Assembly (NCBI RefSeq): GCF_037042905.1
Contig: NC_087250.1
Location: forward strand, 4,900,001 to 4,964,000
DNA length: 64,000 nt
Origin: Lytechinus pictus
Lineage: Eukaryota
Reading direction: 5' to 3'
In this document: piece after piece, positions 1 to 64,000 of the stretch
Position numbering within the stretch: the first letter of the stretch is position 1
Layout of the letters: every line of letters begins with the position of its first letter
Position numbers and translations under genes: made by a program
The notes under the pieces: generated by a model
Told to the model about the DNA's origin: nothing
Databases searched by the model: none
What the model saw: the letters and a program-made list of their open reading frames with translations, nothing else

Positions 1-219
1 ATTAATACACTCTCCCACATATGCCTTTTTGTGTCAGTGATCATCAGAATTATCGGTTTTCGGCTCAAATTCCATGATTTCACAAAGATAAGGACAGTAA
101 AATCAACGTTGATTTCAATGTACCAGATCTAGATCTATGATAATATGGTGGTAATTGACCTTGATTTTAAAAAGACGTTCTCGTGAACTAATTGTTGCTG
201 CAACTACTCTCTTTTACCT
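1..219. mobile_element. Right part of a TTAA-flanked non-autonomous DNA transposon
   Basis: ends ...tacct|ttaa; similar to 13382-13776. Confidence 0.55.
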
Positions 220-1076
220 TTAAGAAACCATAATTGTCTGTCCTTAATAAAACAGCAGGGAGGGTAGTCTAGGCTTGCAGTTCCAAGAAACAAGGCAACT
301 GGAGATAACCTTCTCCTGTAGATTTTTTGAATGAGACTTGGTCCGAGGCCGAGGCAAGGGTCGGCAACATGCGGCCGCGACTACATCCCTACAAAAATAC
401 CTCCCCTCAAATATATTTCTCTCTAAAAAAATCTTATATGATTGATAATCCCATAAAATGTAATTACAGGTCTAGCCATAGTAGGAGACTCCACATTACT
501 GATCCCAAACCTAAAGTTCTTAAGAATTCTAAGTACAATTTTTTAAGCTGAATACATTTAACGTATGAATACAGATAAAAGATATGAATGATTGATTGAT
601 TTGTGGCCTTTGAAAGCTGTCAATAAGAACTTGGCATTAATGTTAAAATTTATGGTGCACAACAAAGTGAGATATCATTTTGTAAATGCACTCAACATGG
701 AAACGAACAAGAATTAAAAAAGATACAAATTTGTATATTCACTAAAAAGGAAGTACATATTTTTTATGGAAAGTTAATTCAAGGGTGTTACACCTTAACT
801 CTTTACAAAGGAAGTCTTCAAATTATTTGAATTACATTTCATTATTTTTAGAGAATGGAAGTATAATAATGAATGAAAACGATTTAAAACCTACTGTTTC
901 TATGAGAGTGCAAATTGCAAAAGTGTATGATTTTAGGAAGAAATTAATGAAAAATATTGTGCTACTGGTATTGGTAATGAAATAATCTGCGAACAAATAT
1001 CTTTCATTTTCTACAAGTCTGAAAGCAATTTTTCACAACCTTTTTCATTTAAGCTTGTCAAGCAAGGTAACATGAG

Positions 1077-1333
1077 GGTCCCGTATTACAAAGAGTTGAG
1101 ATTGATCCCATCAAACAAAACTATGGAAAGCCAGCAATCTCAACATAAAAAAGTCATGTTTTATGAATATTCATACATTCATTGTTTTTTTCATAATTCA
1201 GTATGTCCCCCTTTGTTCACAAAAGGACAATGTAAAAAATTTCCTGTAGGAAAAATTATGACAATGATGGATTTCCATATACATGTAGTTGAGGTTGAAC
1301 CGATCATTCAGAACTCTTTATAAGATGGGGGCC
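1077..1333 (+). mobile_element. MITE family A
   Basis: ggcccc..tacaaagagtt TIR; paralogs at 4625, 6917, 10529, 56504, 58958. Confidence 0.8.
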
Positions 1334-1694
1334 CAGTTCGACAAAAAACAGCTTCGAACTAAGACAATGGGAAACATTCAGTTCTGAAAAGCGTTGATGT
1401 CTTTTTTCCTTCGTCACCACTATTCTTAACACTCCATAATGATCATATACGGTAATTTTGTATCGGTGATCTAAATACTGAAAAAGTTTGATGTCAGAGT
1501 CAAAACTTTGATGCGACAGATCAGGACAGGCAACAGTATATTGATAATTATTCTATGCCTAAACTTCATTTTGCGATTTTGATTTGAAGAGGGAAAATTA
1601 ATGGTAGTATATTTTCATGATGTTATAACGGGTATCTCACAAAGGGAATACTCCCAGTGGTGAAATTTTCAAAAAAATTAAAAATAGTAAATTA

Positions 1695-1993
1695 TTATAA
1701 TAATAATAATAATAATACAGGTATATTTACCCAGGGAAGCCGCTTCAGTTCCGAAAACTGTTCTCCCAGCGGGCCCTGCTATTATTATTACCCCGGCTTT
1801 AGCTGGGCTGCCTAGGCGCTCAAAGCATTCAAGGAATTTCTTCCTACCGGGTACCCATTCATCTCACCTGGGTTGAGTGCAGCACAGTGTGGATAAATTT
1901 CTTGCTGAAAGAAATTACGCCATGGCTGGGATTCGAACCCACGACCCTCTGTTTCAAAGTCCGAAGACTAATCCACTGGGCCACAACGCTCCA
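1695..1993 (-). mobile_element. tRNA-derived SINE
   Basis: A box TGGCCCAGTGG, B box GGTTCGAATCC, (TTA)n tail. Confidence 0.88.
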
Positions 1994-2634
1994 GTGTTCT
2001 AAGTTCTTAACAAAGAGTGCAAGTCCCTTGATGGGGCAATTTGGCATATCCATTTTTTTTAACGAGCAAAGTGATGAGCATGATTTAGCTTGTAGATTAT
2101 TACATATCGATCTCTATAACGTGCGAAAACCAAAAAATGAAAACAATCATGATTGCATGGTGGAAAGGGGCATTTACTCCCAAAAGAAGCAAAAATACAT
2201 ATGTAAAATCCACACATTACTGAAAAAAAGTTGAAGACAGTGAATGCCTATGACCTAACAAAAGAAGTAAGATATCATTTAGCATTGGCCTCGAGACATC
2301 TTCTTTTTTTAAAATACTTTCAAGTGCTGGAAGCATTGATCATAGGAGAACTAAAACAGCTCTATACGTTGACAAGCATGTGCACCATACTAGACTATAT
2401 AAACCTTATGGATCATTAATATACACGTAGATATAACCAGGCCATGATTTGAACGACGGTCATTCAAAAATTCAAAGTAATATTAGTGATTGTTTTTTGC
2501 TAAACTCGAACTTTGAAAGATTGAAGGGGCTTTGGAAAATGGAATTCCTTAAAATACATGCACAGCGGAACTTAATAGACTCCTCAGAATTGGATAAGAA
2601 CCTACATAGCAGCAGTTATATAATACCCATCCAT

Positions 2635-2904
2635 ATAATAATAATAATAATAGCTGGATTTATAAAGTGCTTTTGCCTGAGGATACAAAGCGCTGCTACT
2701 ATTACCCCGGCTTTAGCTCGAGCTACCATCACCGGCGCTCAGTGCATGCAAGGAATTACTCCTGCCGGGTACCCATTCACCTCACCTGGGTCGAGTGCAG
2801 CACAGTGTGGATAAATTTCTTGCTGAAGGAAAACACGCCATGGCTGGGATTTGAACCCATGACCCTCTGTTTCAAAGGCGAGAGTCCGAACCACTAGACC
2901 ACAA
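2635..2904 (-). mobile_element. tRNA-derived SINE, different 3' tail
   Basis: head and core match the 1695-1993 copy. Confidence 0.85.
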
Positions 2905-3316
2905 TGGGCTATTTATTATGAATTGAATACAATATTATACATGTATTTCAGCATAGGACAAGAAGTGAATTGTACATGCATAATTGGTTAAAGTGTTATA
3001 TTCGAGTCAGTGCTTACAGACTGGGAAAACACGGTCATAATTTGATGAGCAGTGACAGTAATTCCCATTCTGAATTTTCAAATCTGATGTAATTATATTT
3101 GCTGTCAAAATTTATTCCTATTATGAGCAGTTCCGGGAACCACTCCTGAATACATTATATACATTCATGGCAGGAAGAAATGTCCACCTTGATATACATG
3201 TATTAGTGTACAGAAAACTGTCAATCGTCAAATTATTTTCCTCAAAATTTCAAACTCTACACAAATGATAAACTGAATACGGGTCATTTAAGCATACAAC
3301 TTTGTAAGTACATGTA

Positions 3317-3852
3317 CAGTCAAACTTGTGTTAGCAGCCACCTGCCTATAGTGACCACTAAAACCGATTCCCATGGAGGCAGATTGTGTGTGTAAGAACC
3401 TGTCTATAGCAGCAATCTACCTATAGTGACCACTAAAACCAATTCCCATGGAGACAGATTGCGTGTATAAGAACCTGTCTATAGCAGCCACCTGTCTATA
3501 GCGACCAATAAAACTGATTCCCATGGATGCACATTGTGTGCGTAAGAACCTGTCTATAGTAGCCACCTGCCTATAGTGACCACTAAAACTGATTCCCATG
3601 GAGACAGATTGTGTGTATAAGAACCTGTCTATAGCAGCCATCTGGCTATTGTGACCAATAACACCGATTCCCATGGAGGCAAATTTTCTATATAAGAACC
3701 TGTCTATAGCAGCCACCTACCTATAGTGACCATTAAAACCGATTCCCATGGAGATAGATTGTGTGTATAAGAACCTGTCTATAGCAGCCATCTGGCTATA
3801 AAGGCAAGATTTTGTGTTCCCCTCGGATGGTCACTGTAAACAGGTTTCACTG
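3317..3852. mobile_element. Tc1/pogo-like non-autonomous element with internal 75-bp tandem repeat
   Basis: TA|CAGT(C/G)AAAC...GTTTCACTG|TA; gaacctgtct recurs at 3396, 3471, 3546, 3621, 3696, 3771. Confidence 0.8.
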
Positions 3853-4218
3853 TACTTCAAGTACATGTTTAATAAATCCTACATTCATAGTTATATTCAG
3901 CTCGATGAAATTCAACTTCCTTGCTTTCCAAATTGTTCATCGGTCATGGACCACAGCTGACTGAAATACGCCAGAGTAGAAAATACCAATCCATCTTGGG
4001 ATATAGAAAGGGCGTGGTCAATGGAGGGGTGTACTTTTACACCCATTAGTCCCCTGTCTGTTTATCTTGGGCTTGGGATGTTAAGCAGTAATCCGATCTA
4101 TACACTATTCTTAATCTGACATCAACATCTCAATATAGGTCTGCTATTAAAGTAGAAAGTGCCAATCCTTGATGGGGTAAACAAAAAAGGGGGGCGTGGT
4201 CGGTGGAGGGGTGCGGTC

Positions 4219-4377
4219 TTACACCCATGAGTCACCTGCCGGTTCGTCCTGGGCCTGGAGCTGAACGTGCTGAGCAGTACTGTAATCACCGTAGTCTTTG
4301 CTGCGGTCGTAGGAGTCATGGCTCATCGACTGGTTCACCGAGGCATAGTTTGAATGCTCCACTTGCGGTTCTGGGGC
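4219..4377 (-). CDS. CTNND2: delta-catenin last coding exon ending GDSWV*
   Basis: tctgcag|, TAA at 4219-4221; DSWV PDZ ligand typical of delta-catenin/ARVCF/p0071. Confidence 0.93.
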   Translation of the reverse strand, partial: APEPQVEHSNYASVNQSMSHDSYDRSKDYGDYSTAQHVQLQAQDEPAGDSWV

Positions 4378-7300
4378 CTGCAGACAAAGGGAAATATGAT
4401 TTTTTTTTCAAAAAAATCAGAAATTAAATAAAAAACATAAGATACTTTAACACCTGGGGCCCGTTGCATAAAACTTTTGCCTTAAAAAACTCTGGCAAAT
4501 ATTTTGCCAGTTTTTTAGTGTAATTTTCAATTGCATAATTTTGTTTGCCAGAGTTTTTGTTTATTTACCATAGTTTTTTTATGGCAAAAGTTTTATGCAA
4601 CGGGCCCCTGGGCTTAATAAACAGGGCCCCGTCATACAAAGAGTTGTGATTGATCCAATCAATCACAACTATGGAAAGTCAACAACGTCAATATCTGTTA
4701 TGCATGTTTGTTCTAAAATATTTTAGATTAGATTTATTCATTTTCCGTTCACAAAGCACAACAAAATCAAACAATACATAGTCAAACTTAAGTACAACAT
4801 CAATCAGAATAAGGTATAAACAATGAGAACTAATGCGAACTTAAGTAACTTTGACTATAATGACTATATAAAACAGAACGTAGGGGCTTGCCAAGAAAAG
4901 CAAAGCTTGTATGAGAGGCAAGCCCCCGTAACTTAGTTTCAGTACGTATATTACAAATCTATAATATAAAGGAGAGACGGAAGACAGTTTAAAAGGAGGC
5001 TATACAAAATATCAAAGGTAACAACGAAAGAGTGACACAAATTATAATAAGTGATAATAATTTTCTAACTACAGTAGGATGTACATGTATAATCATGCAT
5101 TCAATGTTTTCTTGAAAATTTGCTGTGCTTCTCTTTGTTTACTATAAAGGACATTGTGTAAATTACCTGTAGAAAAAATTATGACACTGATGGATTTCCA
5201 GAGTTACGATTGATTGGATCAATCGTAACTCTAATAACCTTTCTTGTATACATAGTTCCCTCAATGATCATTAGTCAAAATTGCAATCAAGGCCAATAAC
5301 ACCTTGCCTGAGGTTAGCAGGCATAGCAACAAGCAAAACATGAATGGGACATCCAAGTATCGAGGCTCATTTCTCATGGCCTTGGGAAGCGGGGATGCCA
5401 ATTTCTTCAGGGGCGCTGCGTTTGTTATTTACCGTAGGCAGCACCCCCTGGAAAACAGGGAGACAAAGCCAATTGAACAGTGTTCAGCATCTCACAGACG
5501 TTCTTGGCCTTATCCTTGGAATTTGAGATATTTCAACTCTATCAAGACCTGATAAGGACGGCCATGCTGGCAACTGTGGCATGCAACCTCATTATCTGTG
5601 ACCACTGGTTGGTCATGTAAAGAGGTCAACTTTTTGTGATTTCTGATAATCAGCAGGGTTCCCACAGCCATGGAAAATCCTGGAAAAATTTGAGGTCATG
5701 GAAAGTCAGGGAAAAGTCAGGGAATTTGGAAAATTTGTGAAAAGTCACAGCATTCATTTACCTCTTGGCTATGGCAGCTTTCCAGTATGTCATGGCTTGC
5801 AACTCTCATACTCTGCTATTATAATCGGTGCTCATGATTTTAATTTCCCCAGTTTCGTGACATCCCAAATTCTGTACATAACTCCCGGGACGTCATGGAA
5901 AGCAGCAATTTGGTCACGGAAAAGTCATGGAATTCTGTTTTCAAATTTCTGTGGGAACCCTGATCAGGGAATCTTGATTGTTCGAATTATTGGACTGTTT
6001 ACTACGGCTAACAATCAAATGGCAAAAAGATTATTCATCCCAGGCTTATAAAGAACCACAAAATTGAAATAGTACGCACCCTTCCATAGACAGACACTCC
6101 TCCGATAGGTGCGGATTTCCGGCCCGTGCTGGCGTAAGGATTATCAGCGTAATCTGAGGAGAGCGGCTGCATGGGAATCTCCTCTCCCGGTATCATGTTA
6201 TCAGCTAATCGGTCTAAGGAAATGAGAAACAAGAGATTCATTTGATCACCAAATTGGCAACAATAATGGTAATTTTTATACCAAAGAAAAAAAAATACAT
6301 TGCAATATTTATTTCAATTGGCAATAATGGTAATTTTTTAACCAAATAAAAAAAAAAACACATTGCAATATATTTATTTCAATGATAAAAACTCTGATCC
6401 TATGATATTCATGAAATTGACAATAATATTTCGTCTTATACTTTACCATAAAAAGAAATAACAGTATATACATGTAAATTTCAATTAAATCTTTTTTTAT
6501 CAAAGATGCAACAATCACAATGCTACTTACATGTATACTATGCAAATCATTATTAATAGATTTTTTTTTAAATTTGGGAGTTGCATGATATTCTTCAAAT
6601 AATCAATAAGTTGTATAATTAAGCATGATTTTTAATCCACAGCAGAGCATGTGCACGAAGTTATAAATAATAGTAAATATTGATTATTTCCTTTAGTTTA
6701 GAACACCTTCATGATTAATATAAACATGAATTTAAATAAGTTAACACAGAGAGGAGAGAGGGAGAGAGAGGTCAAAGTGAGGATAAAAATAGTGAGGGAA
6801 AGGGAGAGAGAAAGAGGGGGAGGGGCTGATTAGCCACACCCCTAAAATTACAGTCAGTCACACCCCAAATTCAACTGAACTTGGACACATACAGTAGGTC
6901 TGTATTCTGAAGTCAGGGCCCTGTCTTCCAAAGAGTTACGATTGATCCGATCAATCTCAACTATGGATGGCTAGCAACATCAACATGTATTACTCATGGT
7001 TGTTCAAAAAAATTCTAGATATGAATGTACATGTATATTCATGCATTCATTGTTATCTTGAAAATTCACTGTGCTTCTCTTTGCTTACAAAGGACATTGT
7101 GCAAATTTCCTATAGAAAAAAATATGACATTGGTGGATTTCCATAGAGTTACGATTGATTGGATCAATCGTAACTCTTGGTAAGACGAGGCCCTGGTTTA
7201 ACTTAGACCATGGTCTAACTCTGTGCTAAAATTATGGGAAGTCACAAGTGTCAACATTTTTATTAAGTTTTATGTTTCTTATGTTTACTCAACTGTGCTC

Positions 7301-10300
7301 TTTCCTGATTCATAGACGGTGAGGACAATCATCTATTTATACTTCCTAGACAATTATGAATGAATTCAGAGCCAAATGAGCTGAAATATGATATCTCTAC
7401 CATTAGTGATTTATGTAACAATTGGCTATCCATACTTAAACCACAACTTTAAAGGAGGAGAGACCTGCGGGTCATAGTGTTTCAGTTCGCTTTTCGCCTC
7501 CCAGGCACAGTTGACGCCAAACAAATAATAATAATAATAATAATAATAAACCTGAGTTTAAGTTAAACCCGACTTCAGAATACGGGCCATACAGTCTTTC
7601 AAGTAAAACTACGGAAATGTGGAGTTATATTTACATCATTTCATGTTAATTCATGCATTAATACTAATGGAAACAGAGAAATTCTTTAAGAGATGTCAAC
7701 ATTTCTATTTTATCTAATTTTCTTTTTCTATTATTACATCACAATTCAGAGGGTACTCCCTATCTAGAATATTGTATGTTGAAAACATTCTTTAAGGGGC
7801 TTTCACAATTGCTTGTGAAATCATTTGCACTCACATTATATGTTGCAAACAATCGCAACGGTTGTAAGCAGTTGCACCACCAATTGTGAAAGGGGCTTTA
7901 ATAAAGAGTACTACCATCACTAAACAATAAAGTGTACTTCTAATGCAGTGCTAAAACACAGTGCAATGGGTTATTCCAATAGAGTTCTCGCACCCACTTC
8001 CAAGTTACATGGAAGAATCTTGATGCAATTCTACCATGCAGTGCAAGGGGTTATTCCACTCATGAAAGAGGGGGGTTTACCACCTATCCTACTGTACGTG
8101 GATACACTTCTTTTGTACAGAATTCTAGCACCCCTCCTTAGAAACATGGTGCAATCTCGGTGCAATGCTACCACACAGTGCAAGGGGTTATTCCACTCAC
8201 CAAAGAGGGGTGTTTGCCACCTACCTTGACTATTGTATGTGGATATGCTTTCTCTAGCATAGGGTTCTAGGCGCTGCATCAAATCATCCTCTACATACAC
8301 ACACACAGGGCAAGAGAAGCACAGACATGGGAAGAAAAGCAATGAAGAAATACAAAATGGTTTAGGAAATTAGTATGTTGCAGCTATGAGCCACCCTGTT
8401 AGGCATAATGGCACATTCCACATGTAAAGGAGCATGCAGGAATTAGATCATTCCATTCAAAATTAGGGGTGTTAGTGGAATTAATAAAAAATTGATATAA
8501 TAACTAAATTTAGCCAAGTTCTTACAACAATCAAATAAATATAATATAAATTACCAATTTCCCATGCACAAGGGCAATTGATATCGTTTTAGCAATACAA
8601 AATATAGTTGCAACAAATATTTTAGGGGAGTTCACATTATGTTGCATTGCATAAGTGTCATGATTTAAAGTTCTTGCAATTTAGACAGATTTGATGCACA
8701 ATAGCGGAAAATATACCCAGTACAATGCTGAATAGAATTATGGGTAATTTGCTGCATATACATGGAAGATGGTGAACTGGCAAGCTTGAGAAAGAGCAAC
8801 TGCATTAAATCTTTCCAGCTAAATAGAGCACTACAAGTAAAAAGAAAATTTCCCCTCGTGAGCAAGCTCAGTGACCACACATCCTGGAAGTTGGTAGGCC
8901 TATGGGGGGAGGGGGACATGGGATCCCCCCTTCCACCATAAATTTTTCAATTTTTTTAATGAAAAAAAAATCATGTTTTAGTGCATTTTAGAATAACATT
9001 CTGGGGATATAATATACATGTACATGAAGATACCCGCTCTGCCTTCTTCACAAAATATTATAGGAAAAATATCATGGGAAAAAATGTTTCAAAATCTGTG
9101 GAAATTTACAGATCCACTGAGAAAAATCATGCCTGAAACTACTGCTAATTTCTATCATTTGGCAAGATCATGTTTTCCTATGGAAGCACACAATCATCAG
9201 TGATATGATATAAAGATAAAACAGATCAGAAGAAATGCATCTTCATCGAATTTTAAAGCTGTGTATGTACATGTAGAAGGAAAATAAACATTGGAAAGCG
9301 ATTGCAAAGCGTTAAAGAATGCTTATGTGAACTCCCCCTTGTGCTACAGGCATACCAACGAAATCATTGGATATAATGTAATAGCTTTGATCGGTCTGGA
9401 GTCGGTTTCGCTGACCTGACAGTAGCATTTAGTATTAAAGTCATGCATGGAAGGAAGAAATATTAAAGGAGAATGAAACCCTTGAAACCAGCTGAATCCA
9501 TATCAAAGAGAAAAATCAAAGAAACATATTGTTGAAAGTTTGAGGAAGATTGAATGAATAATAAGAAAGTTATGAGCATTTGAATATTGAGATCACTAAT
9601 TCCATGTAGATCCTCCCATTGGCAATGCGACCAAGATCTGTGATGTCACACACGTACAACTCCCTCATTACTTTAGTACTTATTTCACTTATATTCTCAC
9701 TTTTGTAGAGTCTATCACAAGGTGAGGTGTTCTCTTTATGAGAGGACAAGTACAGAGGTTTCACAACATTACATCATTGATGAATCGTTTGTCATATGAT
9801 TAAAATGAGCAAAAAGAGATGTTTTGGGGTATATTTTCAGTGTCCAAAAGGGGAGAGTTGTTCATCTGTGACATCATAGATCTTGGTCGCATTGCCAATT
9901 GGAGGATCTCCATAGCATTAGTGATCTCGACATTCAAATGCTCATACATGTAACTCTTTTATTGCTAGTCCCATTTTACTCAAACTTTTGTTGATCTTAT
10001 TCTTTGATTTTTCTGCTTTCACAAAAGCTAACTTGCTCCAAGAGTTTCATTCTCCTTTAAAGTCATGCATGGAAGGAAGAAATATTAAAGGGCAATCTTT
10101 GGAAAGGAAATGCATGTTAAAGAGATAAATAGAAATACAGCCCTTTTTTAATGACATGCAACGTATACACTGTAACTAAAGAGTCAAACCCACACACCAT
10201 ACATAAGGGTCTATTCAAAATATGATTAATAGGAAGGGCACCTTAATTCAATGAATTTTGAAGAAAAAAAACACATTGCATTTAACATATCCTGTCTTAA

Positions 10301-13300
10301 TAATGAATCTTTCTCCTCCTTCAGTCACTGTCTTCGTCATTTATTACATGTAAGTAGATACATTTATGAGATAACATGCATGTGTTTGTTATGATAAATT
10401 CATTGTACACTTGTGTGTATACCAATAAATGCTTGCCATGATTTAAGTCATTGTATGTTAGTATGGCTTTTCAATTTGCTATATAGTATTTTCAGGTTGT
10501 GTGGGGAAGAAAAATGAAGGAGGATCAGGGGCCCATCGTACAAAGAGTTGCGATTGATCCCATCAATCGCAACTATGGAAAGCCAGCAAAGTCAACATAT
10601 AAAATGCATGTTTGTTCCAAAAATTGTCTAGATACATGTATGAATGTATATCCATAAATTCATTGATTTCTTGATAATTTGGTGTGTTCTCCTTTGTTTA
10701 CAAAGGACGTTTTGCAAATGACCTGTAGAAAAAAATTATGACACAGATGGATCTCCATAGAGTTAGACACTGATGGATTTCCATAGAGTTACGATTGATT
10801 GATTGATTGATTGGATCAATCGTAACTCTTTGAAAGACGGGGCCCTGGTATAATCTCTACAATCGCTAAAATAGTGTTCAGGGTAGACAGCAACATTTTC
10901 AGAGCTTATTTCAGAAAGAATGATTCACAAGCTCAAATCAGTGTTTTTAGAAGGTAGATGATTTTTTTTTTTTTTTGCAGTTTGTTTGTTGGGGAAGAGG
11001 AATAAGTAGAGATCAGTTATGATTCATCCATGTGATGCTTAATAGTGTTCAAGGAAAGGAGCAATTTTTCTAATATTTTGGGGATTAAGTTCAGTTTAGT
11101 ATTTTCAGAAGGTAGATGTGTTTTTATCACTTTGTTTGAGGAAGGGGAATGAATATTGATCAGTGATAATTTCTCCATATGATGTTAAAGGTCAAGTCCA
11201 CCCCAGAAAAATGTTGATTTGAATATATATAAAAAAATCATTGAAGAGAAAATTAGAATATTTCATATTTCACATAATAAAATACAAAAGAAATAGTGAG
11301 TGGATGACGTCATCAGTCTCCTCATTTGCATACCTACCAGGATGTGCATATAACTGTTTTGTGAAATTAAGGGAAATTTTAAAATGTCATAACTTTCTTA
11401 TTTTACATCCGATTTTGATGAAATTTTCAGAGTTATTCTTGTTGGATTGTTCTCTTTATATTCAAACCAACTTTTTGTTGGGGTGGACGTGACCTTCAAA
11501 TAGAGTTTACAAGTATATATATTTGAATATCAATAAATAGATTTTTCAACGGGATTAGATTTCAGAGTATAGAGCTACTTTAGAGTTATTTCATAGGTAA
11601 AAAGGATGATAAATCAAATGTTACCTTTAGATCTGAATCTATAATTTGTATACGGATCGTCCTTTAATCGATTCTTTTCTGGAGTCAAAAGTGAACACAT
11701 TATCGTTCTTTACTAACAAGAATACTAGATAACATAGATATGTTTGCACTTAGCTTATATATGGGAAAGGATACTACAGTTCATTAAAGGCAAGGCTCGA
11801 CATTAGCGGTGGCCCGGTGGCCCGGGGCCACCAGAAATTCACCTCGGGCAACCATTATTGAAAAAATGTTAAGTTTTGGTGGCCCGAATCGGGCAACCAA
11901 TAATTTTCAAAGTAGCGCAATTTTTCTCCCGATTTTGCACGCATTTATCAACTTTCTACAGTTCAAATTGCAAGCCAATTCGTCATGCGCCCTTTTTGTT
12001 AATTTACACACAAATACACACACACAAAGATTGCATAGTCATGACAGTATGTAGGCCTACCGCTACAGCATACAGATTTGCATGCGTGAAACCACTGCAG
12101 CTAGCTGTGCGGTAGTAGACAGACTCAGGGAGCTGCGATACGAAATGTTGCTGCTAAGAAATCTTCCACAGAACCTTGTAAATCTACGTCAAAGTCACAT
12201 TTTACACCAATGAAATGCCCTTCTACAGTCCATATTACTAAAATCTGGTGTAACCTGATTATTTGCACGCATTAAAAAGGGGAATTATGACCTCTCTTTT
12301 GACTAAAAAAGACCGATTTCCAAATGCATTTAATACACATAAAACACATAGGTGAGTACATCACAGTCCCACGTGTGCATTTGTATGTATGTTGATACTT
12401 GGTTTCTTTCGAAGCTGTGTCTTTTCTAGCCAAAAATAAACAGACAGTTTCTTTCTTTCTTGTTTATAAATGACTTCTTAAACCACTCTTGAGGAAGTAA
12501 ATACTTTGGAAAGGCATTTCATTGATATGAAATGTGAATTTTTTTCGAGGCTTTTTGGCAAATATAGGGAAGGACTTTTCTCACACTGTTTTTTCCAGAT
12601 ATAACTTTTGCCATTTTTTTCTATTTTTTTCTTTCATTTTTTTTTATAGTGGTTAAACCATTTATACCCCTTCCCATTGAATATGCCTGATTAAAGAATA
12701 TGTTTCTACTAAAAAACAAATAATAATAATAATTTCCCCCATTTTTTATTAATTTTGTTTTATTCATTTTTCTTTCATTTTCTTTTGGTTTTTTTCTCTA
12801 AATTTTTTTTTCCTGTTCTTTGTTTTTTCTTTCTTGTGTTTTATTTCACTTATTTATTTTACTATTTTTTTCTTTTCTTAATATACTATTCTAAAAATTA
12901 TTTTTGTTTGTTTCTCCCTTTTATGCATTGTTCAAATTTGCAGCATATTTTTCTGTGATTTTCTCCTGCTATAATATGCTGGAAGAGAAAATAAACTGGA
13001 TTTGGGCCTGCATAATCTTTTAGGATTAAAAAGAAGAAAAAAGGAAGAAAAAAGTCCACACAACCTGGGAACAATACAATTCTTTTATTCTCTTTCAATC
13101 ATTTCATATTTACAATGATAGAACAATTTATATATTACCACAAATCAGTTAGCAAAGTAAGATAACAGCAAGCAAGATTTACAAAGTGAAAGTAACTTAG
13201 TGGTAGTGGCTGCAGAATTAATATTTCAGAAGTTTGTTTTATTCATTTTTAATTAATGTTTTTTTTATATTTTTTTTCGGGCTACCAAACTTTAATATCG

Positions 13301-14925
13301 GGCCACCAAAAAAAATTATTTGAAGATTTTGGTGGCCCAAACGGGCCACCACCAAAAAAAGTTAATGTGGAGCCTTGTTAAAGGTAAATGCTAGTTTTGG
13401 TAACGATATCAAAATGAGTTCGTACAGAATCCAATGAAATGACCACCAAAGTGTCTGTTTGTATAAATAAAACGCATGTGCCAAAGGATTCTGGAAGAAA
13501 TTGTGTAATTGCTGAGAAATCAGCAAATAAGCACAGGATTCGGGTAGAGCGTCGGGCCCGACGCTCAGAGCAATAATTATACACTGTCCCACGTGCGCTT
13601 ATCTGTGTTGGGGGAGTTCAGTCTGAACATTATTCAGCGTAGATTTCAAGATTTCACAAAGTTCAGTTTATGTAACTGTACCAGATCTAGATCCTCGATG
13701 ACATACTGACAATTAAGCCTGGTTTTACAGACTTTCTCATGAAATCAGTGTTTACTGCAACTACTGGAATTTCTCTTTAACTTTGGACAATTTGATGTGT
13801 TAAGGTAATACTACTACAAAATGAGCTGCATTACAGATTCTTTACAAAACTTTAGGGGCCACGCCATACAGTATGCACGCAAAAAGCCATCCATATGAGG
13901 ATGAAAAATGAACAATTATAATGCACTCGTTGTCATGCCTTGCGTAGGTCATGACGTAAAAATTGAGAAAAGGGTATGTCGGACGGATAAAAAGGTTGAT
14001 TATTTTATGGACTTGCCAGGAGGCCTTCTAACAGGTGATTCACTTGGGAAAGCATACATGTAACTTCATCTACAACTTAATACACGTACTATGAATACCA
14101 GTACAAACAAATATTCATCATGAGGGGCTTGCACTATCAAACATGAATAAATTCTAGCAGCATGTATGTTCAGTGTTGTGATAACAAGCGTTGTTTTTGT
14201 TTTTGTTTAAAAAGGGTGCTTTTTATAGAATGATCAATAACTATGAAAACATTAAAAAAATTGATTTAAATTGCTTTTGTTCGTTCTTACCTGCAGCAAA
14301 GTCCCTATCAACGGATCGTTCGTCATACATGGGTTGATTCTCTGTATTCATTGGGTATGGGTCGTCAAAAGCGGGAGGAGCCTCATCGCGATGGGCGTCG
14401 CTTAGCTCTGGGGCGGGTCTCGTGGGCTGGCTGATGTCGTAACTGTTGGTTTCTGGAATGATGAAGTCAGATGGTGGAGGAAATCAAATAAGATTGTTAT
14501 TGTTAGGATAACCATAATCAGATGAGATGATGAGTATTCCCACATAACAGTACCATGGTAACCTTGGCTACCACTGTCACAATGTTCATTGTAATCATCA
14601 TCACCATAATCATCATCATCACCATAATCATCATCATCATCATCACCATCATCGTCATCGTCATCATCATCATCATTACAATCTTCATCAAAATCATTAT
14701 CAACATAATCATCATCAGTATCATCGTCACCATCACCATCGTCATCACAATCATCATCATTATAAACATAATCTTCATCATCATCATCACCATTTCGATC
14801 ATCATCAATATCATCATCTTCATCATCCGTACACCCACCATTAATACAACTACTATCATCAGCATTATAATTATCATCTCTTTCATCTTCATCATTATCA
14901 TCATCATCATCACCACTACCACCAA

Positions 14926-14962
<37 letters not shown>

Positions 14963-17900
14963 TTCATCATCATCATTATCATCATCATCATCATCTTCAT
15001 CATCATCATCATCATCATCATCTTCATCATCATCATTATCATCACCATCATCATCATCTTCATCACCATCATCATCATCTTCATCATCATCATCACCATC
15101 GTCGTCGTCGTCATCATCATCATCATTACAATCTTCATCAAAATCATTATCAACATAATCATCATCAGTATCATCGTCACCATCACCATCGTCATCACAA
15201 TCATCATCATTATAAACATAATCATCATCTACATCATCATCATCACCGTCATCATCATCATCACCATTTCGATCATCATCAATATCATCATCCGTACACC
15301 CACCACCAATACAACTACCATCATAAGCATTATAATCATCATCTCTTTCATCATCATCATCACCACCACCACCACCACCACCACTACCACCACCATCATC
15401 ATCATCTTCATCATCAACATCATCATTATCATCATCATTATCATCATCATCATCATCATCATCACCACTACCACCACCATCATCACCACTACCACCACCA
15501 TCATCATCATCTTCATCATCATCAATATCATCATCATTCTCATTTATCATCATCTTCATCCGATCAGTACTCCCACCACCAATACATCCACCACCATCAT
15601 CATCTCCATCAGCATCATCTTTATTACCACCGCCACCACCACCATCCTCCTCCTCATCAAAGTGACTCACTACTAGTATGCCTCTGGACCGTGTTTGTCC
15701 TGCTCGTCGGTTCGCTCTTGCTCTCGCTGGCCGTCGGCGGCAGGGACCCATCAACTGTCGTTTTCCTGGGGAGCGTCGTGAAGGTGCTGGAGGCGTGGAA
15801 GAACTTCTCTTCCCATCCGTCCTTCTTGTACTGAGGACGCATGTCCTTATAAGCCCACATGGCATGTAGCACCTGTGTCGGTGTTAAAAGGATGCAAGCC
15901 ATCAACGGATTTATCGACTTGGTAGAGTGCAACAAGCCTTATTGTACAACACTTACTTAGCTTGTTGTATGCGAGCAAATGAGAGGCTGAATGTCAAACA
16001 TTCGTACCCCTGCACACATACCGCCCAAAGCGTACCGTCCACAATGTACCATTGCACTGGTCAGGAAAAGGTAACGTCACCATAAAAATATCACTGTCAA
16101 AATTTTATTTATTTTAATAGATTTATGTAGGAAAATGTGATCATTGTTCGACATATTTTTCGCTAACTTCCGAAAGCGTTGTACAACACAAATAACAAAT
16201 ATTCTTATTCATACAATGGTGCGACATTTTGCATTTGGTGAAAGAAAGAGACACTCTATTCAATAGAGCTTCTTTCTTTCACCTTGTGCGAAATCTCGCC
16301 CCGACGCACACATGCCTATTTGATATTTTTACATTGGCTGGTCGTTCAGAATTGTCTCCAGTTTAAAATTGGTGTTTTGTTTAGTTCCCAGTTGTGGATT
16401 GCTGCTAATTGCTATGCTCAGTTCAGCATTGTGTTCAATTGGTGCTGTGTTTAGATTGCAGTGATGGATGGTTGGGTTGCTAAGTGTTATGTTGACTTCC
16501 ATGTTGTGTATCATAAGGATTGTGTACCATTGGTGTTATGTCAAGGTCAATATTGTGAATGGTAGTGAAGTGTTGTGTTCAATTCAGTGCTGTGCTCTAA
16601 CACCAACAACTGATAAGAAGCAATGATAAACAGTCTATGCTTAATTTCGGTTCAGTGCCATAACTGGACTTTCAGTGTTGCATTCGGTTCAATCTCATGC
16701 AGTTTTGTTTAGTGCTCTGTTTTCAGTGTAGTATCTGGTGTACCATCGACACCAGATTCGTAGACACCTACCTGGTAAGCAGCCTTGATGACTGACGCTG
16801 GGTAAGCACCGTTGGTTTTGGTGAGAGAGACCAGACGCTCAATACCCGATGCACCCCGCAAGGATCTGCAGATATATAAATGTTGGATATTATCATTATC
16901 ATGAGAGACATAAGAAATACACATTGAATAATAAAAATAATAATGATCCGCTTCTATATACATGTAGCGCTTAATACAATAAAACAACGTCTCTAAACGC
17001 TTTACAGATATATTATTACCCCGGTCATCGGATCCTGGCATGCCCCCATACAATGTATGCACTTTCTCCACTCCCTGGGGAGCATGCCAACAAGAGTTCA
17101 AAGGCTCAATTACATGTATGAGGCATATTACATGATTAGGCTTTCGCTTCCTACCGGGTACCCATTAAACACTTGGGTGGAGAGTGGCAAAGTGTGGATT
17201 GTTGCCATGTGAAGATTGTTCAAACATGGTACAGCAAAGCTAAGTGACAAAGCTCCGCAACAATCTTTCAGTCTTTTTTTCTTTCACCAAAAATAGGAAC
17301 TGCCCCTATCAATGGGATATAGCTGACAGGTTTCACTCTACTTACTTTGCATTTTCTTGGTTCTTCGTAACCAGTTCCGTCATCGTGTTCAGGACAGCGA
17401 CGACGCCTTCATTAGAAATGTCTTTGGCCGATCGTCTACTGCTGGTGGAGCTTGGGAGACGTTCTACAAGATCCTGCATACCATACTTGCCTAAAAAACA
17501 GAAAGAAATAGAAGAAAGTGAACAAATATGTACGGCCACCAGAGGAAGTGGTTGGGACTATGGTTACCAAAGTGCCACCGGAATGCAACTTTTTTTCCAG
17601 AGGGGCGCAACCTGGTAGGAAAATGGTGGCATTCGCATCACTGAGGGGATCACACTTTCACCAAACCTCCGATCGAAGGCGGGAAAATATTTGGTTTATA
17701 TCCATCATCGGAATTAAACACATCAGGGGCCCGTTTCATAAAGAGTTACAACTGTTGTGACTTTGCCATTATGACAACAATCATGGCAACAGGGCTCAGC
17801 AGCCAATCAAAATCAAGGTAACCACGGTATTTGCCATAATGGGAACAGTTGCAAGTCCTTTATGAAACAGGCCCCTGATAGTAATGTACATCTAATTGAA

Positions 17901-20900
17901 TGAATAACAATCTTCGTGAGAGAATTCATTAATTCATTGATTAGCTTTGTACGTGCCCACATGCGTTTGGTTTAAGCCCCGCACTTAGCCGTAAATAGTT
18001 TTTGAAACATGTACATCTGATGTCATGGCTGAGGGTACTCTACCATTATGTGATGTCCGATGTCAGGATTCTTGGCATTCTTGCCAATTTCGTGACATTG
18101 GTTGGAACTATCTTTGGTCACATGACTGGGTTTAGACCAATCACCTGTTTGGATTATTATGGCAGATATAATAAGATAGAGACCACTCCATACATGTCAA
18201 ATCATCACTGGAACACTAAAATCTGTCGTGTGAAAGCCTATAACTGTTTTGTGAAATTAAGTGAAACTTTAAAATATCATGACTTTCTTATTCAAACATC
18301 CGATTTTGATGAAATTTTCAGCGTTATGCTTGTTGGATTTTTCTCTTTTTATTCAATTCAACTTTTTGTTGGGGTGGACTTGTCCTTTAACCCTAAATCT
18401 CCTGGGGTATTTTGATTCTTGTCATTCCCGGAGGGGGCCATTAAGATCTCAGCCGCGGATTGCGCGATCACAATGAAAATTTGCATGATGGTAGAGAATG
18501 ACGTAATCTACGCAGTTGCATTGGTAAATTTCACTGATATATTTATATTTTATATGAATTAATTATGCTAATTTATTCATGAAATCATACTTTTTGCTCT
18601 GATTCACTAAATAAAGCTCCTAGAATGCTAATTTTTGGTGAAAATATTCTTTATAGCATTCCTAACAAATGTGAATGAAATAAATTCTGGTACCAAGACC
18701 GATTTCTTATGTATTTTATTGTTTTTTTTTATTTCTTATGTACAGTGTATTTCTTTGTTTTTTACTTTTTGTTTTTTCATTGTTTTTTCGATGGAAATCG
18801 TTCCAGACTTAATTCTGATCATAAACAAGACAAAATTAATAAAGTTTAATCAGTAAAAGTAGAAATAATGATACATTTATGAATTTTGGCTAATACACAA
18901 TCTGCATTGGATTTGTACATGAAATCACGTTTATGAGCAATTTGGGGTCTGACATGCACTTACATAATGTTGCGTAATGTCGTAACCGCGTACGCGGGCG
19001 TCACAAATTTGGTCTCAAAATTTGCGCGAGACTTGAAAGTAAAAAGTCGGTGAGCGGCAAGGTCAAAAAATTTTGCGCAGCAGATATATCGTGAAAATTA
19101 TCGAGGGGGGCCATTATGGCCCCCCCTGGGAGAATTAGGGTTAAAGATCCTCCGCTTACCAATGAGATCTTTATTCCTTGGATCCATAGCGAGGTTGCGG
19201 AGGGCCTTGGCAACGGCGATCATCACACGGTCATTCTTCATCCTCAGAAGCTCAACAAGGATAGGTAGACCTTTCTCTTTCCTCATCTCAGCGCGGATAT
19301 ACATTGCCCACTGAAAAAAAAATTTAGGAAGAATTGTAATTGACAAAGTTAGAAGACGTTGAAAGGATTATAATAATAGCGGCATATTTACCCAGGGTAG
19401 CCACTTCAGTTCCGAAAACTGTTCTCCCAGTGGGCCTTGCTATTATTATTACCCGGCTAAGCTAGGCTACCTATACAGGTGCACACAGCTTTTTTGAGGA
19501 ATTACTTCCTGCCAGTACCCATTTACCTCACCTGGGTTGAGTGCAGCATACTGTGGATGAATTCCTTGCTGAAGGAAATTACGCCATGGCTGGGATTTGA
19601 ACCCAAGACCCTCTGTTTCAAAGTCCAGAGACTAATCCACTGGGCCACGACACTCCACTCATTATTGAGAAATGGTTATTAAAAAAGATAGTTCTTATAA
19701 AGATTGAAGAAAAAAAACACAATAATTCTTCATTGTTACAAAATTTCACTAAAATAGGTAGACTTTCCGCTTTCATCATCTCAGCTCAAATATACATTGC
19801 CCACTCAAAAAGGATTAACAAGAAATGCAATTGAAATGAAGAATATAAAAGTAAACAGGACCATTAGGCAATTGTTATCAATACATGGCCATTCTTCATT
19901 CTTAGAGCATTCACTATGATTGGTAGACCTTTCTCTTTATGAATCTAAAAGCCTGGATATACAATGGCCATTGAAGAAAGATTTCAAGAATCATAAACAA
20001 GCTCAAATGAAATCGAGGGAAATCCCCTTACACCACAACACTCAACTGCCATTCTCCAGCATTTACATTCTGGATTGTTCCTACTCAAATTTAAATTGAG
20101 GGAAGTCCCCTTCTGTAATTCAGGGGAATCCCCCCTACCCCACAACACTCTGTGGCTGTTACATTGTGTATTGCTCCAGCGGCTGCCTCCAAAGAGGCCG
20201 GTTTGGAGCACTTCGATAGTACAATGAAATCAAACGTACAGCTCCAATGAAATTGAGGGGAATCCCCTTCATTATTCAGGGGATTTTCCCCTACCCCACA
20301 ACGCGCACCTGCCACTCTCCGGCTGTTACATTCTGTATTGTCCCAGCGGCTGCCTCCAAAGAGGCCGGTTTGGAGCACTCTGATAGTACGATGAGAAACG
20401 GGTTGACGATGCAATGTTCTTTACCTGGGGGGAGTCCCTTACACAACACTCACCTGCCATTCTCCGGCTGTCACATTCTGTATCGTTCCAGCGGCTGCTT
20501 CCAAGGAGGCCGGTCTAGAGCACTCCGATAGTACAATGAGATACGGGTTGATGATACTTGGTTGCCAGAGCTTCTCCATACCTTTGACGTCCTTCTTCAG
20601 GTTAGGGATCGGCTGGGACGGGTTCCAGGTGCCAGTTTTGCTGCAAGGACAGAAACAGGTGTATAATTTGAAATACCAATGCCATGCTAAATCGTGATAG
20701 GTAAGCAGCATTGCACATCCTCTTGGCAGAATTTGACCAATGCGGTGATGCCTTTCATACCGCACACAACGAGGAGTTAAAGTGTGGCTCTTAGGTCGCA
20801 ATTAAATCTTTGTGAAATCCCCCCCCCCCCCCCCCCGGAAATGAGTTTGAAATTTTAAATCATATCTGACCAAGGTCCAGAAAGGTCATCTGAATGATTG

Positions 20901-22978
20901 GAGATAAACTTACCCTGCCGTTCCATTCGAAGCTAGCTGGGCGTCTTTCTTCTTACTCCCACCAAAACAGATCAACGAACCGCTCTGTGGACCTGGTCAA
21001 AAACAGATAACAACGAATCAGAGGCCTGCATATAACCAATTTACTATAACGGTTAAAAGCTACTGAAATCCTTCTATCCGATTGGCTGATGGGAAATTTG
21101 TCATAGAAACTGTTCATTTGTTATTATAACAAGTCTCTATGAAACAGGGAAGTGGAGAGCAAAATTCTCACCGAGTTTATCAGTGCACGAACTTACGGAA
21201 TCACAACGCTTTCGTTGCAGAATGACGTCATGGATCTGAGACCGATAAAAGCACAAAGCTCATTTTCGAAGTCCGATAATTGGAGCTATTCTGTAGTTAA
21301 ATACTCGGCTGGCAAGCGCTGCGGTGAATATGCGTAAATCTTTTTTTACACTGCAGCTGTGTTTTGAAGTTTATAAGCTTTGGATTGATGTATGATTTGT
21401 CAATTTCAATTTTGGGTCCGGTCAGGGTCTTTAAAAAGATAGGACAGCTTTGAGACATTTCAGACTCCAAAGTCGGTATAGGTTAGTCCAGAGCTACGAA
21501 ACTTGATCGTGAAAAAATTTTATTCTTTTTTATCCAATTTTCAAGCTTAAAATCCGATTTTTCATGAAAAACTTTGAAAAACATACCATAAACCATCATT
21601 CTTACAAGCTTCTAGGAGGAAAAGTGTCACTGTCGCGTTAAAAATCCTACTAATTCGGTGGATTCAAAATACGGTGCGCCACCTATCGGATGCAGCATAC
21701 AGGCCGAAATTCGCAATGCCCCATGGGAAAAAGTCGACATCTTTTATGCGCGCAAGTGCATGTACGCCATTATGCTGGGTTGACCGATGCAGCTCGACCA
21801 GCTTGCATATTATATGCTGTTCACCAGGGTCCAGGGGGTGGGAGAGAAATTAGCTGCATATTTCCTTGCAAAATTAAAAACGTTTTCAGAGAATTCTTCT
21901 TCCGCCTTTGGCATAAGGTTTCATTTTCAAGCATCATAGTCACTGCCTGATGTCTACCCCAAAGTTAGAAATTGGCCTGTCCACTGCAACTGATAGATGG
22001 CGCATCATATCGTGAATCCACCAAATTGGCGGCTCTGCTAGTCCAGGGGGGCGTTTCATGAAAGGACTTGTCGGACGTTTTATCCGACAAGTCCCATTTT
22101 ATCCGACAGTTACCATAGTAACATCAACATCAGACAAAGATGTAACTTGTCGGATGAAAATGTTGATGAAACACTCCCCTGGGTCACTCTAATTGGTAGT
22201 AATGGTTGGTTTACTTACTCTTCTTCTGTTGTGATTTGGGCATGGTGTCGGGGAAATTGGACGATGTGTTGCTGCGTAGGGGGATGGCGTCCGGGTGGTT
22301 GGCCTCGTTCGCTATACGAAACGTCAGGTTCCTCAGGATACAGAGGGTGTTCTCCACAACCTGACAGAAAGACAGATGGGAAATACTTGTGACATAAAAG
22401 AATCTTAAAGAGCATACCATGGGCCGTAGTTAATACACAAAGCATGGAAATAGATGGTACAGGTAACTTTGCTGAAATCAAATCTTTCAGGACCACCAAA
22501 ACCTGTTTAACGTAAATAAGACACGCTTTGTATACATACAGGTATTCTGGGGAGCGTTTCATGAAAGGACTTGTTTTATCCTACAAGTCTTGTTTTATCC
22601 GACAGTTACCATAGTAACAGTGCCTCTCAGCCAATCAGAATCAAGGAAAGTCATCAGATCTGACAACTTGTCACACGAAAATGTTGATGAAACACTCCCC
22701 AGGTCTGAAATAATGCTTGGGGTAAGGCGATAATTTAACTATACTGATGATGAGGATGTGATGATGGTGATGATGATGTGATAATGATGAGGATGATGGT
22801 GATGAGGATGATGTGATGATGATGAAGGTGATGATGATGATAATGATGATGGTGGTAATGATGATGGTGATGACGGTGGTGATGATGATGATGGTGATGA
22901 TGGTGATGATGATGATGATGATGGTGGTGGTGATGATGATGATGATGGTGATGGTAATGATGATGGTAATGATGATGG

Positions 22979-23027
<49 letters not shown>

Positions 23028-25848
23028 GATGATGATGGTGATGATGGTGATGATGATGATGGTGATGATGGTGATGATGAGGATGATGATGATGGTGTTG
23101 GTGGTAATGATGATGATGATAATAATGATGATGATGACAATGATGATGACAACGAAGATGAGGACGACAACATTGACAACAATAATGCCAAAAAAAATCC
23201 TTTTAATACTAACTTGATTATCCATGTCATTGTTCCTCATTGACGAGCTGAGTACGTGGAGTAGACTGTCTACCAGACCCTCACACTCTCTCATCCGATG
23301 CCTGGCTTCAATCCCACCTGAACTCACATTCCTGTAGTACAAAAAGAAATTAATAATCGTATTGAATATGCAATAGAGTGACTGGTATAGTAGTCTTATC
23401 CCTGTACATGTAGTAGACTGTCTACCAGACCCTCAAACTCTCTCATCGGATGCCTGGCTTCAATCCCACCTGAACTCACATTCCTGTAGTACAGAAAGAA
23501 TTAATAATCGTATTGAATATGCAATAGAGTGACTAGTAAAGTAGTCTTATCCCTGTACATGTAGTAGACTGTCTACCAGACCCTCAAACTCTCTCATCGG
23601 ATGCCTGGCCTCAATCCCACCTGAACTCACATTCCTGTAGTACAGAAAGAAATTAATAATCGTATTGAATATGCAATAGAGTGACTAGTAAAGTAGTCTT
23701 ATCCCTGTACATGTAGTAGACTGTCTACCAGACCCTCAAACTCTCATCAGATGCCTGGCTTCAATCCCACCTGAGGCCCGTTGCAGAAAGAGTTGCAATC
23801 AAACGCAACTCTAAAAATCACGCGCAACTTGATTTTCAACCAATCAACAGCGCGCATTTTGGACTTGCGATCGATTTTTTGACTTGCGTTTAAACGCAAC
23901 TCTATCTGCAACGAGCCCCTGAACTCACATTCCTGTAGTACAGAAAGAATTAATAATCGTATTGAATATGCAATAGAGTGACTGGTAAAGTAGTCTAATC
24001 CATGAACATATAGTAGACTGTCTACCAGGCCCTCGTACTCTCTCATCGGATGCCTGGCCTCAATCCCACCTGAACTCACATTCCTGTAGTACAGAAAGAA
24101 TTAAAAATCCCAATGAATAAGCAATAGAATGACTGGTTGAGGAGTCTAACATTTGCTCCAATAAGCAAACTGTACCAGAACATCACAGGCTTTCATCTAA
24201 TGCCTGGCGTCATGCCTATGAACTTATACTTTGCTCATTAAGTAATTTTCTTTTGCGTGCTATCAATTCTCCTTTCATACACTGTATGCACACACTCCGC
24301 TCCCTGGTGGGGAATATTCTATCCGTATGTCATACCTCAAACAGCCCGTGGCATTGATGAAAGTTTTAGTCCACGGCTCGTCGGCGGGCTTGAAAGGACT
24401 GTTGCCGCTAGGCTTCCATCCAGACTCTGGGATTAATACATTGTTCACCAGGACACTCAGGGCATCCTCCAAGATAGTCTTCTTCAAAGGCTGTTGGGAT
24501 TAATAAAATACAAGACATTAAATTTATTATTATTTCACTACTAGTGTATCCCTAAAAGGACCGAAATCTGACGAATATCACATGGGCTCCTGTACAAGAA
24601 TATGAGACCGGATTCAACAGTCTAGTGCCCATGCACGAATGCATTAAATATACAACGCGTACAAAAAGTAATACGATGCACAGCATAGAGCAAAATAATA
24701 ATAATAATAATAATATAGGGTATTTATATTGCGCACATATCCACCTTGTTAGGTGCTCAAGGCGCTCCTATATTACCCGGCTAAGCTAGGCGTTCATAGC
24801 GCACACAGCATTTTAAGGAATTACTTCCTACCGGTACCCATTTACCTCACCTGGGTTGAGTGCAGCACATTGTGGATCAGTTTCTTGCCGAAGGAAATTA
24901 CGCCATGGCTGGGATTCGAACCCACGACCCTCTGTTTCAAAGTCCGAAGACTAATCCACTGGGCCACAACGCTCCAAAATGATACTCAATGACGTCATAA
25001 TGAACTACATGTACATAGAAGTTGCGTGCCAATGACCAAATTTGATCTTATAAAGTAATGATGCCATATAAAGTGACATGACTTGTTCAATCAAACTTAT
25101 CCCTATTTTTTTTTTTGGGGGGGGGGAGGGGGGATGGGATAGATGATAATTGTATTGGATGGATTTTTTTCATGAAAAAGCAGAAATATTCTACTCGTTA
25201 GGGCCAATATTCCACTCCTTTGCCGTCTGAGACATCCAATATTTAAATTGTTGAGAAATACAAAGAGTAACGGTGATCTCACCTCAGAAGAGCTTAGATT
25301 CCATAACGTTCCTGCAGCAAGATCTTTGGTCTAATCGAAAGAGATAAAATGAAATTGAATTTAGAAAAGATAAACATTTCATCATCATCATCACCACAAT
25401 CTCAATTATCAACATTATCATCATGATCACCATCTTCATCATCATCATCATCATCATCATCACCATCACCATCATCATCATCATCATCACCATCACTACC
25501 ACCACCATCATCACCACCATCATAAAGATCAACATCAATGTCAACATTAATATAATCATTGTCATCACCATCATCATCATCATCATCATCATCATCACTA
25601 CCACCACCATCATCACCATCACCATCATCACCATCATCACCATCACCACCATCATCATCACCATCATCATCATTATGATTATCGTTATCATTACCATCAC
25701 CATCATCACCATCATCATCATCATCACTACCACCACCATCATCACCATCATCACCATCACCATCATCACCATCATCACCATCACCACCATCATCATCATC
25801 ATCATCACCATCGTCATCATCATCATCATCACCATCATCATTATCATC

Positions 25849-25898
<50 letters not shown>

Positions 25899-28800
25899 TA
25901 CCATCATCACCACCATCACCACTATCATCACCATCATCACCACCATCACCACTATCATCACCATCATCACCATCACCATCATCACCACCATCATCATCAC
26001 CACCATCACCATCATCACCACCATCACCACTATCATCACCATCATCACCATCATCATCACCATCACCATCATCATCACCACCATCATCACCACCATCACC
26101 ATCACCACCATCATCACCACCATCACCATCATCACCACCATCATCACCATCACCATCATCACCACCATCACCACCATCATCACCACCACCACCATCATCA
26201 CCACCATCACCATCATCACCATCATCAACATCATCATCACCTCCACCACCATCATCACCACCATCATCATCATCACCACCACCACCACCACCACCACCAT
26301 CATCATCATCACCATCATCCTCATCACCATCATCACCATCATCATCATCACCATCATCAACATCATCACCATCATCATCATCATCATCACCACCACCACC
26401 ATCATCACCACCATCATCACCATCACCATCATCACCACCATCACCACTATCATCACCATCATCACCATCACCATCATCACCACCATCATCATCACCACCA
26501 TCACCATCATCACCACCATCACCACTATCATCACCATCATCACCATCATCATCACCATCACCATCATCATCACCACCATCATCACCACCATCACCATCAC
26601 CACCATCATCACCACCATCACCATCATCACCACCATCATCACCATCACCATCATCACCACCATCACCACCATCATCACCACCACCACCATCATCACCACC
26701 ATCACCATCATCACCATCATCACCATCATCACCATCATCACCATCATCACCACCATCACCACCATCATCACCACCATCACCATCATCACCACCATCACCA
26801 TCATCACCACCACCACCATCATCACCACCATCACCATCATCATCACCACCACCACCATCATCGACCCCAGCATCCCTTCTCCTCACCTCTGTATCTGAAG
26901 ACGTTCTTAGCAGCCTGGCAAGGGCCGGTATCCCACCGTTAGCTTTGATCTTGACTTTGTTCTCTTCGTGTTTTTTCCCGTAGCTAAGGTTCCTCAACGA
27001 GCCACACGCTGTGCGGTGGATCTCGGGTACGGGGTTGCCAAGCAACCCGACCAAAGGTTGGATACCACCCATTTCCCTGTAGAGAGAAGAAGGACGAATA
27101 TCATTTCACTACACAATCATCATGTTTTAAGTACATGTAATTAGTGTTGAAATTAAACGTACAAAATACCATCGGCAAGATAACATATCTCGCCATGTTA
27201 CCATTATAAGGCTATTTCCTATCTGACAGTTATTTGCTCTTCGCCCAATGAGATGCAAGGATTTACAGTAGCTTATAACGACTGTCATCACGGCAAGTTA
27301 CGCCGTTATTATCTACAACCTACATGTATCTTGCCATGACCATATGTAGATTTTTATAAGTCGACTTGGAAAAATATATTAAATAAAAAAGTTAGTGAAC
27401 CCCACCACAAAATGCACTCCTACAAAATGTACATGCTGAGTGTTGTATGTAGACTATCACGCTTCAATGTCCGGCGAGCCCAGAGAAACAAACTCTATTG
27501 AATGGAATATTTTATCACCTGACTTCACAATTAAATATCTAAAACATGGCGGAACCTTAACACTTTAAATGCGTTCATTTTCTGGTGGGGTTCACTAACT
27601 TTTGAGCACCACTGAATAATTAATTCTGATTAAATACAGGTATGCATGTAATTTGCTGAATAATCGTCCCAACTAGTTTTCATGAAGAAAACTTGACTTT
27701 GAGCTGTCTATTCCTTGTCGGTACGGGTTAAGGCTGATAAAAAACAATCATAAAATAAATCTTTCCATTTGGACAATATTCACTAAAACCGAGGAGGGAT
27801 TATCGATCAAAGCCAGATTTCCAAACTTTTTTTGAGGAGTTTACAATGGTTGGGGAGCCCAGAGAAACAATCTTTATTGAATGTAATATTCTATCCCCTG
27901 ACTTCACAATTAAAAATCTATAACATGGCGGAACTTTAACACCTTAAATATGTTCATTTTCTGGTGGGGTTCACTAAACTTGTTAACACCACTGTACATA
28001 TAATACTGGATGGATACCTTGTCTTTCTTTTGATGTCATCGTTCTGGTAGGAGAGATGCTGTATGTAGCCTGCTGCGTGTGCCACAATGGACTGGTTAGG
28101 ATGACCCAGGTAATCAATCACTTCCTGTAGGTCAGGGGCCCTCCATTTGCCATCACCTACAAAGGTCAAAGAAAAAGAAAAAAAGGGTCACCAAATTATT
28201 GGGGTTTTTTCTCTCTCTTTTTAAGTTATTCCTGGGCTTGAAGTAAAGGGGGGGGACTGCCCTGTTGACATACCTCACCCATTGTCATTGGAGATTTGGT
28301 TTTCCACTTTTTTTTATTGGAAAATTTGAAAAATTGGAAATTGGAAAAATTTGAAAATTTGTGCAGTAGAATAGAGATGTGTCTTAAAATGGGGAAATAC
28401 ACTTGGTCGTACAGAGGAGCATTAATTCAAACACATAACAGTTGATCAGTTGTCTTGGAACACACATACAGTGCCAATAAAGTGAGCTGGTTAAACTTCA
28501 AATGAAAGCAGACAATTTTCAGAAAAAATATATATAAAGTGATGAATTCGGTACCAACCAGTGTTCTAGCTAGACCTAGTGACCAGTGGCTGCTATTTCA
28601 CGGCATTACCAAGTTTTTCGTTTCAGGACGAGTTAGTGGTCTTAAAGCCAAAAGTGAAGGAACATCAAGTAATAACAATCTGACATTGGCAAATCTTTGA
28701 AAATAAACAAATATGAACGCAAGAGCAATTCCTCTTTTCAAGGAGTTAGTTTTGAAACACTTTTCATTTGAAACTAGTAGTGGACTGGAAGCAGTGTTTA

Positions 28801-31800
28801 TGTGAGTAGTGGTCAGAAATCTTCTGTGCTGGTTGGGCCCGACCACTGCCGTCCACTGTAGCTATAACACTGGTACCAACTTATATTTGAGATTGCCTTT
28901 GAGGTACATGTATGTGTATTTGGTATTCCTTATAAGGACAGCAAATCTAACATTGCAATGTTGTTAAGTTTTACTATGAAAATAAAAATGAAAATGTTTT
29001 TTTTTTAATCAAAGTTATAATATCACCAAACAGTATACAGTGTACATGTGTATACATATGAGGTAAAACATTATAAATGTGCACTATTTCATGCAGTGAT
29101 ATTCAAGTTGAAATAAATCTTTACAAGACATAACATGACAAGATCAAGGAACGACCACAGGCTTGCAACCAACAAATGTAAATTGATTAATGACAAGATA
29201 GAGCATATAAAGACAAATCACTGTTACTTGAAATACATATACATTAGGAACATAAAGAATGATAAAGCATGAAAATAAAATTGCATTAGTTTTTTAAATA
29301 TTGAAAAGCTGAGACACATGCATGATCACAAAAAAAAAACACAAAATGGCAACTCAAGAATTCACTGTGTCCATAATTTGGTACATTTAGTCTCATATTT
29401 TAAAAGTTTGGGATCAAGGACTCTTCCAATATTAATCGACATGTAAATAGCAATTTGCCCACTCCGCCCCCCCCAAAAAAAATTGATTGAGCATAATTCA
29501 TTTCCATGCATATTGGTACACGAGGGAATACTTTATAGCTTCTTCATCTCTTCTTGCCATGTCATCCCCTATTCAAAGACTTGTCAGATGTTTCATTGGA
29601 TGATTCATCCAACAGTTACCATATGAATTGTGCTTCTCAGCAGCCAATAAAAATGAAGGAAAGTGTGGCAGATCTGATGAATTTTACAGACGACAGATAT
29701 TGATGAGACGCTCCCCGGGTGTGTCCAGGTCTTTTAGGAATTGAGTGAGACTGTGACAGACGAACAGTCTATCTTGAGGATCATTTTTCAACAACAAAAA
29801 AATTGAATGGATTTTGATCTCTTGGGATATTTAGTGAAAACAGTAACAACAACACCACCACCATGAAACTATACATAAAAATTGAAATACATAAACAAGA
29901 TTTAACATAGCATGCAAGTGTAGACATCGTGAGTACTGTACATTGTATACTAGTATCTGTCTCACACTACGCGATCCAATTGTGATCCAAATTGTGATCC
30001 AATTATGACCCAATTATTGAACAAATCATATCATACTTTGCATTAAATATAAGTTTAAAAAGCGGAATTATTTTTATTCTTGTATTTGAATTTGAAAGAA
30101 TGCTCAGAATTCTAAATTCAGACTTCCACTTGAAGCCTAGTGGTTGGTGCAAAGTCAAAATCGGCTTCAAACTGCAGTGGAGGGGAATTTTGCTTTGACG
30201 TCACTGCAATTTGTAAACAAATGTGCATTTATTCCTCCAGATAAGCTTGCTAGAAATTACAGAATACAGCCTGAAATTTCAATAATAGTCTTCATTTTAT
30301 ACCATATCTTTGGAACTTTGATGATTGAAATTTTATAGGTTAGAATTTTGATAATATGCCATCAATTTTTTTCCCCAAATTGGATGGAAAATGGATCACT
30401 AATGCTATGTACAGTCTCATTTCCCCTACGGCAAGTCGAAAACAGCGGGTTTCAATCATTTGTATTCAAACCACCTATATGTAGCTGATAGGGACAGTGA
30501 TTTTCCGTTTTACCGGTAAATAAAACGGAAATTCCGTTTGGTTCTTATACATTTCATGTACAAATTCATGGAATTCACCTTTGCAAAACGGAATTCAGGT
30601 TTTTGCTGTGTACATTTTCAGTGACAAAACAGAATTTCTCTTTTTAGATCAAGTTGAAACGGAATTACAGATTTTCAGAAATGGAAAAGACAATTTTTTT
30701 AAACGAAAAATCACTGGCTGTTTTTGACTCTCGGTAACGCTGCCGTAGAGCAAATATGACTGAGGTACATGTGTAAGTGTGTGACTGGCTTAAGATATGA
30801 ACAGGGGACATTTTGTAGAGAAGTTTCTCACCAAAACTACTCAAAGATGACCGAGAAGACTTTCTTGATAAGAGGTCTTGATAGGTTGGGAGGTGGTGGT
30901 GATAGTGGCCAGAAAGGTATTTGGAGGGCCGGAAAATGAGTTGCGCTGATGTTAGGTTGCGTGTAAGAAGGAAATTGCATGTTAGGAAGAGATATAAAGA
31001 GAGCAAGTGTGAAAGGGGAATGGAAGTTACAGTGTTAGATTGGGTTAGAAATAGAAGAACAGTTCACATATGAAAGTTAATCCTGAACCATGTTCACATT
31101 TACAGAAACATCTTAAAGGAGAATGAAACCCTTGAAACCAGCTGAATCCATATCAAAGAGAAAAATCAAAGAAACATATTGTTGAAAGTTTGAGGAAGAT
31201 TGAATGAATAATAAGAAAGTTATGAGCATTTGAATATTGAAATCACTAATGCCATGTAGATCCTCCAATTGGCAATGCGACCAAGATCTGTGATGTCACA
31301 CACGTACAACTCCCTCATTACTTTAGTACTTATTTCACTTATATTCTCACTTTTATAGAGTCTATCACAAGGTGAGGTGTTCTCTTTATGAGAGGACAAG
31401 TACAGAGGTTTCACAACATTATATCATTGATGAATCGTTTGTCATATGATTAGAATGAGCAAAAAGAGATGTTTTGGGGTATATTTTCAGTGTCCAAAAG
31501 GGGAGAGTTGTTCATCTGTGACATCATAGATCTTGGTCGCATTGCCAATAGGAGGATCTCTATAGCATTAGTGATCTCGACATTCAAATGCTCATAACTC
31601 TTCTACTGCTAGTCCTATTTTACTCAAAATTTTTTTGATCTTATTCTTTGATTTTTCTGCTTTCACAAAAGCTAACTTGCTCCGAGAGTTTCATTCTCCT
31701 TTAATGAATGTCAATAATTAGTATGTAAATGAATGCAAGAGATACACATGTAAGATTAAAGAGACATAAATATTCAATAAAAAACAACAATAATTACATG

Positions 31801-34800
31801 TGCATGTTGGAAAGCCTATTAAGAAATTCTATTTGCTCATATGAACATAAATGTGATATAAAAATGTTCGCCATATGATCACGAACTAATAAAAAAATAT
31901 TAAAATCTGACCTATTTATATATGCCATAATTCCTTGCAAGCTCACTTGCCTTTCACAATTCAAATAAAGTTTTATTTGTAAAGAAATTTTATTCGTTCA
32001 TGAACATAAATGAAATGATCACCATATGATCACAAACTTACCATAAAAAAATTGAAATCTAAACATATTTATATATGCCAAAATATTTCCTTGCAAGCTC
32101 ACTTCAAAAGTTATAACTTTCCAAAATTTTAAATGATAGTACAGCCTGGAGATGGAGAATAACTTTTTCAAACATCTAATATACAGTTACATATTCATTC
32201 ACACAGGATATGTATCTTTGATGACATGAACAACAAATGTTATGAGCATAATTTTCTTTTAAAGACACCATCATGGTTATGACTGCAACAAATGTTTTTC
32301 ATGTGGATGGTAAGGCTAGAACACATTTACTGAGTATCTTAAAGAGGATACCTTGGCTGTCAGGCTCAAATTCACTCTGTTGGTTTTCCACAAATTCAGC
32401 TACAAGAACTTGAATATATGGTAAAATAAAGTGATAAAGATCTCTTCATGTATGCTATTAGTCTAAATACACAAATTAACTACCGGTCTGCATTGTTAGT
32501 GATTTTTTTTTTTAATCTGACTTCAACATACCTCCGCATCATCAGATCTTTTAATTTATTCATTTTTTGTTGAGGTCACAGTGATCATTTTGGGGTACGC
32601 ATTTATAAAAGATGCAGAAAGAAGCTTCAAACAAAATTCAGCTTTGAGAATTTGAGGCTAGTTTTGAGATTTTGGAAAGCTATCTTTATTGTGCTGCTAC
32701 CATAAAGTATACATACAAATTTACTATGCATTGTTAGTGATTTTATAAACTGACTACAATACAGCTCGGCCATCGCCAGATCTATTATTTACTTATTCTT
32801 TTTATATTCACAGTGAGCATTTTGGAGGCTTAGATTTGCTGATAGTATATTAAAAGATTCAGAAAGAAGCTTTAATGAATGCATGTAGCCAGGAAGGTAC
32901 TGGCGATTTAAAACCTGAGGACTCCCCTCAGAAAAAAAAAATATATATGTGCCTTAAAAAGCAAACAAAGACCTGTTATATTTTCTTACACATGAACGTG
33001 TTATCCTATTTTGTATTTTCTAGTAAATTTTGAAAATAGGCCGGGGCGTCTTTCATCTCAAGCCCTAGCAACTGACCGGCCGATGAAAACAATGCACTAG
33101 CGACCCGTACAGCAGTGCGGCGTTTTGGCATGACTAGAATGCACGATACACAAACATCGCATTCATACTTTGTGCTGAACGTCATAATAATCGGGTCTAC
33201 CCATTTCGTTTTCTAGTTCACAAATCTTTTTGGAATTTTCAGTGCTGTTTCGGACATTATTCTAATACTTTCTTCTTATCGCACTAAGGTCAGTGCTGTC
33301 GTCGTTAAACTGGATGTGACGTCACTCTGCCCCGGCCTATAAGGTTCAAATACATAGCAATGATAAAAGCAAATAGATGAGTTGCCCCAGTCTTCCCTAT
33401 TCTTTAATATATTTTCTAGTAAATTTGGATGATAATAGTAAATACGTGTAGATGAGTTGGTTCCTCCAACCCATCCACCGACTTACTAACCCTTTCAATA
33501 CCAACGGATTTCAATGGTACATAGATTTCCAATAGACCCTAGGTCATGTTTTTTGTCGCATAGGGAAAAATGTGTTAAAAACAAAAATAAGAAATACATA
33601 CCCACAATGCATTTCTAACAACTGACCTTTTTCTGGGGGTATGAACGGATCATGTGAGGGCGTCCTATCGAGTGTACCGGCCGGCGACCTGTCGTTAAGG
33701 TCAGGGTCGTGACCTCTGTTGTCGGTGTCATAATCATCGTAAGGCTGCCGTGACGACACGTACGGGTCCTCTTCTATTTCAACAAAAGTTAAAAAGGTGA
33801 TGATAAAGAAGAAAAGGAATAGAAAACGGTTCATTTCACGAGGGAGGGGAGGGGGGGGGGGGTGATTACAGTACTAGGAAAACATTGAATTTCGTGGCTG
33901 AAGTCATCAAAATTTCCCCGCAATCAGGAACAAAAGTACTACTGTACATGTATATCAGTGAAAATTGACATATTCTTGATGTCGATCTACATGTAGGTAC
34001 AAAACATGAAGACAAAATCAACCCTTTAGATGGATAATGCATTAGGTATTAAAAGTAAATGTTAAATTGACTACACATAGCAAAGGCTATGATATGGATT
34101 ATACAGATTAGTAATTACAATGCTTGAAAATTATTTTTTTGAGAGAGAGAGAGAAGGTACATGAACAGTTTGAATGGGAGGTGGGACCGCACACGTGAAA
34201 CACGGCAAAATATGGTGCATACAAAACAATATACAAAACAACACAAGAAAGTGCATCATTTGATATTTAAAGGTCAGATCCACCCTAGGAAAATGCCGAC
34301 TTGAATAAATAGAGAAAAATCAAACTAGCATAGTGCTGAAAATTTCATCAAAATCAGATGTAAAATAAGAAAGTTATGACATTTTAAAGTTTCGCTTATT
34401 TTTCACAAAACAGTGAGTCGATGATGTCCATCACTCACTATTTCTTTTGTTTTTTATTGTTTGAATTATACAATATTTCATTTTTGTTTAAAGATTTGAC
34501 AATAAGGACCAACTTGACAGAAACATATAGTATTAAACAATGCTAATTCCACATGTTCAGGGAGGAATTAATCGGTGTATCACTTGACAACAAGTAGAAA
34601 ATTATAATATTTCATATTTCATGTAATAAAAAAAATACAAAACAAATATTGAGTGGATGACATCAAAGTCTCTTCATTTGCATACCAGCCAGGATGTGCA
34701 TATAACTGTTTGGTGAAATTAAGCAAAAATTTAAAATGTCATAACTTTCTCATTTTACATCCGATTTTGATGAAATTTTCAGTGTTATGCTTGTTGGATG

Positions 34801-37800
34801 TTTCTCTTTTTATTCAAATCAACATTTTGTTTGAGTGGACTTGTCCTTAAAAAAAAAGTGAACTACATGTATTCTCTAATAGTCAAGCGGTACGTGCCTT
34901 CCAGGAGATCATCCAGACTCTGCGTCTTCTGCAGAGGGGCGAACCATGCACTCACTTTATCCATCTTAACATTCAAGATCTTCATGGAGTATTCAGTTCT
35001 TCAATCTCATATAGTCATGATTGAGTTTTAATTTGTAAGACTGCGATAGGAGGTCAGCCTGCATGCAGTATATTCACCAAAATGTGGTATATTTGGTTTG
35101 TCTTCTACTTGAGTATGTGCATTGTAAAACTTTGTAATATGTTCCCAGGAAAATGTGATCTATAAAGTGCACATCATAAAGTTCCTTGGAAAAGGTGTAA
35201 AGCCATAGGTCCTCGGTTCCCTGCTGATTTATCACATGTACGGCTCCTATAAGGAGTCAACTGCTGATCTTGAAAATATCACAGAGTATACATGTATGGA
35301 TATTCCAGTACAAGTCTCAAGCCAGGTGCGAGAGTTGTAGAGAGGCTCGAAAGACAGTATTCTTTGAATCAATGATGTACAAGTTTGTCGTTTATCAAAT
35401 GATATTCCAAATATTCCTAGTACATTTCTGAGCAAACTCCCTCGTTAAAGAGTAGCAAGAATGTTTGAAAAATTCTCCTTTGCTCCAGAGAAAATATCAC
35501 TGAGTGCATTCATGGATATTCCATTTCAAGTCGCAAGCCAAGTGCCAGGGTTGTAATGAGGCTCAAACGACAGTAAAACTTCTTTGGAACAATGATATAA
35601 AAGTTTGTAGTTCAACAAATGATGTTCCAAATGTTCCTAGTATATTTTCAAGCACACATAGTAGTACCACAAAGGGTAGTACAAAGAATAGATTCCAATA
35701 GAAAAAATACACGTATCAGCACATGAATATTCCATAACAAGTCACTACCCAAGATCGATTCGACAGGCTCTTAAGGCATAAATGATGCATCAACAGGGAA
35801 TAATTTTCCTGGTATCGCATCGCAATTTGCTCCACATTTTTCAACAGACTGCCATGCATGAAGTCTTTCGTATAGCATATTTTTACATAGGACTGTTCAT
35901 TATTTAGTTGAGAGCTTTCCTCTTACGACCAAAAGTGCTATTCAAATTTGTAAAGCAAAATTATTCCCTGCATCAATGATGAACGATATTTCCACATGTT
36001 CATACATGTAGTACTGAATCTTTCCAAGCAAACGTCCACAAATACATAGTAGAAGAAACGTATGCAATTTTTATGCATTCCACGATACTACATGTACAAG
36101 GAAAATCGATGCCACAATTGCGCAGTGTTTTGCTGAAATAAAAATGGTGTGAAGCGCACCTGGTGGTTCCTTTCACTGTGCTTTAATACTTGAAAATCTC
36201 CTTTCCATCCAATTACAAGCTCGTTATAACAATCTGTCATGCCGATGATCACTTCACACAATAAAACCTTGAATACAGGATCAGTGGTTTTCTCATCAAG
36301 GCGAGCATATCGTTGGCAAATTAAACCAGCAGACATTGTAGGCTATTGAACTGGCAGACACATGTTTGGCTATTAAACCAGTTAAGAAATCGGAAAAGGC
36401 TCCTACATGTATTCAGTTGATCTTGTAAGCTCGAATGTACATAAACCAGGAATCATTTAAAGATTTGATTCCAATATTCTCAAGTGGACTTATCCTAATT
36501 TCAAAGGAGAAAAAGTAGAAATATTTCCAGTGAAAAGAATTGCATTTATGGCAAACATTAAATGTCCATCTGTCTATCAACTAGGGATGAATCAAAACAT
36601 TTGAACGCAAGCGTGGGCAATTATAAGCAGACATTGTCGGGCTATTGAACCAAAGACGAATATTTGTCTATTACCGATTCCAGTTCAAAAATCGGACAAC
36701 GCTCGTACATGGATTCAGCTGGTCTTGTAAGCTCAAATGTACATAAAACCAGGAATTAATCACTTTATTTCAATATTCCCAATTGGACTCATCCTAATTA
36801 TCAAGGGGTAACGCGAAGAAATATTTCCAGTGATAAGAAATGCATTTATGGCAAACATTAAATGTCCATCTGTTCGTCAACTAGGGATGAATAAAAATAT
36901 TTGAATGCCATCATTGGTAATTACATGAAAAACAAAAAACAATGTTGACTACTGAACCGTCAGACACATCTTTGTCTATTAAACCGATTCCAGTTAAAAA
37001 ATCGGACAAAGCTCAAACATGGATTCAGTTGGTCTTGTAAGCTCAAATATACATAAACCAGGAATTATTTAAAGAATTTATTTCAATATTCTCAAGTGGA
37101 CTTATCCTATTTTAGAAGAAAAAAAAGAAATATTTCCAGTAGATATGCATTTATATGGCAAATATTAAATGTCCATCTGTCCATCATTTACATTGTACAA
37201 TTTTTGTATGTTTTTTATGGCCAAATAAATAATAATAATAAAATAATCAACTAGGAATGAATCAAAAAATTTGAACATAATCGTTGGTAATTAAACCAGC
37301 GGACATTGTCTGGCTACTGAACCGTCAGACACATCTTTGTCTATTACCGATTCCAGTTTAAAAATGGGACAAAGCTCTTGCATGTATTCAGTTGGTCTTG
37401 TAAGCTCAAATGTACATACACTAAGAATTCACTATCATCTGATTCTACCAAAGAGCTTCTACTATTCCCTCAAATGTTGCACCCGAATTAAAGTAGTAAC
37501 ATGCTGAAATGTCTCCAGTGATAAGAAATGTCTTTTAAACAAACATAAACCGGATGACCAATTGTTAAACAAAGACTGAGTCAAAATGTTTGAACCTCGT
37601 TCCAAAACTGATAGAAAAACATCGCTTTCCAAATTTGACCCTATAAGGAAAAAAAAAAGAAAAATGAGCAACAGAAACAACCAAAAGATCAATTCAGAAT
37701 TTTATCATTTTTTTGTCAGAAAAGAAGAAGCAGAAGCTTTGGTGATAGTAAAACAAAGCAAAACAATATTCCAGATAATACAAGTATGTTGTGTAAAAAT

Positions 37801-40800
37801 CCACCTCAATGTAAAAAAAGCGGGGAATTTCTCCTCCAAGAACAAACGGAACTCTACGAAATTAGTACCTGTAGTCCATTACATGTACATTAATCCATTA
37901 CAATAAAGTGCAAGTGGCATGGCTGAGCGCACAGACTGATCAACAACCAAAAGTGATATTTGAAAAATAAATGGCGGACAAGAGTTGATCATCACCATAT
38001 CATAGACACATATCCGAATTATCGCTGATTCTTAATGATAATCGCCCTTCAAAGCGTACGATGTTTCAGGACAGATAGTTAGCACAATCAATAATACTAT
38101 AATTTGTATCCGCATATGAAACAGCTGCAAGGTGTTACAACCTTCTGTGTATAATTATGAAATAATATACCTGTACCGGACTCATGTCTGTATGCTGAAT
38201 AGCTACAATGTATGAATATATCTATTATGTGTAATTAGATAAACACACACTAAGCTACTGTATGACATCATAATTTTTTTCCCAAGTAATGTCCCTCACA
38301 TATTTGGTTAACCCATACAGCCTTGGACAATATGACTGGGCACTTGTGTTCAGATGGCATCTAATCAGCCAGGGCATTTAATGTGTTAACTGTGTACTTG
38401 TATGGGAATCTTCTATCTGTGTAAACACACCTTTGAACTGTGAAGGTCTATACGTGAATACATGCATTTCTCTTTCTATGAATGTGATTGAAAAATAATT
38501 GAAGTATAATGTGGGTTGGCGACCGTCATGTATCATCACAAAGACTGTAAATGGCTGCGTCATATTTGTGTTGGTATATAAATAGGAATGGGATGAAAAC
38601 ATGAAGGCCCTGTTCACAATATATGAAATAGATGGGAACTCTACAGTACCTCTTATAAAAAATAATAAATTTACATTTTTAAATAATTCACAACTTAATT
38701 AATAAATCTTTTGATTCACTTCCTTTAATACAAAACTGTAGGTATTTTGATATAATTCTTTATTCTTGATGATTCACTTTTAATTGATTTTTTTTTAAAT
38801 ATGGATATTTTGAAATTGATACTTTTTGACATTGTTTTTTTTTTCTTTATTTTTTGCCCAATATCTTCATTTAACAAACTATTTCAATTCATTTGAGTTG
38901 TTTTGTCCCAATATACAGACCTGCTAACCTCTGGGAATGACAAATTGTATTCTGTGATTTAAAAAAAATGTATTTTTCCCCAAAAAACTGTATTTCATAA
39001 TAAAATGTTTGGCGCGCACGCTCATAGCGGCGCTCAAGCTGCATGCAAGCTAAAATGCGCACTGCTCTTGCAGATGAAAAAAAAAAACATTGAAAATGTG
39101 TATATCTCACCCTGGTTTTAACAAAACGATTGAAAAAAAAAAAGGTAGCAGAAATTACATTGATCCAATAACAATATTTGTGTAAGTTTTAAGAAGTAGA
39201 TATATATAGAGATGATTTTTCTCAATTGTATTTTTACAAGAAAAAATGTACTATCGTATTTTGGCTGCAAAAACGTACTAATTACGCCAAGACGTACTGG
39301 TTGGCAGCTCTGAATATATTCACTACATCAGATATCAAAACATGTCTCCAGGTACATTCATGCAGTACTTATATAACACTGCATCTTTAATTCATTTTGT
39401 TTTCATCAGTGAGAATGACCCCCTGTTAAATGTAAATTATGTCAATGTCATCATAAATGCGAATAGTCCAAGGTTCAAGATGAATTCCCGAAAACAAACC
39501 CAATAAACAAATATACAGGATCTACAAATAGAAATGACATTAAAATGAAACTACCAAATGAATGTCTCAGGCATGAGTGAAACTAAAAGGAATTCCACCT
39601 CGCTGCACAAGTTGAAAAATGGTTCACATATTAAAAAAAGTGACAATGCCAAATTGAGTATTTGTTATATTTGAACAATATTTTGTCACTAAATGAGAAT
39701 CACTTTTGTCTAACCAGGATGTGCATTACATGTACGTGCAACCAGGCATGATTCTTTTTTTAGGTACGGACTTTCAATAATAATAACAAGACCTAATAGA
39801 TAACAATGGAATGAAAAAGGCTGTGAGAGAAGTTTCTATAATGCAAATACATTGGTAGATAATAATCAAATGTCAAAAACAAGAAAATGAGTGTGGGATA
39901 TTTATTTCTGTTTGCTTGATTATTGTTATAATTTTCATTATTTTGTAAATTACACAAAACTGTTTATATCCGAAATAACAAGATATGCTTGTTAAGGAAA
40001 CAGTAATAAAAAAATTATTCACTATCTAAAAATGAACTTCAATACATTACAATTAGTACCATTTTTGCTACCAAATTACAGCATTTATTTTTCCAAAATT
40101 GTATCCTATTGAGAAATATTGTCTCTATTATATCTCTAATTCATAAAACTTAAACAAATTTAGGTAATTGGATGTACAATGTACATGTATGTAATCAAAG
40201 GTAATGTGTAGGTCATTGTTTCAGAATACAGTTTCTCATTCCGAAAAGTTGGTAGGTTTGGTTTTAAGGGCCTCGTTTCACTAGTAATTCCTTTTTTTCG
40301 TTGGAATTTCGTCTTTTATTTTAATTTGCTTTTCGATTTGATCTTTTTTTTTTTCATTGCAAAAGGTTCACAATTCTCGTACCAGTGCTATACATGTACA
40401 TCATCACAATACCAGCTTTGGTTATGCAATGTCAGCAAATAAAATGGCTATTCAATGTCAAGTAGCAACTTGTTATGAGGTATTGTAAGTTTTGATCATT
40501 CTTTATCAGTGAAATCCACCAGAAGATAAACAGTAAGGCCCATATTCTGAAGTCAGGTTTAACTTAGACCATGGTCTAACTCTGTGCTAAAATTATGGGA
40601 AGCCAAATATGTCAAAATTACGTTTTCATTGAATGCTTCTAATGTTCCCTGTGCTCTTTCTTAATTTTTTTATGGTGAAGGCAACTATCTTATTCATTCT
40701 TCCCAGACAATTAAGAATTATTTGAGACTAAATGAGCTGATATATTCAACCTCTTTTGTTTCAGAATTATGCCACAACTGGCTTCCCATAGTTAAACCAC

Positions 40801-43800
40801 AACTTTAAACCAGAGTCTAAATTAAACCTTTTTTTTGGGACATGATGCCACGTAAACAGGACTGACACGTCTCTTAGCTCTCTCTGCCACCATTATTTTA
40901 TACACCCATATTTATGCTTTTTGATTACATATGGGAATATATTCTGTACTGATTGGATTATACTGATCACTTCTGGACTATCTTGACGGATTTACCCACG
41001 TTTTTGACCCGGTTTTTCGTAAAAAAATCGTCAAAAATTCACGATGCAGAAGGACAGCATGACTACTAGGCTACGTTCTTACTCTACAACGGGTGCTATA
41101 CCGAAAGACCCGAAATCGAGGGACCCGCCCCAGCAGCAGGACGATCCCAAACCGCCACGGGAACCAACGCTTAGTGAAATTCGTGAAACTATCCTGTCCA
41201 GTTCCGCTTCTACAAATCGTAAACTGGATATACTCACGACAGAAATAGCTTCAATTAAACGTAAACAAGACGAGTTTGAGGAGGCCCTTAAAAATAACTC
41301 TGATGAAATTGCATTTTTGCATAAGGAAAAGCTCCCTAACCTGGAAAAGGAAATGGAAAAGAAAATCGCTCAACTAGAAGGGAAAATCATGGAAATGGAG
41401 ATCTACAGTAGACGAGGAAACCTTCTTTTCTACGGCGTGAAGGAAACCCGCGACGAGAATGTGTATGATGTTCTTCAAAAAACCTTTGTCGACCTTGGAG
41501 TTGAGGATTCATCAGATATAAAAATCGCAATCGCTCATCGACTTCCCCGAAGAGTACACGGTGTTCAAGCAAATTCCACCCGTTCTCAGGCTCCGAACCC
41601 GATCATCGCAAAGTTCTTGTTCATGGGGGACCGAAATCGCATTCTCTCTACGTTTGAGAACAGCCAGCGACGACGGGACGCAGACACAGTCGGAGATAAA
41701 ATCACTGTCCGCACCGACCTCCCGCCGATACTCAAAGCGAAACGCGGCGCCTTAGCGAAAATTGCCTACAACCTTAGGAAAACGAAAGGCGTCTCGACAA
41801 AGATCGTCGTTATCGGACCAACAGTGCAACTACAGTGGAAAGAAAAAAATACCACTAAATGGAACATCTACAGAGACTAACTTGAATTTTGATCTTCCTT
41901 TTCTCAGATATAAAGCAAGTATATATAAATATTAGTTAATGGTTTGCTTTATACTGCCAACGCACTAAAAATATTTCCTCATTATCCATACATTTTATTA
42001 ATAAATACTAAACTACTCAAACTTACTTCTACCTCTTTTCAAGTACAAAATAGAGTAGATAAAAAGACTGCTTTCCTGCTTGGGAAATCAAATCAAATTA
42101 AAGGTTAACTGTTTGGGACTTGACCCATCAATACAAAAACACTTTCCTTTTGATGAACATAAATGATCTTTACTTTGTTATTACAGATGCAAAAATGTTG
42201 ATTTATTTATTTTCATGTGCATCTCGGTAGATCCAATGTACTCTAAAATAATACGAAAGTAAGTTTTTAGTGATTGTCAAAACAAACAATATAATTATTT
42301 CTAAGAAGGTAGCAAGTTAATACAAATATGGTTTTTGCTTTGATGTATTGCGAATGCGCAGACATTTTCTCTTTTAAAAGTTTGCTCATGCCAAAATAAT
42401 GATACTCCAATAATTTTTAAATATTTTATTGTCATAAACAATGATGATTACAGCAAATAAAGATGCTTATCTTCTTGGAAGCCAAATTATAGATGAACTT
42501 TTTGGCATGTGAATCACGTGCTCAAAACAATTTTTTTCCTTTTTTGAAAATATCAATGAATCTATCTTGTCATATACAAATGAGCACGTAAAGACTAGGT
42601 CTGAATTATTATTTTCAAAAACATGCAGGAAGCTAGTTGACACAACTATGGCTTTGGTTTTGTCACATTGCGAATGCACTGTAGCTTTCTCCTTATCATG
42701 CTTTACTTATCATAGATACTTGCAAAGGAATGTTTGTATGTGATTTTTTAAATCTCTACTTTTTTCATACAAAATAGAGTAAATGAAAATAGTACAAGTG
42801 GTTTATAGCATGGAAAACCGAATGGAAAATGAACTTTTTTTGAGAAATGACTCATGAATAAGAGGAGAAAATAAAAGGTTCTTTTGATGAACAGAATGAT
42901 CTTGATGATATATGCAAAACAAGTGATATATACCTTGCGTAATTGGAATGTCATATCACTTAATAGCATTTGCTTGCTAAAAACAGGTTAATTCATGAAT
43001 TTGAAACTTTGTTAAAAAGTAAACTGTTTTAGGTTTATTTCACTGAAGAATATATATCCACTCAGTTTTCAGAAGCATAACACGTTTTAATGTGTTTTTC
43101 ATTTCTTCATTATACTGCATTTTCCCACTGCATAGCTTTTTTAATAATCGAACAAAGAAACGTATATCAATTTCTTTTGTACGAAAAACAAAAAATAAAA
43201 TAATTTGAATCAATAGATTTTTTAATTTGTTCGCATCTTGAATGAAACGAAATAAAAATCCTTGTTGTTTTATTCTTAAAATATAAAAAAATTATGCAAG
43301 ATTTGCGTGATAAAAGAAGAGTAAAATTATGTTTCTTCTGTATGAAGAATGATAAAAGAAAAGAAGATCGAGAATTAAAAAAAAAATATATTGCATTTTC
43401 TGCATTCAACATTTTTCAAATCTGCGTACAAATATGTTTTGCTTTTTTTTCATTACAAGATGCTTAAAATTGAAGAAAGATGATGTTTTGAAGATGCGTT
43501 GGACTGAAAAAAAGGAATAGCTTAAAAGGTTTATCCTTTAGCATATTTTATTTATCTATCATGTCCTATGCTATCTGAATTATTTTCGTAATGCTCTTTT
43601 CCTTTCGCCTACGTACATTAAACAACCTGTAAATATTATCGCTTGCATAAAAATATGCCCAGTCTGTATATTGCGAGTTTTTTTTACCTTTTTTCTGTAC
43701 ACCTTATTCAAAAGATAAAAAAGCATAGACCTGTTCTATCGAATCATTTTAATGGTGGCATGAAGAACGCAATGGCAATGAAACTGGCACACAGTGATGT

Positions 43801-46800
43801 TTTATTCGTTAGCTTTTTATTGTGTCTTTCAGCGACATTGCTTTACATGTTTGTATTTTACCTTTTGGTGGTAACTTTTGCCTTTAACTTTTTCTTGTCT
43901 TTGTATGCAGGAGCATATCATTCAGAATGCTTTAAACTTTGGTACATTATTCAGGAGCCGTGTAGACATTCCGTAACATTATGTAATAGGCCTAAATTTT
44001 CTAGATGTTCCTTTTGTTACAATGGATTCACATATCGTTATACGTTGATTTTGATCAGTTGCAATGTTCTACTAAAGAAAACATTTATAGTCTCTGCTAT
44101 GTATGCATTTACATTTGCATTCTTCCGAATCTTTGTGCTATGCCGATGAGTATGGATGTTTTCCCAATGCATTCTTTAGATGAGAATGAATTTACTTCTT
44201 TGTTTAACAATTCACATACCCAGTTTCTTCCTAGTCACGGAGATGGTGCAGATAACTTTGAAGAAAGTATTTCTGAACAGCTAAATCATGAAATGCAATC
44301 TCTTTCCGTAACAATCGATCCTAACGACCTTTTATCTCCAATATCTGAATCTAAATACTTGACTGAAAATAAATTTGTTAAAGAATATTCCGCCTTTAAA
44401 AAAGATATGTCTTTCTTCCAGTTTAATATCAGAAGCCTCTCAAAAAATCTGGACAATTTCAAATCATTTCTTGACACATTATCTTTTGATTTCTCTGTTA
44501 TTGGATTATGCGAAACCTGGCTGACAGATGGAAATTATCCATTACATCTTTTAGATATGTATTCATACTTTGGGAATAATAGAAAAAACAAAACCGGTGG
44601 AGGTGTGGGATTGTACGTCTTAAACCAGTTTCAAACGAAGTCTTTAGAGGAATTAAATCAAATGTCAGACCTTGCTGAAACTGTTTTTGTTGAAATTATT
44701 GTCCCAAGAGGGAAAAATATTGTCATCGGGGAAATTTATAAACCACCTCAAGCAAATCCTCTTGATTTTTTTGAATTACTTGAGGGTCTTTTATCTGCAC
44801 CAACTCTACAAAATAAAGTATGCTTTATCATGGGAGATTTTAACCTAGACCTCTTGAAATGTAACTCGTGTAATGTATGTCAACAATTTTATGATATAAT
44901 GCTTTCAAAATCGTTTTTACCTTTAATTAATAAGCCCACTCGAATATCTGATGTATCTTCAACCCTTATAGATAATATTTTTACAAATGTTGATCAATGC
45001 TTAAGTTCCGGAATTATTATCAGTGATATGTCTGATCACTTCCCCGTATTTACTTTTTCCCCAACCCCCGACCATATCATAAACTGCTCAAGGTCTATGA
45101 CCCGTAACTATTCTGAAGACAATTTATGCAAATTTAGAGAATGTTTAGCACAAGCCGACTGGTCCCAGGTGTACACAAATTCCGACCCTAATGAAGCATA
45201 TAATATTTTTGTTAACAGGTTTCTTAATTTGTATAATACCAACATTCCATTGAAATCTTCATCCTGGAACTACAAAAAAACTCCGAGATCTCCCTGGATC
45301 ACTATGTCTCTTCTTCGTTGTATTAACCGGAAAAATCGTCTCTTTTATAAGTACAAAAAAGTTAAATCAGATCAAAGTAAACGTCGATACTCTTCATATC
45401 GTAATACCCTTACTACTTTACTTCGGACCGCTAAAAAGAATTATTTTTCTAGACAATTTGAAGAAAACAAATATGATGTCTCAAGTACGTGGAAGGTTAT
45501 AAACAATGTTCTAAATAAAAAACCAAAATCACTATCTATTTCTACAATTATGATTAACAGCTCCGAAAATAGAAATCCAATGTTGATTGCTGAAACATTT
45601 AATGATTATTTCATAAATATTGGCCCAAATCTTGCCCGCGACATTCCCAATTCCGATGTTGATTTTCGATCGTTTTTAAAAGAACCGAACGGTCAATCTA
45701 TATTTTTTACTCCTATTACTTCTCGTGAAATTATGATCATTGTTAAAGATTTGAAAACTAAAAAAAGCTCTGGGTATGATAACATCACAAATTTTCTATT
45801 GAAGAAGACTATAAATGAAATAGTACAACCGCTAACTTATTTATTCAATTTATCTTTAATAACAGGGGTAGTACCAGAAAAAATGAAAATATCAAAGGTC
45901 ATACCGATACATAAGAAAGGTAATAAACATGATATTGGAAATTATCGTCCCATTTCGCTCTTAAGCTCTTTTTCCAAAATTCTCGAAAAATTAATATACT
46001 CCCGCACTGTTAATTTTCTAAATAAATATAATATTTTATCGAAGGTTCAATTTGGTTTTAGAAAGAAACATTCAACAACCCATGCATTATTAATGTTTAT
46101 AGATAAAATAGCTACATCTATAGACGCTTTTTCTCATACTGTTGGTTTATTTCTGGACTTCTCCAAGGCCTTTGATACAATTAATCATGATATTCTTATT
46201 TTCAAATTATCACATTATGGAATACGTGGAAAGGCCTTGGAGTGGTTCAGAAGTTATCTATCTAATCGTCAGCAGTTCGTATGTATTAAAAATCAAGAAT
46301 CTCATAAAAAACTTATTACATGTGGAGTGCCACAGGGGTCTTTACTAGGCCCTTTATTATTTCTCATTTACATTAATGACTTTCAAAATTGTTCCAATAT
46401 TCTTTCATTCCTTCTGTTTGCAGATGACTCCAACATATTTATCTCTCACAAAAATCCCCAATCTCTCTTACAAACACTAAATCATGAACTGATTTTTGTT
46501 CTTAACTGGATACATTCCAATAAATTGTCACTAAATATCAATAAATCAAATTATATCTTATTCAGTAATACGATCGCTAACTTACCCGGACCTGTATTTT
46601 TAAACAACACACCTCTTGTAAAGGTTGACACAACAAAGTTTCTTGGCGTATATATCGACAGTAAATTAACTTGGAAAGCCCACATTAATCACATTAGTAA
46701 AATTATATCCAGAAATACTGGTGTCATCTGCAAACTTAAGTCATCTTTTCCAACACGTGTCTTGTTATGTTTATACTCCACCCTAATTTTGCCGTATTTA

Positions 46801-47335
46801 AATTACGGTATCCTTTCTTGGGGGAACAGTTCAAAACTTCATATCAATAAAATTTTACTTATCCAAAAAAGACTAATAAGAATTATTAATAATGCAAGTT
46901 ACCGGGCTCATTCTATGCCACTCTTTTATTCATGTAATGTTCTACAAATTTATGATCTTTATGCATTTAACCTTGGAATATTTATGTTTCAACTCTCAAG
47001 AAAAGAATTACCTATTACCGTATCTTCTCTATTTAGAAGAAATGACGAGATTCACAGTTATCCTACTCGTCAAAGTCATTATTATCATCTTCCACGTACT
47101 CGTACAGCTTTTTCACATAAAACAATTATTGTCACAGGTCCATTATTTTGGAATGAACTACTAACAGACTTCAAAGATTGCAATTCTATATATACTTTTA
47201 AACGTAAATTGAAAATTTATATTTTAAACAAATATCTAAATGACAATTCATCGGCTCCCTAGACAAATGTTCCTCTTAACTATTGTTAGTCCACCTCCCT
47301 TTGTATTTTTTTCTTTTTGTCTCCTTCTTTTTCTC

Positions 47336-47420
<85 letters not shown>

Positions 47421-50400
47421 TATTTTTTTTCTTCACATATTGATATTAAAACAAGTTGACAATTACTTATATTTAATTATTAGGGAAACTATAAATTACA
47501 AGCTCTGCTTTTTAAATAGTTTGCCCTTCATATTCTCATCTTATTGATATATCTGTCTCCAATCCAAACGTTCAATTGTATAACATTTGTCTGATTTATT
47601 ATGAATTATGGTGATGTATTGTATTATGTTATTATCAATGATTTACTGTCTTTCGATGGACGTTAAATTGTACAATGTATTTGATATTTTATGAGATATG
47701 AAAATAAAAAAAAAATAAACCAAAAAAAAAAAAAATAAACCAAAAAACCTGACCTCAGAATACGGGCCTAAAAGGGTTTAAGTTCTGCCATGCTTATTTA
47801 ATTGTGAAGTTACATGTAGGTGATAAGAGATTACATTGAATAGTAATTGTTTCTCTGGGCTTGCCGAACATTTTGTAGCGTTGTTGTTTGCATTCAACAC
47901 GCGGCATGAAGGAGTGCATTTTGTGGTGGGGTTCACTAACTTTTGAACACAACCGAACATGCATAATTTATATTCGGATTATACTTGTCTAAGAGAAGCT
48001 GAGAACTGTGTAAGCATTGTCGACTGAAGAATGAACACAGAATAGTGCAAACCTTCAAACAGTTTGTACACATCTATGGGATCTAGCCTTTGAATGTAGA
48101 ATTATTCAGAATTCCATTGGTTTATTCATCAAGACGGAGACCGTAGTTGGTTAGTCATACACGTAATACTAATGGGCAAGTCCACCCTAACAATATTAAA
48201 GAAAAATTCAACAAACATAACACTGGAAATTTCATCGAAATCGGATTTAAAATAAGAAAGTTATGATATTTTTAGAGTTATGCTTGCTTGATTTTTCTCT
48301 ATTGATTCAACTCAACATTTTTTCTGGTGTGGATTTGACCTTTCGAGGATTTTTTTATGTGGACATTCACTAGTTGATGCGATGAACAATATGAGTATGT
48401 CATAATGGCCTGTTATGCATTCATGGCCTGCCAAGTCAGTGGAATGAAGATCTGTGTTACACAGGGTATGCACACGAAAGCACACACTACCTGTCCACAT
48501 GATTAGGGCAAAATCAATTATGTTGTCACACATAGTGCCACCGCATTCTTATCTATGCTGCCGTACTTTGGCAAAAGGAAGCAAGTTATGAAAGTATCAT
48601 TTGTTGTAAATGAGCAACGTGTGTTCATCATTTACAAAGGCGTCAATGCAATTTAACAGTATATTTTCTTCAATGTCTTTCCATGGCACGATCATTTCTT
48701 CCCCAAATTTTGCCTGAACGTGCAACATACAAAGGGTGTTTTTCGGAAACAACAATAGCTCAAATTTGACTGATGTGTCACTTGCTTCCTTTGCCAATGC
48801 TGGGCAGTTTGATGTACTCACGCCACATCCACTAGTGGACATACATGGGAATATCAAAAGGTTCTTAAAACACATATTTGGTGATTATCACTGAACTGCA
48901 AACGTGCCCCACATTCACACACACCACACATACTCATACTTGGGCCCGGGCTGGTCGCAGGACGGGGATGGTCGTAGTTATCGCGGGGGTTGACCCCCGA
49001 GGCTTCCTGGCCGGCATCGCTTGGGGCGACCTCGGGGTCAGAGGTCAAGGGGTAATCGTCCCAGGGGTTACCGTAGTCATCGACCCCCGAGGGAGGGGTG
49101 GGTTGGATTGGGGAGATGACTGGGAGGGAGGGATGGTAGGAGAGCATGCAAGAAGATGAATATGGAAAGGAAAATAGGTTAGCAGGTCATTGAGGATTGC
49201 ATAAGACAAACACATATCATGCAGATTATGGACTGCTAAATTGGAGTTCAAAGCAGGCAAGGATAATCAGGTATTTAATATGAAAGCAGATATATATCAA
49301 GATATCAAGATGGCAATCACTGATTTATGCTAAGTAAAAAAAAAAGGCCCTCCTAATACATTACAACAAAACATTGTGCTTTGATTCATGTTACAGGGGG
49401 ACAGGGGGGGGGGGCCGAAAGAATTGGGAAGATAGTGGCAATGGATAGGGGATGGAAAGGGAAAGGAAGGAAGGCGAAAGGGAGAAGGTACATGTAAGAA
49501 TAGGTACATGTAGAAGGTGTAAAGGAATGGGGAATGCCGGTACAGGGGAAGGGGAAAATGGAAAGGACGAGGGGGGGCAGGAAAGAATTGAGATGATCGA
49601 GGCAACAGTTGGGGGTGGAAAGGGAAGGAAGAGGGAGGAAGGCAGGCGAAACGTGAAGGGGAATGGAAAGAAGGTGAAGAAAGAAGGTAAGAATGGCGGA
49701 ACAGGGGAAGGGAAAAGAGAAAGTGCAAGGGGAGAGAAGAATTGGGAAGATTGAGGAAACGGAAGGGGATGGAAAGGGAGGGGGGAGGGAAGGCACAAGG
49801 AAGAAGAGGGGGCATGAAAAGAAGGCAAGGGAAGAAGGGAATGGGGAATGGCGGTACAGGGGAAGAGAAGAAAGGAAAGAACAAGGGGGTGCGGAAATAC
49901 TTGGGAAGATCAAGGGAAGGGCGAAGGAAAGGGAATGATAGGAAAAGGGAGACGGGAAGGGAAGAATGAATAGAAGAGAAGCGAAGGGGGAAAGGGGAAG
50001 AGGAAACGAAGGTACAAGGGATCATATCGAGGAAGGGGTGAGGGGGATGGAAAGGGGTATGGAAAAGTGGGCGTGGCATACCTGCTGGTGGAGGGGTGTG
50101 GGCGTACTCCCTGTATCCTGATGATGACTGGTAGGGTTCCTCTGTCTTTGGCAGTGAGCTGTAAGGATCCGGTCCGATGGGGGAGGGAGCACGGTAGGGC
50201 ACATCATCACCAGCACCATCAAATCTAAACAAAGGGAAAAAATAAAAAGATATTGGTTATTTGTCGAAAAAACATACAATTTATGGTGACAATTTGAAGA
50301 GGAGTATTTAAATGCTGCTGTTTTTATTCAACATAATTATCATCACCGTTGTTATCATCATCATCGTCACCATCTCCATCATCCTCTACATCTCCTGTCA

Positions 50401-50754
50401 TCTCCTTCACCACTACCAAAATCATCATCATAATAGTCACAATGGTCATTATCATGATTACAGCTGCCCTTACCATCATCATCAACGCAATTTTGAAAAT
50501 ATTCTACTGTACAATCACCAACCGCTAACCTAAACAGTACCTTTGTCATCATTAACATCACCACCACAACCATGATCAACACCATCATCATCACCATCAC
50601 CATCATCATCATCTCCATCATCATCACCATCATCATCGTCATCATCATCGTCATCACCATCATCATCACCACCATCATCACCATCTCCATCATCATAATC
50701 GTCATCATCATCATGACCATTTTCACCATCATCATCATCGTCACCACCACCACC

Positions 50755-50786
<32 letters not shown>

Positions 50787-53700
50787 CATCACCACCATCA
50801 TCATCATCATCCTCCTCCTCCCCCTATTCCCTCTACTGCTCCACCATCTCCTCACCTATCCCTGGTACCGTAGGGATCTTCCATCTCCACCACCCTCGGG
50901 TCCACCTCTCTAAAACTATCCCTTGGTTTGGTGTCACTGCTGTAGCCATTATAATCATCATTAGAAGGTGGAGGGGGGTCTGCGTACCCATAGCCCCCCT
51001 GCCCGCTCTCTGACGGAGGGTATTCCTGGTAGTTGGAGTGATGCGGGCTTCCGTAATCCGATTGTCTTTCATAGCCTTGTGACTGCAAATGAGAAAGAGT
51101 ATGAATATGAAAACATGAGTCCATTACTGTGAAAATTATAAAGGTCTGGGAGTAAAACTTAAACAATCAATACATTTGATCAGCTTACCAACAATCGCCG
51201 AATACTACTATTAAATGTACATGTAACACTACAAATGTTTGCCTGATGTAAATGGTAAAGACTTTTTTTTACCCGATTGCTAAGAAAACACAAATGCTTG
51301 TAAGCAAGCAACCAAAGGACCGACGGCTTGTGGTCCTCTCCATGGGACTGGGTAATGAGGATTAACGCTTTACCAAAGCGCACTAGCGCACCAAGTGGGA
51401 ATCGAACCCCGGTCAGCGGAATACGAAACCCACGCTCTATTGACTGAGCTACTGATTACTGTTTTGAGACAATGATTACTGATTTGAGACATTTAATTAG
51501 TATTGTAGCATAATGAGTTATGCCTTTAAGATGTATTTCATAGTTAAGTCGTAGAGGGCGATATTTTCATGTAGTGATATGCTTTACGATTATTGGAGAA
51601 GTACGTCAGTTCGCTGGGAGCTGCGGTGGCGTGCGGTTGTAAGATGTAAGCTCCGAATAAATCAAGTTGAACTGTATACTGAATATCTCCCAAGTTGCTT
51701 CATTTGCATGATTTAGGGTGAGTGAGCGGGTGATCCGGTGTATTTCAGAGGAGCGAGAGAGTGTACCACGTTGCACAATATACTTTTGTGAACGAACCTG
51801 CCCCAAAAAGAGATATAAAAGTGAGGAGAAGCGTGGACCGGGTTCTGGAGACTGCGAGACGGCAGAACGCTACCCCCGACAGGGCCCGGTTACGCCACAC
51901 TGGTGGCCGCGGTGGGATTGAACAACGTGGTGTTGGAAGCTCAGACAACTTATATAGGCGCCTGTATTACAGGGAGCGCCATGTATATCACCTATGAAGA
52001 TCGCCAGGAGAGAGGGGTAAAGAGAGCGCCGAGGAAGGAAGCCTGGAGAGAGGCAAGAAGAGAGCGCCTATGCACGTTGGTGAATAGCACCCGGAGTGTG
52101 TGTGTTGGCGACAGCGTGGATAGCGCCGAGGAACGGGAGCCTGGAGAGAGGCAAGAAGAGAGCGCCTATGCACGTTGGTGAATAGCACCCGGAGTGTGTG
52201 TGTTGGCGACAGCGTGGATAGCGCCGAGGAAGAGCCTGGAGAGAGGAAAGAAGAGAGCGCCTATACACGTTGGTGAATAGCGCCCTGTGTGTGTGTGGCG
52301 GAGATAGTGCCTACACACGTTGGTGAATAGCGCCCTGAGTGTGCGTGGCGGAGGTAGCGCCCATGCACGTTAATGTATAGCGGCTAGGAAGAGTGCCTGG
52401 AGAGAGGCAAGAAGAGAGCGCCTATGCACGTTGGTGAATAGCGCCCTGTGTGTGTGTGGCGGAGATAGTGCCTACACACGTTGGTGAATAGCGCCCTGAG
52501 TGTGCGTGGCGGAGGTAGCTCCTACACACGTTGGTGAATAGCGCCCTGGGTGTGTGTGGCGGAGATAGTGCCTACACACGTTGGTGAATGGCGCCTTGAA
52601 TGTGTGTGGCGGAGGTAGCGTCTATGCACCCTGGTGAACAGCGCCCTGAGTGTGTGTGGCGGAGATAGCGCCTACACACGTTGGTGAATGGCGCCTTGGG
52701 TGTGTGTGTTGGCGACAGCGTGGAGAGCGCCGAGGAAGGGTGCCTGGAGAGAGGCAAGAAGAGAGCGCCTATGCACGTTGGTGAATAGCGCCCGGAGTGT
52801 CTGTGGCGGAGATAGTGCCTACACACGTTGGTGAATGGCGTATTGAGTGTGTGTGGCGGAGGTAGCGCCTATGCACGTTGGTGAATAGCGCCCTGAGTGT
52901 GTGTGGCGGAGATAGCGCCTACACACGATGGTGAATAGCGCCCTGGGTGTGTGTGGCGGAGATGGTGCCTACACGCGTTGGTGAATAGCGCCTTGAGTGT
53001 GTGTGGCGGAGATAGCGCCTACACACGTTGGGGAATGGCGTATTGAGTGTGTGTGGCGGAGGTAGCGCCTATGCACGTTGGTGAATAGCGCCTCGAGTTT
53101 GTGTGGCGGAGATGGCGCCTTGAGTGTGTGTGGCGGAGATAGCGCCTATTGAGTCGGTGTGTAGACGACAGCGTGGATAGCGCCTATACATGTAAATGTA
53201 TAGCGCCTACGACGAGTGGCTATGAAGAATAGATCTGGAATTCCTTGCAGGATAAGTGCAGCGTGGAGATGGGGATCTCTGAACGTCGAAGAGAAGTACT
53301 TGTTGGATATGCAGATACTAGCAACGAGGGAACTGGAGCTGTCCTATGTTGGGAAGGAGCAAGTCATATCCTATGCTAGTGGGGTACTGCATTCAGAAAG
53401 CAGAGAAAAAACTACTATGGGGCTCAAAAGGAGTCATGGGCCATGGTAGTATTTCGGAGCTGCAACAGAACTTCTATGGGCGGAGATCAGGACGGATCAT
53501 CGGGCACTTGGTTGGATCTTTGCAGAGGCAAGGATGGTTGCCGTGGAATTTGACATCAGCAATGAGCAGTTACCAACAGAAAGAACCTTCGATCAGGTAG
53601 ATCTTGGAAGCAGAGCATCAGTCAGTCGACCGGCCCGATTGGTCAAAGGTGGCTTCAAAGTCTAGTGTGGAGAAGTCCTATTGGAGGATGCGCAGCTAGA

Positions 53701-56700
53701 GATGAAGCAAGACATACTCTACAGGAAGTAGGAGTGTGACCAAGGTCGGAATGTAACCTGGCATGTGATGTTGTTCTTCAGATAGATAGTTCGAAGGAAT
53801 TGCGTTGGATGCACATCCGCTGATTGTTACGACAGGGTAACGCCTTGGCCTCCAAAGAAGTCTTTGTAGAGAGAGATCGAGATGATGAAAAGTAGTTCTA
53901 AACATGCGCCTTGAAGAAACTCCCAAGAAGGAATCCTCTAGCACTATAATAGAAATCCGCAGAATAGATATTGGACAGAACTTTCGCTATATATTACTTT
54001 GTGCCAGAAACAGTCAGACTCTGATGCATTTGATTTTGTATTCAAAATGTTGTTTTATGCCTTGATGTATGCTTAATATTTTTGCTTCCATGTTTTCCTT
54101 TTCCTCTTTTCTAACCTTTCGTATGTCATTCTCATCTTGACATTTTCTGATCTCAATACAACTCTGTTTGCTCTTTCTATCTATTTCTGTATATATATTG
54201 TTTTGGGTTGTTAATGTAAGAACGTTACTTCCCTTTATGTACTATGCCAATGTATATACCTGTATATTTTTAACGATGTTTTAATGTTTTCTTTTCTTCA
54301 TGGGAAGAGCGAGATAACGTTCAAAGAAATTCATTTTTATGCTTTGTTGTTAATACCTGGTCCGAGGACAGCCCAGACTTGGGGAGGGGCTGTGTAGCAT
54401 AATGAGTTATGCCTTTAAGATGTATTTCATAGTTAAGTCGTAGAGGGCGATATTTTCATGTAGTGATATGCTTTACGATTATTGGAGAAGTACGTCAGTT
54501 CGCTGGGAGCTGCGGTGGCGTGCGGTTGTAAGATGTAAGCTCCGAATAAATCAAGTTGAACTGTATACTGAATATCTCCCAAGTTGCTTCATTTGCATGA
54601 TTTAGGGTGAGTGAGCGGGTGATCCGGTGTATTTCAGAGGAGCGAGAGAGTGTACCACGTTGCACAATATACTTTTGTGAACGAACCTGCCCCAAAAAGA
54701 GATATAAAAGTGAGGAGAAGCGTGGACCGGGTTCTGGAGACTGCGAGACGGCAGAACGCTACCCCCGACAGGGCCCGGTTACGCCACAGTATCAAAAGTA
54801 TTTGACAACAAAATGCAAGATAACAAATGAACTTTATGCTCATATTTAAAGGTCAGGTCCACCCCAGAAAAATGTTGATTTGAATAAAAAGAGAAAAATC
54901 AAACTAGTATAACGCTCAAAATTTCATCATAATTGGATGTATAAGAAGGTTATGACATTTTAAAGTTTCCATTATTTTTCACAAAACAGTGATATGCACA
55001 ATTCAGTGACATGCAAATGAGACAGTCGATGATGTCCCTTTACTCACTATTTATTTTATTTTTTATTGTTTGAATTATACAATATTGCATTTTTTGATAG
55101 ATTTGACAATAATGGACCAACTTGACTGAACCATGTACATGTACTATCAAATAATGCTAATTCCACATGTTCAGGGAGTAATTAATTGTTGTTTCACTTG
55201 ACAATGAGGAGAAAATTAGAATATGCCATCTTTCATATAATAAAATACAAAAGAAATAGTGAGTGGATGACGTCATCAAATTCCTCATTTGCATACCGAC
55301 TAGGATGTGCATATAACTGTTTTGTGAAATTAAGTGCAACTTTAAAATGTCATAACTTTCTTATTTTACATCCGATTTTGATGAAATTTTCAGTTTTATG
55401 CTTGTTGGATTTTTCTCTTTTTATTCAAATCAATGTTCTGTTGGGGTGGACTTGCCCTTCAATGAATTCTTAACATTGTAACCCCATCAAGGTACAACAA
55501 TGATGGCCGCACAGGTGACAATGCGTCATTCAGGGGAGCGTTTCATGAAAGGACTTGTTGGACGTTTTATCCGACACGTCCCATTTTATTCGACAGTCCT
55601 CATAGTAACAGTGCTTCACAGCCAATCAAAATCCAGAAAAGTTGTCAGATCTGACAAGTTGTTGGGCAAAAACGTTGATGCAACCGCTCCCCTGCTGTGT
55701 TTACCGAGGCAAAGCGATCTTAAAAACTACATCGCGAGGTGGTTTTCCGAACTGGTTTGGAAGATCGCTTCCAAGACCGCTTCGACCGTTCTCACTACGC
55801 GTTAAAATTCTACCAAATTAGTTTCCAGTACTAGTTTTAGGAACGTAGTGAGAACGGTGGCTAAGAAATGAGCTTGACTTTGACAAGTAGTCATCATCTG
55901 AATCATATACAGGCCCAGGCACTTATAAAACATACTTACTCCTGCATCGTACGGGTGAGGAGCATAGTCTCCGCCCCCATACGGGTCATGTGACAGTGAT
56001 CTGGTTGTGTTGCCGTATGGGCTGGCGTATGCTGTAAAGACACAAAAGACAATCAGAAAAACGGATGAAATATTAAAAATGTGTTCTTATGAAACAATAA
56101 GCACTGGATAAAAATATATATCAAAAGAGAATATCAAATTTATTTAGTTAATTATTGCAAAACAAAACAAAAGTTTGATATCTGAGTGAAAAAAGTGAGT
56201 TTTAGAATAAGAATGTTCGATCAGTGATACCACATAGGATTGATGAATATTTAGGAAATCAGTATACGCAGAAATCATCCACTGGTAGCTTGCATGGAAT
56301 CCTTGATTCTGATTGGCTGTTGATCATCGTTACCATGGTAGATGCAATTACATGTAGATTGCAAAGTTACCGTAATAGTAACTTTTATGTAACGGCATCC
56401 AGGCATGAAAAAAATGCTTTGAATCAAGGCTTTTATTGGACTCATAGTGGGGCAACTTATACACAGTTTATACATGTAGTATTAAGTATCCTATGCTGAC
56501 TAGGGCCCCGTCTTACAAATAGTTATGATGGATCCAATCAATCGTAACTCTATGGAAATCAATCAGTGTCATAAATTTTTCTACTGGTAATATGCACAAT
56601 GTCCTTTGTAAACTAAGAGAAGCACAGTGAATTTTCCAGAAAACAATGAATGCATGAATATACATCATAGTTAGGAAATATTTTGAACATGCATAATGTT

Positions 56701-57796
56701 GACGTTGCTGGCCTTCCATAGTTGTTATTGATCGGATCAATCGCAAATACCTGTAAGACAGGTCCCAAGGATGGCATCTCACAGCGCTTTGTTATTTCGT
56801 TGAAAATGCACTGAGAAAACATCAACTCATCATCATCATCAGCCATTATCAGCCCACTGCAAGGCGAAGGCCTTCCCAAGTTGGTGCCAAAGGTGCTTGT
56901 CTTGTGCTGATGTAATCCACCTTGAGCCAATAAACTTTTTGAGCTCGTCACTCCATCTTAATTTTTGTCTACCCCGATTTCATAGAAATATTAAATATTA
57001 TTAACTATTATCACGTGCGATTAAAAAATAAAATACCCCAGACGGGTATGTCATAAAGCTGTTCGTAAAGCAGACCTGCCAACCTCTGGGAATGAAAAAC
57101 TGTATTCTGTGATTAAAAAAACTGTATTTTTCCCCAAAAAAATGTATTTCATAATAAAATGCTTGGCGCACTCGCATATCGCAGCGCTCAAGCTGCATGC
57201 AAGCTAAAATGCGCACTGCTCTTGCAGATGAAAAAAAAACATTGAAACATGTGTATAACTTCACCCTGGTTTTAACAATATGATTGAAATAAAAAACAAG
57301 TTACCTGAAATTACATTGATCTAATAACCACATTTCTGTACGTTTTATGAAATAGAGACATATAGAGATGATTTTTTTCAATAAATTACGATTTTGTAAA
57401 AAAAAATTATATATACATGTATATATATATACTGTATATATTTTTTTTTACAAAAACATATTTTTTAAAGAAAAGACATACATGTACTGCCGTATTTTGG
57501 TTGCAAAAACGTACTAAATACGCCTAAAACGTACTGGTTGGCAGGTCTGGTAAAGTTACAAGCGACTTAAGTAACGGCTGGTGATCCTTTCTTAAGGCAA
57601 GTGGTACACACCTGATTTCCATTAACATTGATTTTAAGGGTCACCAGTCGTTTGTTAAGTCGCTCGTAACTTGTGAACAGCTTTATGAAACACTAAACCA
57701 GGATTCCAGCGCGTTGCCAATTTGAAGTACTTACGATCTGAATACTGTAGTGATTCCATGTTGGGATCTTCAACGTTCCTCTCTCCTAATTCTCTT
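4219..57796 (-). CDS. CTNND2: Catenin delta-2 / p120-subfamily armadillo protein, 5'-partial, 25 exons (some probably alternative), 3238 coding nt
   Basis: GT-AG exons with compatible phases join into one frame. ARM motifs [100 protein letters not shown]-terminal GDSWV*. Confidence 0.93.
4457..4607. mobile_element. Harbinger-like MITE, CTG TSD
   Basis: 25-bp TIR gggcccgttgcataaaacttttgcc. Confidence 0.85.
4625..5232 (+). mobile_element. MITE family A interrupted by a minus-strand LINE 3' end (~4727-5062)
   Basis: MITE homology on both sides; insert has stem-loop ggggcttgcc..ggcaagcccc and tail aataaatctaatcta. Confidence 0.75.
5654..5962. mobile_element. hAT-like MITE with 5-bp TSD (atcag)
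   Basis: TIR cagggttcccacag. Confidence 0.8.
6080..6213 (-). CDS. CTNND2: delta-catenin penultimate exon ([16 protein letters not shown]...SVYGR)
   Basis: ttccttag| ... |gtgcgt; phase 1 to 0. Confidence 0.85.
6897..7588. mobile_element. MITE family B with nested MITE A (6917-7192) and a retro-tail insert (~7454-7546)
   Basis: colinear with 40537-40828 plus 47745-47768. Confidence 0.85.
7795..7897. mobile_element. Short palindromic MITE
   Basis: ctttcacaattg ... caattgtgaaag; ttaa flanks. Confidence 0.55.
8225..8290 (-). CDS. CTNND2: candidate cassette exon ([21 protein letters not shown])
   Basis: pyrimidine/TG tract, tatgtag| ... |gtaggt; 66 nt, phase 1-1. Confidence 0.65.
9467..10056. 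mobile_element. Kolobok-like non-autonomous DNA transposon (family C)
   Basis: TTAA|AGGAGAATGAAAC...TTTCATTCTCCT|TTAA; near-identical copy at 31117-31700. Confidence 0.88.
10529..10844 (+). mobile_element. MITE family A
   Basis: TIRs and family homology. Confidence 0.82.
11189..11495. mobile_element. Kolobok-like family D, internally deleted
   Basis: ttaa|aggtcaagtccacccc ... ggggtggacgtgacct. Confidence 0.8.
11625..11678 (-). CDS. CTNND2: candidate cassette exon ([17 protein letters not shown])
   Basis: gactccag| ... |gtaaca; 54 nt, phase 1-1. Confidence 0.6.
11791..13377. mobile_element. CAAGG-ended DNA transposon (P/hAT-like), 7-bp duplication ttaaagg
   Basis: TIR caaggctc(g/c)acatta(g/a)c; subterminal ggtggccc repeats. 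Confidence 0.78.
13382..13776. mobile_element. Kolobok-like element (family E)
   Basis: TTAA flanks; AG..CT termini. Confidence 0.65.
14291..14452 (-). CDS. CTNND2: delta-catenin C-terminal exon ([12 protein letters not shown]...VDRDFAA)
   Basis: attccag| ... |gtaaga; 162 nt, phase 1-1. Confidence 0.8.
14593..15660. repeat. (ATC/ACC)n cryptic microsatellite with ~450-bp internal duplication
   Basis: direct inspection. Confidence 0.95.
15671..15872 (-). CDS. CTNND2: delta-catenin exon ([20 protein letters not shown]...QRHTS)
   Basis: acacag| ... |gtgagt; MW..KD.R..YKKDGW family motif. Confidence 0.93.
16772..16865 (-). CDS. CTNND2: delta-catenin ARM exon ([12 protein letters not shown]...VIKAAYQ)
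   Basis: ctgcag| ... |gtaggt. Confidence 0.92.
16927..17200 (-). mobile_element. SINE fragment (core plus tail)
   Basis: cctaccgggtacccatt core; attaccccgg junction. Confidence 0.65.
17346..17490 (-). CDS. CTNND2: delta-catenin ARM exon ([13 protein letters not shown]...NQENAK)
   Basis: ttttag| ... |gtaagt. Confidence 0.93.
17727..17874. mobile_element. Harbinger-like MITE
   Basis: gggcc(c/t)gtttcataaag TIR. Confidence 0.75.
18391..19140. mobile_element. piggyBac-like non-autonomous element
   Basis: TTAA|CCCTAA...TTAGGG|TTAA; abuts the right end of a family D fragment (~18239-18386). Confidence 0.8.
19160..19310 (-). CDS. CTNND2: delta-catenin ARM exon ([22 protein letters not shown]...NKDLI)
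   Basis: tttcag| ... |gtaagc. Confidence 0.95.
19369..19657 (-). mobile_element. tRNA-derived SINE
   Basis: same head and tail as 1695-1993. Confidence 0.88.
20454..20640 (-). CDS. CTNND2: delta-catenin ARM exon (KTGTWNPSQ...[10 protein letters not shown]...NVTAGEWQ)
   Basis: ttgcag| ... |gtgagt. Confidence 0.93.
20914..20992 (-). CDS. CTNND2: delta-catenin insert-loop exon ([27 protein letters not shown])
   Basis: gaccag| ... |gtaagt; CFG-polybasic motif like p120 SCFGAKK. Confidence 0.88.
22047..22178. mobile_element. MITE family F (gggagcgtttcat TIR)
   Basis: paralogs at 22550-22699 and 55534-55691; degenerate copy ~29570-29717. Confidence 0.78.
22219..22360 (-). CDS. CTNND2: delta-catenin ARM exon ([16 protein letters not shown]...SQQKK)
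   Basis: tgtcag| ... |gtaagt. Confidence 0.93.
22550..22699. mobile_element. MITE family F
   Basis: TIRs and family homology. Confidence 0.8.
22746..23185. repeat. (GAT/GGT)n microsatellite
   Basis: direct inspection. Confidence 0.95.
23214..23331 (-). CDS. CTNND2: delta-catenin ARM exon ([24 protein letters not shown]...DMDNQ)
   Basis: ctacag| ... |gttag. Confidence 0.92.
23261..24135 (-). repeat. ~151-bp tandem repeat of a splice acceptor plus exon 5' half (5 copies)
   Basis: plus-strand ctg (acceptor CAG) at 23332, 23484, 23635, 23933, 24084. Confidence 0.92.
23774..23918. mobile_element. Harbinger-like MITE with CTG TSD in a duplicated exon fragment
   Basis: empty site cccacCTGaactc is visible in the sister repeats. 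Confidence 0.88.
24336..24490 (-). CDS. CTNND2: delta-catenin ARM exon ([11 protein letters not shown]...NATGCLR)
   Basis: ccaacag| ... |gtatg. Confidence 0.93.
24694..24975 (-). mobile_element. tRNA-derived SINE, third tail type
   Basis: head nearly identical to the 1695-1993 copy. Confidence 0.88.
25283..25330 (-). CDS. CTNND2: delta-catenin ARM exon ([16 protein letters not shown])
   Basis: attag| ... |gtgag; GTLWNLSS motif. Confidence 0.92.
25379..26861. repeat. (ATC/ACC)n microsatellite, ~1.5 kb
   Basis: direct inspection. Confidence 0.95.
26887..27076 (-). CDS. CTNND2: delta-catenin ARM exon ([12 protein letters not shown]...LLRTSSDTE)
   Basis: ctacag| ... |gtgag; [11 protein letters not shown]. 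Confidence 0.95.
28018..28156 (-). CDS. CTNND2: delta-catenin exon, first ARM repeat ([17 protein letters not shown]...IKRKTR)
   Basis: tttgtag| ... |gtatcc; p120-family ARM1 motif. Confidence 0.93.
28559..28872. mobile_element. hAT MITE, 8-bp TSD gtaccaac
   Basis: TIR cagtgtt(c/a)tagcta. Confidence 0.85.
30832..30945 (-). CDS. CTNND2: candidate cassette exon ([38 protein letters not shown])
   Basis: pyrimidine-rich upstream, atcag| ... |gtgaga; 114 nt, phase 1-1. Confidence 0.55.
31117..31700. mobile_element. Kolobok-like element, family C
   Basis: TTAA TSD; long TIRs. Confidence 0.88.
32352..32399 (-). CDS. CTNND2: candidate cassette exon ([16 protein letters not shown])
   Basis: ttcttgtag| ... 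|gtatcc; 48 nt, phase 1-1. Confidence 0.5.
33036..33340. mobile_element. MITE with ataggccggggc TIR
   Basis: 12-bp terminal inverted repeat. Confidence 0.55.
33627..33773 (-). CDS. CTNND2: delta-catenin exon, symmetric phase 1 ([11 protein letters not shown]...DPFIPPEK)
   Basis: gaaatag| ... |gtcag; 147 nt open. Confidence 0.8.
34271..34846. mobile_element. Kolobok-like family D
   Basis: TTAA flanks; homology to the 54850 and 63083 copies. Confidence 0.85.
36305..37530. repeat. ~300-360-bp diverged tandem repeat (4 copies)
   Basis: tcttgtaagctc..at.tacata recurs at ~36421, 36723, 37033, 37396. Confidence 0.85.
38916..39312. mobile_element. hAT-like MITE with 6-bp TSD (aatata)
   Basis: TIR caga(c/g)ctgc(t/c)aacc; paralog at 57071. 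Confidence 0.82.
41044..41880 (+). CDS. LINE ORF1 (coiled-coil plus RRM-like, L1 ORF1-type)
   Basis: 278 aa; motifs [26 protein letters not shown]. Confidence 0.85.
   Translation: MQKDSMTTRLRSYSTTGAIPKDPKSRDPPQQQDDPKPPREPTLSEIRETILSSSASTNRKLDILTTEIASIKRKQDEFEEALKNNSDEIAFLHKEKLPNLEKEMEKKIAQLEGKIMEMEIYSRRGNLLFYGVKETRDENVYDVLQKTFVDLGVEDSSDIKIAIAHRLPRRVHGVQANSTRSQAPNPIIAKFLFMGDRNRILSTFENSQRRRDADTVGDKITVRTDLPPILKAKRGALAKIAYNLRKTKGVSTKIVVIGPTVQLQWKEKNTTKWNIYRD
44005..47262 (+). CDS. LINE ORF2: apurinic endonuclease plus reverse transcriptase
   Basis: 1085 aa; NIRSL, GLCETWL, GDFN, SDHFP (APE); [28 protein letters not shown] (RT). Confidence 0.96.
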   Translation: MFLLLQWIHISLYVDFDQLQCSTKENIYSLCYVCIYICILPNLCAMPMSMDVFPMHSLDENEFTSLFNNSHTQFLPSHGDGADNFEESISEQLNHEMQSLSVTIDPNDLLSPISESKYLTENKFVKEYSAFKKDMSFFQFNIRSLSKNLDNFKSFLDTLSFDFSVIGLCETWLTDGNYPLHLLDMYSYFGNNRKNKTGGGVGLYVLNQFQTKSLEELNQMSDLAETVFVEIIVPRGKNIVIGEIYKPPQANPLDFFELLEGLLSAPTLQNKVCFIMGDFNLDLLKCNSCNVCQQFYDIMLSKSFLPLINKPTRISDVSSTLIDNIFTNVDQCLSSGIIISDMSDHFPVFTFSPTPDHIINCSRSMTRNYSEDNLCKFRECLAQADWSQVYTNSDPNEAYNIFVNRFLNLYNTNIPLKSSSWNYKKTPRSPWITMSLLRCINRKNRLFYKYKKVKSDQSKRRYSSYRNTLTTLLRTAKKNYFSRQFEENKYDVSSTWKVINNVLNKKPKSLSISTIMINSSENRNPMLIAETFNDYFINIGPNLARDIPNSDVDFRSFLKEPNGQSIFFTPITSREIMIIVKDLKTKKSSGYDNITNFLLKKTINEIVQPLTYLFNLSLITGVVPEKMKISKVIPIHKKGNKHDIGNYRPISLLSSFSKILEKLIYSRTVNFLNKYNILSKVQFGFRKKHSTTHALLMFIDKIATSIDAFSHTVGLFLDFSKAFDTINHDILIFKLSHYGIRGKALEWFRSYLSNRQQFVCIKNQESHKKLITCGVPQGSLLGPLLFLIYINDFQNCSNILSFLLFADDSNIFISHKNPQSLLQTLNHELIFVLNWIHSNKLSLNINKSNYILFSNTIANLPGPVFLNNTPLVKVDTTKFLGVYIDSKLTWKAHINHISKIISRNTGVICKLKSSFPTRVLLCLYSTLILPYLNYGILSWGNSSKLHINKILLIQKRLIRIINNASYRAHSMPLFYSCNVLQIYDLYAFNLGIFMFQLSRKELPITVSSLFRRNDEIHSYPTRQSHYYHLPRTRTAFSHKTIIVTGPLFWNELLTDFKDCNSIYTFKRKLKIYILNKYLNDNSSAP
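48940..49119 (-). CDS. CTNND2: delta-catenin exon, symmetric phase 1 ([12 protein letters not shown]...ATSPGP)
   Basis: ctccctcccag| ... |gtatga; 180 nt open, GC-rich. Confidence 0.7.
49395..50070 (+). repeat. Polypurine (GA-rich) low-complexity tract
   Basis: mostly G/A; recurring aatggcggtacaggggaag. Confidence 0.9.
50082..50224 (-). CDS. CTNND2: delta-catenin exon ([15 protein letters not shown]...HTPPPA)
   Basis: tgtttag| ... |gtatg; phase 2 to 1. Confidence 0.85.
50330..50820. repeat. (ATC/ACC)n microsatellite
   Basis: direct inspection. Confidence 0.9.
50856..51082 (-). CDS. CTNND2: delta-catenin exon ([10 protein letters not shown]...EDPYGTRD)
   Basis: catttgcag| ... |gtgag; phase 0 to 2. 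Confidence 0.85.
51245..51452. mobile_element. SINE-like fragment with tRNA-like head
   Basis: gggaatcgaacccc (B box on the minus strand) at ~51398-51410. Confidence 0.45.
51901..51919 (+). other. Primer-binding site, tRNA-Leu-like
   Basis: TGGTGGCCGCGGTGGGATT just after the 5' LTR; one mismatch to the complement of a typical tRNA-Leu 3' end. Confidence 0.7.
52005..53190 (+). repeat. ~50-bp GC-rich minisatellite inside the LTR element
   Basis: unit gcctacacacgttggtgaatagcgccctgagtgtgtgtggcggagatagc, with interspersed cctggagagaggcaagaag variants. Confidence 0.92.
54850..55458. mobile_element. Kolobok-like family D
   Basis: TIRs and homology. Confidence 0.85.
55534..55691. mobile_element. 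MITE family F
   Basis: TIRs and family homology. Confidence 0.8.
55940..56031 (-). CDS. CTNND2: delta-catenin exon ([31 protein letters not shown])
   Basis: ctttacag| ... |gtaagt; phase 1 to 0. Confidence 0.8.
56504..56765 (-). mobile_element. MITE family A, reverse orientation
   Basis: family homology. Confidence 0.8.
56828..56975 (-). mobile_element. RTE-clade LINE 3' fragment
   Basis: [44 protein letters not shown] followed by (TGA)n tail. Confidence 0.75.
57071..57549. mobile_element. hAT-like MITE with 6-bp TSD (gtaaag), nested in another MITE (~57043-57695)
   Basis: TIR cagacctgccaacc; host arms cataaagctgttc / gaacagctttatg. Confidence 0.85.
57735..57796 (-). CDS. CTNND2: delta-catenin exon ([20 protein letters not shown])
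   Basis: tctcgcag| ... |gtaagt; phase fits next exon. Confidence 0.7.
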
Positions 57797-58957
57797 CTGC
57801 GAGATACAAAATACAAAACAAATTTAGTTGAAATTGTGGGTGCCTATTAAACTACGCATATGAAGTAAAGCAAGCTAGGGGTTCAATTCACGGTGCAGGC
57901 CTTCTGTCCTTGAGTACTACATTTAACATACAATGCATTGTTATATTTACATCAAATATTAACTGAAAATGTCACATGCATTGATTGATACCGATATGTG
58001 CACATGTTTTGAAGAAAAAAATTAGACAAAATAATTATCCAAACTATGAAACATGCAATAAAAGAAAATATTGACACAAAATTTCGAAAGCAGCACTGTA
58101 AGGCATGCAAAAATTGTGAAAAACCAAAGAATAACTGAACATTTAATATAAGGTTAGTGCTTATTAAAGTTGTTAGGATCACAGCATGTCACAGTTTATG
58201 AACATCATGGAAGTACAAGTATTGTAGCATGCAATACAACTTTGCTAATAGAACGCTGATGGCAGGATTCATGAGTATGAATAATATACATGTACATGTA
58301 AATATGGTGTTTTATTATTTCATATTTTGCATTGTGAATTGCTACATTTTACTCATGGATGTTCTAATATGGTGTAAATCTGTTTTACTGGAATCGAATA
58401 AATACTGAAATGAATTGAACTAAATTGAATGAGAGTTTATGCTTGATGAATAACTCATTATACTTGTGGTACCGACAGTCACTGACTATGCATGAAAATC
58501 ATAAATCATTTTTTTAAAGGCTGAAAATAAACGTGAAAAAGGGCTGAAAATAAACATGAAAAACAAAGCATGAAAATGTATTGTATTTGTAAATACTGTG
58601 CATGGGATGAACATGGCATGCGGTGTTCACGTACTGAACAGAACAAACTGAAATAACATGAAAAGCCGAGACACAAAAAAGTACAGTAATCGAGATTACA
58701 ATACAAAACAACAAATGAATAAACATCAGTTTGTACTGCTATCTGAGTGTTTATAATCAGCAAAAAATACATGCATGTACATGTACCAAGTAGTCCGGAA
58801 GGCCTATTTTCACACCTATTAGAACAGACAAGTTGCACTTTCACAGACATATCATGCGTTGATGTGCAGATGAAGTAATAACCAAAAGTATCATACTCTG
58901 TTGCTTTGTCCTTTAGAATTCTGCGATTGGCATATCAAAAGGACAAGGGTACACCTG

Positions 58958-59440
58958 TGCCCTGTCTTACAACGAGTTGTGATTGATCCGATTAATCACA
59001 ACTGTGGACGGCCAGCAACGTCAACATATAAAATGCATGTTTGTTCAAAATATTTTCTAGATTTGATGTATATTCATACATTCACCGCTTTCTTGACAAT
59101 TCAGTATGCTTCTCTTTGTTTTCGAAAGAACATTGTGCAAATTTCCTGTTGATAAAAATTATGACACTGATGGATTTCCATAGAGTAAAGATTGATCCGG
59201 TCAACCTCTAGAAGATATATATGGAAATCCATCAATATATGTTTTTCTTTAGGAAATTTGCACGATCTCCTTTATAGTAAACAAAGAGAAGCATACTGAA
59301 GTGTCAAGAAAACAGTGAATGTATGAATATGAATCATATCTAGAAAATATATTGAACAAGCATGTATTTTTAGATGTTGACGTTGCTGGCTTTCCATAGT
59401 TGTTGAACGAATCAATCATAACTCTTTGTAAGACAGGGCC
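58958..59440. mobile_element. Two family A MITEs fused in inverted orientation
   Basis: ~58958-59195 forward, ~59220-59440 reverse. Confidence 0.78.
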
Positions 59441-62400
59441 CTGTAATAGCACACGTAGATTTTCATCTTTGTATATTTATCTATCTGACTCAACCTTATA
59501 CAAGCAGTCATGTCTCAAGAATGTGCGGCTCACATAACGACTGCACAGGGATCATGAGAAAGTTCATTCCTAGAGGGACTACAAGACAAAACATTTTCCT
59601 CGTTACCTTGCTACTTCTAGAAGGTGACATAATATTTTGTAACTTTCAACGACTTGTAGATGTACAAGTGTGTCTTTGTTTATAACTGCAAAGCACTCTT
59701 TATATTTTAATTGAAGTAATGATTTTTTTATGGAGGGGAGGGGCACAGCAAGAATGATTTTTATAGTTCCTCAAAATTCCGGGTAACAAAAAATTGTGTA
59801 AATATGTAGTGTAGGCCTATAAAATGTACATATGTGTGTACCTCAATGATAAAAACCTACATGGAAAATTGAAGGTTCACATGAATGTTTAAATTCTATT
59901 AAACTTCTTGAAAACATTTCGTAGATATATATAATTATTTCATAATTTGAGGACTGGAAAGGAGGGTGGGGGGTGGCACCAAACGGTTATTGATTTTGAT
60001 TGCTTCTACGACTAAAGGTAATGAAGCACATTATGAGTTTGTGTCTCAACAATGTATAATTTGTAAATTTTGTGAGTGCTGAAATTCAAAGTTCTGCAAA
60101 AGATATTTTGTATCTTGGGCATGCTTCTATAAGGGGGAGGATATGATTTGGGGTTTTCAGTTTCATTGCTGCTCCTTCAACTTATAAAGGAGACGAAATA
60201 TCTTGCAAATTTGTTTTTCTCAGATGTAGATCTTTGTGAATGTTTAACTTTGGGCTAAAAAAATGTTATTGATATTTTACAAGCTACTCTAAATGGTGAT
60301 TATAAAAGAGGCTATACTTCACAAGGAGAAGGACCGCTCAAATATCTGCAAAACATTTTCTTGTACATGTCTGCTTCTCCTGAGAAACAGCTGGTGATAA
60401 AAAAATATTTTGTAACATTGTATCTTTACTTTGATTAACAAGGATATAAACTGTTCATAGGTCACAGTTGAAATTTTGGTGCAAGACATTTTCCATCTAT
60501 GAACAGATAATATCGACTATCGATGTGTAGGCTATAAAAGTAATGGCAAACATTCTCTCAAAACAAGATCTTTAACAATATAAACAATTGCTCAACTTTG
60601 TATAGCATTTTTCTATTTTTGCAAAGGAATTTACCCTCATGCTAGAACAATAATGCTTCCCCTTTTAGAAAACTGACTTTTGCACACCATTTTACGTATT
60701 CTTAGAAATGAAAACAGTAGAATGTTTTTCAAACTTTGAACTTTGTAATGATGAGTAAGTAGTAAAACAAAAGTCATTGAAAAGTAATAGCCATTGTTGA
60801 AAATCTGTTCATGGCAGTCCCTATTGTTAATCTGTATACGGGTAGTCCGCAGGCACAGACCCTAATTGAAACTTTGATCAAAGAGTGGGTCTCCAAGCAA
60901 AGACTAGCACATACAAAACTTGCTGTTTCAATTCCTGAGCGAGAGGGCCTTCAGTACACAAGGCATGAGTAGGCTGCACATTCAGACCCTTAAACTCGAG
61001 TGAAGGGTTTGCTCAGCAGACTAGTATACGGGCACAAGAAAATGTATGTTTTCCCTATAATGAGTACTCAATAAACTCTGTCATTTTCATTTGCCCATAT
61101 TTACATGTTGTTGGCCTAATAGGTCTAGTAATTCTAGCATTGACAGTTTATCATTTGAAAAATTGACTTCACAAACTACCTTTTCTCATATCATCTCTGC
61201 ACGTCTCTGCTTGCATATATCCCGACAATAAGATACAAAAATATAATTGGGCTGCATTCAATAAGTAAATGATTTATAAAGTTGCCAAAAGAAATGAAAT
61301 TTGTGGTGCATCAGTATCAATCCTGTATTTTTACAGGCAGACTTACATTCAAGTCTCTTTTTTACGGGCTAATATACACTTGCGCATATTTAAAGAAAAC
61401 TTAATATTAGCAATCAATAATATTAGCTTATGACAGCCACATCAATCATGGCATCATGTCCATTTAAGTTTCGTTTGCTCATTCACATTTTGTTTGCTCA
61501 TTGGTAAGAGCAAACATGCCATATTAAAGGTATTTGAGAAGGGGGTTCAAGGGTCAAAAGCTGAAAATAAAAAAAAGAAAGAGGCTCACTGGAATATTTT
61601 GCCATAAAGTAATAGGACTTTATATTTTTATAGAAGGTACTATTTCACTATGGATTACTGTTTTTATGAAGATCAAGAAATATATGATGATGATAATGAT
61701 GATAATAAATTGGACTTGTTTCATGTCAACTCCACTCCGTAGAGTGCTCAAGGAGCTGTTCAAGAAATTTTGAAGGAGATAAAAGAATTGAACAGAAATG
61801 TTTTTACATGTTTTTTTAAGTTAAATTTTTTTTATTTTGTTATGGGAAGGCTGTTCGATAAAAACCATAACTTAGAGGATGAGAGGAAAAATGATCTTTC
61901 TGGGATACAGATTTACTGTTACCAATGAATCTGCCAACTAGAAGCCTCTCAATAGTTTGAAGCCTCTCAATAGTTTTATGTAAGCACCCACTGGATAGGG
62001 TCAAATGGTCTTTATTGACTACAGTAATTCAGTTAACTTTCAGTCCAGTGGGTGCTCAATCTATACTCTGTTATGTTTATTATCTGCTGTACTACACTGT
62101 ACCAATTTCTTATACTTTTCATTGCCGAAATAAATAATGATAATAATAATAATAGGATAACATCATAACAGATATCTGCGCAACTTTTGAGACAAAACTC
62201 AACATAGATGTAGACGACGTAAATATTTGTGTTTTTGTCTGCTTGTCTTGTTGTTGTTTTTTGTGCATCTATAATAAGCCTATATGTATAAGGATCTGGA
62301 AAATACTTCAATTTTGAAAGAGAATTATCCAACTCACAAAAGGTTGAGTGATGCAGACTATTGTGTATGTCAAGGGTACCGTAATGTTATTCCTGTCTGA

Positions 62401-63082
62401 TTCTCATTATACAGGATAATGCATTGAAGTCCTGGACTAACTTTATTCAAGGATTAACTATCAATATGAACAAGGCCATTCAATGACATAATAGTGCAAG
62501 ACTAACCCCTCTTTAGCTGACAGCTGAAGTATGATTGATGTGTTCATACAAGAAATAATCTCTAATAAAGCAAATTACAGATTATTATTACATGAACAAG
62601 GCAAGGTCCCCTCTTTTGAAATTCTGACTAATATGCCGTGGGAATAAAAAATAATGTGAAATTATTAAGGTTTATATGAAATCCTGAAGATATTTGGCCC
62701 TTAAACTGTTTCAAACCTACTGAGAAAACTTTATAATTGCAGTTATATTGTAAAAAATAAGATGGAGAGAATATTTTTTGTTTTCTTGACTCGAAGATAA
62801 GCCTAATATTTTGATGACCATGATACCCCCAACACCCCGCCCCCCCTCCATTCACATTTCAAACAAGGGTCAATGATCTTGTTTTACAAACATATGCTCT
62901 CTCCCAATTTATATTTGATAGCTGATGCATAATAATGATAACATGCAAATTCAAAACAAGAAAGTGATAATTATTCAATTAAAGCAACAAAGAGAAAGGT
63001 CATTGAATTTCTTCTAAAAAACAAAAACTCATCATTCACACTTAATTTAAAAATATTTCTAAATATAAAAAAAAACTTTTAA

Positions 63083-63698
63083 AGGTCAAGTCCACCCCAG
63101 TAAAATACTGACTTGAATATATATATTAATAGAGAAAAATCAAACTAGCATAGTGCTGAAAATTTCATCAAAATCGGATGTAAAATAAAGAAAGTTATGA
63201 CATTTTAAAGTTTTGCTTATTTTTCACAAAAACAGTGAATGCACAACTTGGTGAGTCAGTCGATGATGACCATCACTCACTATTTCTTTTGTTTTTTATT
63301 GTTTGAATTATACAATATTTCATTTTTATAGATTTGACAATAAGGACCTACATGTACATGTACTAAACTGAACCATATAGTATTAAACAATGCTAATTCC
63401 ACATGTACAGGGAGGAATTAATCGTTGTATCACTTGACAATGAGGAGAAAATTAGAACATTTCATATTTCATACAATGAAATACAAAAGAAACAGCGAGT
63501 GGATGACGTCATCAGTCTCCTCATTTGCATACCGACCAGAATGTGCATATCACTGTTTTTTTTTATTATTAAAGCCAAACTTTAAAATGTCATAACTTTC
63601 TTATTTTACATCCGATTTTGATGAAATTTTCTATGTTATGCTTGTTGGATTTTTTTCTTTTTATTCAAATCTACTTTTTGTTAGGTTGGACTTGTCCT
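63083..63698. mobile_element. Kolobok-like family D
   Basis: TIRs and homology. Confidence 0.85.
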
Positions 63699-63755
63699 TT
63701 TAAAGCAGCATGGCACATGACAGGGTTTATGGGAACAGGGTAACATTTTATACAT

Positions 63756-64000
63756 AAGCGGATTAAGCACTTACTGTCCTTTGATATTATGAAGAAGCTG
63801 TACTTTTCTATGATTTTACCTTACATTGATTACTGTATTACATCTTGGGGAAGCAGTGCAAAAATACATTTAGATAAGATACAAAAACTTCAAAATAAAT
63901 ATGCCAGAATGCTTTTGAAAAAAAATTATAATACATCACAAATTTCTTTGTTGCAGTCACTGAAGTGGCAATCAGTAGATCAGCGTATAAAATATCAGTA
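63756..64000 (+). mobile_element. 5'-truncated CR1/L2-group ORF2 fragment running off the window
   Basis: KLYFSMILPYIDYCITSWG...LDKIQKLQNKYAR, similar to the C-terminus of the 44005 ORF2. Confidence 0.8.

Follow-up and report, generated by a model that had tools for sequence, protein, structure and literature searches.

The word TACATGTA occurs 49 times, as overlapping matches between positions 1280 and 63362, in the 64,000-nt stretch of Lytechinus pictus DNA that we analysed (the window), and these words are very probably excision footprints (TA-CA-TG-TA) of TA-targeting Tc1/mariner cut-and-paste transposons. The preliminary description of this DNA had proposed the same interpretation, and it is supported because three of its predictions were found: TA duplication around a CATG that is constant and non-templated, seen as +6 bp inserts, a target preference in the flanking bases, and an element of the form TA-CA...TG-TA.

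The 49 matches from the word count represent 47 loci, including the two doubled forms described before (58287 and 63349), and 45 independent sites once the tandem-duplicated copies 23556 and 23708 are excluded. The loci start at 1280, 2938, 3195, 3309, 5082, 6469, 6528, 7028, 9015, 9268, 9945, 10345, 10633, 14055, 16959, 17111, 23405, 23556, 23708, 25006, 27132, 27321, 28905, 33945, 33988, 34864, 35289, 36003, 36089, 36404, 37880, 39727, 40182, 40391, 47811, 49489, 49505, 51218, 53187, 55136, 56349, 56471, 57414, 57479, 58287 (double), 58778 and 63349 (double). Markov models of orders 0, 2 and 3 predicted 2.1–2.8 occurrences in the window and order 1 predicted 1.7, and simulated sequences gave means of 2.3 and 2.55 with a maximum of 6 (60 runs each). 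The earlier estimate of more than 45 words against about 2 expected agrees well with our 49 against 2.3–2.6, an enrichment over the Markov background of about 20-fold in the window and a density of about 0.7 per kb (about one per 1.4 kb). Among the other 15 palindromes of the form TA-xx-x'x'-TA, TATATATA occurred 13 times and the remainder 0–4 times. One-mismatch copies of TACATGTA numbered 74 against 39.6 expected in the window, with a weak flank signature (58/148, p=0.03), and their 1.9-fold ratio ranked below the top 15 among 256 palindromes; as decaying scars of a long-running process they are suggestive only.

The window contains a catenin delta-2 / plakophilin-4-like host gene on the reverse strand (4222..57795), of which 24 coding exons were mapped. 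The words had been said to avoid exons and to occupy most introns. The 24 coding exons (3,183 bp) do have zero sites, an absence that carries no weight because only 1.25 sites were expected (probability of none, 0.28), and "most introns" is barely true, with 13 of the 24 introns containing the word in a hand count. Four further sites fall 3' of the stop codon. The claim that the young LINE is free of the word held up better. This element (41023..47262, forward strand) has an ORF1-like frame, followed by an open frame of 1,085 aa for endonuclease plus reverse transcriptase, and was taken, being intact, as an internal clock; the interval 41000-47300 had no TACATGTA against 5.4 expected (probability of none, 0.003; P=0.044 when treated post hoc as the largest gap), and one-mismatch copies were not in excess there (4 against 4.9).

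Paralogous copies were obtained from a masked self-BLAST, as CAT microsatellites had swamped plain repeat finding. For 13 sites there was a paralog in the window: insertions of +6 or +12 bp account for 7 of them and probably for another 2, 3 were length-neutral and 1 was unclear. The paralog had a TA at 5 of the 7 insertion sites and no TA at the other 2. The insertion is the derived state, since it is absent from the other copies and its position differs between copies. The cleanest case is 9945..9952. Here a 600-bp MITE (9460-10060) has a +6 bp insertion at the TA of one arm, and a plain TA is found in the other arm of the same MITE and in both arms of a 96.5% identical copy (31110-31704). 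The alignment with the copy near 31591 had been cited before and contains an exact 6-bp gap; the six added bases, read from it, match neither flank in direct or inverted orientation, which rules out slippage at this site. The second pair cited, 10633 against 7018, was also confirmed: 10633..10640 is +6 bp in a family A MITE by paralog alignment, and the copy at 6913-7201 has a plain TA there and its own +6 bp insertion one TA further on (7028..7035), which is shared by a fragment at 5082. In family B, 55136..55143 is +6 bp relative to two paralogs that have the TA and no insert, and the double scar 63349..63362 is +12 bp relative to two paralogs reading AA, not TA. Relative to a pair of family D paralogs that read TG/CA and not TA, 47811..47818 is +6 bp, and 57479..57486 is +6 bp against a paralog near 39246 with TA, where the flanks differ by substitutions. 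The other double scar, 58287..58300, has no paralog in the window.

The three length-neutral sites among the 13 testable ones were assigned to the chance background. In a tandemly repeated exon fragment (23405..23715) the motif stands at the junctions, in three copies; these are length-neutral against the copy at 23980 and represent a single event that was no insertion. The motif at 36404..36411, in a 300-bp tandem repeat, was born by substitution, and that at 53187..53194, at the edge of a satellite inside an LTR-bounded element, is background or inherited. We estimate that about 40 of the 45 independent sites would be scars and about 3–4 chance words.

The flanks of the words carry the palindromic Tc1/mariner target signature, A(-3)/T(+3). 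A was present at -3 in 30 of the 45 independent sites of the window (32.9% at other TAs, p=3.6e-6) and T at +3 in 23 of the 45 (30.4% at other TAs, p=0.003), and control TA-NNNN-TA words showed the signature in 31.4% of cases (n=291). Some half-sites (11/90, against 2.4 expected) extend a TACATG repeat; after these were dropped, 42 of the remaining 79 still had the signature, against 29.8% (p=1.2e-5). Published target sites are CAYATATRTG for Tc1 and ATATATAT for Minos (PMC2577343, Table 1), and A/T is conserved at the same -3/+3 positions in 1,659 Tc1 insertions (PMC9635669).

The third prediction is represented by a non-coding element at 3317..3852, which is flanked by TA at either end, has terminal inverted repeats of the form CAG...CTG and contains six 75-bp repeats. 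On its left side it shares a TA with the scar at 3309, of which this is the second TA, and it starts with CA and ends with TG between the TAs, two letters that are weak evidence alone. Its relatives at 120 metagenome loci, from other hosts, prefer A(-3) (98/188 half-sites). The target profile of this family, which rests on those relatives from other hosts, is not significantly correlated with that of the window scars (r=0.32, p=0.13), and so the family is not established as the scar source; G at -3 was found in 23% of the family and 6% of the window scars. At the metagenome loci, 2 of 188 half-sites had a MITE insertion adjoining a scar against 0.6 expected, which is few cases. Pfam detected no transposase in 87 scanned of the 127 frames of the window, nor in 73 scanned of the 82 frames of the metagenome loci, and Rfam gave no matches on 11100-64000. 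One resident CA...TG element beside about 40 scars is an odd ratio, and this counts against the footprint reading, as does the lack of a transposase in the scanned frames.

A four-step process could produce these words. An element with 5'-CA ends would insert at TA, preferring A-T-R-TA-Y-A-T, the signature that we observe, and would duplicate the TA. By analogy with Tc1, the excising transposase would then leave either flank with a 3' overhang of two element bases, the two overhangs being non-complementary, which is the established mode of Tc1 excision. End joining that keeps and fills both overhangs would give TA-CA-TG-TA, the net +6 bp observed at TA. Such events would have been repeated in the germline, probably over a long time, and inheritance of the scars through the germline is the best reading. 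The preliminary description had invoked a single very active element, a view that goes further than our data: the one-mismatch copies hint at a long-running process, and the scanned frames contained no transposase. Each scar would create two good half-sites (ATG-TA and TA-CAT) and may invite re-insertion, giving rise to the doubles; slippage may also account for their second unit.

A transposon-independent mutational process adding CATGTA at TA breaks (slippage, quasi-palindrome template switching or polymerase-theta templated inserts) is unlikely. The excess of half-sites that lengthen the TACATG repeat is in its favour, as are the motifs at 36404 and 23405, which arise without length change where a near-palindrome was perfected. 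Against it, the flanks at 9945 are unable to template the insert, templated repair would predict flank-dependent inserts whereas one constant word is found, and the -3/+3 bias persists after repeat-like flanks are removed. No unit copy from which a (TACATG)n microsatellite could slip was present in the paralog empty sites of 9945 and 10633. We give somewhat less credit still to a Minos-like geometry, in which a CATG-ended element leaves 4-nt cohesive overhangs that are re-ligated without fill-in. Minos may leave a six-bp footprint, and this geometry would account for the uniformity of the scars and for the sibling footprints TACATA/TATGTA, which are not in excess in the window (54 against 54.8). 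However, the sole TA-flanked element found begins with CAG, and no inverted-end TA-CATG element was recovered in the window, where a pair of two scars was borderline, or at the 120 loci, in a scan of limited sensitivity that also missed the diverged MITE at 3317-3852.

It is very improbable that selection built up TACATGTA as a transcription-factor site. The word has been published as an abundant Phytophthora promoter motif and an Irx site (PMC3520976), and PsMyb37 binds it (PMC11134190). Against selection, TACATGTA enters MITE copies at scattered places in one piece, by a 6-bp insertion, and does not cluster significantly in the window (gaps of at most 200 bp numbered 9, with 7.1 in simulations; p=0.26); selection also leaves the origin of the word unexplained, and later co-option could still have followed. 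Motif-1 / AM-20 of Phytophthora is the same abundant non-coding word, published as a transcription-factor site in contrast to our reading of the urchin word, a comparison drawn from publications only; its authors weighed a footprint origin and rejected it on abundance and conservation (PMC3520976, PMC11134190). A sequencing or assembly artefact is extremely improbable, as the LINE and exons are without the motif and the target bias is biological and recurs in unrelated metagenome contigs.

The footprint mechanism itself is already known from C. elegans, where Tc1/Tc3 excision leaves taCATGta (Eide and Anderson 1988, as cited in PMC3520976 and PMC13148408). The eight letters of the urchin word are identical, its duplicated TAs likewise enclose a +4 insert, and the A/T bias again lies three positions beyond the TA. 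Among somatic Tc1 footprints the +4 scar is the typical one, at 78% (PMC13148408), and germline repair in C. elegans is variable (26 products in 103 animals; PMC4490562), whereas the urchin scar is uniform, appears to be inherited, recurs about once per 1.4 kb and has no transposase beside it in the scanned frames. This contrast between uniform urchin scars and variable C. elegans germline repair counts against the footprint reading, as do the sibling footprints TACATA/TATGTA at their expected number, the two insertion sites whose paralogs have no TA and the three length-neutral sites. Sleeping Beauty footprints have cag or ctg between the TAs (PMC5224488, figure legend); they are similar in placing element-end bases between duplicated TAs at a palindromic A-rich target, and differ from the urchin +6 bp in being +5 bp, with a 3-nt stagger.

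In general, footprints of excision are held to be rare events that cannot be seen in genome sequence, and a literature search covering few subscription journals, partly top-ranked matches and main texts found no paper on TACATGTA as a footprint class at such density in an animal genome. If the footprint reading is true, about 0.7 scars per kb of urchin non-coding DNA would be a countable record of departed transposons, from which target preference and repair pathway can be read, and a distinct in-frame (+6 bp) mutation class. It would follow, too, that the urchin germline, in contrast to that of C. elegans, uses fill-in end joining. The scars would confound motif discovery, because TACATGTA is also a known transcription-factor site. 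More tentatively, and with considerable doubt, TACATGTA might be a class of germline mutation that many eukaryotes share, that has run for a long time and that reinforces itself, in which Tc1/mariner departures far exceed stays (about 40 scars per resident element here), scars become preferred new targets and so seed (TACATG)n, the Phytophthora "promoter motif" has this unrecognised origin, and a ready-made Irx/Myb site is spread by the departure of transposons and not by their arrival.

We also considered related words. The asymmetric words TA-CAG-G-TA (9 against 1.7) and TA-CAG-TG-TA (5 against 0.7) were raised in the window and were rejected as footprints, as several lie in repeat copies without length change and neither excess was replicated in DNA from other hosts (212 kb; 10 against 9.7 and 0 against 3.6, respectively). 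In the largest metagenome host group among the MITE-relative loci, TACATGTA itself occurred 61 times against 8.7 expected. Finally, the +5 bp cag/ctg footprint class showed a weak excess in the window (16 against 9.2) and a clear excess in one host group of the metagenome loci (80 against 44.7).

TACATGTA, an eight-letter motif of the form TA-CA-TG-TA, is a real feature of the window. We counted 49 matches, representing 47 loci and, after subtraction of two tandem-duplicated copies, 45 independent sites. Markov models of order 0 to 3 predicted 1.7–2.8 copies, and simulated sequences held on average 2.3 and 2.55 copies with a maximum of 6 (60 runs each), in agreement with the preliminary description, which had reported more than 45 copies against about 2 expected. 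Higher-order Markov expectations climb (7, 23, 45) only because sub-words of the motif itself enter the model.

A 63-aa exon translation was 100% identical to Lytechinus variegatus proteins named catenin delta-2-like and plakophilin-4-like, and mapping of these proteins gave 24 minus-strand coding exons between 4222 and 57795; the window is thus a sea-urchin delta-catenin locus that consists largely of intron. The motif had been said to occupy most introns, and at least one copy was present in 13 out of 24 (hand count). It was also said to be missing from exons: no copy was found in the coding exons, an absence of little weight with only 1.25 expected there. The LINE (41023–47262, plus strand), whose endonuclease and reverse transcriptase frame is open over 1,085 aa, likewise lacked the motif as claimed (0 vs 5.4 expected, P0=0.003; P=0.044 as the post-hoc largest gap).

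We compared the motif sites with paralogs using masked self-BLAST and family alignments, and 13 distinct sites had a paralog in the window. Seven of them carried exactly one or two extra units: +6 at 7028, 9945, 10633, 47811, 55136 and 57479, and +12 at 63349. These include both sites (9945 and 10633) whose paralog pairs had first suggested insertion at a TA. Two further insertions are probable from the alignments, at 5082, where the insert is common to 5082 and 7028, and at 1280, which is +6 relative to five copies and of the same length as a sixth. Three sites were length-neutral (23405 with its two duplicates, 36404 and 53187), about the number that the chance background predicts, and the remaining site, 35289, gave no clear length call. 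Wherever several copies exist, the alignments proposed as a polarity check clearly point to insertion as the derived state. The inverted-repeat arms at 9945 have a plain TA in three of four cases, and the insert position varies from copy to copy in MITE families A and B. The paralogs of 47811 (repeat family D) and 63349 lack a TA there, which requires the assumption of one additional substitution.

Slippage and local templating, which would derive the insert from neighbouring bases, fail at 9945, where the six added bases are unlike either flank, direct or inverted. Nor does slippage predict a palindromic bias at a distance of three bases from the TA, the kind of trace that a transposase dimer leaves. 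When each scar was collapsed to TA and ten flanking positions were compared with other TAs, position 3 on both sides gave the strongest signal (chi-square p=2.3e-7), followed by position 5 (p=0.005) and position 1 (p=0.03). A at −3 was found in 30 out of 45 sites (32.9% background, p=3.6e-6), T at +3 in 23 out of 45 (30.4% background, p=0.003) and both together in 14 out of 45 (10.4% background). The bias persisted without the 11 half-sites (single scar flanks) that extend a TACATG repeat (42/79 vs 29.8%, p=1.2e-5), and unrelated TA-NNNN-TA control words gave 31.4% (n=291). The target motif reported for Tc1 is CAYATATRTG and that for Minos is ATATATAT (PMC2577343), and an A/T preference at the same flank positions as in the window scars is described as conserved across 1,659 Tc1 insertions (PMC9635669).

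Under a Tc1-type insertion-excision cycle, an element would insert at a TA and later excise. Tc1 excision is reported to give non-complementary 2-nt 3' overhangs (PMC4490562), with a +4 scar as the typical somatic footprint (78%; PMC13148408), and the Tc1 footprint has been written taCATGta, citing Eide and Anderson 1988 (PMC3520976). If both overhangs were kept and filled, TA-CA-TG-TA would result, presumably through germline fill-in end joining, in a process spread over time. Germline Tc1 repair in C. elegans is described as variable (26 products in 103 animals; PMC4490562), which argues against applying the worm model unmodified to the urchin. A second point against this is that the sibling footprints TACATA/TATGTA showed no excess in the window (54 vs 54.8 expected). 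Word counts are blind to variable deletions, so uniform repair in the urchin is not established by motif counts either.

At 3317–3852 we located a non-coding element bounded on each side by TA, with inverted ends that read CAG...CTG; the TA on its left doubles as the second TA of scar 3309. A pattern from its ends matched at least 120 metagenome loci; the matches listed with both ends in view were mostly MITEs of 150–190 bp, the typical size of its relatives. The window MITE is enlarged to 536 bp by six 75-bp tandem units (3332–3800) in which part of the terminal repeat recurs. The DNA around the listed loci was animal-like (nuclear-receptor, SRCR and SNF domains), and the loci, chosen for holding the MITE, are not a random sample. 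The listed MITEs had A at −3 in 98 out of 188 distinct half-sites (vs 33.1%, p=6e-8), but they also favoured G at −3, which the window scars avoid, and the two target profiles correlated at r=0.32 (p=0.13); the family is thus evidence for the existence of suitable elements and not for its own role in making the window scars. Transposase was not found in the frames scanned (87 of 127 in the window, 73 of 82 in the listed loci); the remaining window frames lay mostly in exons, the LINE or the satellite, and the remaining locus frames overlapped scanned ones.

The motif was itself enriched in the largest host group (86 of at least 120 loci; 61 vs 8.7 expected) and in another (18 of at least 120; 6 vs 1.0), and occurred 0–1 times in three small host groups among the matches listed. 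The 68 scars in the listed loci had the same flank bias (62/136 half-sites, p=0.002), with a profile correlating at r=0.67 with that of the window scars. Words of +5 were elevated in the first group (80 vs 44.7) and words of +4 in the second (52 vs 23.9), as if cut or repair differed between hosts. Grouping the listed matches by contig prefix gave a TA-CA...TA excess of +6/+5 in one group and +4/+6 in another.

Across 52 kb, one-mismatch copies of the motif were also in excess (74 vs 39.6 expected); their flank bias was weak (p=0.03), and the LINE showed no excess of them (4 vs 4.9). Taken at face value, mean scar divergence is near 9% and the process lasted far longer than one burst, an estimate tempered by the 1.9-fold ratio being unremarkable among palindromes. 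Each scar places ATG to the left of its second TA and CAT to the right of its first, and this half-site was the most enriched (11/90 vs 2.4 expected). Two stacked motifs (58287 and 63349) occurred among the 45 sites, against a rough uniform-TA expectation of ~0.5; together with the MITE at 3309 they fit scar re-use, in numbers too small for proof. Degenerate stacked forms, TACATGCATG before the motif at 58778 (58768–58785) and CATGAA after that at 9015 (9015–9028), may be older doubles or triples.

What the window itself demonstrates is a +6 change of established polarity, a target bias, and the presence of an element compatible with the footprint. We consider it highly probable that the loci are transposon scars of some kind, and Tc1/mariner-type excision footprints, as originally proposed, are the most likely reading, held with good confidence. 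The TA-CA-TG-TA footprint of Tc1 itself is textbook knowledge; the excision chemistry is known, and the inherited density of footprints is unusual. In the literature searched, which excluded most subscription journals, the whole word was discussed only for plant pathogens, mainly Phytophthora, as a transcription-factor site (PMC3520976, PMC11134190), and no animal genome was described with it as a dense footprint class.

Two MITE families of ~600 bp with long inverted ends starting TTAAAGG (9460–10060, 31110–31704, 34263–34852, 54842–55462 and 63076–63705) presumably resemble Kolobok- or piggyBac-type elements. At 51504–54788, a 50-bp-unit satellite sits between two 100% identical 396-bp direct repeats that have TGT...ACA ends, the whole being flanked by a 4-bp repeat (GTAT); the Pfam search of its scanned frames gave no match, and its structure resembles that of a very young non-autonomous LTR element. 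In the LINE, a 2.1-kb AT-rich spacer (41880–44005) separates the ORF1-like frame from ORF2, and ORF2 is followed on the same strand by 94 nt of poly-T (47337–47430). Three catenin exons have tandem partial copies in the adjoining intron (19155–19990, 20093–20639 and 23220–24212, the last with four copies spaced ~151 bp). Finally, imperfect trinucleotide arrays of (CAT/CAC)n, some of them very long at up to 1.5 kb, were found at 14594–15560, 22745–23149, 25379–26862 and 50546–50811, several of them beginning near exon boundaries.

Follow-up and report, generated by a model that had tools for sequence, protein, structure and literature searches.

Tandem duplications of exons or exon fragments within introns are known either as pseudo-exons or as mutually exclusive pairs born by duplication, and segments across exon-intron boundaries are known to leave intronic debris when they duplicate in tandem. 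In mammalian p120 the insert loop carries a RhoA-binding/NLS motif (aa 622-628) that is interrupted by alternative exon C, a six-residue cassette insertion with experimental support, as described in PMC4996431. For a sea urchin relative of this gene, located in the window studied here (64,000 nt of Lytechinus pictus, contig NC_087250.1, positions 4,900,001 to 4,964,000), a loop-less isoform had been proposed from the DNA alone, formed with a duplicated half-exon. The urchin proposal concerns the same family and the same ARM insert loop, and a polybasic motif would be affected as in the mammalian case. However, whereas the mammalian exon is a small insertion, the urchin proposal would be a 54-residue replacement or a half-exon swap, it has no RNA support, and in sequence it is unrelated to mammalian exon C. 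The letters used below refer to the urchin exons, and a slash marks a splice border.

Exon A, 22219-22360, minus strand: 142 nt, phase 0 start, one carried base at the end; acceptor tctgtcag/GTT, donor AGA/GTAAGT.
Exon B, 20914-20992, minus strand: 79 nt, encoding the 26 residues of the polybasic part of the insert loop.
Exon C, 20454-20640, minus strand: 187 nt, a real exon in frame 2 with a 62-residue translation; donor CAG/GTGAGT (11.9 bits, PWM); the copies derive from its last 102 nt.
Exon D, 19160-19310, minus strand: the real downstream exon.

The protein P0009 matched with 100% identity over most exons of the window (tblastn), with A and B among them as well as the exon bases of C and D, and the junctions 22219 to 20992 and 20914 to 20640 reproduce the protein with 0 mismatches. 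We observed the same canonical splicing in RNA, as a 2021-nt transcript contig (X1 record 1) carries A-B-C-D and joins 19310/20454. Its bases 507-693 are exon C with 0 other letters, the exon being also a tblastn match, and bases 351-506 abut these, so that exon D is joined directly to C (junction 20454 to 19310); one piece of the contig falls on exon A, and exon B corresponds to the 77 unlisted bases between the C and A pieces. P0009 contains Armadillo repeats (Pfam Arm PF00514, E 3.5e-29, 100.3 bits with a cutoff of 20.6), and its structural relatives are catenin delta-1 (3l6x, E 1.7e-113), plakophilin 1 (E 3.5e-56) and beta-catenin (E about 1e-13). Judged by these likenesses, the host gene is a member of the p120/delta-catenin subfamily, with p120 and the plakophilins nearer than beta-catenin. 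In the alignment with human p120 (structure 3l6x) a break falls on residues 657-724, where GGSKKK and NLKKD are found. The break marks the insert loop with a basic motif between ARM repeats, which may correspond in function to p120 aa 622-628. The earlier equation of the loop with the NLS/Rho region of p120 agrees with this break and with the motif position in PMC4996431.

Within one intron of this gene the 3' end of exon C is present as four graded copies, and after each of them intron-start sequence follows. The features downstream of exon C are the following.

Spacer, 20425-20453, minus strand: 29 nt, a truncated copy of the intron start that ends in ccccag.
Copy 2, 20309-20424, minus strand: 116 nt, composed of 14 nt of junction sequence and a 102-nt homologue of the exon C 3' end.
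Flank of copy 2, 20228-20308, minus strand: intron-like, the donor followed by a G-rich GGGGAnnnCCCC motif region.
Copy 3, 20148-20227, minus strand: decayed, with an 11-nt deletion that takes the donor; tblastn 78% identity.
Copy 4, 20046-20080, minus strand: shorter, the terminal 35 nt of exon C with TT in place of the donor GT; repeat family D3.
Partial copy of exon D (5' part), 19867-19970, minus strand: decayed; families D5 and D7; tblastn 62% identity.
Further partial copy of exon D (5' part), 19720-19803, minus strand: decayed; families D5 and D8; tblastn 61%; in-frame stop and acceptor changed to gag.

The repeat search placed three copies of 114 nt in family D2 (identities of 88% and 73%, units spaced by 145 and 167 nt), far above chance, and families D2 and D3 run head to tail with spacings of 145, 167 and 263 nt and with intron sequence included in the units. 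Because the homology continues past the donor into the intron, the copies are genomic tandem units rather than retro-copies. The spacer differs from the flank of copy 2 at 8 of 29 positions and by one 3-nt indel, a mismatch rate that gives a neutral yardstick of about 28%, and the flanks of copies 2 and 3 differ by about 9 mismatches in about 62 positions and by four indel events. Copy 3 has changes of its own (E>K, T>A, Q>H, G>T), and its description as a decayed third copy at about 20148-20227 was accurate, with 11 nt including the donor lost and radical replacements. Copy 4, the two exon D copies and the homology beyond the donor had not been listed in the sequence-only reading. A genome search with the DNA and with the copy peptide gave only local copies, and a paralogue as the source of copy 2 was rejected.

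Copy 2 shares with known tandem exon duplications that it is a head-to-tail genomic copy beside its parent exon with frame and donor kept. It differs from typical duplicates in being one of four graded units instead of a member of a clean pair, and in being absent from the transcripts sampled. As only the 3' 34 codons were copied, no acceptor was inherited. It is likely that copy 2 is an unspliced intronic pseudo-exon. A segment of about 145-167 nt that spans the exon C/intron boundary of this p120/delta-catenin-family gene would have been duplicated locally and repeatedly to form the array, either by slippage or by unequal crossing-over. Only the first unit is attached to the 5' part of exon C, and the later units would leave with the intron. 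Since the first unit alone is joined to the exon 5' part, the spliceosome uses the donor of that unit.

An origin of the tandem copy from an assembly error, or from a divergent allele set beside the first, would fit the high heterozygosity of sea urchins but is extremely improbable. The dS of 0.48 between copy and exon is several-fold higher than the intron divergence of about 10% from the related organism B (for 22361-22450 the listing has 9 substitutions and 1 insertion), and there are four copies with graded decay and unit-specific indels. In addition, the window contains no N and belongs to an 812-Mb, 368-contig assembly in which the locus is present once, and the DNA depth of organism B in the bin of the copy is 49.8, which suggests that the copy is covered there. 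The divergent-allele alternative, raised earlier, is thus rejected by dS, graded decay and organism B depth.

Copy 2 was not seen in the RNA. Depth over it (bin 20276-20391) was 0 in the transcript contig set X1 and in the two raw RNA runs X22 and X23, while the exon C bin had depths of 45.6, 10.4 and 7.0, respectively; in the bin 20392-20507, the 54 exon bases inside it account for all of the depth. In the two raw runs, of unspecified tissue, the exons reach depths of about 7-10 and 1-7, and with this low sensitivity isoforms below about 10-15% or tissue-specific ones would be missed. The junctions listed (15 of 120) are mostly repeat-driven joints of X5. Among 21 proteins examined, 19 span the region (14 from L. 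variegatus, 2 from L. pictus and 4 from S. purpuratus, minus 1 fragment), and all of these annotated isoforms from three urchin species read A-B-C-D, with IVNPF, SECSK or KEHC in 0/19. Expression of the proposed loop-less isoform finds no support in the canonical contig, the RNA depth or the annotated isoforms; the RNA joins exon C straight to D and gives no coverage of copy 2. The copy 2 peptide was also absent from proteins >70 aa in a 5.8-billion-cluster collection (5 of 27 candidates passed, best identity 91%), and a search at protein lengths of 22-70 aa gave no match. Metagenome contigs scanned with the exon C peptide gave 600 pattern matches, of which 0 were confirmed. A structured-RNA reading of the region was rejected, as neither Rfam (19000-25200) nor ARAGORN (19300-25100) gave any match.

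The splice sites of copy 2 are of unequal quality. The donor CAG/GTGCGC at 20309/20308 is retained and ccccag lies at 20430-20425, both as had been reported. In the splice PWM, which is crude because it was built from only 16 introns of the gene, with acceptors scored leave-one-out, the donor reached 8.4 bits, within the real range and fourth among 160 GT sites. The acceptor scored -3.5 bits, lower than all 16 verified acceptors (-1.2 to 11.2), and ranked 86th of the 176 AG sites between exons A and D; its pyrimidine fraction of 0.56 is likewise below that of every real one (0.61-0.89). The 38-residue translation of copy 2 is open; a TGA at 20452-20450 immediately precedes this frame, and no ORF starting with ATG runs through the copy.

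Splicing from A to copy 2 to D would be in frame, since exon A leaves 1 base and 1+116 = 117, so the arithmetic of a 116-nt exon following 22219-22360 was correct. In this route KEHC would replace 54 residues, CFGGSKKK among them, which are encoded by exon B and the first 85 nt of exon C. The claimed loss of the CFGGSKKK loop thus holds in that the insert loop would be removed, but 11 residues beyond it, aligned to the ordered p120 structure (3l6x), would be dropped as well. A second route depends on a site inside exon C.

Candidate internal donor of exon C, 20576-20584, minus strand: AAAG/GTATGG, exon end 20582, phase 1.

This donor has 7.6 bits, inside the real-donor range of 4.7-11.2, and is without RNA support. 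Splicing from 20582 to 20424 and on to D would likewise be in frame; the loop would be kept, MEKLWQPS swapped for KEHC, and the V/F/K variants brought in. Splicing from B to copy 2 was rejected, as it yields GG/G TAA, an instant stop.

A puzzling property of copy 2 is its resemblance to a constrained coding sequence. Positions 20410-20309 (minus strand) repeat the last 34 codons of exon C with 12 differences and 0 indels over 102 nt, and the claimed count of nine synonymous and three conservative differences is exact. All nine synonymous differences are third-position transitions, the replacements are ATC>GTC (I>V), TAT>TTT (Y>F) and AGA>AAA (R>K), and in total there are 11 transitions and 1 transversion. 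By NG86 this gives dN 0.04 and a ratio to the above dS of 0.083, and codon positions 1 and 2 differ at 3/68 sites compared with 8/29 and an indel in the adjacent spacer. However, a pairwise exon-copy dN/dS makes constraint look stronger than it is, since the changes on the side of the real exon are all synonymous. At least three of the nine synonymous differences arose on the line of the real exon; exon C has ACG and GTG where copies 2, 3 and 4 share ACA and GTA, and for its GAA at 20499 the copy-2 state was found in 7/7 X22 reads and in organism B. Once exon-side constraint is modelled, the p for the deficit of replacements changes from 1e-4 to about 0.015-0.05. Under a null where the copy is neutral and the exon alone is constrained, binomial p = 0.015 and simulation gives 0.012-0.046 (kappa 1-22) for at most 3 replaced codons in 12 differences, or 0.0003-0.0013 if the replacements must be conservative without a stop, a criterion set post hoc. 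Copy 3, which is certainly dead, fits this null with 7/13 differences non-synonymous.

After the split of copies 2 and 3, copy 2 acquired 3 changes, all synonymous, and copy 3 acquired 5-6 changes, all replacements, and the deletion (Fisher p = 0.012-0.03, with few sites and a preselected copy). The deficit rests on 12 sites in a copy selected for looking conserved among about 9 partial copies. The synonymous excess behind the purifying-selection signature noted by the sequence-only reading is nominally significant (p about 0.01-0.05) when set against a fair null, for 12 sites of a preselected copy. The coding-like look of copy 2 comes partly from the real exon, and the remainder is a small-sample deficit that is not fully explained and that may be chance. 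Gene conversion was rejected in both directions as an explanation for the excess of synonymous differences. Working from exon to copy, it would erase every class of difference alike; working from copy to exon, it would leave too many replacements. The site pattern is also interleaved.

It could be argued that copy 2 is a real coding half-exon of rare or tissue-specific use. Both routes are in frame, the donors have 8.4 and 7.6 bits, the replacement deficit has p 0.01-0.05 with all three replacements conservative, copy 3 by contrast decayed freely, and 102 nt are without indel while the flanks have indels. Depth arithmetic suggests that a contig of organism B covers about 20308-20507 at >=90% likeness, and mammalian p120 is alternatively spliced in the same loop, according to PMC4996431. 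Still, coding use is unlikely given depth 0 in X1, X22 and X23, 0/19 isoforms, no protein >70 aa with the copy peptide in the cluster collection, and an acceptor no better than the median AG. Moreover, the route from A would lose residues aligned to ordered p120 structure, the route from B would stop immediately, and the copy was singled out for its conserved look among the partial copies of the gene. A more specific form, in which a young lineage-specific half-exon arose by partial tandem duplication and is used in a tissue or stage outside the sample, is to the same degree doubtful.

Mutually exclusive exons usually have a length that 3 does not divide, and this is true of the 187 nt of exon C. 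Copy 2 might be a relic that once was coding, for example as half of a mutually exclusive pair, was long constrained and is now dead, which would reconcile the constraint-like pattern with the lack of RNA and the poor acceptor. We give this only a small chance. Copy 3 shares the truncated 5' boundary of copy 2, so the truncation predates their split, but the all-synonymous pattern (3/3) on the copy 2 branch falls after the split and hence after the truncation. Every unit also looks partial from the start, each with an intron-start flank.

Selection could also act indirectly on an unexpressed copy. In other systems, conversion from pseudogenes close by is an established cause of disease, and copy 2, 145 nt away from exon C, could be a gene-conversion donor to it; in a very large population, haplotypes with damaging copy replacements would then be weakly disfavoured. 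This would give codon-aware conservation without expression and fit both the RNA depth of 0 and the deficit. Yet no conversion tract was found, sites where copy 2 equals copy 3 being interleaved with copy-3-only sites, and copy 3, equally close, decayed freely. A role as conversion donor under weak selection on haplotypes is thus very unlikely; the conversion rate, selection coefficient and population size that it requires also give a marginal product.

If copy 2 is merely an intronic pseudo-exon, as we prefer, it is ordinary. If the conservation pattern is real, it would be a new alternative exon caught soon after its birth by partial duplication, in a p120-family loop where mammalian splicing controls RhoA binding and nuclear import. 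Were it coding, the polybasic insert loop would be skipped through A, copy 2 and D, or the start of ARM repeat 6 exchanged through 20582 to 20424, and a Lytechinus delta-catenin isoform would have arisen independently of the vertebrate exon-C system while acting on the same loop. As a lesson of method, exon-versus-copy dN/dS needs a null where the real exon alone is constrained. The remaining puzzle is the codon-aware conservation of one unit beside freely decayed sister units.

The host gene has three exon-intron boundary arrays within 5 kb, with about 9 partial copies overall. The same process is seen at another exon, where 23252-24134 is a 151-nt array with 5.9 copies of the acceptor and first 80 nt, in line with the pseudo-exon reading of copy 2. 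This array and the one at exon C have a similar period, and in both the unit consists of a splice site, about 80 nt of exon and intron flank. Unlike copy 2, the copies in 23252-24134 have radical replacements (R>P, C>F/Y) and no clean pattern; they sit upstream of their exon with strong acceptors kept, whereas copy 2 keeps its donor.

The segment 20410-20309 duplicates the final 34 codons of exon C, and here the sequence-only reading was borne out in all details. There are 12 differences from exon C and no indels: nine synonymous third-position transitions and the replacements I>V, Y>F and R>K. The three urchin species all have I, Y and R in their proteins, so the changes to V, F and K belong to the lineage of copy 2. 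Copy 2 also keeps the donor CAG/GTGCGC and has ccccag immediately upstream. The exons and repeat units concerned are, in order along the minus strand:

22360-22219, minus strand: exon A, 142 nt
20992-20914, minus strand: exon B, 79 nt
20640-20454, minus strand: exon C, 187 nt, followed by a 29-nt spacer
20424-20309, minus strand: copy 2
20227-20148, minus strand: copy 3, donor gone through an 11-nt deletion
20080-20046, minus strand: copy 4, donor now TT
~19970-19867 and 19803-19720, minus strand: two copies of the 5' part of exon D, both decayed, the latter with a stop
next in the intron, before exon D: a high-copy SINE-like element
19310-19160, minus strand: exon D, 151 nt

The homology extends beyond the donor into the intron, and the repeat unit is therefore genomic, made up of the 3' end of the exon and the start of the intron. 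Of the C units the first alone, and of the D units the last alone, is continuous with the remainder of its exon, and the observed unit order is the one expected if boundary segments were duplicated in tandem repeatedly. In a genome-wide search, the exon C/copy sequence was found nowhere else. Copy 4 and the first decayed exon D copy resemble an old short-intron form of the C/D junction, and the stop-bearing exon D copy has its acceptor changed to gag.

The window (4900001-4964000 in the 812-Mb, 368-contig genome) carries a single long minus-strand gene, from ~57.8 kb to 4.2 kb. Its reference protein P0009 (XP_063956818.1, 'splicing regulator ARVCF-like', Lytechinus pictus) is 100% identical to the translation for most exons, A and B among them as well as C and D over their exon bases, and the exons are nearly identical to 'catenin delta-2 / plakophilin-4-like' proteins of L. 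variegatus and S. purpuratus. P0009 contains Pfam Arm repeats (E 3.5e-29), and among solved structures human p120 (3l6x, E 1.7e-113) is its best relative, followed by plakophilin 1. Judged by its sequence, the host gene is a member of the p120/delta-catenin family. Two minus-strand segments, 32350-32424 and ~30840-31063, match parts that vary among annotated L. variegatus isoforms (one reads AEFVE.QQSE.EPDSQG) and are probably real alternative exons. In L. variegatus the host protein has two accession blocks (XP_041467057-65 and XP_041467112-119) on a single 47.8-Mb contig, which suggests two gene models, due to duplication either of the gene or of a stretch of that assembly.

Exon junctions were checked by reconstructing the protein over GT..AG pairs, and splice sites were scored with a crude PWM from 16 verified introns of the host gene, real sites being scored leave-one-out. 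The donor of copy 2 scores 8.4 bits (real donors 4.7-11.2) and ranks fourth among the 160 GT sites lying between exons A and D. The acceptor of copy 2, at -3.5 bits, falls under every one of the 16 real acceptors (-1.2 to 11.2), ranks 86th of 176 AG sites and has a pyrimidine fraction of 0.56 (0.61-0.89 in all real acceptors). The donor is inherited through duplication, and the acceptor is a poor accidental product of the duplication junction. It is quite improbable that copy 2 is the relic of a former exon.

Splicing from A through copy 2 to D would be in frame, as had been proposed (1+116 = 117), and would swap 54 residues for KEHC. The proposal that this deletes the loop holds in part: the loop (alignment gap 657-724 against 3l6x) lies inside the removed segment, but 11 residues that align with ordered structure in p120 (from residue 725 on) would also be lost, so the deletion would not be confined to the loop. 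The loop had further been likened to the NLS/Rho-regulating region of p120. A passage of PMC4996431 treats the p120 loop as RhoA-binding/NLS and with an alternative exon C, and RhoA is treated in a passage of PMC3013132; the parallel is apt as a resemblance, and functional equivalence is putative. Splicing from B to copy 2 meets an immediate stop. A second in-frame route, from an internal GT in exon C (AAAG/GTATGG, exon end 20582, 7.6 bits) to 20424, would leave the loop in place; no RNA in X1, X22 or X23 supports this route.

These are a transcript contig set (X1) and two raw-read RNA runs (X22, X23) of organism A, which were checked over 19000-22450 together with one DNA contig set of the related organism B. 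In X1, a 2021-nt contig (record 1, at most one other letter per exon) places bases 351-506 on 19155-19310 and bases 507-693 on 20454-20640, and as these pieces abut, C is joined directly to D. Past exon C follow 77 unlisted bases (exon B's 79 nt minus 2 absorbed into the next piece) and then 22217-22364. Depth in the bin 20276-20391, most of copy 2, was 0 in X1, X22 and X23 (exon C bin 45.6, 10.4 and 7.0), and the depth of the bin 20392-20507 (21.2, 3.35 and 0.47) is the exon depth x 54/116, so the 5' end of copy 2 and the spacer are uncovered as well. Reads over the junctions expected for the loop-less isoform, 22219 to 20424 and 20309 to 19310, would add depth on copy 2, and none did in the RNA sampled. 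At this low coverage (~6% of each raw run read, tissue unspecified, 15 of 120 joints listed), depth reveals isoforms above roughly 10-15% and one confined to another tissue would escape; rare or tissue-specific use of copy 2 as a coding half-exon is unlikely.

Among proteins >70 aa, the copy 2 peptide gave five matches from 27 candidates, best identity 91%, all being the exon C version, and among those of 22-70 aa it gave no match. The four clusters with annotated proteins have 20 members; 21 proteins were examined, and the 19 that span the region all read alike through to WQWAMYIR, with IVNPF, SECSK or KEHC in none. The matches listed for the sea-urchin delta-catenin/p120 literature held no account of host gene isoforms. 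It is probable that copy 2 is an unspliced intronic pseudo-exon in a tandem array, its unusually clean substitutions being likely part model effect and part chance.

A naive pair test of copy 2 against exon C gives dN/dS 0.083 (p 1e-4 against 1), under a null that is wrong because the real exon can contribute synonymous changes only. Under a constrained exon and a neutral copy, the binomial p is 0.015, and in simulation the probability of three or fewer replaced codons given 12 differences is 0.012-0.046 (kappa 1 to 22; mean expected 6.1-6.9). It is 0.0003-0.0013 if all replacements are conservative and there is no stop, a criterion set after the data were seen. When differences were polarised with copies 3 and 4 and other individuals, at least three of the nine synonymous ones fell to the lineage of the real exon (ACG, GTG and a polymorphic GAA at 20499). 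Since the split of the two copies, copy 2 has had three changes, all synonymous, and copy 3 five or six, every one a replacement, as well as the deletion of its donor (Fisher p = 0.012-0.03). Third positions of copy 2 differ in 9/34 cases, like the spacer (8/29 against the flank of copy 2, and an indel), and first and second positions in 3/68, unlike the spacer. Copy 3 against exon C (7/13 non-synonymous) fits the exon-constrained, copy-neutral null well. Of the purifying-selection signature noted earlier, there remain fewer replacements than this null expects, at nominal p 0.012-0.046; with 12 sites, overlapping tests and a copy picked from about nine partial ones for its conserved look, copy 2 is a nominal outlier. 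Indirect selection on copy 2 via gene conversion is very improbable; as a source of the pattern, gene conversion cannot produce it.

A divergent allele had been offered as the alternative origin, and the exon C-copy 2 dS of 0.48 speaks against it, being several-fold above the ~10% intron divergence of the window from organism B (9 substitutions and 1 insertion listed, 22361-22450). Organism B DNA depth is 49.8 in copy 2's bin, 110.1 in the next and 0 in the bins over copy 3; at ~65-74 depth per contig, this arithmetic gives coverage of ~20308-20507, that is, copy 2, spacer and end of exon C. The depth arithmetic suggests a duplication older than the window/organism B split and real DNA, and an assembly artefact at copy 2 is hardly credible. 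At 20499, 19218, 22250 and 22256 the window shows fixed differences from the individuals of the RNA runs, which are ordinary polymorphism; at 20499, T>C occurs in 7/7 X22 reads, is synonymous and has the derived state in the window.

The same gene holds a third array at 23252-24134 (minus strand, period 151 nt, 5.9 copies), whose unit combines a strong acceptor (ctttctgtactacag) and ~80 nt from the beginning of exon 23331-23214 with ~70 nt of intron; its copies are open-framed and carry R>P and C>F/Y. Two copies of a SINE-like element, oriented alike, sit in separate introns (19370-19700 and 24700-25010, minus strand; 84% mean column identity). Depth over them reaches thousands in X1, X22 and X23 and, as mean word depth, millions in the DNA run X5, which marks the element as a transcribed repeat of very high copy number; ARAGORN found no tRNA in it. 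More very high-copy repeats, at 22016-22247 and 19000-19115 (depth up to 53,000 in X1, 1.8 million in X5), are the source of most spurious read joints. Long intronic simple repeats of (TGA)n/(GAT/GGT)n type at 22745-23149, ~25400-26880 and ~14400-15550 yield spurious open frames (runs of D/G or M/V, up to 567 aa) and a strong GC skew.
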